From: Botryllus schlosseri
Taxonomy: Eukaryota
Assembly: GCA_051294905.1 (NCBI GenBank)
Contig: CM119371.1
Coordinates: 15,130,001-15,194,000 of the forward strand
Direction: 5' to 3'
DNA: 64,000 nt
In this document: in pieces, positions 1-64,000 of the stretch
Position numbering within the stretch: the first letter of the stretch is position 1
Layout: each line of letters begins with the position of its first letter
Program-made: the position numbers and the translations under genes
The notes under the pieces: generated by a model
What the model saw: the letters and a program-made list of their open reading frames with translations, nothing else
Told to the model about the DNA's origin: nothing
The model's database searches: none

Positions 1-15
1 TAGCATTCGCACCAT
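1..15 (-). CDS. 5' end (MVRML...) of another BTB-Kelch paralogue (A0) continuing off the left edge
   Basis: Same start context 'gcaccatgatcgct' as genes at 3136 and 33972. Upstream 16-1050 is homologous to the flank of the paralogue at 33972 (33973-34850, 37326-37400). Splice acceptor ttctcttttgtacAG at 43-60. Confidence 0.7.
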
Positions 16-1543
16 GATCGCTAATCTCTAATTAGGTATATGCTGTACAAAAGAGAATAGCAGATGTAATCTGTACTGACAGTAAACATGAAGGCATCAC
101 ATACCACTAGTCAGAACAGAGAAAATCAATATGAACTGAATATACTAGCATTCCGATGCACATAGCATATAACGAAGGTGTGAACAAGAAAATAGTCAAA
201 ATTGACATCAGGGTACTAATCAAAATATCCAGATTGGAAACAAACATCAACTTCAGGCCGCCTGGTGTAAGCAAATGGATACTCTTTCACCAGGTAGCCA
301 TATGGAAATCTAAAAGTCCTAGCCAATATCTTCGGCTAATTCCAGAGTTTTTACCTGACTCAACGTCAGATCAGCTAGTGTTACCAGATGGGCAATCCTC
401 TATCCTCTATGAAACAAAGACAAAGAAAGCCTATAGGATTTGAAAGTTGACTTATGGCAACTCCGTTTGCTCTTGTTACCGTGTTAAAGGGCAGGCATGT
501 TCTTGAGAATCTAAATCTGTCCGACACCTTAGTATCGCAACGATAATCCATTTCACTCATGAGGAACTTATCCAACAATCTGAAAATTCTGTTTCAGATA
601 ATACATTGGAGAATCGCAATCATACATCGGAACGAATACAAATGAAAAAATAATTTGGACTTGCAAGTCTAGAAAGAGCAACGCAGTGAGACAACACCAT
701 TAAATTAATGCAAGTCAACGAGTGTAAATGAACGTTCAACATTATCGCAACTCGGATCGGATGCAAAAAAAACAGCTGACAAAGATGAATGACAAATGAC
801 AGAGTTTATAAAAACAGTCAATCAATAAACTGTAACAAAAAATGAACATCAAAGAGTCATAAAATGTAAATTGCTTCAAGACTTCAGGAGCAAAAGAGAA
901 TCGGCAGTGGATGCAGACATCTCATCTGCTTTTTGCTCAGATTATTCCAGAAATATTTGAAAGAGCATACGAATTTAGGCTGACATGATTCTAAAAACGT
1001 TGGCTAATCGGCGCAAAGAACATCTAGCCAAAGGTGGTCAGTAATGAAGTACTGATAATTTTTTGGAGTACCCGAGTAGGTTTCGCCTATTTACACAACC
1101 TGCTCAGCTGGTTATAGACTTCGTCTACTTGAACAGTTTGCTGGGAAAACTTCTCACTTTTTAAATTTTGGCCACCTTTGGCTAGATGCAGCTACAGTTA
1201 TAGGTTGGATATGGGTTAGATTCGGTTGATTCAAATGGAATGCGGCAATATATCACAGGAAAAAATCATTTCCGTCATTCAAACAATTGAAACGATACTC
1301 TTAATGTATCACTACAACAATCTACAATTTTCTCACTAAAATGAGCTGTAATTTGATGGATCTGTCACATAGTCAATGTCGTTTCTGATATGAATACTAA
1401 CCACTTTGCAGTTACAGCATAACCAACTTATCCAAATTTCATGAATGCAGAATGTTCACACATTATTCTCAGAGGTTTTGAGCCCACATTAAAATATCTC
1501 ACGTCCTAAGATTCGAGAGGCCTTCAATTGAAGACACAGTTAT

Positions 1544-3136
1544 CTATATCTTCACCATTGCAGATCCGTGCCAGTACTTTACAACTGCTTCCTTTTTCAC
1601 GCTATGCCAATTTTTGTTCAATAAATCATACTTTTCAATGTTTTTATAGCCATCCACTACAAAAATACAGCTGCCAATGTGATACGCAGAATTGAATCCA
1701 TGACATATATTCATAGATGACACCGACGTCCATTGAGCTGATGATACATCGTAACATTCTACGTTCTTGTTGAGATCTTGTTCACTATAACCGCCGGTCA
1801 CGAAGATCTTTTGATTAACTGCAACAGCACCACATCCATACACAGGATATCTAAATGGTTCGAGGTCAACCCACTCTGAAGCGGACGGAGTGAATCTGCA
1901 GAATGAAGAAACTTGGGCAACATATTTCAATCCTCCAACACTGTAAATGGAATCATCCAGTGACACAAGTGTTGCTTTGCAAGTTGCTGTAGGCTTTTTT
2001 GGCAGTTGAATCCATTGAGTTAAATAGGTATCAAATCTTTCCACATCGTTTGATTCTTTGCCAAAACTTCCTCCGATGACAAATATGGATCCTGACGATG
2101 TCACTGAGCAAGGGAGCCGCCCGTGGTCAAAAATCATATCTTCCATTTTTTGCCAATTTGAATTTTTTCTCTTAAAATTGAGTCGGTGAACGGATTTATT
2201 CTGACATAAAACGTAAATATACTGGTGGAGAACAATCGTATCAAAAGAATCGAAATGCCGAAACTTTGGATCGTGAAACTTGGTTATTTTCTCCGAAATT
2301 GGATTGAAGGATCGAATACAATCGGTGTCCTCATCAAAAAAGATTCTCAATTCCTTTTTTCTTACCAGTTCAACTGATGCTTTTTGAATATGGCTCCTGA
2401 TCAAATTGTCCAACTCGGAGTCACGTTTGAAAATGGAGTGAGTTTCTAGAAGTTCTTGCAAAAACACAGGAGAGATTTCAACAAATTCGATCAATTCTAG
2501 ACATTCATACAAATTTTCCTTCTTCTCACATCTTTCAATCCACTTTAGCGTTAGAACTAATTTATCTTCTTCCCATAACTCCGATTTTGAAGACTTCAAG
2601 AGTTTAAAGATCTCACTTTTTTCAACGCTTCCAAATCCAGCCTGGTTTGCGATTTCCATGATATTGTCTTGTAAAAATATCCTGCATCTTGATGTGACTT
2701 CAACCAGTCCATAAATATCACCAACATTTCTTGTAGAGAAGTAGTTCTCAACAGTAATTGATTCCGCCAAAATATCGGCTATTGCCTCCTTTACATCTTC
2801 CAACTGCATCATAATTGCAATGTGAAGAAGTTCAATGGTTTTTCCATCTGGAATCTCAAATTTACTAGAATATACAAAATCGATGCAATTTTTCACACAT
2901 TCTGAATCGACATCTTTTAAAACGACTCTTCCTTCGCGACTCTCTTTTGTGTCATGTTTCAGCATGGCTCTAAAATATGCGGAGCCAGCCGACAATACAA
3001 TTTTGTGAGTACGATACACATCATCTCCGACTTGAATTATGAAATCACAATGTTCGTTATCTTGCTTCATTTGATGCAATTCCGCCATCATACACGCGCC
3101 ATGCTCTTCTGCATCCAAATATACCGTTTGCACCAT
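1544..3136 (-). CDS. BTB-BACK-Kelch (KLHL-like) protein, paralogue A1, 530 aa, intronless CDS
   Basis: BTB motif (HCDFIIQVG..Y.THKIVLSAGSAYFRAML), BACK region, Kelch repeats (IFVIGG, IYSVGG, IFVTGG, VECYD...W). Confidence 0.93.
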   Translation of the reverse strand: MVQTVYLDAEEHGACMMAELHQMKQDNEHCDFIIQVGDDVYRTHKIVLSAGSAYFRAMLKHDTKESREGRVVLKDVDSECVKNCIDFVYSSKFEIPDGKTIELLHIAIMMQLEDVKEAIADILAESITVENYFSTRNVGDIYGLVEVTSRCRIFLQDNIMEIANQAGFGSVEKSEIFKLLKSSKSELWEEDKLVLTLKWIERCEKKENLYECLELIEFVEISPVFLQELLETHSIFKRDSELDNLIRSHIQKASVELVRKKELRIFFDEDTDCIRSFNPISEKITKFHDPKFRHFDSFDTIVLHQYIYVLCQNKSVHRLNFKRKNSNWQKMEDMIFDHGRLPCSVTSSGSIFVIGGSFGKESNDVERFDTYLTQWIQLPKKPTATCKATLVSLDDSIYSVGGLKYVAQVSSFCRFTPSASEWVDLEPFRYPVYGCGAVAVNQKIFVTGGYSEQDLNKNVECYDVSSAQWTSVSSMNICHGFNSAYHIGSCIFVVDGYKNIEKYDLLNKNWHSVKKEAVVKYWHGSAMVKI

Positions 3137-4013
3137 GATCGCTAATCAATAATTAGGTATATGCTGTATAAAAGAGAATAAATGACGTAATATGTTTTGA
3201 AAGTATAAATGAACAATCCCAGGTGACATATAAAGCAAGTCAGACTAGGCAAAATTATACGAATTAAATATACGAGCTGACACATATATCCAATGAACAG
3301 ACAAGAAAATGGTCAAATCTTAACATCAAGGTGCTAATCACAATGTCTAGATTTGTAGCAAAAACGAACTTCAGGCCACCTGGTGTGAGCAGACGGTTAC
3401 TCCCTGATCAGGTGGCCATACCCAAACCCAAAAATGTCAGAGTGGGATCCTACCCCATATCTTCGGCTAGATACAGAGTTTTACCCACGACTTCACGTCA
3501 GATCCGGTAGCAGCAGAGTGAAAGCAAATGTAATAACAAATATAGTATAGACGCTGAACTGATGAAACAGTTAATAACGGTTGAGACACCGTAGAGCAGA
3601 GCTGGTCTCATTCGCAAATTTCCGAATCCACCCGGCTCCGGCTTGCCATTTGAAATTCAGTATCCGAAACATTTTGGATGAAGGATTTAGAGTCCAAAAA
3701 AGGCCGTCTGAAATCATACTAATGTCTCATACTTCAGTGGAAAATCCTGCTAGTCTCCTAATTTCCATGCGAAGTCACAATCCGGATCCATCCCACAAAA
3801 TACAGTCCTTCGTACCAGGGCTTTGGAGCCAGTGGCGTAGCAGCCATCTGGCGCTTCTGGCTCTGCGCCAGGGGCGGCAGGCTCCAAGGGGGCGGCAAAA
3901 GGAGGCTGGACACAGCACGAAGAGATGGCTAATCACGAGGTAATTGTTGAAGTTGTTTGTAAACGTTTAAATGACGGGTTGTGGTTAAATTTATACAAGA
4001 GGTAAATTAGACT

Positions 4014-4172
4014 CTCAAAATGATGACGTCGTATTTACGTTCTACCATGACTGAAGATCTTCTATCAGTAATATGAATTCTTTCTATAGAAAAAGACTAC
4101 GTCCAAAAACTTGATTTTGAAGATGTTATCTCTGATTTTGCTTAGGCGAAAGCGCGAAAAGTTCAATTTTGA
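4014..4172 (+). pseudogene. hAT transposase C-terminal dimerisation domain relic
   Basis: Manual translation LKMMTSYLRSTMTEDLLSVI*ILSIEKDYVQKLDFEDVISDFA*AKARKVQF* matches the LK..K.YLRSTM...RL..LA.LSIE motif; two stops. Confidence 0.8.
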
Positions 4173-4879
4173 GGAGGCTATTGAACTATAATTTTCTAAT
4201 ACATGTGCGGCCAGCCCGTGGCCCACAAGATAACTATCACCGAAACTTCACCAAGGTCATTTATTTTTAACTTTCAAGGTCAACCCCAAAGATTTTATTA
4301 GCCTGACCATGAGATTTAGGATACTGATGAGTAAAATATCAGTTCTGCGACGCATTGGTGTGGCCATGGGCAAGCCACACCTTTCGGAGATATTCGCACA
4401 CTATCGTAAAGATAATATTTCGTGTCAGATTTATTTCACTGGAAGTTCTTCTTAGCGCTGCATGTGATCAATTGTTATTCGATCTATTGCTTATAAAATT
4501 GCTACCGCTACTGCAAATTAAAAACAAAAAATACGCCCATGAGGGTAAATCTATTCTCAATGATGGAGAGAAAGTGCTGTCCAACGAGAGACTTAACGTG
4601 TGCGCTCGCAGAAAGATCGTCGGCGATGGAAACTTGGCTCAAAATGTTGGACGCATATTGGCTGGGGTTACCATACGTACTTCTTTAGGAGCAACGTCGT
4701 AACTGGTGCACCCCAAACCCCTAATTGGGGGAGGGGCGAGCTTGAAGGGGGCCCATAATTCATTTGTGAACGAGCATTAATTATACGTTTTTTTAATCGT
4801 TGCGTGCGATTTCATGTAGATAAATGTTTTGATTATTGGACACCCTTCCCCCAGCAAACACTAGATGTCTTTTGAACCT

Positions 4880-5372
4880 GTCAGGATATCTTTTTCTTGT
4901 CCAGCCAGGTTGAAATCATATCTTGTGCATGCTTTGTGCTGAAGCACGACTTAAATATATCTTTTTCATCTCCAGTCATGTTCAAATCATATCTTTGTGC
5001 AAACCTTGTGCTGAAGCACGACTTAAATATATCTTGTTCTTGTCCAGTCAAGTCCAAATCGTATCTTGTCCATACCTTGTGCTGAAGCACGAATTAACTA
5101 TATCTTTTTCTTGTCCAGTCAAGTCCAAATCATTTCTTGTCCATACCTTGTGTGCTGAAGCACGACATCAATATATCTTGTTCTTGTCCAGTCAAGTCCA
5201 AATCATATCTTGTCCATACCTTGTGCTGAAGCACGGCTTAAATATATCTTGTTCTTGTCCAGTCAAGTCCAAATCATATCTTGTCCATACCTTGTGCTGA
5301 AGCACGACTTAAATATATCTTGTTCTTGTCCAGTCAAGTCCAAATCATATTATGTGCATACCTTGTGCTGAA
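4880..5372. repeat. About 71-72 bp tandem repeat, about 7 copies (left subterminal repeat of the EnSpm-like element)
   Basis: tgtgctgaa recurs at about 4935, 5007, 5078, 5151, 5222, 5293, 5364. Confidence 0.9.
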
Positions 5373-5916
5373 CCACAACTTTTCTTGGCCAAATTTTGTC
5401 GAATGCTGAAAATATATTTGTTAGGAATATCAAATTCGATTATTGCTTCCTATTATGGTAGAGTGGTGTTTATAAATGTACAGTAGATTATATTGAACTT
5501 TTACTCTCATGGGGCGATTAATCAACTGTGTCACTACCGTATGTTCCACCTAGTGTCACGCTCTTTCTTGCAATTTTACAGACTAAAATTAAATATCATA
5601 TTAGCCCGCATCCTCGCGCTCCGCCACCTCCGCTGCTTTCGGTGGTTGGGTTGTATTTGATTGGAATTGGTCGGTTCCCAAATTTTGGAAGGAAATTTGA
5701 AAGTCCGCAGAATCCGGCTGGAGAATTTCCGGTTCTGCGCCCAAAAAACTTCTGCCAAAATCATGATATCGTATTTAATATTATAATTAAGAATGTTGCC
5801 AAAATCCGACTGTCGAAATAAATTCAGAATCCGCATCCAGTCCGGCTGAAATCCTGCTACGACTCCGGCTTCTGATCCGGAGTGTAAACAAGACGCCATT
5901 TCTCCCTTGCGAGTTC

Positions 5917-7507
5917 CAGAGATGAGCGGATTTGAAATTTCTATGTCCTAATCCAATCCAAATCCGAACCTTCAAATCCAAGTCCAAATCCTAATCCATA
6001 ACTTTTTCATATTCAAGTCCATGTCCAATCCTATCATCATCATCATCATTGGTTTATTAGCAATTTTATCAGTTCAATACACCACAAAATATGCGATACA
6101 ATGAATAGACAGGAAGATGTCGAAGCGACTTGGATTTGTCAATGGAATCGGACACCCACCTTGGCCTAGGCGTAGTAAAGAGGAGGCATGCACACTGAAT
6201 GAAAGTAAAGAATACAGTATAGAAAATGAAAGCGACAAGAAATAGGGCAGCATGTCATGGGAAGCGAGATCGATAGGTCAGTCGTGGTCCGGTAATCTTG
6301 AGGATGGACTGTATTTATTTAGTAGTAATTGCTTGTATTTCGACTTGAATGTGGACATGCTCGTCGACTGTCGGATGGCCGGCGGGATACTGTTCCACAC
6401 ATCAGGTCTGGCATATTTGATGGAGCGATGATCTTTTCGGTCGATCATATGATATTTGGACGACGTGGACGCGCGTGTGTTGTACTTGTGCGCTTTTGAA
6501 TCAGAGGTAAAGAAGTCATTGAAATATTCGGGGCAACGACCGCAGTGAAACTGATACATAAACTTGGCGATTTCTAGTTTCCGCATATCTTCTATGTTTA
6601 GGACGCCGAATCTCTTCAGCAGCGACTTATTGGATGGGCAGCCAGGCCCCTTTGGGGCCCTAGCTATGATTCGGAGCACTTTATGCTGTAGTTTCTGCAG
6701 TGGCTTGAGTGCAGTTTTACTGGCAGCCCCCCAACAGAGGATGCCATAATGTAACTTCGATTGGATTAAGGATTTAAAGAGTATCAGGAGAACCCATGCT
6801 GGCATGAAGCGCCCAAGGCTGTAGAACAGGCCGCACTTCGGTGATAATTTAGTTTCTAGGGACTGAATATATGACTCTTCCAGGACATGTTCGAGTCCAG
6901 TAAAACTCCGAGATATTTGGCATTATCTGTGTTGGAAACGGGCTGACCAGCGATATTAACGGTTAGGTTATTTTTTGAATTGACTGTCAGCAATTGCGAT
7001 TTCGAGGCGTTTATGCAAAGGTTGTTCTGGGCCGTCCACTCATGGACTTTGGGCATTTGGTCACCAGTCAGGGCATCCAGCTCTGCCGTCGAAGATGCGG
7101 AAGAGAGGAGGTGAGTATCATCAGCGAACAGTGTGGTGTTCAATGAGGAGGTTTCAAAAATGTCGTTGACATATAAGGTGAAAAGGACCGGTCCAAGTAC
7201 TGAGCCCTGGGGCACACCACAGAAAAAAAATAATTTATGCAATGGAGGGATTCGAAAATTTTCTTTTACAACCAACGATTCACTTGATTCAGGATAACCT
7301 AGTAACCATAAGTACATTAATAACTGATTTGAATAAAGTTTGTCGCCATTCGCCACACGACATTTCAATCTCCCAGAAAATAGATAAATCCAATCCAAAT
7401 CCTAATCCGTTCTGAAAAAAATGTCTAATCCAAATCTAATCCAAATCCGACAAAATTTCACAAATCCTGTTTTTTCAAAACCTAATCCTAATCCATGCTC
7501 ATCTCTG
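5917..7507. mobile_element. hAT-type MITE carrying a LINE insertion
   Basis: TIR cagagatgagc / gctcatctctg, perfect 8-bp TSD gcgagttc, internal aatcc repeats. Confidence 0.85.
6033..7222 (-). mobile_element. 5'-truncated CR1/L2-type LINE (RT C-terminal half, frameshifted)
   Basis: GVPQGSVLGPVLF..YVND, LFADDT, KYLGV.LD..MSWKSHI, LHYGILCWG motifs; (ATC)n tail at 6033-6050. Confidence 0.88.
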
Positions 7508-8182
7508 GCGAGTTCACATAAGTTTCGGCGCGAAATACAGGCAGACAAAGCGCTCTCGTAATGGAGGCTTACAGCTACGCAGTCGTATGTTAGGTTTAGT
7601 TGCGTTCTGGAATTAATCGTGGTAAATTAAGGCTCAACCAACCATATTCCTTCAGAGGATTACTGAAAACTGAACTGTAGATGGTAATTTATATATGCTT
7701 GATACGAAACATAGGTATATAGTGTATGGTATAATCTCACATAGAACTTGGTTTGCACTTTTGCGAATATCATATAAGCTATTGTGACAGTGCTGGATTA
7801 TATAATATCATCAGATGGTGGTCGCTAAAATCATTCATCGTGATCGAATGTTCTTGTACTTTTGTCTATAATAGTGTAGTGGGAGCTCAGCTACAACGTG
7901 GTAATGCCCAGATATAAAAGAAGACGGGGGAAGCACAGACGTAGGCAGTACCAGAAAGAGTGGCTACGGTTCAAGCGAGCTAGAACCGCCGATTTGACGG
8001 GACGGATCGTTTCATCATCATCAAGTGAAATATGACACGGGCAATTGGACTCTGTACAAAATACGTATCAAATGCTCATCCGGTAAGTCAACTCATAATT
8101 TGTGAAGGTTTACCGTTACTCAGTACCAGTGTTGGGATGACTTGAATCATGACAATAATGAGACTGTAGCATGTAGCTATAC

Positions 8183-9996
8183 CAGTGATTCCCAACCGCG
8201 GCCTCGAGCTGGCCGTCTTGCGTCCCCCACAAAAATTTCAAGAAATCGATTTATGATATAAAATTTATATTTATAAAATTCTCTTGCTTAGCTTGGAGTC
8301 TGGAGTTAGGATTGCAGTAAAGTTCTGAGTAGAGTGCTAACGTTATGTCACTACTGTATATAGGTATTGATAACTAATCTACGAATAGATGTACACTACA
8401 AAAAAAAATTAGACAAACTTGGTCTCAAATTTAAGAAATGAGGATGATTTGGTCTCATTTTCAGCAATTTTGGTCTCACTGATGAATTGAGGTCTTAAAA
8501 TTGAGACCGATTCAGCTTTTTAAGACCATATATAATTGTCACAATTATTTGGTCTTAAAAATAAGACCAATAAAACGCATCACGACCAATAAAACGCATC
8601 TTATAAGACATATTGTGCTTATTAAGACAATTTTTGCTATGTCAGTATTTTTGGTCTTAAAATTGAGACCGATTCAGCTTTTTAAGACCATATATAATTG
8701 TCACAATTATTTGGTCTTAAAAATAAGACCAATAAAACGCATCAAGACCAATGAAACGCATCGTATAAGACATATTGTGCTTATTACGACAGTTTTTGCT
8801 GTGTCAGTATTTTTGGTCTTGTTTTTAAGACAAATTTCGCTAATCAAGAAACGACATGATTTGTGGTCTTAAAAATGAGACCGGAAAGTTGACATGGGCC
8901 AGGAGCTGTAAGACATAACTAGCTTATTGAGATAATTTTTGATGTGTCAGTATTTTTGGTCTTGTTTTTAAGACAAATTTCGCTAATCAAGAAACGACAT
9001 GATTTGTGGTCTTAAAAATGAGACAGGAAAGTTGACATGGGCCAGGAGTTATAAGACATAACTAGCTTATTGAGACAGTTTATGATGTCTAGCATATTGA
9101 GACAGTTTATGATGCATCAGTTTTTCTGGTCTTGTTTTTAAGACGAACTTTGCTAATCAAGAAACATCATGGTCCGTAGTCTTATAAATCAGAATGGAAA
9201 TTGTCATGAGCCCGGAGCACAAGACGTAGTTAGGTTTATTTGACAAATTTTGATCCATCAAAGGTCATTGCAAATACAATCTAGCGGTGACTTGAGAGCG
9301 GAGAGCCAAAACGTATTTGGTGGTGCCATGTTTGTCCATTTCTCGTTGATCACATGTCACACTTCAAATAAGTCAAATACAGGATGCATTTGCACCAGAA
9401 CAAAAATTCAAAGTACCGTACCTTGTCACTTTTCACTGACACAATGGTGTTGGCACGTCGCACTCACCACAAATACTATTATATACTCAAACTACACTGT
9501 ATATTGTTTGGAGGATTGTATACAAATTGGTGAGTGTTATATAGAATGATAATGATATATAATGGGTAGGCTATATAATGAACTACGAATTCAGGTGTAT
9601 ATGTTATGCAGAACCTAATACTGACATGAATACCCACACAGCACTCGTGGGCGACAATGGTCTTATTTTTCAGCATTTTCAGTCTTAATTTTGAGACGAA
9701 AAATCATTGTTAAGACCGATCAGTCTTTAAGACCGATTGGTCTTTAAGACATTTTTTTTTCTAAAAAGTCACTTTGAGACCATAAGACCAAATTTGTCTA
9801 ATTATTTTTTGTAGTGTACAACACGTGACTCACGGTTGAATACGCTGAGGCAAAACCCAGCAGCAGTTCTGCTCGATTTTACTCTATTTTGTGAACTTTT
9901 TATTGATCTTAAGCAGTCACGAATTCGTGCGGCCCCAACTATATACTCTGAAATTCTAAATTTGGCCCTGACACCGAAAAAGGTTGGGAACCACTA
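8183..9996. mobile_element. hAT (Charlie-like) MITE with nested CACTA element
   Basis: Ends cagtgattcccaacc / ggttgggaaccacta; TSD agctatac / agctatat. Confidence 0.75.
8394..9816. mobile_element. Non-autonomous CACTA element
   Basis: TIR CACTACAAAAAAAATTAGACAAA / TTTGTCTAATTATTTTTTGTAGTG, TA flanks, dense (a/g)agac motifs, internal about 162-bp and about 133-bp duplications. Confidence 0.85.
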
Positions 9997-12900
9997 AGCT
10001 ATATATACAGTTACTTGCGTACAGTGTTTCATTAGCAGTTCTATGCTTGCGTGTGCGATACAATATCGTTTTTTCAAGTTTGTGCGAGTTTTCAAATTTG
10101 AGTAATTCTAGATCTAGTTGCGCTGTTTACAAATCCAGTAGTTTGATAAATCTGGAAACTTACCATCTATATTATCCATCTGTTTTAGATTTATGGGTCA
10201 AGGCCTTTCGTGATATGAAGGCAGTTGTAGACAATAGTAGCTTGCCCTCCGCTTCAGATAAGGACCTACAACGGCCTAACCGAAAACGTCAGCCGCCAAA
10301 AAATTTTTTGACAAGTCCATGTCATCTGATAATCAAGGTGTAGCCTACACTGTTATTCTGCCTAATATGTTATACGCAGAAGTGACATATGTATAACTTT
10401 CATACTTTGTAGATGATGCTGTTCCTTCAAAGAAAAAACGTAATCCAAGTATTCAGACACAAGGCATGCCTATACCAACTCCAAGAGTGCGGTCACCTCC
10501 TGATTCTGGCGATGAAAGTGTGACAAGCAAGAGTGCTCCTGTTAATGATGGTTCAAATGCAAGTTTGCCATCATCAAGTGAGTAGAGTGTTCAAGAACAG
10601 CATGATCCCAACATTGAATGTAGCGGCCAGTTGCAGGGAATCAATCAATGCAGTAAGCTCCTAACACTTTGATTCGTTCTCGAATTTAAGCAATAGAGTC
10701 GGTCTATTTTCCAGACGATCCTTCATTTGTAAGCAATGTTGAACTGCAAAATTCTGACTGTCAACAACAAGGCCTATCACAAAGTAATGGTAAGTTTATC
10801 GCATATGATCAATCCAGTTTTCTTGAATTCAAATAATTTTTTAGCTCCTCCATGTTCTTCATCAACTCCAACATCTGCACACAGTGACCACTCTGATGCG
10901 TAAAGACATCAAGTTGCAGATGAACCAGATGATGGACCTCAGCTCCAAGCAGATGAATCAGATGATGGATCTAACTAAAGGTCACATCATCAACGACTCA
11001 AAAAATAAAAACAGTACAACAGCCCCTATCTTGCTTGAAGATCTTATTGAAAACCCCTGTCTAACCGTATCTCAGCTGGAACAACTGGAAAAGTACTTGA
11101 CTGACGGCGATTGCAAGAAATCTGAACTGGTATGACTTTTTCGATTAGAGCAAACTTAGCCTGAGTATCTAAGCCAGGGGCAGGCAGCATACGGCCCGCG
11201 AAGTGATTTTGTCCGGCCCGCCGACAGTTTTCTGTCCTACATGATAATGCCCCGCCCCAGTTTGCCGAGATTCCCCACTAATTCCTTACTACGTCAAATT
11301 TTAGTGACCATGTTATTATATTATACGTGTATGCGCAGCGTTGCGAGAGTGGAGCTTACGCGTAAGTTCGTTGAAGCGGGAAGACTTGCATTATCGGCAT
11401 TGACTATGCAATCAAACCTAATGTGGTCTGTGGTAATCATGATTTTTGTCGACTACAATGGTCAGCAGGCTGATATTTCCTATTTTTGATTCCGTAACCG
11501 CCGTCTGTAGCATGGCCCACTTCTAGGTTTTTGTAAGGCACCGCTTATGCCAGGGGCGCCAACTCAAAATGGGTTGCAGGCCACTTTTCGAATTTGGTAG
11601 AGGACGCAGGCCGCGTAATTCAGTATCGAAATTGCCTACATGACAATGTTATTCTCAAATCCACATTGTATTCGCCATTATCGGCGAGAAATGGCTTTGA
11701 AGTGACATTGCTGTCGTTAAAATACATTCATTAAATACGATATATTCCTTGTGGATAAATGGACAAATAATGCATCGATTAAGCAATCCGGTGCCCAGGT
11801 ACTTAATTTTCCTATATCCGGCCTGCCGACTGGAGAAGTTGCCCACCCTGATCTAACCTCTCGTCAAGATCAACGTTCCATCAAGTTATTTGATGTTTAT
11901 GCAGGCGCGTAGCCAGAGGGGGGTTTGGGGGTATAATCGTCATTTATGCATGTACTTTACCATGATGAATTGATGCTATATTAGTGAATTCGAAAAATAT
12001 TGAAACCCTACTCATTTTTTGGGCTGATCTAGTTATTTTTCATTCTGGTACACACCACTATCGTAAGGCAGGGCCATTTGTATTTTGTACTACAGTTATC
12101 TGCTTTGAAAGGACTTCACGGTGAACAATTGGCTTCAACGGTCAGAAATATCATGACAAGCATAGCTGTAAAAGATGTGTGGCAATTGTTCAGCGTAAAA
12201 GGTCAAACAAGCAAAAATGGACAAAAAAGAAGTTTTCAAAATGTTAATCTTTACAAGACTATTACACGTAAGTTGTTACTGATATTACAATCGAGATTAC
12301 AAAACCCTCGATAACAATGCCTTTCAGAGCATTTTTACAGAGTTAAAGTATTTTGCTTTCCCTTGTGAAAGATCATCGCAGCTAAATTGCAAATCCTTGC
12401 TGACCACACAGCCTTATAAGCCCTCGTTTGAAGTCATCTTCTACTGACATTGCCGACATGTCAAAATCACAAACAAGTGCGTTGATTGCGCAACTCGGTG
12501 TTGAGTCTGGAATGTTTTGAAATACCAATTTTGACACTATGGGGTGATCACATTCGAGAGAGATTGTTACCGCTGGCGGAGATTCCGATTTGCCGCATTG
12601 TTTTGTAATGCAGCCCCTGATCTACTTATATTATCTTTGAAGGAGCATGTAAAGTGGCTAATCCTACGGCCGAGAGTACAACGATTACAACCAAAGTGGG
12701 ACGATTTCTAACTTTTATTGGAGCTTGCAAGGTAATTTTGTTTATGAATCTGACGTCTGTGTGACAGCTGCGTTCTTTATCATATCATTTGACAGTAAGT
12801 GAATCGTTGCTACCTCCAGGGCCGCTACCATTCATCTTCAGAACACTATACCAGTGGTTCCCAAACTTTGACGTGATGTAATTAAAAAAAATTTATAGTC

Positions 12901-13124
12901 ATTTAATTATGTCAAAATTGTTGGTCTTGCTTGCATAAATTTATGATCATCTCGTTACACTTGCTCAGATTTAGCGGTGGAACCAATGTCTCCAAAACTT
13001 TCTTGCCAATAATCCGTCACTCATTTCAAACTCCTTTCAATTCACATTTCTACACGGGAAGCAAGTTCATCCTCAACTGGTCGCATTCGTACCGCGTGGG
13101 GGCTCAGATTGCTATTGCCTGACC

Positions 13125-13288
13125 CATGTTCCCTCTAAGCTGCACTGCGCACGTGCGCAATTGCACAGTGCTTAGTTGGTCTCTGCGCACAGAAAAAATC
13201 TGAAGTGATGTCATTTTTTTTAGTGGTTTTGCACTACTGTGAGTTGGTGAGTGTGTGCAGACTCGTCAAAAATTAGAGGGAGCATTGG
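13125..13288. mobile_element. Short MITE (family also at 19296 and about 49657)
   Basis: Ends catgttccctctaa / ttagagggagcattg; internal tgcgca palindromes. Confidence 0.7.
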
Positions 13289-14544
13289 GTCGGCTATTTT
13301 GGTGGCGAACAAGATGCATGGCAAATATGGCTCAATTCCAACGTGTAGATGTCAAATCATTGAGATACAAAATTAGGGATTTCAAACTTCGCTGGTATAT
13401 ATATTAGGTACATTTTACAGCTAGCTATAGTATCCCGTTCACCAAAGAAATGTTTGAAGCTGGCCCAGAACAATAACGATGAGTTATACGATCTTCCAGG
13501 GCCATCACACTTCAGACACCCAATTAGGGGAGCTCGACTGAACCCAAAATTACTTTTGTTTGTCGTTTGTTCAAGTAGATTTTTGTCGTGCTTTGCGCGA
13601 TTTTTTGTCCCTGTAGGTCTGCATTTAAATATGATTAGTAAGATAAAAAGGTGCTTATAATAGAGAAATATGCAATTGGCGGTGGCGATTACCACACATT
13701 GAAAAGGACTACGACTCTACTCTGTGGGAGGAGATGGATCTCAAGAACACTTTCAAACCCGAAAATGGGCTACGGCCAAAAGATGGCTGAGAACCCCTGG
13801 CTTATTAGCTTCTATATGTTGGAATTAAGCCAAATTTGGCGCGCAGAGTTAAATCGACAATTTCGTTGAAGTAGATGGTAAAGTTTGACTTGGCTGTCAC
13901 ACTCCACCAAGTTCGTCGTGACTTCCTAAAGACGGTTTGGAATCCTTGGATGAATGTGACTTGACATGACCGTCCCACATTACTCACAAACAAACACATA
14001 TAATGACTATTGCTCTACTGCTAATCAATCAAAGTAATCAATCATTTATGTTATAGGACGACGATAAAGGAGAAAACAGGAGAAGACTGTTATCGAGGAG
14101 GCAGAAGTATTGGCTGAAGTGATTGCACAGTTCTGTATCAAGGCCCAATTCTTGCTAACGTATTTTCTTCACCCATGTTTTTTTTTCGTGTTTTGTACTG
14201 ATTTCATGCAGAACAGGAAGCCATATACATGCTGATTTTTGAAATTGGGAATTAGTTTTCCTTCTGAACAAAAAGGCCTACCTCTTGCTGCCTACTTCTT
14301 GCTAATGTATGTTATGTCAGGGACTATTATTTTACCTTCATTCTTCCATTTTTATTCCAATTTTTCGTTGAGGTCTAGTCGAGTGCATTTTTTGTATTTT
14401 GAACTGGTACAATACAGAACAAAAAGCCATACATGATTTGTAAAACTGAGGATTCGTATTCGTTCATGTGTGAAGTGCAGCATATAGCAGGTTTAGCCAA
14501 CCAGGATTCAGGGTCACGCAGGGTCGAATTGTACAAAAAATATC

Positions 14545-14680
14545 TTATAGGATATCGTTGAGGATGTTTATCAAGATATCTTTGAGGATCTCCATCAGGA
14601 TATCTTTGAGGATGTTTATCAGGATATCTTTGAGGATGTCTATCAGGATAGCTTTGAGGATGTCCTACAGGACATCTTAT
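14545..14680. repeat. 24-bp tandem repeat (right subterminal repeat of the EnSpm-like element)
   Basis: aggatatctttgaggatgtttatc, about 5 copies. Confidence 0.85.
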
Positions 14681-16691
14681 ATATATCCATTTCTGTCGAC
14701 AAATGTATATATTTTGCACTTCATTGAAGGACATCTTTTGAACTCATGGAAGATGTTTAAAAAATATCTTTAATAAGTTTTGTGTTTGCTGGGCCTCCAC
14801 GAAAAAAACGCATGATTTATGAAAATATGTATTTAAGCGTCGGCCATTACCACGCCACAAAGACATATGAAGTTTGGGCCAACATGGTTATCCGAGAAGT
14901 GTGCCGAAAAGATCGTAAGCATGAAATCATTAGCCGAAAAGGGTCCCCTTATGTTGACCGTAAACTTCGATATAAATATATATCTAATTGTCCGGGTGCC
15001 TGGATAATTTCTGACCCCGAATCTTCCTGTCGAGGCAATCAGGACACCACATGACAAATGACATCCCGTAGAGAAAAATAATTATTTGGCAGTGAAGAAA
15101 TTCCAATTTTGAATCGTGTGCTTCTTTTAGGCGATTTCAATATCTTTTGACTCTATAGCGCACAGGTCAAGAAATAATAACATGTAACTATAAGTAATTG
15201 CACCAACGGTCACGACCGAACGTGTTTACAAAGATGAATTACGTGCACTAAATATGCCTAGGCAACATGCACTGAACTCCACCGGTAAATCTGATTACGT
15301 GGACTGAGAGGGTGCAAATTTTATAGCAAGATATATGCAATTACCAATATTATTGAACGAATCAATCATGAATTATAGAAATTTTTCGCTCATTGCACGA
15401 TCATACAACTGTAACAACTGTTACAAGTAGTGGTAATAACGTTCGTCGCGACGGGACATCTGTAAAAAGTGTCCTCCTTTTATGTTTTCCAAATATGGTA
15501 AGCCTAATATTGGCCGAAGTCGACGATATTAATAATATGTCCAAGTGCCCAGTTAGCCTACTTTTCGTGACATAAATATTAACGATTTTAATGCGTAGAA
15601 AGTGAAGTCTTGTTTTGACGGTTACCTAATTTTGGCTTGTCCTATTGGACGACTAATATACCGTATTGTCAATTGGTCATCAACCTGTAAGTGGCCCGCG
15701 TAAAGGTTCGTAAACGTCATGTGGTCCTTTGGACGAAAGGGTTGATAAACCTTAGCCTAATGCATTTGTTCTGCACCTTTTGTCTTTTATTTTTAGCCTT
15801 AACGCCAAGACAGTAAGGCTTCTTTCTCAAGTAATATAGAAGTTTTGAGATGCAGCACATTATTTGTAATCATTTTTATTGAAAAGATTGCTTGGACATG
15901 TAGGCTAACTATTTAGAATTTTTTTTTGCAACCTCAAGTTCACTTAGGGCGGCATTTTCAACGAAAGCCAGGGGCGGCAGCATATGCTGCCACGCCACTG
16001 TGTGTACATGTAACAAATTCATTGTAAAAGCCCTGTTCATGGACACATCGTCAGGAGTTCAACAGAAAACATGATCACAGAGTCCAAATTTATTGAGAAT
16101 TCATTAAAATTGCTGGAAGAAGGTGCTAGGTAAAGACTGTGCTAAGAAACGTCATAAAAAAATATTTCACACAGCAATGTTTCCATCACACTCTGAAAGC
16201 AATTTCTAGATCATTCTTAACAATCCACTACACCCCATACAAAAGTGATATGGTAGATGCTGGAAGTCGTCAAAACGAAGTACTTAATATTTTCGAAGTA
16301 CTCAAGTAGGTTCTCTCAAATTGCTCTACTCATTTAAGCAATAAGACTACTTCTACTTTACTATTTTTGGGGTAAAACTACTTCACTTGTACATCATGAA
16401 ATATTTCAGCTAGTTTTGTGGTGAGTTTGCAACGCTTCTGTGAGTGTAATTATCTTAGGCCTAGAAGTAGCCCGTGTTATCGTAGCTAAATCTTCATCAA
16501 TTTTTAGTGTCATCAGTCATTTTAAGCAGTCGAAGATACATTTAAAAATGACAACCCATCTCGACTTAATGTACCTTTTCAAGTTTATTTGAATAATCGT
16601 AGTGCTAATATGTCGAAAATGGACAGAGTGTAAATTTGTGGTGTGATCTCTAATGGACCAGTAACGCGGACAACTTTTACCAGCTCGGTGA

Positions 16692-18317
16692 CTACACCTT
16701 AACCATTACGGTTCCGCATACACAAAATGACGGACCTGCATTCAAACGAATGTCATACCATTCCTTCTTCGATAAATCATACTTCTCAATATTATCTGAA
16801 AGGCCACACTCATCTACTGCATAAATCCAGTTGGCGATTAGATATGTAGTAGTCCAACCACGACAAAGAATCATCGGTGGCAACGAAGTCCACTGTGCTG
16901 AAAGGACATCGTAACATTCAACAGAATAAATAGCGTCTCCTTCACCCCAACCACCGCTCACAAATATTCTTTGATCAACTGCAACAACACCACAGTCATC
17001 AAGCGGATATCTCATTGGCTCGAGGTCAACCCACACTGATGACGATGGACTGAATCTGCAGAATGAAGAAATAAAATTGCCATACTCCCCTTTACCTCCG
17101 ATACAGTAGATGTAATCGTTCAATGATACGAGACCTGCATCAGAAATCACTGTAGGTTTGTTCTCCAGTTGGAACCATTGATTTACAGATGCGTCGAATC
17201 TTTCCACGTCCCTGGTTGTCGTAAGATAACTGCCACCGATGACGAATAAGTATCCGGAAGAACAAACAGAGTGAGGAAAGATACCATGGTCACAAATCAT
17301 ACTGTCGGTCTTTTCCCATTTTGAATTTTTGCAATGAAAGTTGAGTCGAAAAACAGATTTAGTCTCGCATAGAACGTAAATATACGAGTCGAAGGTAATT
17401 GCAGCGAAATTCAACGAGGACTGAAACTTCGCTTCATGGAACATTTCTATTTGCTCGGTTACTGGATTGAAGGATCGGAGGCATTCTCCTTCCCGATCAA
17501 AAAGAATAATCAATTCACCAGCAGCATTTTCTTCTTTTGCCTTGTTAGAAGTATTCAAAATATATCCAGCAATTAACTTGTACAATTCATAATCTTTGCT
17601 TATAAGGGGTTGAGTTTGTAAAACATGCTGCAAATACGCCGGAGAGATTTTATCAAAGTGGATCACTTTGAGACCTTCGTGCAAATATTCCTCTTTACTG
17701 TGGCATTTGTCGATCCACTTGAGTAATAACATAAGTTTTTCTTCTTCCCATAATTTGGATTTTCCAGACTTCAAAATACAGAGAAGTTCATCTTTTTCCA
17801 CGCTCCCGAATCCAGCTTGGTTTGCGATTTCCATGATATTTTCTTGTAAAAATTCTCTGCAATTAGAAGACACACCTACCAGTCCATAAATATCACCAAC
17901 ATTTCTTGTAGAGAAGTAATTCTCAGTGGTAATTGATTCAATCAAAATACCGCATATCGCATCCTTTACATCTTCTAACTGCATCATGATTGCGACGTGA
18001 AGAAGTTCGAGCATTTTGCCATCAGGAATCTCAAATTTCCTTGAGTATATGAAATTGATGCAACTTTTCACACACTCGGAATCTACATCTTCTAATACAG
18101 CTCTTCCTTTGCGACTCTCTTTTGTATCATGCTTCAGCATCGCTCTGAAATAATCCGAACCTGCTGACAATATATTTCTGTGAGCGCGATAGACATCATT
18201 CCCGACTTGAACTATGAAATCACAATGATCTTGATCTTGCTTCATTCGATATAATTCCTCCATCATCTTCAATGCACGTTGCTCTGCACGTTTAATAGCA
18301 ACCTGCACCATGATCAT
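16692..18317 (-). CDS. BTB-BACK-Kelch protein, paralogue B
   Basis: Uninterrupted ORF with BTB, BACK and Kelch motifs. First in-frame ATG at 18317; the track start at 18323 is TTG. Confidence 0.93.
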   Translation of the reverse strand: MIMVQVAIKRAEQRALKMMEELYRMKQDQDHCDFIVQVGNDVYRAHRNILSAGSDYFRAMLKHDTKESRKGRAVLEDVDSECVKSCINFIYSRKFEIPDGKMLELLHVAIMMQLEDVKDAICGILIESITTENYFSTRNVGDIYGLVGVSSNCREFLQENIMEIANQAGFGSVEKDELLCILKSGKSKLWEEEKLMLLLKWIDKCHSKEEYLHEGLKVIHFDKISPAYLQHVLQTQPLISKDYELYKLIAGYILNTSNKAKEENAAGELIILFDREGECLRSFNPVTEQIEMFHEAKFQSSLNFAAITFDSYIYVLCETKSVFRLNFHCKNSKWEKTDSMICDHGIFPHSVCSSGYLFVIGGSYLTTTRDVERFDASVNQWFQLENKPTVISDAGLVSLNDYIYCIGGKGEYGNFISSFCRFSPSSSVWVDLEPMRYPLDDCGVVAVDQRIFVSGGWGEGDAIYSVECYDVLSAQWTSLPPMILCRGWTTTYLIANWIYAVDECGLSDNIEKYDLSKKEWYDIRLNAGPSFCVCGTVMVKV

Positions 18318-19295
18318 CACCAACCAGTCTTCAAGGATGAATAAGAGTACTGTCTAGGCTACATTAGATATACCATACTGCAAAAGTAAAGATAGCCGAT
18401 ATTGAATCACCAGGAGTCAAAATACAAACATAATTTCATCACTAGAATACCAGCATTGACAAAATGTATATAACCAATTGCATTAACATTGATTGATAAT
18501 TTTACGAACATGGCAGGTTGGTTAGAACTGCTACACATCTTACCCCAGTGTACTGACATATAAGAGCTGTTAGTGATAAATTATCAGGGTAAATAAAATA
18601 TCAACTTACATGAATTCAACACAATTTATTATTAACAATCTCAACATGTCAATACACCAGAAGACTGTGATACAAGTAGATAGAAAGGTGTCGAAACGAC
18701 ATTGATAATTCTTTGAAATCAGACACCCACCTATCCTAGGCGAAGCAAAATAATAAATGGTTGACGTGCTAATAAAAGCAAAATGCATGTGTTAGGAAGT
18801 GGTAAGTAAAATCAATGATGAAAGAAAACACTGGCTAGGCAGGTTAGCATATCGAATCACAAAATTCATATCTACCTTGCCTTTCATTTGTCAATTTCTT
18901 ACTTACAAAAATATCAGCTAGTACTTTGATTGAAACCGAATGTGTGTTGAATGACAATAATATTCCAATTCAATTTATTAAAAACAATTTGATCATTTAA
19001 TACACCACGATACTGCGATACAACGAAAAAATAGGATTTTGTCGAAACGACTTGGAGTAATCTTTCAGACACCCACCTGTACTAGGCGATGTGTAGGAGG
19101 TGTGTACACTGAATGAAAAGTAGATGCAGGTAATAAAAAAGGAAAGGTAATGACTGTCACAATGTATAACTCGAAACAAGTTTACTTCAGACCCACACGC
19201 GATTAAAACATTACTTTCAAATTAGCCATTACAAATTCATTATTGTATCACTCAACTGAGCCCCGGCACACAGTCATCTGTCTTTTACTCGCTAC

Positions 19296-19478
19296 CAATG
19301 CTCCCTCTAAGCTGCGCACATGCGCAGTGCTTTCACGGTATCTGCGCACAGAAAATCCAAGTTGTGCACAAAAAATCCAAAGTGATGAACTTTTTTGTCG
19401 TTACGCACTGTTTTCAAAGGGTCTGCGCAGTGAGTTGGTGAGTGTGGGCAGACCCGTCAAAAATTAGAGGGAACATTG
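19296..19478. mobile_element. hAT-type MITE
   Basis: TIR caatgctccctctaa / ttagagggaacattg; TSD ctcgctac / cttgctac; also present in the duplicated block (about 49657-49837). Confidence 0.8.
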
Positions 19479-19656
19479 CTTGCTACCCAACTATCATTTA
19501 ACAACAAATATATATGTAAGATCACTTTGATGTTGCAGCACAGCAGAGACTTACGCGAATCTCGAGAATGCATGCTTAAACATTATTCAGAGAGGTTTTC
19601 AGTCAACGCTAGAATATCACATATTCTCAAGAGCCCTCAGTTCAAGTACCACTGAT

Positions 19657-21276
19657 CTATACTCTCACCATTGCAGATCCTCGGGGTCCGAAAATAAAAG
19701 TCCAATAACCATAATCTTTTTTCAAGCTATACCATTTCTTGTTCAATATATCGTACTTCTCAATGTCATCGGAATCGTGATTACAATTCACCGCATAAAT
19801 CCAATTGCCGATGTGATAAACAGCATGGCCCTCATCACAAACATTCATAGATGGTAATGAAGACCACTGAGCTGATGTGACATCGTAACATTCTACATTG
19901 TTGATGAGCTCATTTCCACTCAAACCGCCGGTCACAAATATCTTTCGATCAACTGCAACAACACCACTATCACACACAGGATATCTCATCGGTTCAAGGT
20001 CAACCCACTCTGATGAGGATGGAGTGAATCTGCAGACTGCAGAAACCTGGAAATCCTCATCACCCCCTCCAATACAATACACAGAATCATCCAATGCCAC
20101 GTGACTTGCACCATAATCTGCTGCATGGTTGTTTTCCATTAGAAACCATCGATTTAAAGAAGGATCAAACCGTTCCACAGAATTTAGTTCCGGGTCGTAA
20201 CTTCCTCCGAGGACAAATATTGATCCACACAACGACACCGAGGAAGGATATGTACCATGGCGACATAACATATCTTCCATCCTTTGCCATTTTGAATTTT
20301 TTCTTCGAAAATTGAGTCGATGAACGGATCTATTCCCGCATAAAATGTAAACATATGACTCGAGAACGATGGTTGTAAAAGAATTAAAATGCTTAAACTT
20401 CGCATCGTGGAACCTCGTTATTTTCTCGGAAACCGGATTAAAAGATCGCATACAATCTGCTTCCAAATCTAAAAGAATTATCATTTCTTTTTTGTTGACC
20501 CGTTCAACTGATACTTCCAGGTAATGTCTGTGGATCAACGCATGTGACTTGGCATCATTCCTGATAATGGGATGAGTTTCTAGAAGATGCTGCAAAAATG
20601 TTGGTGAGATTCCGTCAAACTCTATCAATTCGAGACACTCATGCAAATATTCCTTCTTTTTTTGACATGTCTCAATCCACTTGAGCAATACCTTCAGTTT
20701 TTCTTCCTCCCACAAAATCGATTTCTCCGATTCCAAAACACTGATAATATCATTTTTGTCAACGTTACCGAATCCAGCTTGGTTTTCGATCTCTCTGATA
20801 TTTTCTTGTAGAAATTTTCTACACTCTGAAGAAATGTCATCGAGTCCATAAACATCAGCAACGTTTCTTGTAGAGAAATAATTCTCAACAGATATTGAAT
20901 CTACCAAGATTTCGCATATTGCATGCGTCAGATCTTCCAACTGCATAATGATTGCGACGTGAAGAAGTTCTATGATTTTTTCATCAGGAATCTCCAATTT
21001 ACTGAAATATATAAAATCGATGCAGTTTTTGACACATTCGGAGTCTACATCTTGAAGTACAACTCTATTTTCTTGACTTTCTTTCGTGTCATGCTTTAAC
21101 ATGGCTTTGAAGTAATCTGAACCAGCCGACATTATATTTTTGTGGGTGTGATAGGCATCATTTCCGACTTGAACTATGAAATCACAATGATCTTGATCTT
21201 GCTTCATTCGATATAATTCTTCCATCATCTTCACTGCACGTTTCTCTGTATCTTTAATAGCAATCGGCACCATCAT
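19657..21276 (-). CDS. BTB-BACK-Kelch protein, paralogue C
   Basis: Uninterrupted ORF with BTB, BACK and Kelch motifs; first ATG at 21276. Confidence 0.93.
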   Translation of the reverse strand: MMVPIAIKDTEKRAVKMMEELYRMKQDQDHCDFIVQVGNDAYHTHKNIMSAGSDYFKAMLKHDTKESQENRVVLQDVDSECVKNCIDFIYFSKLEIPDEKIIELLHVAIIMQLEDLTHAICEILVDSISVENYFSTRNVADVYGLDDISSECRKFLQENIREIENQAGFGNVDKNDIISVLESEKSILWEEEKLKVLLKWIETCQKKKEYLHECLELIEFDGISPTFLQHLLETHPIIRNDAKSHALIHRHYLEVSVERVNKKEMIILLDLEADCMRSFNPVSEKITRFHDAKFKHFNSFTTIVLESYVYILCGNRSVHRLNFRRKNSKWQRMEDMLCRHGTYPSSVSLCGSIFVLGGSYDPELNSVERFDPSLNRWFLMENNHAADYGASHVALDDSVYCIGGGDEDFQVSAVCRFTPSSSEWVDLEPMRYPVCDSGVVAVDRKIFVTGGLSGNELINNVECYDVTSAQWSSLPSMNVCDEGHAVYHIGNWIYAVNCNHDSDDIEKYDILNKKWYSLKKDYGYWTFIFGPRGSAMVRV

Positions 21277-21406
21277 CACCACCAACCAGTCTTCAAGGAT
21301 AAATAATAGTACAATCTAGGCTAAAATAGATATGCTGCAAAAGTAAAGATAGCAGATATTGAATCAATAGGAGTCAAAATACACACATAATTAATATCAC
21401 ATCCTT

Positions 21407-21517
21407 TCAGACTGGAACTATGAAATCGCAATGATCTTGATCTTGCTTCATCTGCTGTAACTCCTTCATCATACTAACTGCACGTTCCTTCACATGTTGC
21501 AAAACAATCTGCACCAT
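21407..21517 (-). pseudogene. 36-codon 5' fragment of a BTB-Kelch paralogue
   Basis: Translates MVQIVLQHVKERAVSMMKELQQMKQDQDHCDFIVPV*, homologous to the paralogue N-termini. Confidence 0.85.
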
Positions 21518-21619
21518 GATCAACAATGACGTGGAAACTATACAATATAGATAAGTACTGCTTCAAAATTAAATATACTTATGATGTTGACAGATGCTGA
21601 GTAATATTTATGACTAGAG

Positions 21620-23750
21620 TAATATTTACTCGAGTCACGATTTTCTGACGGTTTAACTTGACTATAGTCAGTTTCACAAAATACGCAAATGACTCGACTG
21701 TGGGTAAGTCCATGTCAAATCAACCGCACTCGTCACCACTAGGTCTCAGATTGCAATGAGAATGGAGGGGTAAATCTGGAATCCAGTTCTGACTGCAGTA
21801 AACTTAATTTTGTCAAAATTGGTCCACCCATCACAAAGTTATCGCATTTTAAAAAATGGCCATTTTGTGCTCACCCAGCCATGAAGTTCAATTACTTTTA
21901 CATTACCTGTTACAGTAACGTTTATAAAACAGCATAGTCAAGTACTTGAGAGTGGATTATGGTGTCTAATGATAGAATAGAAGAGATTCTTGCTACTGAA
22001 GGGAAAATTGTCACATAATCAAATGAGGTCAGGGGTTAAAACCCACCTCATAAAGTGACACTTTTCAAAATCGTTCATGCGTAACATGAACTTCAATTAT
22101 ATCCAGCGTAATTCTGTCTACACGAAAATTGGAAAGTAACATGTCATATGAAAGCTTGTTTGGAGAGGAACATGGCTGACATGTTTTGCTAACTAATATT
22201 TGACGGATGGTACCTCTAAATTAACTTTACATAAATACTTCTGAATCCATGGGGTAATTCAATTTGAGATTAATCAAAAGAGAGATTGGGTATCTCTTAA
22301 GTTTCAGATTTTGCTGAAATTTGGCTTATAACACCATGAAGTATATCCAAGTAAATATCAATTTGTTTTAAATGAATTACATAAGTAGTTTTCAAGTTAT
22401 TGCATGATAAAGAACAATCTTTTTATGCTCATCCATTCGTGAAATCCAAGTAATTTTTTAGGCTGATTTGAAATTTTCTGTAAATGGGCTATTTTGATAA
22501 TTAGAGAGTTGTTCTATTTGTTATGTTGTATAAAGTGATCTATTCTATCATGCAGGACAAAAATTACTGATTTTTAGTTGACATCTCAAAATGTAACTCA
22601 TTAACCCCAGAAACCACTGAAGCGTAACAACAATACTTCAGCGGTCTCTCTCTCGTTTCTGTCTGTTTCAAAATTTTTGTAAATGGTGTCATATGAAAGC
22701 TGTTAGAACAAAGAATTTCCAGAAAATGAGTAACATGCTGGAGTTTGTCTCAAGGTAACACGGCAACTAGAATATCGAACATCATTTTTTAGGAAAATCA
22801 CTACATTTTCATGACCTGAAATATACCCTGTTTTGAAAACTTTGTAAGTAAATATTACATAAAAACTTATTTTCTAAGGAATCTATGTTACATCAGCTTT
22901 CATTTGCCACCCTTCATAACTTTTTTCAAGTAGACAGAAATGAGAGGGAGACTCCTGAAATATTGTCATGCTTGAGTGATTTCCAGAGGTACCGTCTTTT
23001 ACCTTGAGCTAAATTCTGGGCCGTGCACCAAAAATCATTAATTTCGCACTTGAATGATAGAATAGATCAATTTACACAACATAACAAAGTGAACAACATT
23101 TCAGGGTCAAAGTAGCTCATTCACAGACAATTCCAAATATACTTAAAAACAGCCCTTCAATTTCACGGTTGAATGGGCATGAAAAGCCTGTTTTTCATCA
23201 TGCGATAACTTTGAAACTACTGAAGTAATTCATCTCAAATAAATTGTGATTTAGTGAGCTATACTTCATGATGTTTTGAGCCAAATTTCAGCAAAATCTG
23301 ACACTATGTGGTGACGAAATCCATTTTTTTGGTTGATCAGACATGGAATTACCCCTGTGTATTGACTCGACTTGGACTCAAGTCATTGCGCATGACTCGA
23401 ACCAAGTCATATGACTCGAGAATCATACGGCTAAGACCGACATTTCATTATAATGTCTGAGAATAGTAAAGTAACTGCACTATTGATATTTCGTCTATTG
23501 GTTTGGTACTGTACTTCAAAATTCGACCAAAACTGCTAAAAGTGAAAAAATTAGTATAAATGGGATCCCTTCGATATCGATAAACAGAGTTATAAAAGTG
23601 GGTGTAACAAGACGTTAACTGGGAGCTGAGCAGTCAACACAAGGACTTGACTCGGTTGTGAATTGAAAATGACTCGACTTGACTCGAGACAAAACTATAA
23701 AAGTGAGATTGACATGTGACTCGGAGTCTTCTGACTTGGTTACAACCCGG
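21620..23750. mobile_element. gactcgagtc-rich MITE interrupted by the 21702-23354 element
   Basis: Matches the uninterrupted copy at about 51923-52407 and a reverse-oriented relative at 41073-41576. Confidence 0.7.
21702..23354. mobile_element. Sola2-like non-autonomous DNA transposon with long internal inverted repeat
   Basis: Ends gggtaagtccatgtc / gacatggaattaccc, 4-bp TSD ctgt, absent from the duplicate (about 52005). Superfamily is tentative. Confidence 0.7.
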
Positions 23751-24867
23751 CTGTAACCTGGTACATAACAAATAACTGAACAGAAACTTGACAGTAACAT
23801 GCTCGGATGTTGGCTAGCACCTCCAGCATCCTCTGCAGACGGATGCTGTGCTAATCTGACGTTGAAGCAAGAAAGAAGCTCGATCGGTTAGGGGAACTCC
23901 CGAGTTTGTCTGTGGCTTAATCCCGCCAACTGATGGCGTTAATTTATCGTACCAGCGTCTTGCTTCAGAAAATTTACTTATTTCCCAGATACAATAGTTA
24001 CGACCGTTTTACTGGGTCGTATTGACTGCGATACAACGCGCGATATGGCTGAAAGAACGGTACCGTATGAAAGGAACCACGTAACCTGCTGCCAAAATTA
24101 TATAGACAGACACTTTCGTGAAAACGTATTTGTCATTCCATAATCCATATCTATTTCACGCGGAACACGACGAAATTTTGGGAATTTACTTAACTTTTGG
24201 GAGAAGTAAATAAGTGTTGGTATCCCACAATATCAGTCTCTAAATTCCATTACCTCGCTGTCTCCCTGACTCCCTCCCTCTCCCAAGCCTTGGTCATTAT
24301 TGATGGACCAAGGTTACATCGCTGTCGATGTGTCTGGCAGCACACTTCGTTTGTGCTACCGTGCATTACTCATCCTTGGTACTCAAGTAGAAGGGACGTC
24401 AAGAGTTTTCCCGTATAGTAAAAATAGAAGTAACGACGTTTAATTCAAATGTTGTCAAACAGGTGCAAGTGGAAGTAAAAAAATGATTATTAGAAAAATA
24501 ACCAATCAGGGCCTTGAGTACTGAAAAAAAATATTTGATTGAGTGCTCTATCTTAGCGAGGAGGAGGGTTCTTTCAAAATTACAGGGAATATCTTCACGA
24601 TTACCGGAAAATATCTACAAATCGCTGCAATTTTTAAAAATCACTATATTCCGTGATGCAGTCGCCATAGCCCAGTTGGTATTTTACTCATGGGAACATA
24701 CCGCAAAATTACAATCCACGTCACAAAATCTAAAATTCATACAATAGGTTTGTCTAGAAATTTAGTCGGCGAGGAGTCTAACATCACACGAACTTGAGTA
24801 CGGTAAGTGGTGCAATTGTGCAGATCCTAATTGAGTTCTCCCAAAAATTAGAAATAATGTGTTAGAC

Positions 24868-26138
24868 CAGAGGTGGTCAGTAACGAAGTACTTCTACTTT
24901 TTGGAAGTACTCAAGTAGTTTTCCACTACTTCTGGTACTTACTCAAGTAGATCTGATTTTCTCTACTTCTATTTCTACTTCATAATATTTTGCGATCTAC
25001 TTACTTCCTTTTCGCTATTTTCAGTTTGTCAAGTAGAAGTAGTTTAATTCCCAATACGAAAGATAGCCTGAAGGATTTCGGGGCTGTTTCCACGGAGTAC
25101 CAACATTTAATATTTATAAAAGTCAAGTAAAGTCCAGAAATTGTTTTGCGATTCGCGCACAGTAATTATGGGGTGACAAATATGTTTGTACGAAAGTATC
25201 AGTGAATATAATTTAGGTACCGGATTGCTTGATTCCGCTCTCATCGTATTGTCGCCCATATCAAATATTTCATCGCAGTAAATATGGCCCACCATAACGT
25301 TTAAAACAACCGTTTCGCAATCTAGCAATTCCCTATCATTTCGTAATTAACAGCCCGTGACGTGCCCTGCTAATCTGGAAAATCCGGCTTCTTTAAACGT
25401 TACACCTGTTTTAGCAGATCACCATTGAAGCTTTTGGACAAAAGGCATGAAATATATTTTCCGCTTTTTAGAAGTGGTTTTTGTATTTCACTTTCAATTC
25501 CGAGTATCATACTTAGAGTTCTGAATACTTGCAGTTATTTTGACTGTAGAACATACATGTTGAAGCATAAAAACAAGCGTAGTATTTTCCGAAAATGAAG
25601 TTACACTAAATATAACTTTTGCAATCCACACTATTTGTTTTTAACGTATACTAATCGGGCAAAGTGTTGAAACCGTATCCGATACAACTTCTCCGTATTG
25701 CTCTTCGCCTAAACCTGGGGCCTTATAATATGGGGTAGGGCGCCATGCCATGATATTCTCAAAAAAGGGGTCTTCTAGTAAACAAAGGGTTACTATCGCA
25801 TTTTTATATCAATAATATAATTTGAATCCCATGATGCGAAAGAATGCTTATTCTGTCGAATATTGATACCTCCTGGTATGCATCAATACAAATCAAGCTC
25901 TCTGCACCTTCCGCATAGCTCAATTTGCAGCTTTTGACAGTCCATGCGAACGAATTAAGACTGTTTTCAAAACTACTTACTTACTTGAGTAGATTTAAAG
26001 TAACTCAATTCCACTTCTACTTCAAGTAGTTTTAGGTGGCTTATGGAAGAAGTACTTCTACTCGTACTTGAGTAGATTTTTTCGTCGCTACTTCTACTTC
26101 TACTTGAGTAGCTTTCTTGACTACTTTGACCACCTCTG
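24868..26138. mobile_element. hAT-type non-autonomous element
   Basis: TIR cagaggtggtca / tgaccacctctg, aagta/tactt subterminal motifs, imperfect TSD (tgtgtta..), empty site at about 55810. Confidence 0.78.
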
Positions 26139-26402
26139 TGTGTTACTGACAATCTCTGCTTTAGAAGCTCCAATGCGTTGCAAGTGCAACTCCACGAAAT
26201 ATCTCGTACATCAAATTCCACACTTATAGACCGCCGTGAAAACGGAGTGATTTCTAAACTTCGCCACATTCGACTGAACAGCATGGCTGCAATATAGCCA
26301 TTTCAAATATAATTCATACCTAGCTTTTGTTAAACTCTGTTGAACCATAGACTTGGACGGACAACTAGAACATTTTTAGCTTTTCCAAATTAGTATACTG
26401 GC

Positions 26403-29400
26403 TAGGGTGGAGTGAAAATGACTTTTTTTTTTCAAATCAAAAAAGGGCTTCCTCAATCCTGACAAAAGACCTAAAACTTCAATAAAAAGTGACTTCAGGG
26501 TGTTGCCCCCATTTTCCAGCCGGCAACCCCCCAATTTCTGCGCGTGAGGGGGTAAAATGACCCATCTCGGCAACCGCTGGTCGTAGAGTCATGATATATA
26601 GCTCAAAATCTGCGGAAGCATCATGTTTCTATCTGTCTTCAGAAGAAAGTTTTCTCTATTGTGAACACAAAATGAGTTATAGCAAAAAAACAATATATAC
26701 GCACATTTTTGTTGAAATTCAGCATTTATTCTGACGAATTGTGATCTGTCATTAGTTTTTTTTTTAAAGAAAAGCAACACACTGACAATACCGAATATTG
26801 GGCCCATATTACAAGTATATTCACAACACAGTCCTTTTAAAATCGGTTCAAAACATCATAATGAAACACTGACATTTAACGACTTATTGAAAATGCATTC
26901 TTTTGTCAAGTTTTTTCATCAGTTTACGAGACTTAATTTTTCGGCGAATGAGGCCATCTCGTCTTTGAAATCCCGAAACTTGTGCTGATGCTTCTGTTAC
27001 GAGCTTTACATTTCGTTCCACTGTTTGATTGTTGCATGGATGAAACAAAATCAGAGGCTTCTCGCGGCATTCTTCAACTCTGCATCAGTTAAGTGCTCAA
27101 TCGCTTGAGGAAATTGTTGATATAAGGTTCAATATCAACCAACTCGTGGTATGCCTTTGCTTCCAAGTTCAACTTTGGGACACAGAATAAACGAACAGGA
27201 CCGCAGTTCAATTGGTTGGAACTGCTATGACTCTCAATGTCCAGGAGTGAATTTTATTAAGCGGCATGTTTTTGAATCGCCAGCACCTTGGTCACACCAA
27301 ATTGGAAAAAAACTACGTGGAAGTGTATCTTGTTGGCCAGTTACTCAATTCAAAAAGCTCTCGCCACCACTTATGGCCTTTCCAAAGCTCCCATCGGAAA
27401 TTGTTAGTGACTTAAGTAAGGACCAGTTATATGCTTATAAATGTGCTGGGTAATTATTCAAGGAAATGCTGATGATGATCTGGCTTACTTGGAGGTTGGA
27501 CCACGTGTTGCGCATTCAAGATGGCTAACTTTAGGATGCATTGCAGAGTTTTACGGTATTATGTAACAGTTGCTGAACCTCCTCTGAACCTGGAGATTCT
27601 GGTTCGTTTTTGCCTTGAAGTATATTTTCCGACTTGGTTTGAGATCAAGGGAAACAAACATATAACACATGGACCCAGAAACATCTTCAACTTGATTCAA
27701 CAGGTTTTGAATTTCTCTGACCGAAACCAGGGATATATAGAACTCCGGGATGGCTGACTTCATTTTGGCCTTTACCTAAGTAGGTCCAGAAAGTTACCTG
27801 CAATCTGCCTCGAAATATCCACTTTTCTGCAAGCTAGCGATACAGCTGTTTCTAGAATAATGATCCTCAACCTTTTGCAGAATAGTTAGTGAGTAAGCTA
27901 GACATTCTTCCCATATCACAACCTTACTGCTGTATAGCCAACCTAGTAAAGTATGACACTGCTGTATAGCCAACCAAGTAAACTATGACAACTCTGTATT
28001 TCAGTAAATCATGAATGTGTTTAATTTCTACACATCATATAATCTGCATCAGGCCATAAATAACAGTGAATATCGAATAATATCAGCGTCTTCTACCTAT
28101 TTACAAGCCATTGTCGGAAACCTTGCAGCTGGAAAGGGGGGGGGGGGTTATAGGATTGATTAAATCAACAGTTTCAATTCGCGTTAATCGACAATTACGA
28201 TGGAGTATAGGGTTGCATTTAAAACAAACATGATAAATCAAGGCCCTTGTATAAAACATCTTTTTTTAAGCCATGACGTCAAGAATATTCAATAGTGACG
28301 TCATATTGGATTGACATTGACAATTGTAAATATAGTGTAAATATAGCTCCTTTGACGAAATATCTGTGCTATTGCTGTTAAACCGACTATTTTGAGGGTT
28401 CCAGCCATCCCATATCGATATTAGTCCGCTATATCGGGTGGTAATCGTCCGTGAGCTCATACAACACGTGTTTTGGAAAGTATTTACACAATTATGGCAT
28501 AATTTTACAACTTAAAAAGAATTTTTTTCAAAAGGCCTTTGTTTAAAACACTGTTTAAAGCATGTTATAAACATGGCGTTTCAAACACCGTTTGTTTTAA
28601 ATGCACCCCTACCATGGAGCATTTACAATAACGAAAAGATAGCACGGCCTGTAAGGACTCGAAATTGTGATAGCAGCATTGTCACCTTCTATGTCACTCA
28701 ATGAAAGTTGATCAAGAAATCAGCACACCATTGATACTTCTCTTCAGGTTCAAATGCAGCTTCGGGGGGTGGACGTTTGGTACATATCAATATCAATTTG
28801 AGAAGCATTTGGTAGACCCAGTTGTTGAATTCAGCTGATATTTTGTTCACCAAGAAATAGTTTCATGACCGCAGTGAAGAAATTACCACCATGGCTTAAC
28901 GGTACATCATGAATGGGTCTCCTGAAGCATTTCATGCCATTTATCAGTTGAGAAATATTCAGTATCATTGTCTTGCAGATTTTCCGATTGAGCGATAGAT
29001 GATTCCATTTAAAAAACATCTCGGTGAGGAGGCACGAGATCCAAATATTCAGATTGTGGCCATCTTTGCCAAGATTTCAATGGGATGTGCCCAGTATAAT
29101 ATATTAGGATATCCACTGTTGACGTGATGCAAATGCTGGAACATCGCGTTTCTTTTTCCGGAATCTGCAACAAAAATGAACAAATGATGTATTTAGAGAC
29201 ACAAATTAACCTTAAGAATATATATATAGATGTATGCAGAGATGGTCAATAGTGAAGAACTTCTACTTCATTGCAGTACTCAAGTAGGTGCTGCCTATTT
29301 TCGAAGATACATCTTGTAAATTTGAAGCAGCCATCTCCAAACTCAAGTACCTTGCAAGCATTTCACTTTCTACAGCTACTTGAGGAAGTTCAAATACCAG

Positions 29401-31721
29401 TACGCCCGGGAATACGACTGGTACTTGAGTAGCAATGCTGACTACTTTAACCACATCAGGATTAATGTAAATCGCTCATTTTATAACGTATCACTAGAAT
29501 CAGCCAAACTTACCTTGGGCCGACTGAGGAGAACTCCATGCGTTATTGTGACGATTTGACGAAACCTTGCAAATTGAAAGCAATCTTCATAGTTTTCTTT
29601 TCCTTCGTCGTACAGGCCTATAGCCTCTAGGCTGTAAGTGTTTATATGGTAAAGACACGCCGTATCTCAGGGTCGTATCGTGTCCTGACGATTATATTGG
29701 CTTATCCATTCAAGGGAGTGGGCATCTTCATGGCTTCAGTAAGAGCAAATGGTCAACAAATGTTGTGGCCATATACTGGCCATATACTGGGAGTCAGCCA
29801 TTGGCAGTTCACAACAGTGCACGTCTGTTGATGTATAATTCCAGTACTGTAGCATTAAGGTGCCGTTCATTAACAAACAAACATATGCCTGCCTTGTTTT
29901 ACTAGACATGTAGCCTAACTGATGAATAGTATCTGTAACAAGAGATTGGATTCAACAGTTATTATGGACAATTACAACTGCAACGACCGTGACGTTTCGT
30001 TTGTATTAGATTCAAATGTTTGGTTATCCCTAATTGAAATGCCTCTTGAATCTTGCACACCGGTAGTGTACTCAGTGGCTCCAATTCTTACTAGGAATAA
30101 TCCAGCAATGATCTGGAATACCGGTAAGCCTGCAATACCAGTACTACCTGCATTATTCACATATTAATCTATAGCACAAGATCTTAACTGACGAAGTCCT
30201 TCCTAACGGTCGCCTTCATAGTTCACACGGCACAGTGTAAATGTACACTTGCACTTGTACAATGTAAAGCCTTGGATGGTGACATACATTCGCGAAAAAC
30301 ATACCGCAAGGCGTGATCGAAATCATACTGCGGATATCAATGTTAACGTTGGAAATTATTCTACATTTTGTTATCTTCTCACGATTATCAGCGCAGCAAA
30401 ACATGTTACATTAGATACTACAGAAGCAGAGATATTCCGAAGGCGAGTAAATGACCGTACCGGCATACCGGTAAATTGCTACTGAAGGAATAGGGCTAAT
30501 ACTGCAAAGTTTCAGACCACCTGAACATCTCATGACCTAGTTCACCTCTAGCTTTATATAAGAACATAAACATGGATATTATATGCCCCTACCGCTTTCA
30601 AAAACTTAAAATTACACACAGATGAAGCGGCTGATCGGAACGTGCATCAAAACTGAATGCGTGAAGCTGGACCTACTTGGGTAATACCGCGATGACGCAA
30701 TTCACGCAGTCAGCCATCCCGGAGTTCTATATATCCCTGACCGAAACGTTCGAAAAATTGCTTTGAATGTGGTGATAAGAAACGGTTATTCCGCAAACCC
30801 CGAAAATATCATGATTGCAATGCTGGTAGATGATAATGAAGACATACGAAATAAGGGTGTGACCAAGATTCTTGCGTTTCGAAAACATGCTGCTGAATAA
30901 AATTCACTTGTGGACATTGAAAGTCATAGCAGTTCCAACCAATTGAACTGGGGTCCTATTCGTTTATTCTGTGTCCCAAAGCCAAGGCATACCACGAGTT
31001 GGTTAATATTGAACCTTATCAACAACTTCCTCCAACGATTGAGCACTTAACTGATGCAGAGTTGGAAGAATGCCGCGAGAAGCCTCTGATTTTGTTTCAT
31101 CCATGCCACAATCAAACAGTGGAACGACATGTAAAGCTCGTAACAGAAGCATCAGCACAAGTTTCGGGATTTGAAAGATGAGATGGCCTCTCAATTGCCT
31201 AAAAATTAAGTCTCGTAAAGTGATGAAAAAAATTGACACAAAAATGCATTTTCAATAAGCCGTTAAATGTGGGTGTTTAATTATGATGTTTTGAACCTAT
31301 TTTAAAAGGACTGTGTTGTGAATATATTTGTATTATGTCAGTGTGTTACTTTTAGTTTCAAAAAAACTGATGACAGATCACAATTCGTCAGAATAAATGC
31401 TGAATTTCAACAAAAATGTGCGTATATATTGTTTTTTGGCTATAACTCATTTTCTGTTCACAATAGAGAAAACTTTCTTCTGAAGACAGATAGAAACATG
31501 ATGCTTCCGCAGATTTTGAGCTATATATCATGACTCTACGACCAGCGGTTGCCGAGATGGGCCATTTTACCCCCCCCCCACGCTCAGAAATTGGGGGGTT
31601 GCCAGCTGGAAAATGGGGGCAACACCCTGAAGTCACTTTTTATTGAAGTTTAAGGTCATTTGTCAGGATTGAGGAAGCCCTTTTTTCGATTTGAAAAAAA
31701 AGTCATTTTCACTCCACCCTA
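26403..31721. mobile_element. hATm-like DNA transposon relic with about 800-bp inverted arms and transposase fragments
   Basis: Ends tagggtggagtgaaaatgac / gtcattttcactccacccta. Transposase pieces DLSKDQLYAY, HSRWLT, YFPTWFEIK, PENIMIAML and PCHNQTVERHVKLVTEAS. Absent from the duplicate (about 56050). Confidence 0.8.
27728..30739. mobile_element. P-element-like non-autonomous transposon inserted in the hATm-like transposase
   Basis: About 32-bp perfect TIR cagggatatatagaactccgggatggctgact; perfect 8-bp TSD accgaaac. Removal rejoins the host frame (FSDRN|VRKIAL). P assignment rests on weak minus-strand relics and is tentative. Confidence 0.78.
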
Positions 31722-32368
31722 AACTTGGCATTTCGCTCTGATTTAGTGACATTAGACAACTAGAATTATCTATTTGTCGGAGTCTGTGTTGAACAAATCG
31801 GTAATCTGTTAGATAGACATACATGCAGAACGCTGAGTTTGCTACAGAATTTTTTATTGTGGCTCCAAGCTCTGAAGTTGGTCAAAACGAAACGTGGGTA
31901 TACGACACATGGAATAAACGGTAAACACTTGAAACGATTAAGAGTCGATGACAAATATGGTCAGGATTATGAATTCGGATTCGCCGTTTTGATGAGGTTA
32001 GGTTTAAAGAGGTTGTTGGATAAGGGCTTGGTGTAGGGCTCGGTTTATTAGGCCAACAATATAACATAGCCAAGTCTTACTCGAAAACTGCTTCATTTCT
32101 GTTATTCTAACGATTTAAAATGTACTTTTACATGTACGACCTGAAAAACACCAATTTTGTCTAACAAATGAGATGTCATCTAGTATGCAATCAGATTGAA
32201 CGAAACACGATGTGATTTCAAATCCACAAAGAAATCAGTTTGAAGTTTTAGCACAACTAAAGTTATTCCATGCTCAATGAATATTAGTTACACAAAGGAT
32301 TTAGTTCATGTTGGAATATGCAACGTCTTCCTTGGAGAGGCACGGCATTCAGTTGAAGAATCAGTGAT

Positions 32369-33972
32369 CTATACTTTCACCATCGCAGATCCGCGAAGTC
32401 GGAAAGTTGGGTTTGTACCGTCATCCACTGTATACCATTTCCGCTTTATCAAATCGTACTTCCCAAAGTAATAAGATTTGACGTACCCTTCCATTATATA
32501 AATCCAGTTGCCGAAGTGATGAGCTGCGCTGCAACTTCCACAATGCAAAGATGGCAATGAAGTCCATTGAGCCGAGGTGACATCGTAGCATTGTACAATA
32601 TCAACCATAGAAAAGTACCTCATCCCACCTATCACAAATATCTTTTGATCAATTGCAACAGCACCAGAGTTAGACACAGTATATCCCAATGGTTCAAGGT
32701 CAACCCATTGTGACGAAGATGGAGTGAATCTGCAGAATGAAGAAAGTTCGACACGATCTCGCCAGCCTCCTATACAATAAATGGAATCATCCAGTGATAC
32801 ATGGCTTGCATCACAAATTGCTGTAGGCCTTTTTTGAAGTTGAATCCATTGATTTGCACATGTGTCAAATCTTTCCACATCGTTTGATGCTTGGTGAAAA
32901 CATCCACTGCCGATGACAAATATGGATCCTGACAATGACACTGAGCAAGGGAGTGACCCATGGTCAAAAATCATATCTTTCATCTTTTGCCAATTTGATT
33001 TTTTTTTCTTAAAATTGAGTCGGTGAACGGATCTATCCTGACATAAAATGTAAATGTAGAGGTCGAGAACAATTATTGCAAATTGATTGAAATGCCGAAA
33101 CTTTGCATCGTGAAACTTGGTTATTTTCTCTGAAATTGGATCAAAGGATCGAATACAGTCGGTGTCCCCATCAAAAAGGATTATCAATTCCCTTTTCTTT
33201 ACCTGTTCAACCGATGCTTTTTGAATATGGCTCCTGATCAAATTGTCCAACTCGGAGTCACGCTTGAAAATGGGGTGAGTTTCTAGAAGTTTTTGCAAAA
33301 ACACAGGAGAGATTTCGACAAATTCGATTAATTCTAGACATTCATACAAACATTCCTTCTTTTCGCATCCCCCAATCCACTTGAGCGTTAAAACTAATTT
33401 ATCTTCTTCCCATAACTTTGATTTTGACGATTTCAAGAGATTCAAGAAGTCACTTCTTTCAACGCTTCCAAATCCAGCCTCATTTGCGATTTCCATGCTA
33501 TTTTCTTCTAAAAATATTCTGCATCTTGATGTGACATGAATCAGTCCATAAATATCACCAGCATTTCTTGTAGAGAAGTAATTCTCAACAGTAATTGATT
33601 CTGCCAAAATATTGGATATTGCATCTCTCATATCTTCCAACTGCATCATAATAGCGACGTGAAGAAGTTCAATGATTTTTCCATCTGGGATCTCAAATTT
33701 ACTCGAATATATAACATCAATGCAGCTTTTGACACATTCTGAATCCACATCTTTTAAAACGACTCTTCCTCCGCGACTCTCTTTTGTGTCGTGTTTCAGC
33801 ATCGCTCTAAAATATGCGGAACCAGCCGACAATACATTTTTGTGGGTAGGATACACATCATCTCCGACTTGATTATGAAATCACAATGATCGTTATGTTG
33901 CTTCATTTGATGTAATTCAGCCATCATAGACACTCCATGTTTTTCTGCATCCAAACATACCTTTCGCACCAT
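32369..33972 (-). pseudogene. BTB-BACK-Kelch paralogue A' with a single 1-bp frameshift near codon 34
   Basis: ATG at 33972 (MVRKVCLDAEKHG...). 'cttgattatg' at about 33872 versus 'cttgaattatg' in A1. The remainder (32369-33856) is open. Confidence 0.85.
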
Positions 33973-35699
33973 GATCGCTGGTCACTAATTAAGCATGTGC
34001 TGTATAAAAGAGAATTGAAGACATAATCTGTTTTGGCAGTAAACATGAATAATCACACTTATCACATGAAATCAGCTAGAATAGGCCAAATCAATATGAA
34101 CTGTACATATGAACTGGAACATTACGATATAGTGATGCATGTAGCATAGAGCTAAGGAATGGACAAGAAAATGGTCAAAACCGACTTCTGGGTGCTAATC
34201 AAAATGTCTAGATTTGCAGTAAAAAACAACTTTAGGGAGCCTGGTGGAAGCGGATAGACACTGTAGACACTTATTTACCATGGTGCCATGTCAAAATCAA
34301 AAAATTTCAGAGTAGGGTGCTGCCGATATCTTTGGCTAATTACAGTTATCATACCATGGCTTAAAGACAGACCAGCTACTGCAATAAGATGGGCAATCCT
34401 CCATGTGTTGGAAAAACGAAGACTAATGAAGCCAATCAGTTATGAAAGTTGACCTATGACATCTCCGCATGCTCCTGTTTCCGTGTTAAGCACACGGTTT
34501 TACACCAGAATATCGCTAGTTTTAATTCCTGTGAGAAAACGAATAGAAATGAAACAAAATTTGGATCTGCAATTTAGGAAGAAAACGCAGCGAGACAATA
34601 CCATTGAATTGAAGAAGGTGTACGAGTGTGAAAAATGGTTCATCGCCAAAAACTGCTCACAAAGATGAATGACACATGACAGATAATACAAAACAGTCAA
34701 ACATTAAACTACAAAATGAAATAAACATCAAGTTATAAAAGAGTTATCAAAAGTATATTCACAAGATTTCACGAGCACAATAGAATCGACAGTAGATTCG
34801 GATATCTCATCCGCTTTTTGCTCAGGTTATTCCAAAATAGTTCAAATTGAAAGCACATGTTCTGACCAAGAGATTGGCTTTATAAAACTTATTCTGTAAC
34901 AACACACAAATGATATAGGCCTGCAACAATGCGAGACCTGACATCTGAAGCACCAGGCAACTCATCAATACGGCGATTTTTTTGACATGTCCAAAAAAGT
35001 CAAAAATTGTAGCGTTAGATCAAAATTGTTTACAACTCCATTTTTTTGCAACCAGTATCTTGCTTTTGTCATAGTCGCTGAAATTATGATTTGAAATTTT
35101 ACAGCTTGTAACCTACTTTATTGGGCTCCCGGCCCATTGTGCGGACATTGTGAATCATAAACGGTCAAATGAAACAAATAGGTTGACACGGTGTTATGCT
35201 CATCGTACTGCTATATCCTAACCTAACTGAAGCAAGACTGTGTGGGCATTGGTTCTTATATCAATAAGGGCATGATGGAGAATTGTGATGTAGAGGAGAC
35301 AACATTGTTAGAATGAAGCAACACGGCGTGTCACCAGCATTGTACCCACAACTTCAGAGTTGCCAGCCAACAACTGTTGCTGTTGAACGTTCCTACTCTC
35401 TTCTTGGCAAGCTACTTATTAAGGACGGACACTCTCTACCCATGAATGCAGGAAAGTATCTTTTGTTGTACTACAATAAATGTTGATAATTTCCACCACA
35501 ACGTGTCATGTAACTATTGGAATTCTTCGTAGGTCCAGATTTCCTTACAATAAAGTGTAATCATGTAAAATTTGTCGTTTTTTAGGTCAAAATTACCTTG
35601 AAATCATGTTTTTTAAAGTCTAAAACGTTAAAGTTTTGATTTGTTCACAATATCACAATATATATCGTTTTCAGGTAAAAAAAACTCGCCCTACTGCTC

Positions 35700-37100
35700 A
35701 CGTACTAAAGTGACTACATACGTTTGGTGTGCGTACTCAGTAGGAACCAATTACTGGGATGTGATACGCTGTCAATAATAGATACATACTGCCTCGTATT
35801 GATCTGCTGCCTTCCGAGCACGCGTTGAAGGACGAAACAGTGGTCTTTCATGCTCAATGTTCGGTTGCGGATTTTCGTTATTCCCGCCCTCGGTGCTGGT
35901 GGCAATGGCGTCATTACAAATCGCGGCGTATTTGCTAGGGAGTTGTCCAACCGGACAATTTTCGCCGTAGTTACCAAATTCTGCTCTCCCAGTTTCGACG
36001 GTGGTACTGCGTGGTGACATATACCGAACCGATACCATAGCTTATCTGCCAACGTTAAGTCGGACATGGGCGTAAACAGGGTATGGTTTGAGAAGCTCCG
36101 CATTGTCCACCAAGGGCTCATCCTTCATGTCGCTTGACGTAAATAGGACATGGTTTCAAGCTTTTACAACCATGACGGAATGGAGGTGCCATTTGTCGAG
36201 CAGTGTGAGTGACAAAACATTCTCACGTGAGGAGTGCAACCGAATAGAAAGCAGAGCGTCCAGTAACACATCCTCCCAATGGCCGCGGGGAAGATGTCGA
36301 GAATTCAATGAGCAATGAGCAATGCAATTTTTTTCTGTATTCATCACCAAATTGTTGATACATGAAACATTCCCCAGGACCAGTATCCGTCAATGAAGAA
36401 GCGTTTAAATTGACAACCTTAACATTGCATACTGATCGATCCGTAGCTGATCGAGTTGTTTGCGAGTCAAATTCTATTTCCTGTGTGCTTGTATTGAGGC
36501 GCTTACCGTATTCATAAAGGGAAGATTTCGAATGCGAGATTGTAATGGCCGGTGATCTGACAATATCTGCATACAACATCTGTTGCCAAGCAATTCACAC
36601 GAGGATGCATAGCGTCTCCACAAAAATAACAAAGCGGCTTTGAAGAGGTTGGTTTTCGACGAGGGCTCTGATCTTCATGCTGGGTTTCATTACAACCTTG
36701 TCGTCTCGGCACATGTAGACTTGTCGCACATGACAAAGTAGTTTGGTAAGCATCGGAATCCCTAGAAGTGATTTCCATTGTTTGTGTCTTCTTGTAGGCA
36801 TCACCGAAAGTCAACGCGCTTTCTTCCAGAAGTCTCTCGTGAATTGGTGCGGATTGCAATCACGCGATCAACACAACGCAAATTACCTCCAACCGATCTT
36901 GCTCAGCAGAAACTGCCCGACACCCACATTCTTTGCAGTAGAATGACAGAACTGTCCATAGTCTCGCCAGGCAGTTGTTTTCAAGTCAACAATCCATGCC
37001 TAGCCGCAGTGGTGTTCTTCTATTTCACATTGAGCTCCTTCAAAGCACCAATGACAAGGTCATAATCATGAATATCGGCTAACTTTAATAAATTGTTTTG
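35700..37100 (-). mobile_element. Decayed, internally deleted Ty3/Gypsy element
   Basis: Gag relic with zinc knuckle (CYFCG..MH....C, CRYC..TGHY), protease-like LTDTG, integrase-like HWEDVLLDALLSIR; RT missing. LTRs not securely defined. Confidence 0.7.
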
Positions 37101-39142
37101 ACCTAGGGATAGGACTTATTCACCGAACTCTGTAACAAGAAACAAATGAAATAAACAATACATACAATTCAAATCTGACAACACAAGACCCAACACGTTA
37201 TGCAAAAGACAACTCATCATGTACTAACAGAAGTACATACGCTGAGAGTGTGTACTCAATGAGAATAAATTAAGCAAAAACTGGAAATTACAGATAACAT
37301 ATAGTAAAGCAAAGTCCAATTGTGGCTGACATGCTTCTAATAATATTGGCTAATCGGCTCAATGAGCATCTAGCCAGATAGGGTCAATAACGAAGTATGG
37401 TAATCTGAAGCGGTTATTAAAGTCCAGATCAGTGGTTCTCAACCTTTTTGACCTCGCGGACCGGTAAAATTTCGAAAAATATTTGGCGGACCGGTGGACT
37501 TTCAAAAATGGAAATCAGCCCAATGTAAAGTATACAAACGTTTTATTGCAAGTATATAGTGCTAGAGAGTGAAATTTCAAGGGTTTTGACCGTAAATAAT
37601 TATGTTCATGATGGTATCCCTGTGATTTTACAGTAGTGATCTAGTCTGCTGCGCTTAGTCAGTAGTAAAAACATTGGAGGCTAGGCCGCTTTGTGATTTG
37701 CGGCGCATAATAGTTCTACATCATTGTGCAACGTAATGTTGTAATAACGCAAAGCTATAGTCTTTGTCTCTACAATTCGCATTGTCACTTTTGAACCGCA
37801 AACACATTTAGGAATGCATTTTGAATGCAAGCCTAAGCCTGCGCCGGGCCACTGTTATTCATGTGATGCAATCGCACAAGCTCAATCGTTAATTGGTCTT
37901 TAACATCTCCATACACCAAAATATTAGCATGCAGTAGATATCATATTGATTTAGAACAAAATTATTTGAGATCATGTGCAAAAACAGGCTGAACAATTGA
38001 TACAAACGAAAACATTCATTTGCGTATCTTCACTGTTCGAGTGTTCGTATATGAGCGCAAAATGGAGAGATCTCCCGATGTGCTGTGATATGATCTGCGC
38101 GCACTTTTGTGTTAACATCCTCGCTTTGGTAATTAAGGTCAAGATACCTCGCAGTCTCTCTTTATGCTGTTTTCTTCGCTTACGGGTTACAATGTTATGT
38201 TTAGTTGTACTTAATTTTGTATACGCGAAGAGGCAGTCATAAAAACCAGTAAGATTATCTGACCGTAGTAATATCTGCATTTCTGCATACATTCAAGCTG
38301 ATCAATCGGTTAGAACTAGGAACACACTGTCCTTTTAAAAACACCCTCTATTCTGAAGGTATCCCTCATTTTTTTTCGGCTAGATACGCCCCTACAAATA
38401 GCCTATCGCTGTTACAATGTAATGCCAAGTAAAAATACAAGTAGTCTAATAATTTCCAACAATACGTAGGCCTACTAGTGGTTCTCCTCCAAAGTCAACC
38501 CAGACTGCAAATATGACTGAAGATTCCTGTACACGTTGTTCTATTAAAGTTTCTGCAAGGCCAAGTTCTATTTAATTCACCACAACTTGATTTGGACTAT
38601 TGGATTTCTTCTTGAATAAATTTGACTTTGATATAATCTACTTCACTACCAAATGGTGCTAAAAGCGAAATATTTCGTCAAATTTTGCCTAAAAATATGT
38701 CTAGTATTCATATATTATTGGTCCTAAACGTCATTAACGAGTTGTAGGCTGGCTTTCAGACAGTTTAGTATATTAAACTTGCAACATCTTGAAATAGGAT
38801 AAAACAAAAGTAGACCGTGAGCTCTGTTTACTCTATATTTTCTCGTATGCAGAAATCGTATACTTGTAATCTATCCCTCACTCGTTGTCACTGACTGGAA
38901 TCTGGGAAGGTGTCTTTACTTTACAGACTTTTATTGCAGTTTTTGGTTTTTTACCGACTCACGGTACAGGGTTTGTCTCCGTCTCACGCTACGACATGAC
39001 TTGCGGCCCGTACGTTCATCGCTTCATTTACTACAAGGATATTATATCTACAAGAAAAAACTACTACAAGTCACCATAAACATCGATTGGCTGTCGAATA
39101 AAAATTACAACTCGATACCATCAAGTAGAAGCGTGTTCTCCT

Positions 39143-40079
39143 GGTTGCCAGTAAACTCGCCCCAAAGTAAATTCGGCCCATCGAATTCGGCCCTCGGTCA
39201 CTTCGGCCCTCGGTAAATTCGGCCCTCGGTAAATTCGGCCAGGGCCAGAGTAACAACAACAGTTACAATACCATTATCTAACCTGAACCCTAACCCTAAT
39301 CCTAACCCTAATCCTAACCTAACCTAACCCTAACCTAACCCTAATCCTAACCGTAATCCTAACCTAACCCTAATCCTAACCCTAACCTTAATCCTAACCC
39401 TAACGCTAATCCTAACCCTAAACCTAACCCCTAACCTCCAAATCACTTGATAATATTATAATTATGTAATATACTCCACATTATTAGTTAGGTTAGGATT
39501 AGGGTTAGGTTAGGTTTAGGATTAAGCTAGAATTAGGGTTAGGATTAATGTTAGGGTTCAGTTCAGGTTAGATAATATTATAATTATGTATTATAATACA
39601 CGTTATTAGTTCGTAATAAAATTTCACACAATGTTCTCCGAGGGCCGAATATACCGATTGAATTCGGCCCCGTAAACATCGGCATATATATATACATATA
39701 TATATTTATACGCATACCCTGTTCTCCAAATCACTTGATAATAATATAATTATGAAATTAATTCACATTAATAGTTGGTAATACATTTTTATAAAAAATT
39801 CTCCGAGGGCAGAATTGACCGAGTAACCAGTGAATTGACCGGTGAATTCGGCCGTCGGTAAATTCGGTCCCCGTGAATATCCGCGCTATCTCCCGTGATT
39901 ACGCGATCGACGCATACCCTGACATCAAAATCACTTAATAATAGTATAATTATGTAATTAATTCATGTTAACGGTTGGTAATACGTTTTAATACAATATT
40001 CTCGGTGGGCCGAATTTACTGAGGTAATGGCCGAATTTGCCTGGGCCGAATTTACTTTGGGGCGAGTTTACTGGCAACC
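39143..40079. mobile_element. MITE (Merlin/MULE-like) containing telomere-like repeats
   Basis: About 38-bp near-perfect TIR starting ggttgccagtaaactcgccc, perfect 8-bp TSD gttctcct. Confidence 0.85.
39278..39571. repeat. Degenerate (CCCTAA/CCTAA)n tract followed by inverted (TTAGGG/TTAGG)n tract
   Basis: Direct reading: C-rich 39278-39437, G-rich about 39488-39571. Confidence 0.85.
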
Positions 40080-40481
40080 GTTCTCCTACTCAATGTTATT
40101 GTTTATTGTCGAGCGAGTGAGAGAGGGAGATAGAGATAAAGAGAGAATTCATTAGTTAATCAACCAGCGAGTAAATCAATGATTGCGGCATGGCTATGAT
40201 TACATCAACACAGTGAAAGCAAATATGATACCAAATATAGTATAGACGCTTAACTGATAAAACAGTTAATAACGGTTGAGGCACCGGAGAGCAGAGATGG
40301 TCTCATTTGCAAATTTCCGAATCCAACCGGCTCCGGCTTGCTATTTGAAATTCAGTGTCCGAAAAAGGCAAGAAAGACAGAAGAAGAAACGGGACAAAGC
40401 GACACACCACCACCTCCAGTAGCGATGAAAATAACGTCGATCAACGTTAACGGCTTGCACAAAGCACTGAACCCATTAGGA

Positions 40482-41983
40482 CAGTGGTTCCCAACCGGGG
40501 AGGAATTCCCCCCTTAGGGGGAATTTGGCAATTTTTAGGGAGGAATTCTACTTTAGAATTGTAACGGATTTCCCAAATTGTTCATGTCCGAACTGTCATG
40601 TAGTCAACCTGTTATATCCAAAAGTATGCTCCTTATGGCTGTTTTTTATTTGCTGAAAGTATGTTCAAATGCTATTTGAAATCTCTTTTTCACATACAAA
40701 TCCCCCCCCCTTTTTAAAAAAAAAATAGGTCAGATGTGCTGCAATTCGCAAGACAATTTTGTAGGCCAACGACGGCCTCTAAATCAAATATGTCCTAAGC
40801 GAGAAAATGTGCTGAATCTATCGCAGCAAGGCCTCTGGTGGAGGTAGCCTATTTATCTTACATTTTCAAGTCAACATTTTCAGACAATGACAAAATATTC
40901 CAACGTCATCGATTCAAGTCAAAGAGATCGCTAGCCTTGCTTTATTTTTAGTGAACAACTTCCCGATCGAAAAAAGACATGTTAAACTTGGTGCAGTGTT
41001 GCCGAAGCGTAACGGGTGTCCTGAATTTCAATGGAATCCAGTAGGAAATCTAATCACGTGTATGTTATACATCAGGGCTGTAACCAAGTTACGAGGCTCC
41101 GAGTCACAAGTCAATCTCACTTTCATAGTTTTGACTCGAGTCAAGTCGAGTCATATTCAATTCACCATTGAGTCAAGCCCTAGTCCAGGTCACCGAGCAG
41201 AGGGTCGAGTCCGAGTCATGGTATTATGACTCGAGTCCGAGTCCAAGTCACACTCATGTCAACACTGGTTGGTGATATTGAATGATTTGGAATTGTGATA
41301 TACTAATTTTCCTCACTTTGAGCTGTTTGTTGTCGCATTGTCAAGTACCAGGATCAATAGACGAAATTCCAACAGGGTGGTCACTTTACTGTTCTTCGAA
41401 ATTACAATGAAATGTCGGTCTTGGCCATTTTATAGTCTCGAGTCATATGGCTTGGTCCGAGTCATGTAGAATGACTCGAGTCCAAGTCGAGTTAATACCC
41501 AGATTGTCTTGAATCGAGTCGTTTCCGTATATCAGAAAATGGTGACTCGAGTCACACTCGAGTCTGGTCAACCCTGTTATGCATGGAAGTACAAATATTA
41601 TTGGCCAAATGCATACGCAAACTTGAGAAAAAAATCGCGAGACCAGTAAATTTATAGATACTGATTTTTCACAGCAGTTATATTAGCGATTGGTACACGG
41701 TAAGCCGGAAACACAAATGAAAGTGTGGGGGTCTGTTGAGTCAAGCCTTCCAGAATTTGTTTGATTGGGACCAAGACCATTGTTTTTGGAGGTTTACAAA
41801 GTGTTATTACAGCACTGCTAGAAGCAAACACTTGGTACCGCCCGTCTTATTCTCTCAGTCAACAGTTGTTTGCGCGGTAAAAATGATCTTTTTTAATCAT
41901 CGGGCAGATTTATCCTAAGGGGGGAATTTTGGCTTAAATTTCGGCCAAGGGAGGCACGAGATGAAAAAGGTTGGGAACCACTG
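40482..41983. mobile_element. hAT (Charlie-like) MITE inside LINE ORF2
   Basis: TIR cagtggttcccaacc / ggttgggaaccactg; perfect 8-bp TSD cattagga. Confidence 0.9.
41073..41576. mobile_element. Nested gactcgagtc-rich hAT-type MITE
   Basis: Ends cagggctg / caaccctg; TSD ttatacat / ttatgcat. Confidence 0.8.
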
Positions 41984-44900
41984 CATTAGGAGATTATATA
42001 GAAGCGACAGATCCCGATATGCTCTTAATTCAAGAAACTCATAGAATTAGAGAAACAGAGATTCAAGAATGGGCGCAAAGAATTGGTTACAAAATCTACA
42101 CTAACGCAAAAGGAGGATATTCAATCAGATGGAAGGGGACAGCCATCATGATAAAGAAGCACCTTCAAGGTAAAATTTACGACCATCAGATTTTAATCGA
42201 AAATCGGGCCCAATCAATCCTGATACGTCTGGACAGCTCCCCTACAGATATGATCAATATAATAAATGTGTATGCGCCTGCTGGAAACGGCGGCCCGGCA
42301 AAAATTGATAAAGTTAACTTTTTCGCCCAAATGGAACTCGAATTGGAAAGGATGGACTTTTCTATAATAATGGGAGGGGATTTTAACGTAATTCTGAACA
42401 AAAAAGATGTCAAACGAAAGGACACATATGAAATGGGTCCAGATGCTAAGCAACTAGAAAAGATAATATGCGAAAACGGAATGATTGACTGCTTCAGAAA
42501 TAAACACTCGAGCTCCGAATACTATACGTATTCCCGAGTAGATAATGTGTAACGGATCGGTGTAATGATCTATGTAACGGAAGAATTGAGTGAATTCATT
42601 AAAAGCGCAGGACACGATCAAAACAATGTCGCAGACCATCATAGTCCGCACATTAAATTAGACTTTAGCGACAAGACTAAGCGCCAGCCGCAGAACTGGA
42701 AATGCAACAACGAACTATTGCTCGACAATGTCTATGTTGATATAATTAACAACTTGATTGCCACACGCGAGGCAAGCCTCGATGGAGCGCAAAGTCTACA
42801 ACATTGGTGGGACAATTTGAAAATAGACATAGCAAACACGAGCAAAAGGTACCAACTCGATAAGCGAAAACAAGACGCTAATAAGACAGATATAAGATCG
42901 AGCCAAGAGAAACTCAGAATAATAACAAAAACCGATACCTCCGAAGAAGGAAGGGGGAACTTTAGAACTTTCTGGTCTAAGATCAAAGCGAGAAAGAAAA
43001 AGGCAGAGCTCAAATACATCGAGCTCGACAACGGTACGATAACAGAAGACCCCAACAAATTATGTGATGCAGTAACCAGTTTTTACAGAGCACTATGGCA
43101 AAAAAGGCATGAAGCAACAAAAGCGATGAGAACTGAATACCTGAGCGACTATCATGCTACACCCAAAAAACAGACGCCGGATGAAATCGACACGGTAACG
43201 AGAATCGAACTATGGTACACGCTCAAGCAGACGAACAAAGAACGGTCACCGGGACCAGACGGTTTGACGTTTGAATTTTATATTAAGTTTTGGAATGCAA
43301 TAAGTACGAAACTATGCCAAATAGTGAACAATGGAATCTTTTTTGCAAATCAACCTGAAAGCTGGGATCACGCAAAAGTAATACTTATACACAAAGGAAA
43401 ATAAAAAACAAAATTAGAAAACTGGAGACCCATATCACTACTTAATACTGATTACAAGCTTTTTGCCAAGGTACTCAATAAAAGACTGCTGCAGGAAGTG
43501 GACGGAAAAATCCAAACCACTCAAAAAGCCGCAATCCCGGGACGGAACATCGATACCATTCATAATAACGTGAGTGCTATAACAAGATACCATATTGAAA
43601 AGAATATCCAAGGCTATATACTTACCATAGACTACAAAAAAGCCTTTGACAAAATTGACCATGCAATGATGTTTGATATCCTGGCCAAACTTGATATATC
43701 CCCCAAAATAAGAAAAGCAATTGAGAGGATATACAGCCATCCATACGTACAGATCGAATCGACTGGAATTACGACACCTCATATTCAAATCCAACGAGGT
43801 ATTCGCCAGGGCTGTCCCCTAAGCATGACACTGTACGCTGTCTGCGCGGACCCACTTGCAAAGAAAATTAGGGCAAACAAAGAAATAAAAGGCATCAATA
43901 TTGCCGGATTCGAACAAAAACTGGACCAATTTGCCGACGACACTACCTATTATATAAGTAACATCGAGTCGATAACGCGAATACTTTCTGAGCATCACAG
44001 GGTTCGGGAAGCAACGGGGCAGGAACTGAACATTCCAAAGACGGCGATTCTACCTCTAAATCCAAGATCAAGGGTTATACTCCAGAATTCCAGCCACAAC
44101 AACAAAGCCAGGGACAATATCAATATACTAGGGATAACGCATGGTAAGAACGCGGCAAATATTAACTACGAAGATCTCCTTAACAGAATCCAACGTGACT
44201 GCCACATTATAAAAGGACAACGCCTGACCTGGATGGGAAAAATTACAGCAATGAAGGCTAAGATTGTCCCAAAAGCAACGTATACCCTGCAGACGGCTAC
44301 GGTGACGTCCCACCAGCTCAAAACACTCGACAGGATGCTATTCCAACTGCTATGGTGCCCGGAAAAACTGGAAGCGAAGAGCCGGAACACCCTCATAAAG
44401 AAAAAAATGTATGGAGGTATTGACATGATAGATATAGATTCGCATATAAAAGCAAAGAAATTCAAACGAATGAAAATTTTGAGTGAACTCGATAAACCCA
44501 AAGAAATATGGCACCAAGAAGCCTTGTACAACCTTGGTAGCAAAGTAATTAATGTGAACCACCATGCATACAATAACAGTATGCCTCACAGACCAACGCC
44601 GAGTACGACATATCGCGAGGAACTCGAAACGTACTACAAAATACGCAACGGAAATGACGACGACATGGTTTGCTCACAAAGAGAAGTATATAGTAAATTG
44701 GTAGACCTAAAGACGGAACCAAACTATGAAAACAAAAACTGGGAGAAAATCTGGCTAATTACACGCGATACAGGAAACATATTTACAAATATGGAAAAAA
44801 TTATATCGTATCGAATACTAAACGAAGCATATTTCACAGGAAATAAAAAGGAAAAAGCAAACTGGATCAAGTCCGGACAAAAAATGCTGAAGACAAAATG

Positions 44901-47034
44901 CAAACTGTGCGGCACCGAAAAAGACACCCTATATCATATGTACGTCGAATGCAATATGTACAAAACTATATTTTTTGTCATCAGGGAAATCATCGAAAAC
45001 ACCGTTCGAAGCGACATAGACGCCACGGAGAAAGAAATCTACGACAACAGTTACGACGGACCAAACAAGATTGTGGTACTGAAGGCCTACACCATCGCCA
45101 AACTCGAGATATGGAAATCAAAACGTCAACTTGATATTGCGAATGAATATGCCACGAAAGACCGAATACGGGCCATAACCAACAGCATATCGAAGAAATT
45201 GGGCGAGGAATTACGCAAACTATTGAACAACACGCGATAAGCCTGAAGGCGACGCAAATAACCGCTTTACACGCGATCGCAAAATCTAGTTAATATCCTG
45301 AAATATGACTATGCATATCTCCAATTTCCCGCGTATATATGAAATGCATATTGTATAGTCATTCCATATACATGTACCAATATGAATATTTATTTTTACG
45401 CCTTTTTTTTTCCTTTTCCATATGTAAATAAAACTGCCATTTCGTGTGTTTTACTACCCCCCCCCCATACCCCTCCCCGGAAATATCATATCCCATATAC
45501 CCCAACAGCGGCTCCACCAACACCACACCCTACCAAAACCACCCAATAGGAGATATCGTCATCCTAGAAATGAGAAAATTACCAGGGTCACCATAAACTA
45601 AAATGTACGGTAGGTAATTGGGAACATAAATATTGAAAATATCATAATTACGATGATTGGTAAATTTCTAAAAATGGACAAACCCAGAACATGGAAAATT
45701 ATTGAGAAATAAATATGACTGAAAATATGAGTTCAATTTCGTCACGCTCCAATAACACCCTAAAGACTATAAACCCAAAGACCATTTAAATATAAAAAGA
45801 ATGGTGCAGGCGTATAAGACTTGAGATCTTAAGTTCAGCCATCCAGGATTCAAATAGGCACGCACTATATTTCTTCTTTATTTACTTTTGGTTATTATGC
45901 TTTATCATGCACTTTGAAATAAAATCACTAAAGAGAAAAATTTTGGATGAAGGGTTTTTAGAGTCCAAAAAAGGCCGTCTGACATCATACTAATTTCTCA
46001 TACTTCAGTGGAAAATCCTGCTAATCTTCTACTTTCAATGCGAAATCACAATCCGGATCTACACTCCTGCGTACAGACTTATGGACAACTAGAAAATTTT
46101 CAGCTTTTCCAAATTGGATCAGAATTAGATTACTGGCACTTCGCTCTAATTTAGTGCAATTAGACTACAATTATCCAGTTACCCAAGTCTGCCTGCGTGC
46201 TTTTGTCTTTCTGATTCGATTTTGATTGTTTGAAGTTCTTTTGTAATTTTACCATTCCACAAGCTAAAATGTTGAGCACCACTATCATCACCAAGGCAAA
46301 CTCTTCAGTCAGCTTTAAGCCTTGCCAACTCTAACCTGGCATGTGTACATGTATATGTAAATATTTCATTGTGAAAGCCCTGTTCACGGACACATCGACA
46401 GGAGTTCAACAGAAACCGTGATCGCAGAGTTGCAATTTATTATGAAACATTGAAATTGCTTGGAAGACTGGTGTTAGGAAAAGATTAGGCAAAGAAACGT
46501 TATATACAAATCTTTCAAACACTCTGAAAGTGATTTCTATATCATTAATAACAATCTACTACGGCCCATACAAAGTGATATATGATATAAGTCGGAAGTC
46601 ATCAAAACGAAGTACTTAATATTTTTGAAGAACTCATGTAGGTTCTCTCAATGTGCACTACTCATCCAAACGGTGATGTTTTCAAGACCAATCTTACTTT
46701 ACAAGTATTGGGGTAAAACTATACTTCGCTGGTACGTTATGAAATATTTCAGCTAGTTTTGTGATGAGTTTGCAAAGCTTCTGTGGGTGTGATTATCTTA
46801 GGCCTAGAAGTAGCCCGTGTAATCGTAGGTAAATCTTCATCAATTTCAAGTGTCATCAGTCATTTTAAGCATTCGAAGATACATTTAAAAATTACAACCC
46901 ATCTCGACTTAATGAACCTTTTCAAGTTAATTTGAATAATCGTAGTGCTGATATGTCGAAAATGGGCAGAGTGTAAATTTGTGGTGTGATCTCTGATGGA
47001 CCAGTAACGCGGACAACTTTTACCAGCTCGATGA

Positions 47035-48681
47035 CTATACCTTAACCATTACAGTTCCGCATACACAAAATGACGGACCTGCATTCAAACGAATGTCATA
47101 ACATTCCTTCTTCGATAAATCGTACTTCTCAATATTATCTGAAAGGCCACACTCATCTACTGCATAAATCCAGTTGCCAATTAGATATGTAGTAGTCCAA
47201 CCACGACAACGAATCATTGGTGGCAACGAAGTCCACTGTGCTGAAAGAACATCATAACATTCAACAGTATTAATAGCGTCTCCTTCACTCCAACCACCGC
47301 TCACAAATATTCTTTGATCAACTGCAACAACACCACAGTCATCAAGCGGATATCTCATTGGCTCGAGGTCAACCCACACTGATGACGATGGACTGAATCT
47401 GCAGAATGAAGTAACAAAATTGCCATCCTCCCCTTTACCTCCGATACAGTAGATGTAATCGTTCAATGATACGAGACCTGCATCAGAAATCACTGTAGGT
47501 TTGTTCTCCAGTTGGAACCATTGATTTACAGATGCGTCGAATCTTTCCACGTCCCTGGTTGTTGTAAGATAACTGCCACCGATAACGAATATGCATCCGG
47601 ATGAACAAACAGAGTGAGGAAAGACACCATGGTCACAAATCATACTGTCTGTGTTTTCCCATTTTGAATTTTTGCAATGAAAGTGGAGTCGAAAAACAGA
47701 TTTAGTCTCGCATAGAACGTAAATATACGAGTCGCATGAAATTGCAGTGAAATTCAACGAGGACTGAAACTTCGCTTCGTGGAACATTTCTATTTGCTCG
47801 GTTACTGGATTGAAGGATCGGAGGCATTCTCCTTCCCGATCAAAAAGAATAATCAATTCAGAAGCAGCATTTTCTTCTTGTGCCTTGTTAGAAGCATTCA
47901 AAATATATCCAGCAATTATCTTGTACAATTCATAATCTTTGCTTATAAGGGGTTGAGTTTGTAAAACATGTTGCAAATACGCTGGAGATATTTTATCAAA
48001 GTGGATCACTTTGAGACCTTCGTGCAAATATTCCCCTTTACTGTGGCATTTGTCGATCCACTTGAGTAATAACATAAGTTTTTCTTCTTCCCATAATTTG
48101 GATTTTCCCGACTTCAAAAGACCGAGAAGTTCATCTTTTTCCACGCTCCCGAATCCAGCTCGGTTTGCGATTTCCATGATATTTTCTTGTAGAAATTCTC
48201 TGCAATCTGAAGACACACCTACCAGTCCATAAATATCACCAACATTTCTTGTAGAGAAGTAATTTTCAGTGGTAATTGATTCAATCAAAATATCGGATAT
48301 CGCATCCTTTACATCTTCTAACTGCATCATGATTGCGACGTGAAGAAGTTCGAGCATTTTGCCATCAGGAATCTCAAATTTGCTTGAATATATGAAATTG
48401 ATGCAACTTTTCACACACTCGGAATCTACATCTTCTAATACAGTTCTTCCTTTGCGACTCTCTTTTGTATCATGCTTCAGCATAGCTTTGAAATAATCCG
48501 AACCTGCTGACAATATATTTCTGTGGGTGTGATAGACATCATTCCCGACTTGAACTATGAAATCACAATGATCTTGATCTTGCTTCATTCGATATAATTC
48601 CTCCATCATCTTCACTGCACGTTTCTCTACACGTTTAATAGCAACCTGCACCATGATCATCACCAACCAGTCTTCAAGCAT
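47035..48681 (-). CDS. BTB-BACK-Kelch protein, paralogue B' (recent duplicate of B)
   Basis: Uninterrupted ORF, highly similar to 16692-18317. Homologous ATGs at 48660 and 48654, plus an extra in-frame ATG at 48681. Confidence 0.93.
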   Translation of the reverse strand: MLEDWLVMIMVQVAIKRVEKRAVKMMEELYRMKQDQDHCDFIVQVGNDVYHTHRNILSAGSDYFKAMLKHDTKESRKGRTVLEDVDSECVKSCINFIYSSKFEIPDGKMLELLHVAIMMQLEDVKDAISDILIESITTENYFSTRNVGDIYGLVGVSSDCREFLQENIMEIANRAGFGSVEKDELLGLLKSGKSKLWEEEKLMLLLKWIDKCHSKGEYLHEGLKVIHFDKISPAYLQHVLQTQPLISKDYELYKIIAGYILNASNKAQEENAASELIILFDREGECLRSFNPVTEQIEMFHEAKFQSSLNFTAISCDSYIYVLCETKSVFRLHFHCKNSKWENTDSMICDHGVFPHSVCSSGCIFVIGGSYLTTTRDVERFDASVNQWFQLENKPTVISDAGLVSLNDYIYCIGGKGEDGNFVTSFCRFSPSSSVWVDLEPMRYPLDDCGVVAVDQRIFVSGGWSEGDAINTVECYDVLSAQWTSLPPMIRCRGWTTTYLIGNWIYAVDECGLSDNIEKYDLSKKECYDIRLNAGPSFCVCGTVMVKV

Positions 48682-50015
48682 AAATAATAGCACTATCTAG
48701 GCTACATTAGATGTACCATACTGCAAAAGTAGAGATAGCCGATATTGAATCACTAGGAGTCAAAATACAGACATAATTGTTATCACACAAATACCAGCAT
48801 TGACAAAATGCAGATAACCAATTGCATTAACATTGATTGATAATGTCACGAACAGGGCAGGTTGGTTAGAACTGCTACACATCTTACCCCAGTGTACCGA
48901 CAATGTGTCTAAACTTCAAATAAGACCTGTTAGTGATAAATTATCAGGGCAAAAAAAATTATCAACTTACATGAATTCAACACAATTTATTATCAACAAT
49001 CTCAACATGTCAATACACCAGAAGACTGCGATACAAGTAGATAGTAAGGTGTCGAAACGACATTGAGAATTCTTTGAAATCAGACACCCACCAATCCTAG
49101 GCGATGCAAAATACTAAATGGTTGACGTGCTAATAAAAGCAAAATGCATGTGTTAGGAAGTGGTAAGTAAAATCAATGATGAAAGAAAAGACTGGCTAGG
49201 CAGGTTAGCATATCAAATCACAAAATTCATATCCAACTTGCCTTTTATTTGTCAATTTCTTACTTACAAAAATATCAGCTAGTAGTTTGAATGAAACCGA
49301 ATGTGTGTTGAATGACAATAATATTCCAATTCAATTTATTAAAAACAATTTCATCATTTAATACACCACGATACTGCGATACAATGCAAAAATAGGATTT
49401 TGTCGAAACGACTTGGAGTAATCTTTCAGACACTAACCTGTACTAGGCGATGTGTAGGAGGTGTGTATACTGAATAAAAAGTAGATGCAGGTAATAAAAA
49501 AGGAAAGGTAATGACAATCACAATGTATAACTCAAAACAAGTTTACTTCAGACCCACACGCGATTGAAACATTTTTTTCAAATTTGCCATTACAAATTCA
49601 TAATTTTATCACTCAACTGAGCCCCGGCACACAGTCATCTGTCTTTTACTCGCTACCAATGTTCCCTCGAAGCTGCGCATTGCGCAGTGCTTTCACGGTC
49701 TTGGCGCACAGGAAATCCAAGTTGCGCACAAAAAATCCAAAGTGATGAACTTTTTTGTCGTTACGCACTGTTTTCCAAGAGTCTGCGCAGTGAGTTGGTG
49801 AGTGTGCGCAGACTCGTCAAAAATTAGATGGAACATTGCTTGCTACCCAACCATTATTTAACAACAAATATATATGTAAGATCACTTTGATGTCGCAGCA
49901 CAGCAGAAACTTACTCGAATCTCGAGAATGCATGCTTAAACATTATTCAAAGAGGTTTTCAGTCAACGCTAGAATATCACATATTCTCAAGAGCCCTCAG
50001 TTAAGTACCACTGAT

Positions 50016-51647
50016 CTATACTCTCACCATTGCAGATCCTCGGAGTACGAAAGTCAAAGTCCCATAACCATAATCATTTTCTTCTTTTTTCAAGCTATAC
50101 CATTTCTTGTTCAATATATCGTACTTCTCAATGTCATCAGAATCGTGATACCAATTCACCGCATAAATCCAATTGCTGATGTGATAAACAGCATGGCCCT
50201 CATCACAAACATTCATAGATGGTAATGAAGACCACTGAGCTGATGTGACATCGTAACATTCTACATTGTTGATGAGCTCCTTTCCACTCAAACCGCCGGT
50301 CACAAAAATCTTTCGATCAACTGCAACGACACCACTATCACACACAGGATATCTCATCGGTTCAAGGTCAACCCACTCTGATGAGGATGGAGTGAATCTG
50401 CAGAATGCGGAAACCTGGAAATTCTCATCACCACCTCCAATACAATACACGGAATCGTCCAATGACACGTGACTTGCACCATAATCTGCTGCATGGTTGT
50501 TTTCCATTAGAAACCATCGATTTAAAGAAGGATCAAACCGTTCCACAAAATTTAGTTCAGGGTCGTAACTTCCTCCGAGGACAAATATTGATCCACACAA
50601 CGACACCGAGGAAGGATATGTACCATGGCGACATAACATATCTTCCATCCTTTGCCATTTTGAATTTTTTCTTCGAAAATTGAGTCGATGAACGGATCTA
50701 TTCTCGCATAAAATGTAAACATATGACTCGAGAACGATGGTTGTAAAAGATTTAAAATGCGCAAACTTCGCATCGTGGAACCTCGCTATTTTCTCGGAAA
50801 CCGGATTAAAAGATCGCATACAATCTGCGTGCAAATCAAAAAGAATTATCATTTCTTTTTTGTTGACCGGTTCAACTGATACGTCCAGGTAATGTCTGTG
50901 GATCAACTCAAGTGACTTGGCATCATTCCTGATAATGGGATGAGTTTCTAGAAGATGCTGCAAAAATGTTGGTGAGATTCCGTCAAACTCTATCAATTCG
51001 AGACACTCATGCAAATATTCCTTCTTTTTTTGACATGTCTCAATCCACTTGAGCAATACCTTCAGTTTTTCTTCCTCCCACAAAATCGATTTCTCCGATT
51101 CCAAAACACTGATAATATCATTTTTGTCAACGCTACCGAATCCAGCTTGGTTTTCGATCTCTCTGATATTTTCTTGTAGAAATTCTCTACACACTGAAGA
51201 AATGTCATCGATTCCATAAACATCAGCAACGTTTCTTGTAGAGAAATAATTCTCAACAGATATTGAATCTACCAAGATTTCACATATTGCATGCGTCAGA
51301 TCTTCTAACTGCATAATGATTGCAACGTGAAGAAGTTCAATGATTTTTTCATCAGGAATCTCAAATTTACTGAAATATATAAAATCGATGCAGTTTTTGA
51401 CACATTCGGAGTCTACATCTTGAAGTACAACTCTATTTTCTTGACTTTCTTTCGTATCATGTTTTAACATGGCTTCGAAATAATCTGAACCAGCCGATAT
51501 TATATTTTTGTGGGTGTGATAGACATCATTTCCGACTTGAACTATGAAATCACAATGATCTTGATCTTGCTTCATTCGATATAATTCCTCCATCATCTTC
51601 ACTGCACGCTTCTCTGTATCTTTAATAGCAACCGGCACCATCATCAT
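50016..51647 (-). CDS. BTB-BACK-Kelch protein, paralogue C' (recent duplicate of C)
   Basis: Uninterrupted ORF, highly similar to 19657-21276; first ATG at 51647. Confidence 0.93.
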   Translation of the reverse strand: MMMVPVAIKDTEKRAVKMMEELYRMKQDQDHCDFIVQVGNDVYHTHKNIISAGSDYFEAMLKHDTKESQENRVVLQDVDSECVKNCIDFIYFSKFEIPDEKIIELLHVAIIMQLEDLTHAICEILVDSISVENYFSTRNVADVYGIDDISSVCREFLQENIREIENQAGFGSVDKNDIISVLESEKSILWEEEKLKVLLKWIETCQKKKEYLHECLELIEFDGISPTFLQHLLETHPIIRNDAKSLELIHRHYLDVSVEPVNKKEMIILFDLHADCMRSFNPVSEKIARFHDAKFAHFKSFTTIVLESYVYILCENRSVHRLNFRRKNSKWQRMEDMLCRHGTYPSSVSLCGSIFVLGGSYDPELNFVERFDPSLNRWFLMENNHAADYGASHVSLDDSVYCIGGGDENFQVSAFCRFTPSSSEWVDLEPMRYPVCDSGVVAVDRKIFVTGGLSGKELINNVECYDVTSAQWSSLPSMNVCDEGHAVYHISNWIYAVNWYHDSDDIEKYDILNKKWYSLKKEENDYGYGTLTFVLRGSAMVRV

Positions 51648-52856
51648 CACCAACCAGTCTTCAAGGATAAATAATAGTACAATCTAGGCTACAATAGATA
51701 TGCTGCAAAAGTAAAGATAGCAGTTATTGAATCAATAGGAGTCAAAATACACACATAATTAATATCACATCCTTTCAGACTGGAACTATCAAATCGCAAG
51801 GATCTTGATCTTGCTTCATCTAATGTAACTGATCAACAATGACATGCAAACTATACAATAGAGATAAGTACTGCTTCGAAATTAAATATACTTATGATGT
51901 TGTATCAGTCAGTGCTGTAAGCCAGGGTTGTAATGACTCGAGTCATGACGAGTCACGATTTTCTGATGGTTTAACTTGACTCTAGTCAGTTTCACAAAAT
52001 ACGCAATACGTATTGACTTGACTTGGACTCAAGTCATTGCGCATGACTCGAACCAAGTCATATGACTCGAGAATCAGACGGCTAAGACCGACATTTCATT
52101 ATAATGTCTGAGAATAGTATAAAGTAACTGCACTATTGATATTCCGTCTATTGGTTTGATAGTGTACTTCAAAATTCGACCAAAACTGCTAAAAGTGAGC
52201 AAAATTAGTATAAATGGGAACCCTTCGATATCGCTAAACAGAATTATAAAAAGTGGGTGTAACAAGACGTTAACTGGGAGCTGAGCAGTCAACACAAGGA
52301 CTTGACTCGGTGGTGAATTGAAAATGACTCGACTTGACTCGATACAAAACTATAAAAGTGAGATTGACTTGTGACTCGGAGTCTTCTGACTTGGTTACAA
52401 CCCGGCTGTAAGCTGGTACATAACAAATAACTCAACAGAAAATTGACAATAATACGCTCGGATGTTGAATAGCACCTCCAGCATCCTCTGCAGATGGATG
52501 CTAACGCTAATCTGACATTGAAGCAAGAAAGACGGTCGACCGGGTAGGGGAACTCCCGTGTTTGTCTGTGGCTTACTCCCGCCAACTGATGGCGTGAATT
52601 TATCGTACCAGCGTCTTGCTGCAGAAAATTTACTTATTTCCTAGATACAATAGTTACGAACTTACGACCTCTTTACTGGGTCGTATTGACTGCGATACAA
52701 CGCGCGATAAGGTTGAAAGAACGGTACAGTATGAAAAGAACCACGTAACAGTGAAAACGTATTTGTCATTCCATAATCCATATCTATTTCACGCGGAACA
52801 CGACGAAATTTTGGGACTTTACTTAACTTTTGGGAGAAGTAAATAAGTGTTGGTAC

Positions 52857-54881
52857 CAGGGCTGTGGAGTCGGTAAATTTTACCACCAACTCCGGCTCCG
52901 ACTCCGACTCCACACATTTTCAATATACCGACTCCGACTCCGACTCCGACTCCTGAGTCTTTAAATGTACCGACTCCGACTCCGACTCCTGGGTCTTTAA
53001 ACGTACCGACTCCGACTCCCGACTCCGACTCCAGCATTATTACCAATTTACTTCGAAAATTATATGCCACATTGTCGGTTGAAAGACTATCATACAACCA
53101 TTAAACATATGCAAACATATGATTAACTGTGGCGTGCTAAATTGTTTCATTGTGGCACAGCTCGAATTATCCACTATGCAATTAACATGAAATAAAGATT
53201 TGCTAAATATCCTTCCTTATTCAAGTTTTTATAACATGGACTCTCCAATATCCTGAAATGTATGAATCATTCAAATATGGCAGATATCCAATCCTGTATA
53301 ATAAAAATGTAGACAAAAAATCCAAGTGTAGCTCTTGTGTATGACTCGGCAACTAATAAAGAAATTGAACTTACTCATTGCACACTATCCTGATTACAAG
53401 CACAAACACTCTTACTGCTAATAATAGACATTGGTCATAAATGGAATTTAGTTAAGTAGTCAAAGACCATAGCCTATGTCTAGTCTACATGTACTTAATC
53501 AAGTATTCAAGGATTGGGACTAGCAGTCTTTCTTAATCATTTGTTCGACCCAAACAGCTAAGCTACAGTACAAATATTTTTAATTTTGTCAAGTGGGAAG
53601 CATCGTTTGGTCATATTTACACCATTTTCACAATTTTACAAAACCAGCCGATGCATTTTCTCTGTCACAGTATCATGATATAATTCCAAAAATTGCATCA
53701 ATTTTGAATGCATCGCGAAAAAGCATCTTGCGATTTTCTTCCCCACTGCAACTGAGTTGTAATTTGCAAGTAATGTCTAATTTTATCTATATCAGGGGTG
53801 GGCAACTTTTTCGGCGAAAGGGACACCTGAGATTTACGAACCATTGCGCGGGCAACTGGAATGTTGATTACCTTTTTTTAGTCGTCGATAGGAGCGAACT
53901 GAATTAGGTAACATTGCAAACAAGACTTATATTAATACGCTCTAAAATTGATAACAATATGTCATGCAACCGTGCAGTGCGCAATCAGGCCCTGGTTGCG
54001 CGAAGCGCGAATTTTTTTTGCAAGATAACGACTAAATTAGGCTATAGCTATATCAATAAATATGTCGGTAACATACATTGGGGGTCGCATCTGTACTGTA
54101 TACCACTTGGGCTTATTTGGCTAGGACAGGATTATTCGACGTTTAGACATAGCAAAATCGACGGTATCAGTGAACATGCCTCTATCATTTTGTGCAAATG
54201 TTTTGTCGACGATCTCGCTGCGAGTGCACAAGCGAAGCCGTATCTCCTAATTGCGAATATAGTTAGACTCAATTCTGTGAATAATATGTATTTATAATTT
54301 TCAGAAGGGGGCTCAAATACTGAATGCAAGAAATCTAATGACAATGAATCATGCGAAGTACCGAGAAAAATTTCAAGTCAAATAAATCTGCTATGAAATA
54401 TTCTACTTTATGGGCATATAGAAAGATCTGGGATAAATGTGGCTGACCCCTGGATACGTCAACGCGTCAGAACTGTTGTTTTAGTCATCATCAAATTTCG
54501 CGGTCATGCTAATCAAATTTTGGTTGGCCTTGCAATTGTACCTGATGTCATAAATAATTTCGAGAAATACGTCGCAGGCCACACCTAACCTTCTCGTGTG
54601 CCAAATTTGACGTGCGTACCACGGGCTGGCCGCACCTGATCTGTATGGTTAATAATGATAGTGATTGGTGGTACATAAAAATTCTATTGAAAATTCTTTG
54701 AAAGCAAATGTTGGAGTCGGAGTCGGAGTCGAAGTCATAGTCATTCTCACAAACTCCGACTCCGACTCCAGTCAGTATTTTCCCACCGACTCCGACTCCA
54801 GCTATTATAGTTTTCACGACTCCGACTCCGACTCCATCAAGCGAAAATTACCCCGACTCCGACTCCGACTCCACAGCCCTG
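52857..54881. mobile_element. (GACTCC)n-bearing hAT-type MITE with nested MITE at 53793-54638
   Basis: TIR cagggctgtggagtcgg / ccgactccacagccctg, perfect TSD gttggtac, empty site at about 24216. Inner element TSD atctatat / atctgtat. Confidence 0.88.
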
Positions 54882-56659
54882 GTTGGTACCCCACAATATC
54901 AGTCTCTAAATTCCATTGTCTCGCTGTCTCCCTGCCTCTCTCTCTCTAACTTTGCATTCGCAATGGAAGAATATAATACTTCTACTTTACAAACTTTAAA
55001 TAGCGAAAAGAGTGTAAGTCACAACACATTAGAACCAGTAGATGTATCGAAAAAATTGATTTACTCGGTAGTGCAAGAAGTAGAGAAGAACTAGTTGAGG
55101 ACTGCCATGCCCAAAAATAAAGTAGTTAGGTGACCGTCAACGAAGTGGTAGTTTGTACAAGTCTGCTGGGGGCGTTATTCCTGCACCTGCTCATATCAAC
55201 AGTGCAGGTTGTCAACAAGCCTTGGTCATTACTCATTATGGACCAAGGTTACATCGCTGTCGATGTATCTGGCAGCACACTTCGTTTATGCTGCCGTGCA
55301 TTACTCATCCCTGGTACTCAAGTAGAAGGGACGTCTGGAGTTTTCCCGCATAATAAAAATAGAAGTAACGACGTTTAATTCAAAGGTTGTCAAACAGCTG
55401 CAAGTGGAAGTAAAAAATGGTTGTTAGAGAAATAACCAATTAGGGCCTTGAGTACTGAATAAAATATATTTGATTGAGTGCTGGAATTATCTCAACGAGG
55501 AGGAGGGTTCTTTCAAAATTACAGGGAATATCTTCACGATTACTGCAAAATAACTACAAATCGCTGCAATTTTCAAAAATCACTATATTCCGTGATGCAG
55601 TCGCCATAGCCCAGTTGGTATTTTACTCATACAGGCGATGGGAACATACTGCAAATTTACAATCTACATCACAAAATCTAAAATTCATACAATAGTTTTG
55701 TCTAGAAATTTAGTCGGCGAGGAGTCTAACATCACACGAACTTGAGTACGGTAAGTGGTGCAATTGTGCAGAACCTAATTGAGTTCTCCCAAAAATTAGA
55801 AATAAGGTGTTACTGAAAATCTCTGCTTTAGCGGCTCCAATCCGACGCAAGTGCACGAAATATCTCGTACATCAAATTCCACACTAATAGACCGCCGTGA
55901 AAACGGAGTGATCTCTGAACTTCGCCACATTCGACTGAACAGCATCGCAACAGTTTAGCCATTTCAAATATAATTCATACCTAACTTTGTTAAACTCTGT
56001 TGAACCCTAGACTTGGACAACTAGAAAATTTTCAGCTTTTCCAAATTAGACTACTGACATTAGACAACTAGAATTATCTATTTGTTGAAGTCTGTGTCTA
56101 ACAAATAGGTAATCTGTTGGATAGACATACATGCAGAACGCTGAGTTTGCTTCAGAATTTTTTATTGTGGCTCCAAGCTCTGAAGTTGGTCAAAACGGAA
56201 CGTGGGTATACAACACATGGAATAAACGGTAAACACTTGAAACGATTAAGAGTCAATGACGAATATGGTCAGGATTGTCAATTCGGATTCGCCGTTTTGA
56301 TGAGGTTACGTTTATAGAGGTTGGATAAGGGTTAGGTGTAGGACTCGATTTATTAGGCCAACAATATAACATAGCCAAGTGTTACTCGAAACTGCTTCAT
56401 TTCTGTTATTCTAACGATTTAAACTGTACTTTTACATGTATGACCTGAAAAACACCAATTTTGTCATACAAATGAGATGCAATCAGATTGAACGAAACAC
56501 AATGTGATTTCAAATCCACAGAGAAATCAGTTTGAAGTTTTAGCACAACTAAAGTTATACCATGCTCAATGAATATTATTTACACAAAGCATTCAGTTAT
56601 GTTCGAATATGCAACGTCCTCCTTGGAGAGGCACGGCATTCAGTTGAAGAATCAGTGAT

Positions 56660-57464
56660 CTATACTTTCACCATCGCAGATCCGTGAAGTCGGAAAGTTG
56701 GGTCTGTACCGTCATCCACTGTATACCATTTCCAATTTATCAAATCGTACTTCCCAATGTAATAAGATTTGATGTACCCATCAATTATATAAATCCAGTT
56801 GCCGATGTGATAAGCTGCGCTGCAAATTCCACAATGCAAAGATGGCAATGAAGTCCATTGAGCCGAGGTGACATCGTAGCATTGTACAATATCAACCATA
56901 GAAAAGTACCTCATCCCACCTATCACAAATATCTTTTGATCAATTGCAACAGCACCAGAGTTAGACACAGTATATCCCAATGGTTCAAGGTCAACTCATT
57001 GTGACGAAGATGGAGTGAATCTGCAGAATGAAGAAAGTTCGACACGATCTCGCCAGCCTCCTATACAATAAATGGAATCATCCAGTGATACAAGGCTTGC
57101 ATCACAAATTGCTGTAGGCCTTTTTTGAAGTTGAATCCATTGATTTGAAGATGTGTCAAATCTTTCCACATCGTTTGATGCTTTGTCAAAACTTCCACTG
57201 CCGATGACAAATATGGATCCTGACAATGACACTGAGCAAGGGAGTGACCCATGGTCAAAAATCATGTCTTTCATCTTTTGCCAATTTGATTTTTTTCTCT
57301 TAAAATTGAGTCGGTGAACGGATCTATCCTGACATAAAATGTAAATGTAGAGGTCGAGAACAATTATTGCAAATTGACTGAAATGCCGAAACTTTGCATC
57401 GTGAAACTTGGTTATTTTCTCAGAAATTGGATTAAAGGATCGAATACAATCGGTGTCCCTATCA
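56660..57464 (-). pseudogene. Kelch-only remnant A'' (duplicate of A') with nonsense codon; BTB/BACK half lost
   Basis: Aligns to 32369-33174. TGG>TGA at 56996-56998. Homology ends abruptly at Gypsy pol. Confidence 0.9.
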
Positions 57465-60400
57465 GCATCGACGAGAACCTGTGGTAAGGACGCAAGCTAG
57501 CCGGCATGGTGCGGAGATCGGTCGGGAATCCTTCACTGATGAACAGGTTCAGTTGCTGAAGGTCGCTATCAGAAGAGGTAGCTTCACGTACCATGTCCCA
57601 TGTGACAACTGTCGTCGAGGCCCGAAGACTGGCAGTAACGGCAGCAACGGTTGAAGCATCGTCAGCAAAGTCTGGCTCATCGTCGATCAGTCTCGGAATC
57701 TTGGACACGGCGGTAGAGCGGCGCGGTGTGACATCAGTTTCGGGTGCCTCTCCGGGCAGCTCAAGTCTGACGGGAGGGCCATGCGGGTTCCTGAATGCAG
57801 CGTCTGCAACGTGATTGCTCTTGCCGGGCACGTGGACGATATGAAAGCGGTATCCAAGGGTTGAGGAGCCGTCTGTTGGTGATGTCCGACAGAGACCTGT
57901 CGTTGAAGACCCGCACAAGAGGCTTATGATCGGTGGCGACGATCAGCTGGGTGCACCCAAGGACGTAATACCTCGTTTGGTGGAGGGCATATGCGACAGC
58001 CAGTTCTTCGCCCTCAATGCGGGCGTATCTGCTCTCCGCTGGGTGAGTTCCGACCAGGCACAGTTTCCATCCATCCGGACAACAGGTCGGCGTCACAGTA
58101 GCACACTTGCAGTACTTCTGTGTCATGAAAAAGCCAATCCCGGTGACAGACCACATCAGTCGCGAGGCACGTTGGTCGGCTAGGGTCAAAGAGTCTCACA
58201 CCATTCTCTATTTCAGAAATAATCGCTTCTTTTGAATGCTGGAAGGCGCGTTCCAATTCTTCAGACCAAGCAAATTTCCGGGCCGGTTTCAGCAGGTCTC
58301 TGAATAGCGTCATCTGCTGTGCCATGGCAAAGGTGTACGCTGCTTGATTCACCAGTCCGAACCATGCTCGCACCCCGGTAATGTCAGCAGGTGTAGGGAA
58401 GTCCCTTATTGCGTTGAGGAACTTGGTGCATGGGCGGATGTTGGTCATAGAGATCGTCAATCCAGCAAAGTCCACGTCTTCTTGTGCGAATTCAAATTTC
58501 TTTGGATTCAGAGTGATGCCATTGCGGGCACATAAATCAAGCCATCGGCACGTCTGAAGAAAAGCAGTTTCAATGTCCTCCGCCCACATGCAAGTGTCAT
58601 CGACACACTTCACTTCGTCTGGGAAGTCGGAGATGATTGCGTCGAAACGTTGATTATATGCGTCACCACTCGCCAGGAAGCCTCGCGGTGCAACCTTGTA
58701 TCGATAGCGTCGCCATGGTGTGATGAAGGTCGTGATGTGTCGGTCCTCCTTCCTGATTGGCACGGAGTGGTAGCCGTTCCAGGCATCGGTTACGGTTTTC
58801 AGCATGCCCTGGGGTACTCGATCCGCTAAGTGGAACGGCGCCCGGACATGGTATGTTTGTCGTACAGAGTGCTTGTTCTGAGGTTACAGGTCGACCGTGC
58901 GCGTCGGAGAACCATCTGCCTTGCCGGTGACAACCATCCGTGAGCACCATGTGCTGGGGGTATTTGTACCGACCCTTTCGAGCACTCCTAAGCATACATC
59001 CCACTCTTGGTCAGAGTGCACCTGTTCTTGCCAGTGAATGGGGACCAGAGCGGGTTTGTGCGTCGCGACGGGCGTGGCATCCGGGTCAACATGCAGATGC
59101 AGCTCTTTTCCTGTCATCAGTGGCAGAGGTTGGTGTTCGCATACATTGAACATAGTCGAGCCGTAGCAATCCAGTAGCCAGCCCTACAATCGGGTCGACA
59201 TGCTCCCTAGTTGGCTTTAATCCAGGAGGTAGGGTGTCGGGAAGGGGCGGTGGCTGAGGTTCACGGCAAGGGCAGGAGCAGGCAGGATCATTTTCTTCGA
59301 TCGCTGCCGTCGTATGAACATCCTGCGAGCCACGATTGTACGGGAAGTCCTCCGGTATGATGCCGAGCGTGACTATGGCTTCCCTGCAGAGGTAGGACAC
59401 ATAGCACATGATGCGGGCTGTCCTCGCATTCCCACCGGGTGCCGCGAAACTGATATCCACAGCGATTCCACCAACTATGCCCAGGTCTGCATGAGATGGG
59501 CCCTCCATGATTAGCTTAAAAGGGAGCAGATCACGGCGGTTGATGCCCAGTCGCATAGCGATGAACAAGGGAATGATAGAGCTCTGGCAACCCGTGTCAG
59601 CTACCATGTAAGTCCGGATGGAAGAAAGCCGAGCGGAGGTGCGAATGGGGTGACCCAGCAGAGAATGTACATCGGGAGGCAGGCTTATCGAGACCAGTAT
59701 GACAGGGTGAGGTTTGGATGGCCGTACTTTCCAGCCATCATCGAACACGTGATGATCGAGTCTATTCACCATAGCTGAAAGTGATGCAATCTGTTTTGCC
59801 TTGAGAGAATCCAAGGGGCAGCACAGGGCGTCATTCGAGAGCTGAGAGTCGATGCAGCTAGCAGTTCTTTCGGCAGGGCTGGATGAGGATTCACTCTGGG
59901 CCTCCGACTGCTTGGACTTATGCTTCGCGCAAAGCCGGTACGATTTATCCTTGTGGCCCCATTTCCCACAGGCTAGGCATTGCCTGCAGCAATTTGTGAA
60001 ATGGCTTTTGGATGAGCATTTCGTGTACAGTGAATGCCAGGCTTCACACTTGCTTTTCCGTGCGTCACAGTCGTTGCGGGAGGCATGGGCCCGTCCGCCG
60101 CAGGCCCAGCACGTCCTGGAAGGTTGAACGGCAGCTGTAGACTGTGATGTCGCAGGGAAATTACCGACCTCGGAGTGAGTCGGAGACAGTGTCTTCCAGG
60201 GAGCGGTCTGTGGCAGCATCACCAAGGATATCAGAGAGGATATCGGGATCGGCGATGCCCCGAATAAGGTTGTCCTTTATGATCTCAGAACTGTAATAGA
60301 AGACGTGGTTGCAACCTTCCTCCCGACAGGTCGATGTGTACTGACACATGGCAGCTTGACCACACAGGCTAGCAAGAAAGGTGCGGATGCTAGAGCCGGG

Positions 60401-60840
60401 GGTTTTAACCATCTTGCTGAGCCTGAGGCGATGCACTAGTATACTTTCGTGTTTCACAGCCAAGCGCTAGACCGCAGCGAGCAGATCTTCAACTGTCATG
60501 GCATCAATGTCGCGTCGGATATCCCTTAGTATATCGGCACGTAGCTCGGAGTCACAACAGTGGAAGAGAGCAGTAGAGGCCACGTTGTCGGGGATGCGAC
60601 AGCCAGTTTTGTACATACACCACTCTCTCGTGAAGGCTGACCATCTCTCGGGATCGCATTCCGATGCGATAGTCGGCTTTTCCAATTTGAGCGGGGGCCC
60701 AGGCTCAGTTGTAGCAGTGCCATGAACAGTCCTGTCGTGGATTTCGAGGGCTTTGATGAGGGCAGGAACTAACGCCTCAGCCAAATCCTGTGACTTCCAT
60801 GGGCAGTCCTCAATGGGGCAGTCCAGTTGAGGCATTTTGT
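57465..60840 (-). mobile_element. Ty3/Gypsy retrotransposon (gag-PR-RT-RNaseH), frameshifted, lacking integrase and 3' LTR
   Basis: Gag from 60835 with zinc knuckles, protease VADTGCQSS, RT DAWNGYHSVPI / CVDDT, RNaseH ESRYARIEGE.LAVAYAL / ATDHKPL. Confidence 0.9.
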
Positions 60841-63499
60841 TGATACAGCTGTATTAGAGCGCTAGCCATAAACAAACATGTATGTCTACCTATATTTACT
60901 AAGCATATCAAAGGATGACTAGGATCCGTAGAGAGAGATAGCATGGTTATCTAAAATGTGATAGGAATCTACTGTTTTCGTATCAGAAGCGATTAACTCT
61001 TGAAAATTTGTGAAAGCGTTTCATTTGCAACAATGCCAATTTCATATTATGAGGGTAATTACGGTAGGGCCTACGGAGTACGGAGTGGTTCCAGTGCCCG
61101 TACCAGATTTTGATTATATTTCAGTGTGATTGTGAATTCAATGATTACAGAAATGCCGATGAGGCTACTGATATAAAAAAAACACTGTTTAGATAACAGT
61201 CGCTTCCAGGGTCGATATTGATGTATCTCAATTTTGTTATTTGGTGATTGTTTAGTTTCTCAATAATGGTTCATTGTAATTGGACACTAATCGACCGTGA
61301 CAGACATCGCGCTTCGCACGTACTCGCCTGGCTGCACGCTGCGAGCGGGAGCTAAAGTTGTTTGCTTGTATTTGTTAATCTTTCTAAATCATAGTGTGAT
61401 TGGGGTTATTGCCTATTAGCATACCGGTACAATAAAACTGTAATCACACTCATACTGTGTATTGCGTGGGATTAATTAGATATATCACTTAATAACGACT
61501 GAGCCACTCAGGAGCACCTGAAGAGCGCAAAGTGGGGTTAGTGGTGCAGTAATACTCATAAATGGAAATGGGAGCTCTGCAATCAGACACAGCGCAGGTA
61601 TCGCGCCAACTCTAAACCGTAGAACCTACTATACTGAACACCTGACGAAGCTAAACAGCAGACCAAAACAAAATTCCACGCATCTAAACGGAAGAACAAG
61701 GTCAAAGGAGCTTGTAATACAATATGGTGGACCGAGTGAAACTGCTGGCCAGGGGGACCAAGATTACATTACATTTATTACTGCGATTTTCACCAGTTCC
61801 ACAGTCTGCTCGTTCCGACGTTTAGATACGAGTCATATGTCTTGGTCCAACATGCAGTATTATAAATTCCGCCATTTAGAGTCGGCGGCAATCGAAATAT
61901 GCTTACATATTAGCCGAACATATTAAAAAATAATAATCGGTTTTGTACTCATCTTCACGCATCTAACGATGATTTAAGAAATTTCAATACTCAAAATTAA
62001 TGAACGGCCCCAGCATGATAACGCAGTCATCTGAAAGAAGATAGTTTTAGTCTTTAACCTGACCGCATGGATTAATGGTAGCAATTTCATATAGAATGTC
62101 GACGAATACATTAGCTCTAAGCATGCTTCATTAGAATCCAAGTTCCAGTACCCAAAATAGGCAACTTGCATGACCTCAGTTTGACACAACATACCTCAGT
62201 ATGAAGAAAAATTCTGCATGATACAGGACCTTGACGAGCAGTAGACCACATGTTTGAAGCAATTAAATTTCGGAATTTACACCTTTCTCATCTGCACTAA
62301 CCTGAGATTGTATTCCGAGCGCCAAAATACATGACCATAGTTTCAACACAGAGGTTGTATAGAAAAATCTGGCAGTTCATAGTATCGGTTCTGGTGCCCC
62401 AACATTATCGATTATTTTGGTATTTGGAATTAGTGTACTACTTCGGCACGAAAACATTATACGATTATTACCAGCTATTGAACTTTCTGAGCTGCTCATG
62501 ATGTATTGCGCTATAACAGGTGAAACTTGTCTCGTGTGTGCCTCACCTGTCCTTTCGCACTTCCATAATTTAACAATAAACATGCAAATTGCAGAATATC
62601 GTATGTAGTGTCAGAGTGAGGATATTTAAAATGAGTATCACTATAGAAACAAAATAGCAATATGCATTGAACGTTTCTAGAATTCTACTTATCCTGATGA
62701 CAGGTGAGAAACTGTTTCATCAGGCATCCCTCACCGCGCGAACCTGAGACGCTGCCCTGCCCTGGCAGAATGAACCCAATTTAATGTGAGTAGGCAAGCA
62801 AGCAACAAGAACAAAAACAAGCATGATCGAGGGGAACTCCCCAGTTTGTTCAGTGAATTTCTCTGGCCATCTAGCGACTAATTCAACTGAATTCAAGGTT
62901 GGCGGATAGCTATAAATATTATGGCCCAAAAACATGCAATGACATTCTTTCAGCCTTGGAGCACATGTCTTTTTCGTTATTTTAGTAAACCTTATTTCCA
63001 TTGGGTGTCTGATCCAAGTTATTTCGACACCTTCCTATCTTTTCAATTCCACCCAATTCCACTGGTTGGAATTGAACCAAATTTGGTGAGCATCGTTTCT
63101 ATAGACAGCCTAACACTTGCATGGGGTTAACAGAAAATTTTCAAATTTTTTGTTATTTATTTTTACATAATAAATAGAATCTTTCTTCTCCTGTAGCAAA
63201 GCGGTTACTGGCTGGAATTATAGAATGTAAACATGGAATGGCAGCGACCGATTTTGCAGCTTCGTTCCGCTTCGCTGAAGCTTTACTCAGACTTATTTTA
63301 CGGCAGCTACTGTAGGATTTCTGGCAATCCAAAAGTTGTCTTCCAGAGCTCAGAATTTACTGAATCTGGTCTTCATCGAAAGCTACTGTCGCACTGATTC
63401 CAAAAATGTAAATAAAAATATGATCAGGCACTGAACCGTTTACAATGTCTTTACATCGCTGCCAAAATCCATCCGAAGAGCTTCTTGGAGGTACAGAAC

Positions 63500-64000
63500 T
63501 TCAATATACAATTAAATAGTATATTCATATTGAAATGAACCCGAATATTTTCGGCTGACACTCGTCAGGGGTAATCGTCAGCAACTAGTAGAGAATTGGA
63601 AAGAACATTGTATATCAACAATCGTATCACAAAATATGACGTCACCAGCATGAAATTTCGAATGAGAGAGCGTTCAATGTACTATTTTTAGGTGATACAC
63701 GAACTCCTTTTGTTGACAGAGTTGGAAGAACGTCAAGACGTCTGCAGGACCGCATAAACCAACATGTCCCCAGATTTATCAGAACACGTGCGTCACGCGA
63801 TGTGAAAAGCTCACCCTTAACTCATCCACTCAAGATTGATGCTGATCGATCAAAAGCCATTAATTCTGCCATCGGCAAACATCTGTTGGATAATCCGATT
63901 TGTGCGAATAATTATCGAGACGACCGATTCCGAATCGTAGGCCGAGGCCGTTCACAATTCCATTTGTGTGCCTTGGAATCAACTTTTATCAAAATACACC
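63500..64000. mobile_element. Penelope-like element fragment: GIY-YIG region (+) abutting an inverted copy of its 3' end (-)
   Basis: Plus strand 63721-64000 reads VGRTSRRLQDRINQHVP...SAIGKHLLDNP.CA..Y...RFRIV..GRSQFHLCALESTFIK. Minus strand 63721-63674 reads LCQQKEFVYHLKIVH*. Confidence 0.85.
63539..63572 (-). ncRNA. Minimal type I hammerhead ribozyme motif (Penelope-associated)
   Basis: Minus strand: ACCC-CUGACGA-GUGUCAGCC-GAA-AAUAUU-C-GGGU. Intact core, 4-bp stem I, palindromic stem III, weak stem II. Confidence 0.65.

Follow-up and report, generated by a model that had tools for sequence, protein, structure and literature searches.

The 64,000-nucleotide stretch of Botryllus schlosseri DNA analyzed here (the window) carries an array of BTB-BACK-Kelch genes between positions 1 and 57464. 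Using six-frame ORFs, tblastn, self-blastn, Pfam and direct reading, we recovered the nine co-oriented members that a sequence-only reading had counted in 57 kb, all of them on the minus strand. Five are intact and four are broken or cut, that is, one is frameshifted, one is reduced to its Kelch half, one is a 5' relic and one is cut by the edge of the window. The intact members A (1544..3136; 530 aa), B (16692..18317), C (19657..21276), E (47035..48660) and F (50016..51647) are open frames of 530-541 aa, each matching BTB (E values of 1e-20 to 2e-21), BACK and Kelch_1 in Pfam; blast additionally identified E and F. Our analyses of B start from its second in-frame ATG, at 18311, and those of C from the ATG at 21273.

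The remaining members were delimited by blast and inspection of the sequence, together with the open frame in the case of G. Member D (32369..33972) lacks one base near 33872, a frameshift that may be real or a sequencing error. Member G (56660..57464) retains the Kelch half alone, has an in-frame TGA at 56996-56998 and, at 57464, abuts the middle of the pol region of an LTR retrotransposon. The 5' relic (21407..21517) comprises 36 codons of the start of the BTB followed by a stop, and a further decayed copy of it, a tenth remnant of 14 codons read directly from the sequence, lies upstream of F (51775..51819). The edge member (1..487) consists of a 5' flank and the first five codons (ATG at 15), with an A/D-type leader; in blastn, its flank is 71% alike to the region upstream of A over 6-378 and 70% alike to that upstream of D over 6-487.

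The three divergent subtypes that had been recognized also hold, namely A/D/G, B/E and C/F, with identities of 57-60% between and 72-94% within subtypes (93% at the amino acid level for B and E, 94% for C and F). The description of the genes as intronless stands for the coding regions, none of which contains an intron, but not for the whole transcription unit, as an acceptor-like site 25-60 bases 5' of the ATG makes a 5' UTR intron likely in seven members. No spliced RNA read crosses this site among the reads listed. In relation to a possible retrogene origin, no spliced parent of these single-coding-exon members was found.

The transposon nest described around the genes was confirmed by Pfam matches to reverse transcriptase (6856-7401, 43405-45240 and 58014-58883) and endonuclease (41965-42552) and by inverted-repeat elements, LINE and LTR elements being found in the gaps of the array. 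A plus-strand LINE (41965-45240) with endonuclease, RT and zf-RVT is split by two in-frame stops and sits inside a repeat also present upstream of A (3511-3788). On the minus strand, a degenerate Ty3/Gypsy-type gag-pro-pol (57412-60853) shows no visible LTR where G meets mid-pol, what suggests a deletion after insertion. The element at 26403-31721 has inverted ends of about 900 bp that are 90% alike and a nested perfect inverted 32-bp pair (27728/30739), and is restricted to the first copy of the duplicated block discussed below; a 2.4-kb insertion with CCGACT-rich subterminal repeats (52856-55215) is restricted to the second. A small foldback element (39143-40079) carries CTAACC and GTTAGG telomere-like runs within its inverted arms. 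Between A and B, a spliced plus-strand transcript with seven introns (8082-14120) was seen in all four RNA runs. Six of its junctions read directly as GT-AG and one did so after shifting the cut. In the window copy, its frame is reduced to 222 codons by stops at 10521 and 10730. Its exon pieces had no match in Pfam and one exon gave weak Atlas leads to DUF4806 (0.88) and BEN (0.85); it is possibly a transposon-borne gene.

Self-blastn revealed that much of the array is present as two copies of a block, at 16003..33173 and 46350..57464, whose collinear pieces are 88-95% alike and in which B, C, the relic and D correspond to E, F, the remnant and G. Because the E-F-G block is one recent copy of the B-C-D block, E, F and G are not independent births. 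The birth-and-death array proposed from the sequence is thus borne out in its block duplication, decay and pseudogenes, but not in separate births of these three members.

We consider the E-F-G block to be probably a young polymorphic duplication. A rather doubtful alternative is that the assembly joined B-C-D and its second haplotype one after the other, what would leave six loci and is compatible with any of the other explanations weighed below. In the B-C part, the two copies differ at 111 of 3237 coding sites (3.4%) and at 193 of 2369 non-coding sites (8.1%). The coding difference is near the heterozygosity of 3.63% given for B. schlosseri (PMC12448946), as expected for a joined haplotype, but the non-coding difference, the several transposon-sized indels that separate the copies and the lack of any N gap within the window argue otherwise. 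DNA reads point both ways. For runs X5 and X2 on B, the differences listed (40 of 348, favoring well-supported ones) include 25 of the 87 B/E-diagnostic sites, with the other 62 lying outside them. Run X5 has the E letter alone at all 25 listed sites, and its contigs have a depth near 90 where they are long and single and near 45 where they are split, in line with a joined haplotype, contig depth not being equivalent to copy number. At the same 25 sites, run X2 has E alone at 13, B alone at three and both letters at nine, and its contig depths (again not copy numbers) step through about 8-10, 18, 26 and 37, as four copies would give. X5 resembles a single diploid locus, and X2 resembles about four copies or a pooled or chimeric sample. 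In the DNA runs, 31-41 distinct contigs stack on conserved motifs, what points to a large family with many more relatives in the genome.

Transcription was surveyed in four RNA runs, three single-cell and one bulk, of each of which 3-6% was read at 90% likeness; the plus-strand transcript with GT-AG splicing, mapped alongside, gave the orientation of the reads. Sense depth was 3-10 over A (2002-3335) against an antisense depth of at most 0.13, and 0.3-5 over B against at most 0.45. Reads at least 95% alike to B numbered 38 of 675 in run X22 and five of 118 in run X23; where these reads cover the subtype-specific 3' end of B, their letters are those of E. The array is therefore not silent, as A-like and B/E-like genes are weakly transcribed in sense, and other family members are transcribed more. 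At 17810-18081, X22 displays a peak of partly matching sense reads, with depth up to 116 and one consistent flank; the single flank indicates a higher-expressed family relative elsewhere in the genome.

A search with C alone returned 24 matches, the nearest being three unnamed Logan proteins (50, 42 and 38%), followed by 11 Styela clava models (27-30%). More full-length relatives came from a profile search, in which the 11 Styela rows of the profile favored Styela sequences, and the 22 looked up comprised 10 named ones, all from Styela clava, and 12 unnamed. No additional family member came from an alignment-based protein search, and none of 45 candidates was a shorter Kelch-only relative. Within Styela clava, P0004-P0013 make up a young BTB-Kelch subfamily of their own, with a scaffold about 90% conserved and hypervariable BC and DA loops. 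Poxvirus BTB-Kelch clusters appeared among the Atlas look-alikes of the array; we rejected a viral origin, since every KLHL-type cluster shares such scores and the sequences nearest to the array come from ascidians.

A quick tree was built from 66 rows, excluding G, P0008, P0010, P0011, P0014, multi-repeat giants and fragments. It unites the six window rows in one clade (SH-aLRT 99) nested in a 44-row clade (SH-aLRT 100), and the window rows cluster with four unnamed Logan proteins as a clade of their own. The 17 named rows of the 44-row clade are all from Styela, and this divergent clade lies apart from 22 canonical-type rows (six named), what supports the earlier claim of a lineage-specific family. 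There is no one-to-one conserved orthologue among the relatives compared and, with the incomplete vertebrate set of this tree, the window genes group with none of the canonical KLHLs tested (KLHL3, 8, 10, 18 and diablo). Judged by their sequences, the window genes are members of the BTB-BACK-Kelch family and orthologues of no canonical KLHL tested, and the family is likely ascidian-specific.

These data bear on the possibility that the genes are a KLHL10-like expansion of adaptors for the germline or sperm, with host substrates and a role in spermatogenesis or gamete competition. There is a precedent in termites, where 37 BTB-BACK-Kelch (KLHL10) genes are tied to spermatogenesis (PMC4348803), and fertile Botryllus colonies are reported to have 224-fold more of a kelch-like 10 transcript (PMC4523013) that may or may not belong to this family. 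The low bulk read depth would also fit a restricted cell type. Nevertheless, the sole named KLHL10 in the tree (oyster P0015) groups with the canonical rows, outside the window clade, and we regard a germline role as improbable.

Pfam detected BTB (PF00651) and BACK (PF07707) in all six members retaining the respective regions, and picked up two or three Kelch repeats individually, the first two repeats being degenerate. The AlphaFold model of C (mean pLDDT 83, pTM 0.54) presents a BTB, a BACK and a six-bladed propeller with 24 strands in residues 263-537, and 3-box helices at 132-141 and 145-157 that align to KLHL3. Its best structural matches were KBTBD2 and KLHL22 in Cul3 complexes, and its propeller superposes on the Kelch domain of KLHL12 with a TM of 0.82-0.83 (0.83 by target).

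In KLHL3, A77, M78 and E85 are each required for Cul3 binding (PMC3616122). They align with A57, M58 and E65. These residues do not vary in any of the 20 aligned rows, and neither do the positions from alpha5 to the 3-box (A107, Q111, L112 and Y142). Cul3 binding by the window proteins is likely on these grounds. One position departs from the known pattern. The phi of the phi-x-E motif is described as a large hydrophobic residue with the most buried surface in Cul3 complexes, being Met in KLHL3 (PMC3616122), but it is Thr in all six window members having that region, in which the Glu and the upstream A-M are invariant, and a small residue, Ala or Asn-type, in the Styela rows. Such replacements would suit proteins that bind Cul3 weakly or not at all and that sequester their targets or dimerize with other BTB proteins, with no ubiquitination involved. 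The alpha3-beta4 loop has low confidence in the model, though this loop is also disordered without Cul3 in solved structures. Set against the invariance of the other contact positions in all 20 rows, we find such an action without ubiquitination very improbable.

Selection was analyzed on few sequences (seven, representing three lineages), with purpose-written code for the codon models. Between subtypes, pairwise dN/dS is 0.11-0.24 in the BTB, 0.20-0.30 in the BACK and 0.34-0.55 in the Kelch domain, values that place the BTB and BACK (0.11-0.30) under purifying selection; in the N-terminal half, no class above 1 was found (LRT 0). The young pairs B-E (0.40) and C-F (0.50) are likewise under net purifying selection, and the value of 1.9 for D-G is nonsignificant and involves broken copies. 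When the Kelch domain was partitioned according to the secondary structure of the C model, dN/dS was 0.25-0.26 in strands, 0.34-0.39 in bottom loops, 0.54-0.64 in DA loops and 0.80-1.05 in BC loops.

Support for a positively selected class of sites in the Kelch domain is modest. Comparison of M8 with M8a gave p values of 0.0014 (seven sequences), 0.0056 (indels masked), 0.014 (five intact genes) and 0.089 (five intact, masked), significant in three of the four, and that of M2a with M1a on the same data sets gave 0.011, 0.062, 0.069 and 0.33, significant in one of the four. None of 64 null simulations reached the observed LRT of 10.3. Ten of the 12 sites with a posterior above 0.5 fall in BC or DA (top) loops, and no Kelch site reaches 0.95. 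In the last blades of A and D (1544-1950 versus 32369-32780), third-position identity drops from 80-93% to 45%, likely by exchange with an unseen paralogue, and recombination of this kind can inflate tests for positive selection.

Top loops evolve faster than bottom loops in the window genes (p 0.0007), and in 10 Styela rows, some of which may be alleles or re-annotations and from which P0014 was left out, 21 of the 25 most variable columns belong to top loops (BC/DA; top minus bottom, p 0.0004). Six of the 12 window sites recur as variable in the Styela rows. As the pocket for the substrate owes its shape to the BC and DA loops of the Kelch propeller (PMC3597819), the fastest change lies on the predicted substrate face, with the BTB and BACK constrained, rather than purifying selection being uniform along the genes.

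It could be argued that such loops are merely relaxed, duplications in a repeat-rich region having produced redundant adaptors by genomic drift with no arms race. In agreement with this, BC loops as a class lie at about 1 and not above it, the signal of positive selection fades (p 0.09 and 0.33) when neither pseudogenes nor columns next to indels are kept, leaving the test on five intact genes nonsignificant, four of the nine members are broken or cut, and transposons are many. Drift alone would hardly lead the top loops to outpace the bottom loops both here and in Styela, bring two separate expansions to vary at the same columns, or keep dN/dS near 0.3 between subtypes with dS near 1. We therefore judge drift as unlikely, about as much so as a germline role.

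We favor a repertoire of adaptors instead. A family of single-coding-exon BTB-BACK-Kelch genes would grow by block duplication and lose copies by decay. By comparison with solved KLHL structures, the BTB would dimerize and dock Cul3 together with the 3-box, the BC/DA face of the propeller would bind a substrate, and the bound substrate would be ubiquitinated. Taken without any defense role, the adaptor repertoire is in our view quite probable. The predicted target-binding loops may have diversified because the targets are fast-changing foreign or selfish proteins, such as those of viruses, intracellular parasites or transposons, a defense role suggested solely by analogy with nematode F-box proteins. 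The complete proposal, of Cul3 adaptors whose pocket diversifies against such targets, is one we advance tentatively, giving it slightly less than an even chance.

A wider hypothesis, which seems to us rather unlikely as a whole, is that stolidobranch ascidians repeatedly built inherited intracellular recognition repertoires on the Kelch propeller. There would be several independent subfamilies, variable in copy number between colonies, presenting different pockets on a fixed Cul3-docking scaffold and directing to degradation the proteins of allogeneic cells that invade, or those of viruses, parasites or transposons. A recurring pressure is suggested by the fact that two ascidian expansions, separate from each other, vary at the same loop positions. 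If several such repertoires exist, the present cluster would be a small and tractable set for finding first targets; if the role is in the germline, or if drift prevailed, it would be an ordinary lineage-specific expansion.

In the open literature we found no description of an ascidian Kelch expansion, most subscription papers lying outside the search. The word "kelch" is absent from the main text of the ascidian genome papers examined, whose supplements may list the family.

The window genes share with vertebrate KLHL/KBTBD adaptors (KLHL3, KEAP1, KLHL12, KBTBD2 and KLHL22) the BTB-BACK-six-blade Kelch architecture, the 3-box and the conserved A-M and Glu of the Cul3 loop. Structural alignments put them at 13-24% identity to these adaptors, and they further differ in forming a separate clade, in the Thr at the phi position, in the degeneracy of the first two Kelch repeats, in having one coding exon and in their tandem turnover. 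The nearest named sequences are Styela clava "kelch-like protein" models (such as XP_039264566.1 and XP_077975302.1; automatic names), which have 27-30% identity, belong to the same clade and include a young multicopy subfamily hypervariable in the same loops, but stem from an independent expansion, the window genes having their own clade with the four unnamed Logan proteins. The expansion in the termite Zootermopsis is also lineage-specific and has the same architecture in its 37 genes, but was assigned to KLHL10 and spermatogenesis, and the relevant section of that paper contains no analysis of the substrate face (PMC4348803).

Nematode F-box genes underwent tandem species-specific expansion, with a constrained ligase-binding N-terminus and a fast substrate domain for which foreign targets were proposed (PMC8665587). 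The window genes likewise combine tandem duplication and pseudogenes with a constrained half predicted to bind the ligase and a faster putative substrate domain, but those families use another cullin or substrate domain, whereas here a Kelch propeller is employed in a chordate. Nematode MATH-BTB genes are a further birth-and-death family of adaptors. Recognition of foreign proteins has been proposed for the fast-turnover cullin adaptors of nematodes, whose known targets are few. The question becomes testable with a version built on Kelch in the vertebrates' sister group, as this one has a defined pocket and only three subtypes in the cluster.

Follow-up and report, generated by a model that had tools for sequence, protein, structure and literature searches.

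Seven BTB-BACK-Kelch genes in tandem and the start of an eighth are found in the window, that is, in the whole 64-kb stretch of DNA analysed here, and two of the seven (A' and A'') are broken. The family evolves by birth and death, with clustered copies, recent gains and losses and the duplication of a block, and the loops predicted to bind targets change about three times faster than the strands of the propeller. We regard it as somewhat probable that in this tandem family a conserved scaffold carries rapidly evolving substrate loops and that selection favours new or changing targets; positive selection on the pocket is likely.

Organization of the array

Features of the array, from left to right:
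1..15, minus strand: start only of an eighth family member, which continues past the left edge of the window
1544..3136, minus strand: gene A, an intact paralogue that is mosaic when set against A'
16003..33173, no strand: first of the two B-C-A blocks, from self-BLAST and junctions, with extra insertions
16692..18317, minus strand: gene B, intact paralogue with a conversion tract at its 5' end
19657..21276, minus strand: gene C, intact BTB-BACK-Kelch ORF of 539 aa, coding region without intron (ORF list, Pfam)
21398..21523, minus strand: 5' fragment of a further family member, about 42 codons, upstream of C
32369..33972, minus strand: gene A', full length, frameshifted by a base missing near 33870 (codon 35)
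46350..57464, no strand: second copy of the B-C-A block, in pieces 88-95% identical to the first, with its end within A''
47035..48681, minus strand: gene B', an intact copy that has recently diverged from B (by 3.7%)
50016..51647, minus strand: gene C', an intact copy (543 aa) that has recently diverged from C, last DA loop 9 bp longer
56660..57464, minus strand: A'', a fragment limited to Kelch sequence and interrupted by a TGA in frame, its 5' side fused to retrotransposon sequence

Block similarity ends abruptly at 16003/46350 and at 33173/57464, with unrelated DNA outside, and the window is free of N. Five long ORFs stay open at about 60% protein identity between classes. A' is likely a pseudogene, the alternative being a sequencing error at the frameshift, and A'' lacks the 5' half of the gene. 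The copies are recombinant mosaics; the first ~45 codons of B are 90% identical to C and codons 46-262 only 73%, and the divergence of A from A' is 11% before C-codon ~400 and 33% beyond it. The upstream region of the eighth member resembles that of A'. B' carries a W>C replacement at the strand-D tryptophan (C position 515) that is nearly invariant elsewhere. In the alignment of C with C', 51 differences occur over 1620 bases (3.1%), and 32 of 539 codons encode different amino acids.

Domain architecture, predicted fold and relatives

Pfam BTB, BACK and Kelch_1 scored above the cut-off in all six ORFs scanned. In C, the BTB domain spans residues ~1-126, BACK 127-235, a linker helix 236-263 and a six-blade propeller 264-539. 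The AlphaFold2 model of C (mean pLDDT 92.3) predicts 24 propeller strands, from E264 to E538, arranged in six four-stranded blades, the first of which is closed by the C-terminal strand; helices are also predicted at 133-143 and 146-163, as candidates for the 3-box. With this model, Foldseek gave KBTBD2 as the best match, KBTBD2-CUL3 complexes and the KLHL12 propeller being retrieved at TM 0.82-0.85 by target. By homology, the array proteins are predicted to be substrate adaptors of Cul3 ubiquitin ligases.

The same order of BTB, BACK and six-blade Kelch domains is described for the KLHL/KBTBD Cul3 adaptors KBTBD2, KLHL12, KEAP1, KLHL20 and KLHL11 in the available parts of PMC3597819 and PMC6720452, and the predicted closure of blade 1 by the C-terminal strand is a further likeness. 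In contrast to these adaptors, the array genes are tandem and multicopy, have an intron-less coding region and are only ~20% identical to human proteins. The Cul3 contact of KLHL11 in the alpha3-beta4 loop is given as F130-S131-E132, a hydrophobic-x-Glu motif, in the available part of PMC3597819, whereas the corresponding loop of the array is T-K-E, with Thr in place of a large hydrophobic residue. Glu66 is retained in 56 of 66 aligned rows; at the hydrophobic position, 30 of these 66 rows have Thr and 11 have Asn.

The closest sequence relatives are Styela clava models named 'kelch-like protein 12/38/30/11' and the Logan proteins P0001 (50%), P0026 (43%) and P0027 (40%), most of which share the M-L-x-H-D/E-T/N-x-E loop of the array. 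Named relatives are 25-30% identical, the kelch-like names being automatic. Protein searches returned no relative above 50% identity to the array proteins, and the protein atlas search returned generic BTB-Kelch clusters only. Among the papers listed by the literature searches, none was on such an array in tunicates, and the supplementary gene-family tables of tunicate genome papers may list the expansion.

Regional dN/dS across the copies

Codon models were fitted to the seven sequences of the window, two of them broken (A' and A''), and the regional fits used separate branch lengths for each recombinant segment. With all copies, dN/dS was 0.23 for BTB, 0.30 for BACK, 0.26 for strands, 0.40 for bottom loops and 0.89 for substrate-face loops; with the five intact copies the same order gave 0.20, 0.26, 0.26, 0.35 and 0.80. 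The enrichment of change on the top face that the initial annotation had anticipated is thus seen across the copies, the likelihood-ratio statistic for top versus bottom loops being 21.9 (all copies) or 16.7 (five intact). The synonymous rate of the top loops (1.09 versus 0.96 for the rest of the propeller, p=0.50, seven-copy fit) is not raised. The mean dN/dS of the top loops, 0.89, is not above 1 (p=0.26), and the linker helix, which is not a known binding face, is equally fast (0.89-1.04). The cullin-binding part is under purifying selection (BTB 0.20-0.23, BACK 0.26-0.30), the BTB of the B/B' pair alone standing at 0.99.

A higher dN/dS in Kelch than in BTB, also anticipated, was recovered for C/C' (0.88 versus 0.15, Fisher p=0.044) but was reversed in B/B' (0.44 versus 0.99), and when the recent pairs were pooled Kelch and all non-Kelch codons did not differ significantly (0.60 versus 0.53).

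Differences between recent pairs

The following parts of C, all on the minus strand, are referred to below:
20452..20466: blade-1 BC loop (271-275), on the substrate face; 271 is a high-dN/dS site and 272 differs between C and C'
20380..20409: DA loop between blades 1 and 2 (290-299); 295 and 298 differ between C and C', and 298 is a pocket and high-dN/dS site
20038..20064: blade-4 BC loop (405-413); 405 and 408 are high-dN/dS sites, and D406G occurs in run X5
19765..19785: blade-6 BC loop (498-504), C-N-H in C and W-Y-H in C'
19678..19722: closing DA loop (519-533), with the 9-bp indel and five substitutions

The initial annotation had read the changes between recent duplicates as clustered in propeller loops, and the differences that it quoted are present: L269F and E272H (GAA/CAC), K295A (AAG/GCG) and N298K, C498W and N499Y, an in-frame 9-bp indel before D521 with W525G, F527L, I528T, G530V and P531L, and GSGCFHQ/GSGSFDK between A' and A'', both broken. 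The clustering itself holds for the substrate-face BC and DA loops of C/C', where 13 of 103 substrate-face loop positions have changed, against 6 of the 173 Kelch positions outside these loops (p=0.006; 12/98 versus 7/178 with DSSP-adjusted borders, p=0.013). When the closing DA loop is left out, the counts are 8/88 and 6/173 (p=0.08); this loop is the lowest-confidence stretch of the C model, with pLDDT<50 at 523-525. Clustering in top loops is absent from A'/A'' (9/99 versus 12/167, p=0.64) and from B/B' (8/101 versus 9/173, p=0.44), in which 19 of 36 amino-acid changes lie outside the Kelch domain. B/B' is a third recent pair, omitted from the initial annotation.

Two further signs of selection put forward there were not upheld. 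Codons with multiple changes occur at chance level in all three pairs (observed versus expected 2 versus 1.48 in C/C', 3 versus 2.10 in B/B' and 0 versus 0.68 in A'/A''), and the double-mutation rate fitted in the codon model is small (0.004-0.017); GAA/CAC looks like two single changes from GAC, one per lineage. As for the frame-preserving indel, the paired coding sequences, ~4 kb in all, contain this one in-frame indel, whereas the paired flanks have 3-6 indels per 0.35-1.3 kb, which shows that indels are purged from coding sequence. The dN/dS of 2.4 for A'/A'' (21 nonsynonymous, 3 synonymous) was rejected as a sign of selection, as it is not distinguishable from 1 (p=0.24) and neither copy is intact. 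The idea that only C is derived was likewise rejected, since polarisation by paralogues places changes on both lineages (13N/6S on C, 14N/8S on C', 7N/3S unresolved); the variant table against C, with 40 of its 183 rows listed, records only positions at which another sample departs from C.

Site models and the pocket

A class of sites with dN/dS>1 was found in Kelch only, although it was lost under rate variation or in some reduced sets. Comparison of M1a with M2a gave p=0.0024 for Kelch (p=0.0025 when split into two segments, p=0.0096 with the intact five) and a statistic of 0 for the non-Kelch part; within the propeller, top loops alone gave p=0.0096, and strands with bottom loops 0. With double mutations allowed the class remained (p=0.012), whereas independent variation of the synonymous rate gave p=0.07 and a joint rate multiplier p=0.55, the joint-rate null (lnL -3436.8) fitting better than M2a without rate variation (-3438.4). 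Intact copies without the ambiguous loops gave p=0.10, and the set without A p=0.20. Overall, standard models gave p of 0.0025 to 0.01, and p lay at 0.05 to 0.55 once rates were allowed to vary or the set was reduced. Among the 11 sites with posterior >=0.9, 10 lie in BC or DA loops.

Eighteen pocket positions were placed according to how residues are spaced in Table 3 of the available part of PMC6650413 and drawn up after the site list was known; in C numbering they are 271, 298/299, 315, 342/343, 359, 388/389, 405, 435/436, 452, 481/482, 498 and 532/533. They have a dN/dS of 1.6 (p=0.014 versus 1, all copies) and are faster than top-loop sites drawn at random (permutation p=0.0024). Their dN/dS is 1.26 (p=0.30) with intact copies and 1.31 (p=0.21) without A, and it was significant in none of the six fits that gave the pocket its own synonymous rate. 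C and C' differ at two of these positions and B and B' at one; classes A, B and C differ at most of them. Diversifying selection on the substrate face, the overall reading of the initial annotation, is partly supported, by the dN/dS gradient and the C/C' loops but not by multi-hit codons, the indel or the rate-variation models.

Other samples and transcription

C-type contigs from other samples diverge from C by 2.5-2.6%; the divergence of C from C' is close to this, and some of what separates the pair may therefore be polymorphism. Run X5 has new replacements at 406, 499, 500 and 520, and one of its contigs, with W-L-N in the blade-6 loop, represents a third haplotype. Among the rows listed, a variant letter occurs at one conserved site in up to 53 contigs of one run, which points to many related sequences. 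Relatives appear to be transcribed: in RNA run X24 (~6% of the run), 117 reads matched C, all 117 only in part and 111 of them at less than 95% likeness.

Discussion

In the favoured reading, copies would arise by unequal crossing-over, conversion or recombination would exchange propeller halves as well as 5' ends, and the pocket would be retuned by point changes. A minority of pocket sites (~7% of Kelch codons, dN/dS ~3-4) would be positively selected. By homology, BTB dimers would dock on Cul3 and the propeller would recruit substrates for ubiquitylation. A possible, though doubtful, alternative is relaxed constraint, by which redundant copies keep the fold while substrate-face loops, no longer tied to one partner, drift almost neutrally; the apparent dN/dS>1 would then be a product of the two pseudogenes, misaligned loops, residual recombination and rate variation. 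The top-loop mean of 0.80-0.89, the loss of the signal under joint rate variation, the non-significant pocket value on intact copies, the equally fast linker and the recombination among copies all agree with it, as does the variation of BC loops among all KLHL paralogues described in the available part of PMC3597819. However, the synonymous rate of the top loops is not raised in the seven-copy fit, the fastest sites are pocket positions rather than sites anywhere in the loops, the signal is kept with two-segment trees and without both broken copies, and five long ORFs have stayed open despite the divergence between classes.

Two other readings were weighed. That the classes A, B and C specialised a single time for distinct endogenous substrates and have been conserved since, the pair differences being mostly standing polymorphism, is decidedly unlikely: the few pocket differences within pairs against the many between classes, the similar divergence between samples and the B/B' Kelch dN/dS of 0.44 speak for it, but C/C' changes still gather in top loops, the X5 replacements fall at 406, 499, 500 and 520, and birth, breakage and recombination of copies are ongoing. 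Most unlikely is an assembly artefact in which two haplotypes of one locus were set in tandem and C and C' are alleles. The pair divergence of 3.1-3.7%, near that between samples, would fit it, and single long contigs of X5 cover C-specific stretches, though contigs drop variants; against it stand the sharp ends of similarity at both block borders with unrelated DNA beyond and a window without N, and the older divergence of A, B and C, which carries most of the signal, is independent of the status of the block.

Nematode F-box and MATH-BTB adaptors are described, in the available parts of PMC4334554 and PMC1866355, as clustered birth-and-death families of unstable copy number with a conserved cullin-binding part and a fast substrate part. 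The array is likewise clustered and unstable with the same partition, but its substrate domain is a Kelch propeller, in a probable chordate, and its positive selection is moderate, model-dependent and based on seven copies, whereas that of the nematode families is called strong in those parts. The immune role of the nematode families is indirect there, and that of the array is putative. By this analogy, dozens of KLHL-type Cul3 adaptors, with positive selection on the pocket and swapped propeller halves, may form a large intracellular recognition repertoire of an invertebrate chordate that marks proteins of viruses, parasites or transposons for degradation, in parallel with nematode surveillance; we consider this speculative and rather unlikely.

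KLHL proteins are known chiefly as adaptors that are stable, present in single copy and conserved in the pocket. In orthologues of KEAP1, KLHL2, KLHL3, KLHL12 and K13 the pocket is the most conserved patch, according to the available part of PMC6650413, and the array shows the inverse of that pattern, its pocket being the most variable surface. The pairs C/C' and A/A', the latter differing in blades 4-6 on a nearly identical scaffold, are natural material for tests of pocket and substrate. If relaxed constraint is the cause, the array would be an ordinary lineage-specific expansion; if the pattern opposite to that of KLHL proteins is true, it would show that in a probable chordate the Kelch propeller can act as a surface for recognition that is open to evolution, a role parallel to that proposed for nematode F-box and MATH-BTB adaptors.

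Organization of the array

The window holds a BTB-BACK-Kelch array, entirely on the minus strand and with coding regions without interruption; GC content is 36-43% throughout except in one retrotransposon, and no N occurs. The array members are as follows.

1544-3136, minus strand: A, BTB-BACK-Kelch gene
16692-18317, minus strand: B, BTB-BACK-Kelch gene
19657-21276, minus strand: C, BTB-BACK-Kelch gene
32369-33972, minus strand: A', BTB-BACK-Kelch copy with one base missing near codon 35
47035-48681, minus strand: B', BTB-BACK-Kelch gene
50016-51647, minus strand: C', BTB-BACK-Kelch gene
56660-57464, minus strand: A'', without the 5' half, TGA present, adjoining retrotransposon sequence
21398-21523, minus strand: 5' fragment of 42 codons
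1-15, minus strand: start of an eighth copy

An acceptor-like, pyrimidine-rich sequence ending in CAG, judged by eye, lies ~30-70 bases 5' of the ATG in A, A', B, B', C and C', so a retrocopy origin is not required for these genes. One block with sharp ends is present in two copies, B-C-A' at 16003-33173 and B'-C'-A'' at 46350-57464. The closest named relatives are Styela clava models (25-30% identity), and an ascidian host is probable.

The first block contains a 5.3-kb insertion (26403-31721; ~900-bp inverted ends, 90% identical; one ORF of at least 100 aa) that is missing from the second. Near the ends of an insertion in the second block, arrays built on CCGACT (52885-53032, 54719-54873), whose higher-order units measure 36-42 bp, are possibly subterminal repeats of a non-autonomous element. 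A non-LTR retrotransposon (42019-45240, plus strand) comprises three ORF pieces, the last matching Pfam RVT_1 and, weakly, zf-RVT. The fragmented LTR-type retrotransposon directly joined to A'' (57465-60835, minus strand; RVT_1 match at 58014-58805), which we take to be Ty3/gypsy-like, showed no long repeat when 52000-64000 was searched. Two short ORFs at 6278-7317 (minus strand) resemble LINE reverse transcriptase pieces by eye; a Pfam scan of the ORF at 6278-6805 gave no match. A MITE-like inverted repeat pair (22251-23355; about 490 bp, 73% identical) is related to 41068-41502, and tandem repeats (71, 143-162 and 24 bp) with facing CTAACC/GTTAGG telomere-like tracts occur at 4886-5381, 8491-9114, 14549-14678 and 39278-39558.

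Recombination between copies

In the codon numbering of C, identity between B and C falls from 90% (codons 2-45) to 73% (codons 46-262). Divergence between A and A' rises from 11% up to codon ~400 to 33% beyond it (likelihood-ratio statistic 90), which implies a different blade 4-6 half in one of them; A (1544-3136) and A' (32369-33972) are about 89% alike in BTB, BACK and blades 1-3, and 67% in blades 4-6. Judged from the sequences, this is a propeller-half exchange with a breakpoint near codon 400.

Divergence within duplicate pairs

The recent duplicates differ at 51/1620 (C/C'), 60/1626 (B/B') and 25/804 (A'/A'') bases, and the paired flanks by 5-13%. Every sequence difference quoted in the initial annotation was found. 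Its reading of multi-nucleotide codon changes as a sign of diversifying selection on the substrate face was not borne out, as the number of multi-hit codons matched the chance expectation in each pair; at codon 272, paralogues and letters in three other runs (among 40 of 183 variant rows listed) make it likely, though not certain, that GAC was ancestral and changed once per lineage. The sole coding indel is, as described, in frame and in a loop, but the flanks carry 3-6 indels each, which points to purifying selection against indels.

Pairwise dN/dS (kappa 2) in C/C' was 0.15 for BTB (5 replacement, 9 silent), 0.44 for all non-Kelch codons (13/9) and 0.88 for Kelch (21/8; p=0.044 vs BTB, p=0.38 vs non-Kelch). 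The expected excess of Kelch over BTB thus held in C/C' and was reversed in B/B' (Kelch 0.44, 17/13; BTB 0.99, 10/3). A'/A'' showed 21 replacement and 3 silent changes (p=0.24 vs neutrality). With pooled values of 0.60 for Kelch and 0.53 for non-Kelch (p=1.0), these contrasts give the initial annotation no whole-domain support.

Strand and loop limits were set from Kelch motif anchors prior to structure prediction and agree with those of an AlphaFold2 model of C (mean pLDDT 92.3, pTM 0.63, 66-row alignment), whose Foldseek matches include KBTBD2-CUL3 complexes and KLHL12/KEAP1 propellers. The substrate face was assigned from topology rather than model coordinates, as the BC and DA loops, following two reports (PMC3597819, PMC6720452). 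Amino-acid changes clustered there in C/C' (13/103 positions vs 6/173 in other Kelch positions, p=0.006; p=0.08 without loop 519-533) and in the two intact pairs taken together (21/204 vs 15/346, p=0.011), and not significantly in B/B' (8/101 vs 9/173) or A'/A'' (9/99 vs 12/167), so the proposed loop clustering stands in part.

Codon models across copies

Codon models were fitted with our own code (M0 lnL -6270.03, same as IQ-TREE), with broken codons set to missing, to all seven copies or the five intact ones; after recombination analysis each segment received its own branch lengths.

dN/dS by structural class (seven copies / five intact)
BTB: 0.23/0.20
BACK: 0.30/0.26
Linker: 0.89/1.04
Strands: 0.26/0.26
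Bottom loops: 0.40/0.35
Substrate-face loops: 0.89/0.80

Substrate-face loops exceeded bottom loops (LRT 21.9 with seven copies, 16.7 with five). In the linker helix between BACK and propeller (20487-20571; C residues 236-263) every change is a replacement, 4 of them in C/C' and 5 in B/B'. Synonymous rates in top loops and the rest were 1.09 vs 0.96 (p=0.50), or 1.32 vs 0.93 (p=0.12) for intact copies without ambiguous loops.

On one tree, M2a was favored over M1a for all codons (p=0.005) and Kelch (p=0.0024), with an LRT of 0 for non-Kelch codons; M8a vs M8 for Kelch gave p=0.0001. With Kelch in two segments, M1a vs M2a gave p=0.0025 (0.0098 without ambiguous loops), 0.0096 for the five intact copies (0.099 without ambiguous loops) and 0.20 with A dropped. 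Allowing double mutations gave p=0.012; top loops alone gave 0.0096, and strands plus bottom loops an LRT of 0. Recombination, rate variation and polymorphism inflate site-model tests for dN/dS>1; independent synonymous-rate variation gave p=0.070 (top loops alone 0.052) and a joint rate multiplier 0.55 (0.089). Among sites with a naive-Bayes posterior of at least 0.9, a rough method with seven sequences, 10/11 lie in BC/DA loops and 1/11 in the linker.

Possible selection on the pocket and alternative readings

Pocket residues of K13 recur at spacing p, p+1, p+17 (Table 3 of PMC6650413), which we read as two DA-loop positions plus the first residue past the GG motif and transferred to C, giving 18 positions (two for blade 1 by analogy) chosen after the site list was seen. 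Across seven copies their dN/dS was 1.6 (p=0.014 vs 1; permutation among top-loop sites p=0.0024), with 0.72 at other top-loop sites and 0.28 elsewhere. The excess over 1 was not significant on intact copies (1.26, p=0.30) or when A was dropped (1.31, p=0.21), and it also fell short of significance in all six fits that gave the pocket a synonymous rate of its own. We lean, by a little, towards positive selection acting on these sites. Relaxed constraint instead is a tentative possibility; as a class, substrate-face loops did not exceed 1 in either set. The initial observation is partly confirmed and its interpretation partly supported, on grounds other than its own. According to PMC6650413, no patch is more conserved than this pocket among orthologues of K13, KEAP1, KLHL2, KLHL3 and KLHL12; between human paralogues, BC loops vary as well (PMC3597819).

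Four of 24 runs from other samples were compared with C alone. Among the variant rows listed (40 of 183), run X5 gave 26 translated letters touching 24 codons, of which 17 match C' and 7, with 499 counted once, carry new letters (8 codons in all are listed as new): replacements at 394, 406, 496, 499 and 500, together with 520, which borders the indel, and silent letters at 392 and 522. One X5 contig (depth 83) has W-L-N in the blade-6 loop. Beside these letters, a one-time specialisation seems improbable. Haplotype misassembly, compatible with the other readings, appears very improbable. The 9-base longer form at the C/C' indel also occurs in X5 and X6. Compared with C, the longest contigs of C type show 32/1269 (X5) and 29/1103 (X6) differing bases, near the C/C' level, so that polymorphism may be part of the pair differences. 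In X3, one conserved site reads differently in up to 53 contigs, which suggests many paralogues plus alleles. The RNA run X24 yielded partial matches only, mostly under 95%. X6, which bears another organism label, has over 19560-21380 the long 9-bp form and a 1-bp deletion at 19643, both as in X5; being as near to C as X5, it may be a sister species, hybrid or mislabel.

By homology, each copy most likely dimerises via BTB and binds Cul3 via BTB and 3-box, the predicted Cul3-contact loop retaining Glu and having Thr at the hydrophobic position, and the propeller pocket of the Cul3-bound copy most likely holds the substrates it presents. The array's pattern would work like the nematode F-box and MATH-BTB expansions, as described in PMC4334554 and PMC1866355, making it a candidate member of that class: new pockets would arise on a constant scaffold through duplication, conversion, point change and the exchange of half-propellers, while copies that break would be lost from the family.
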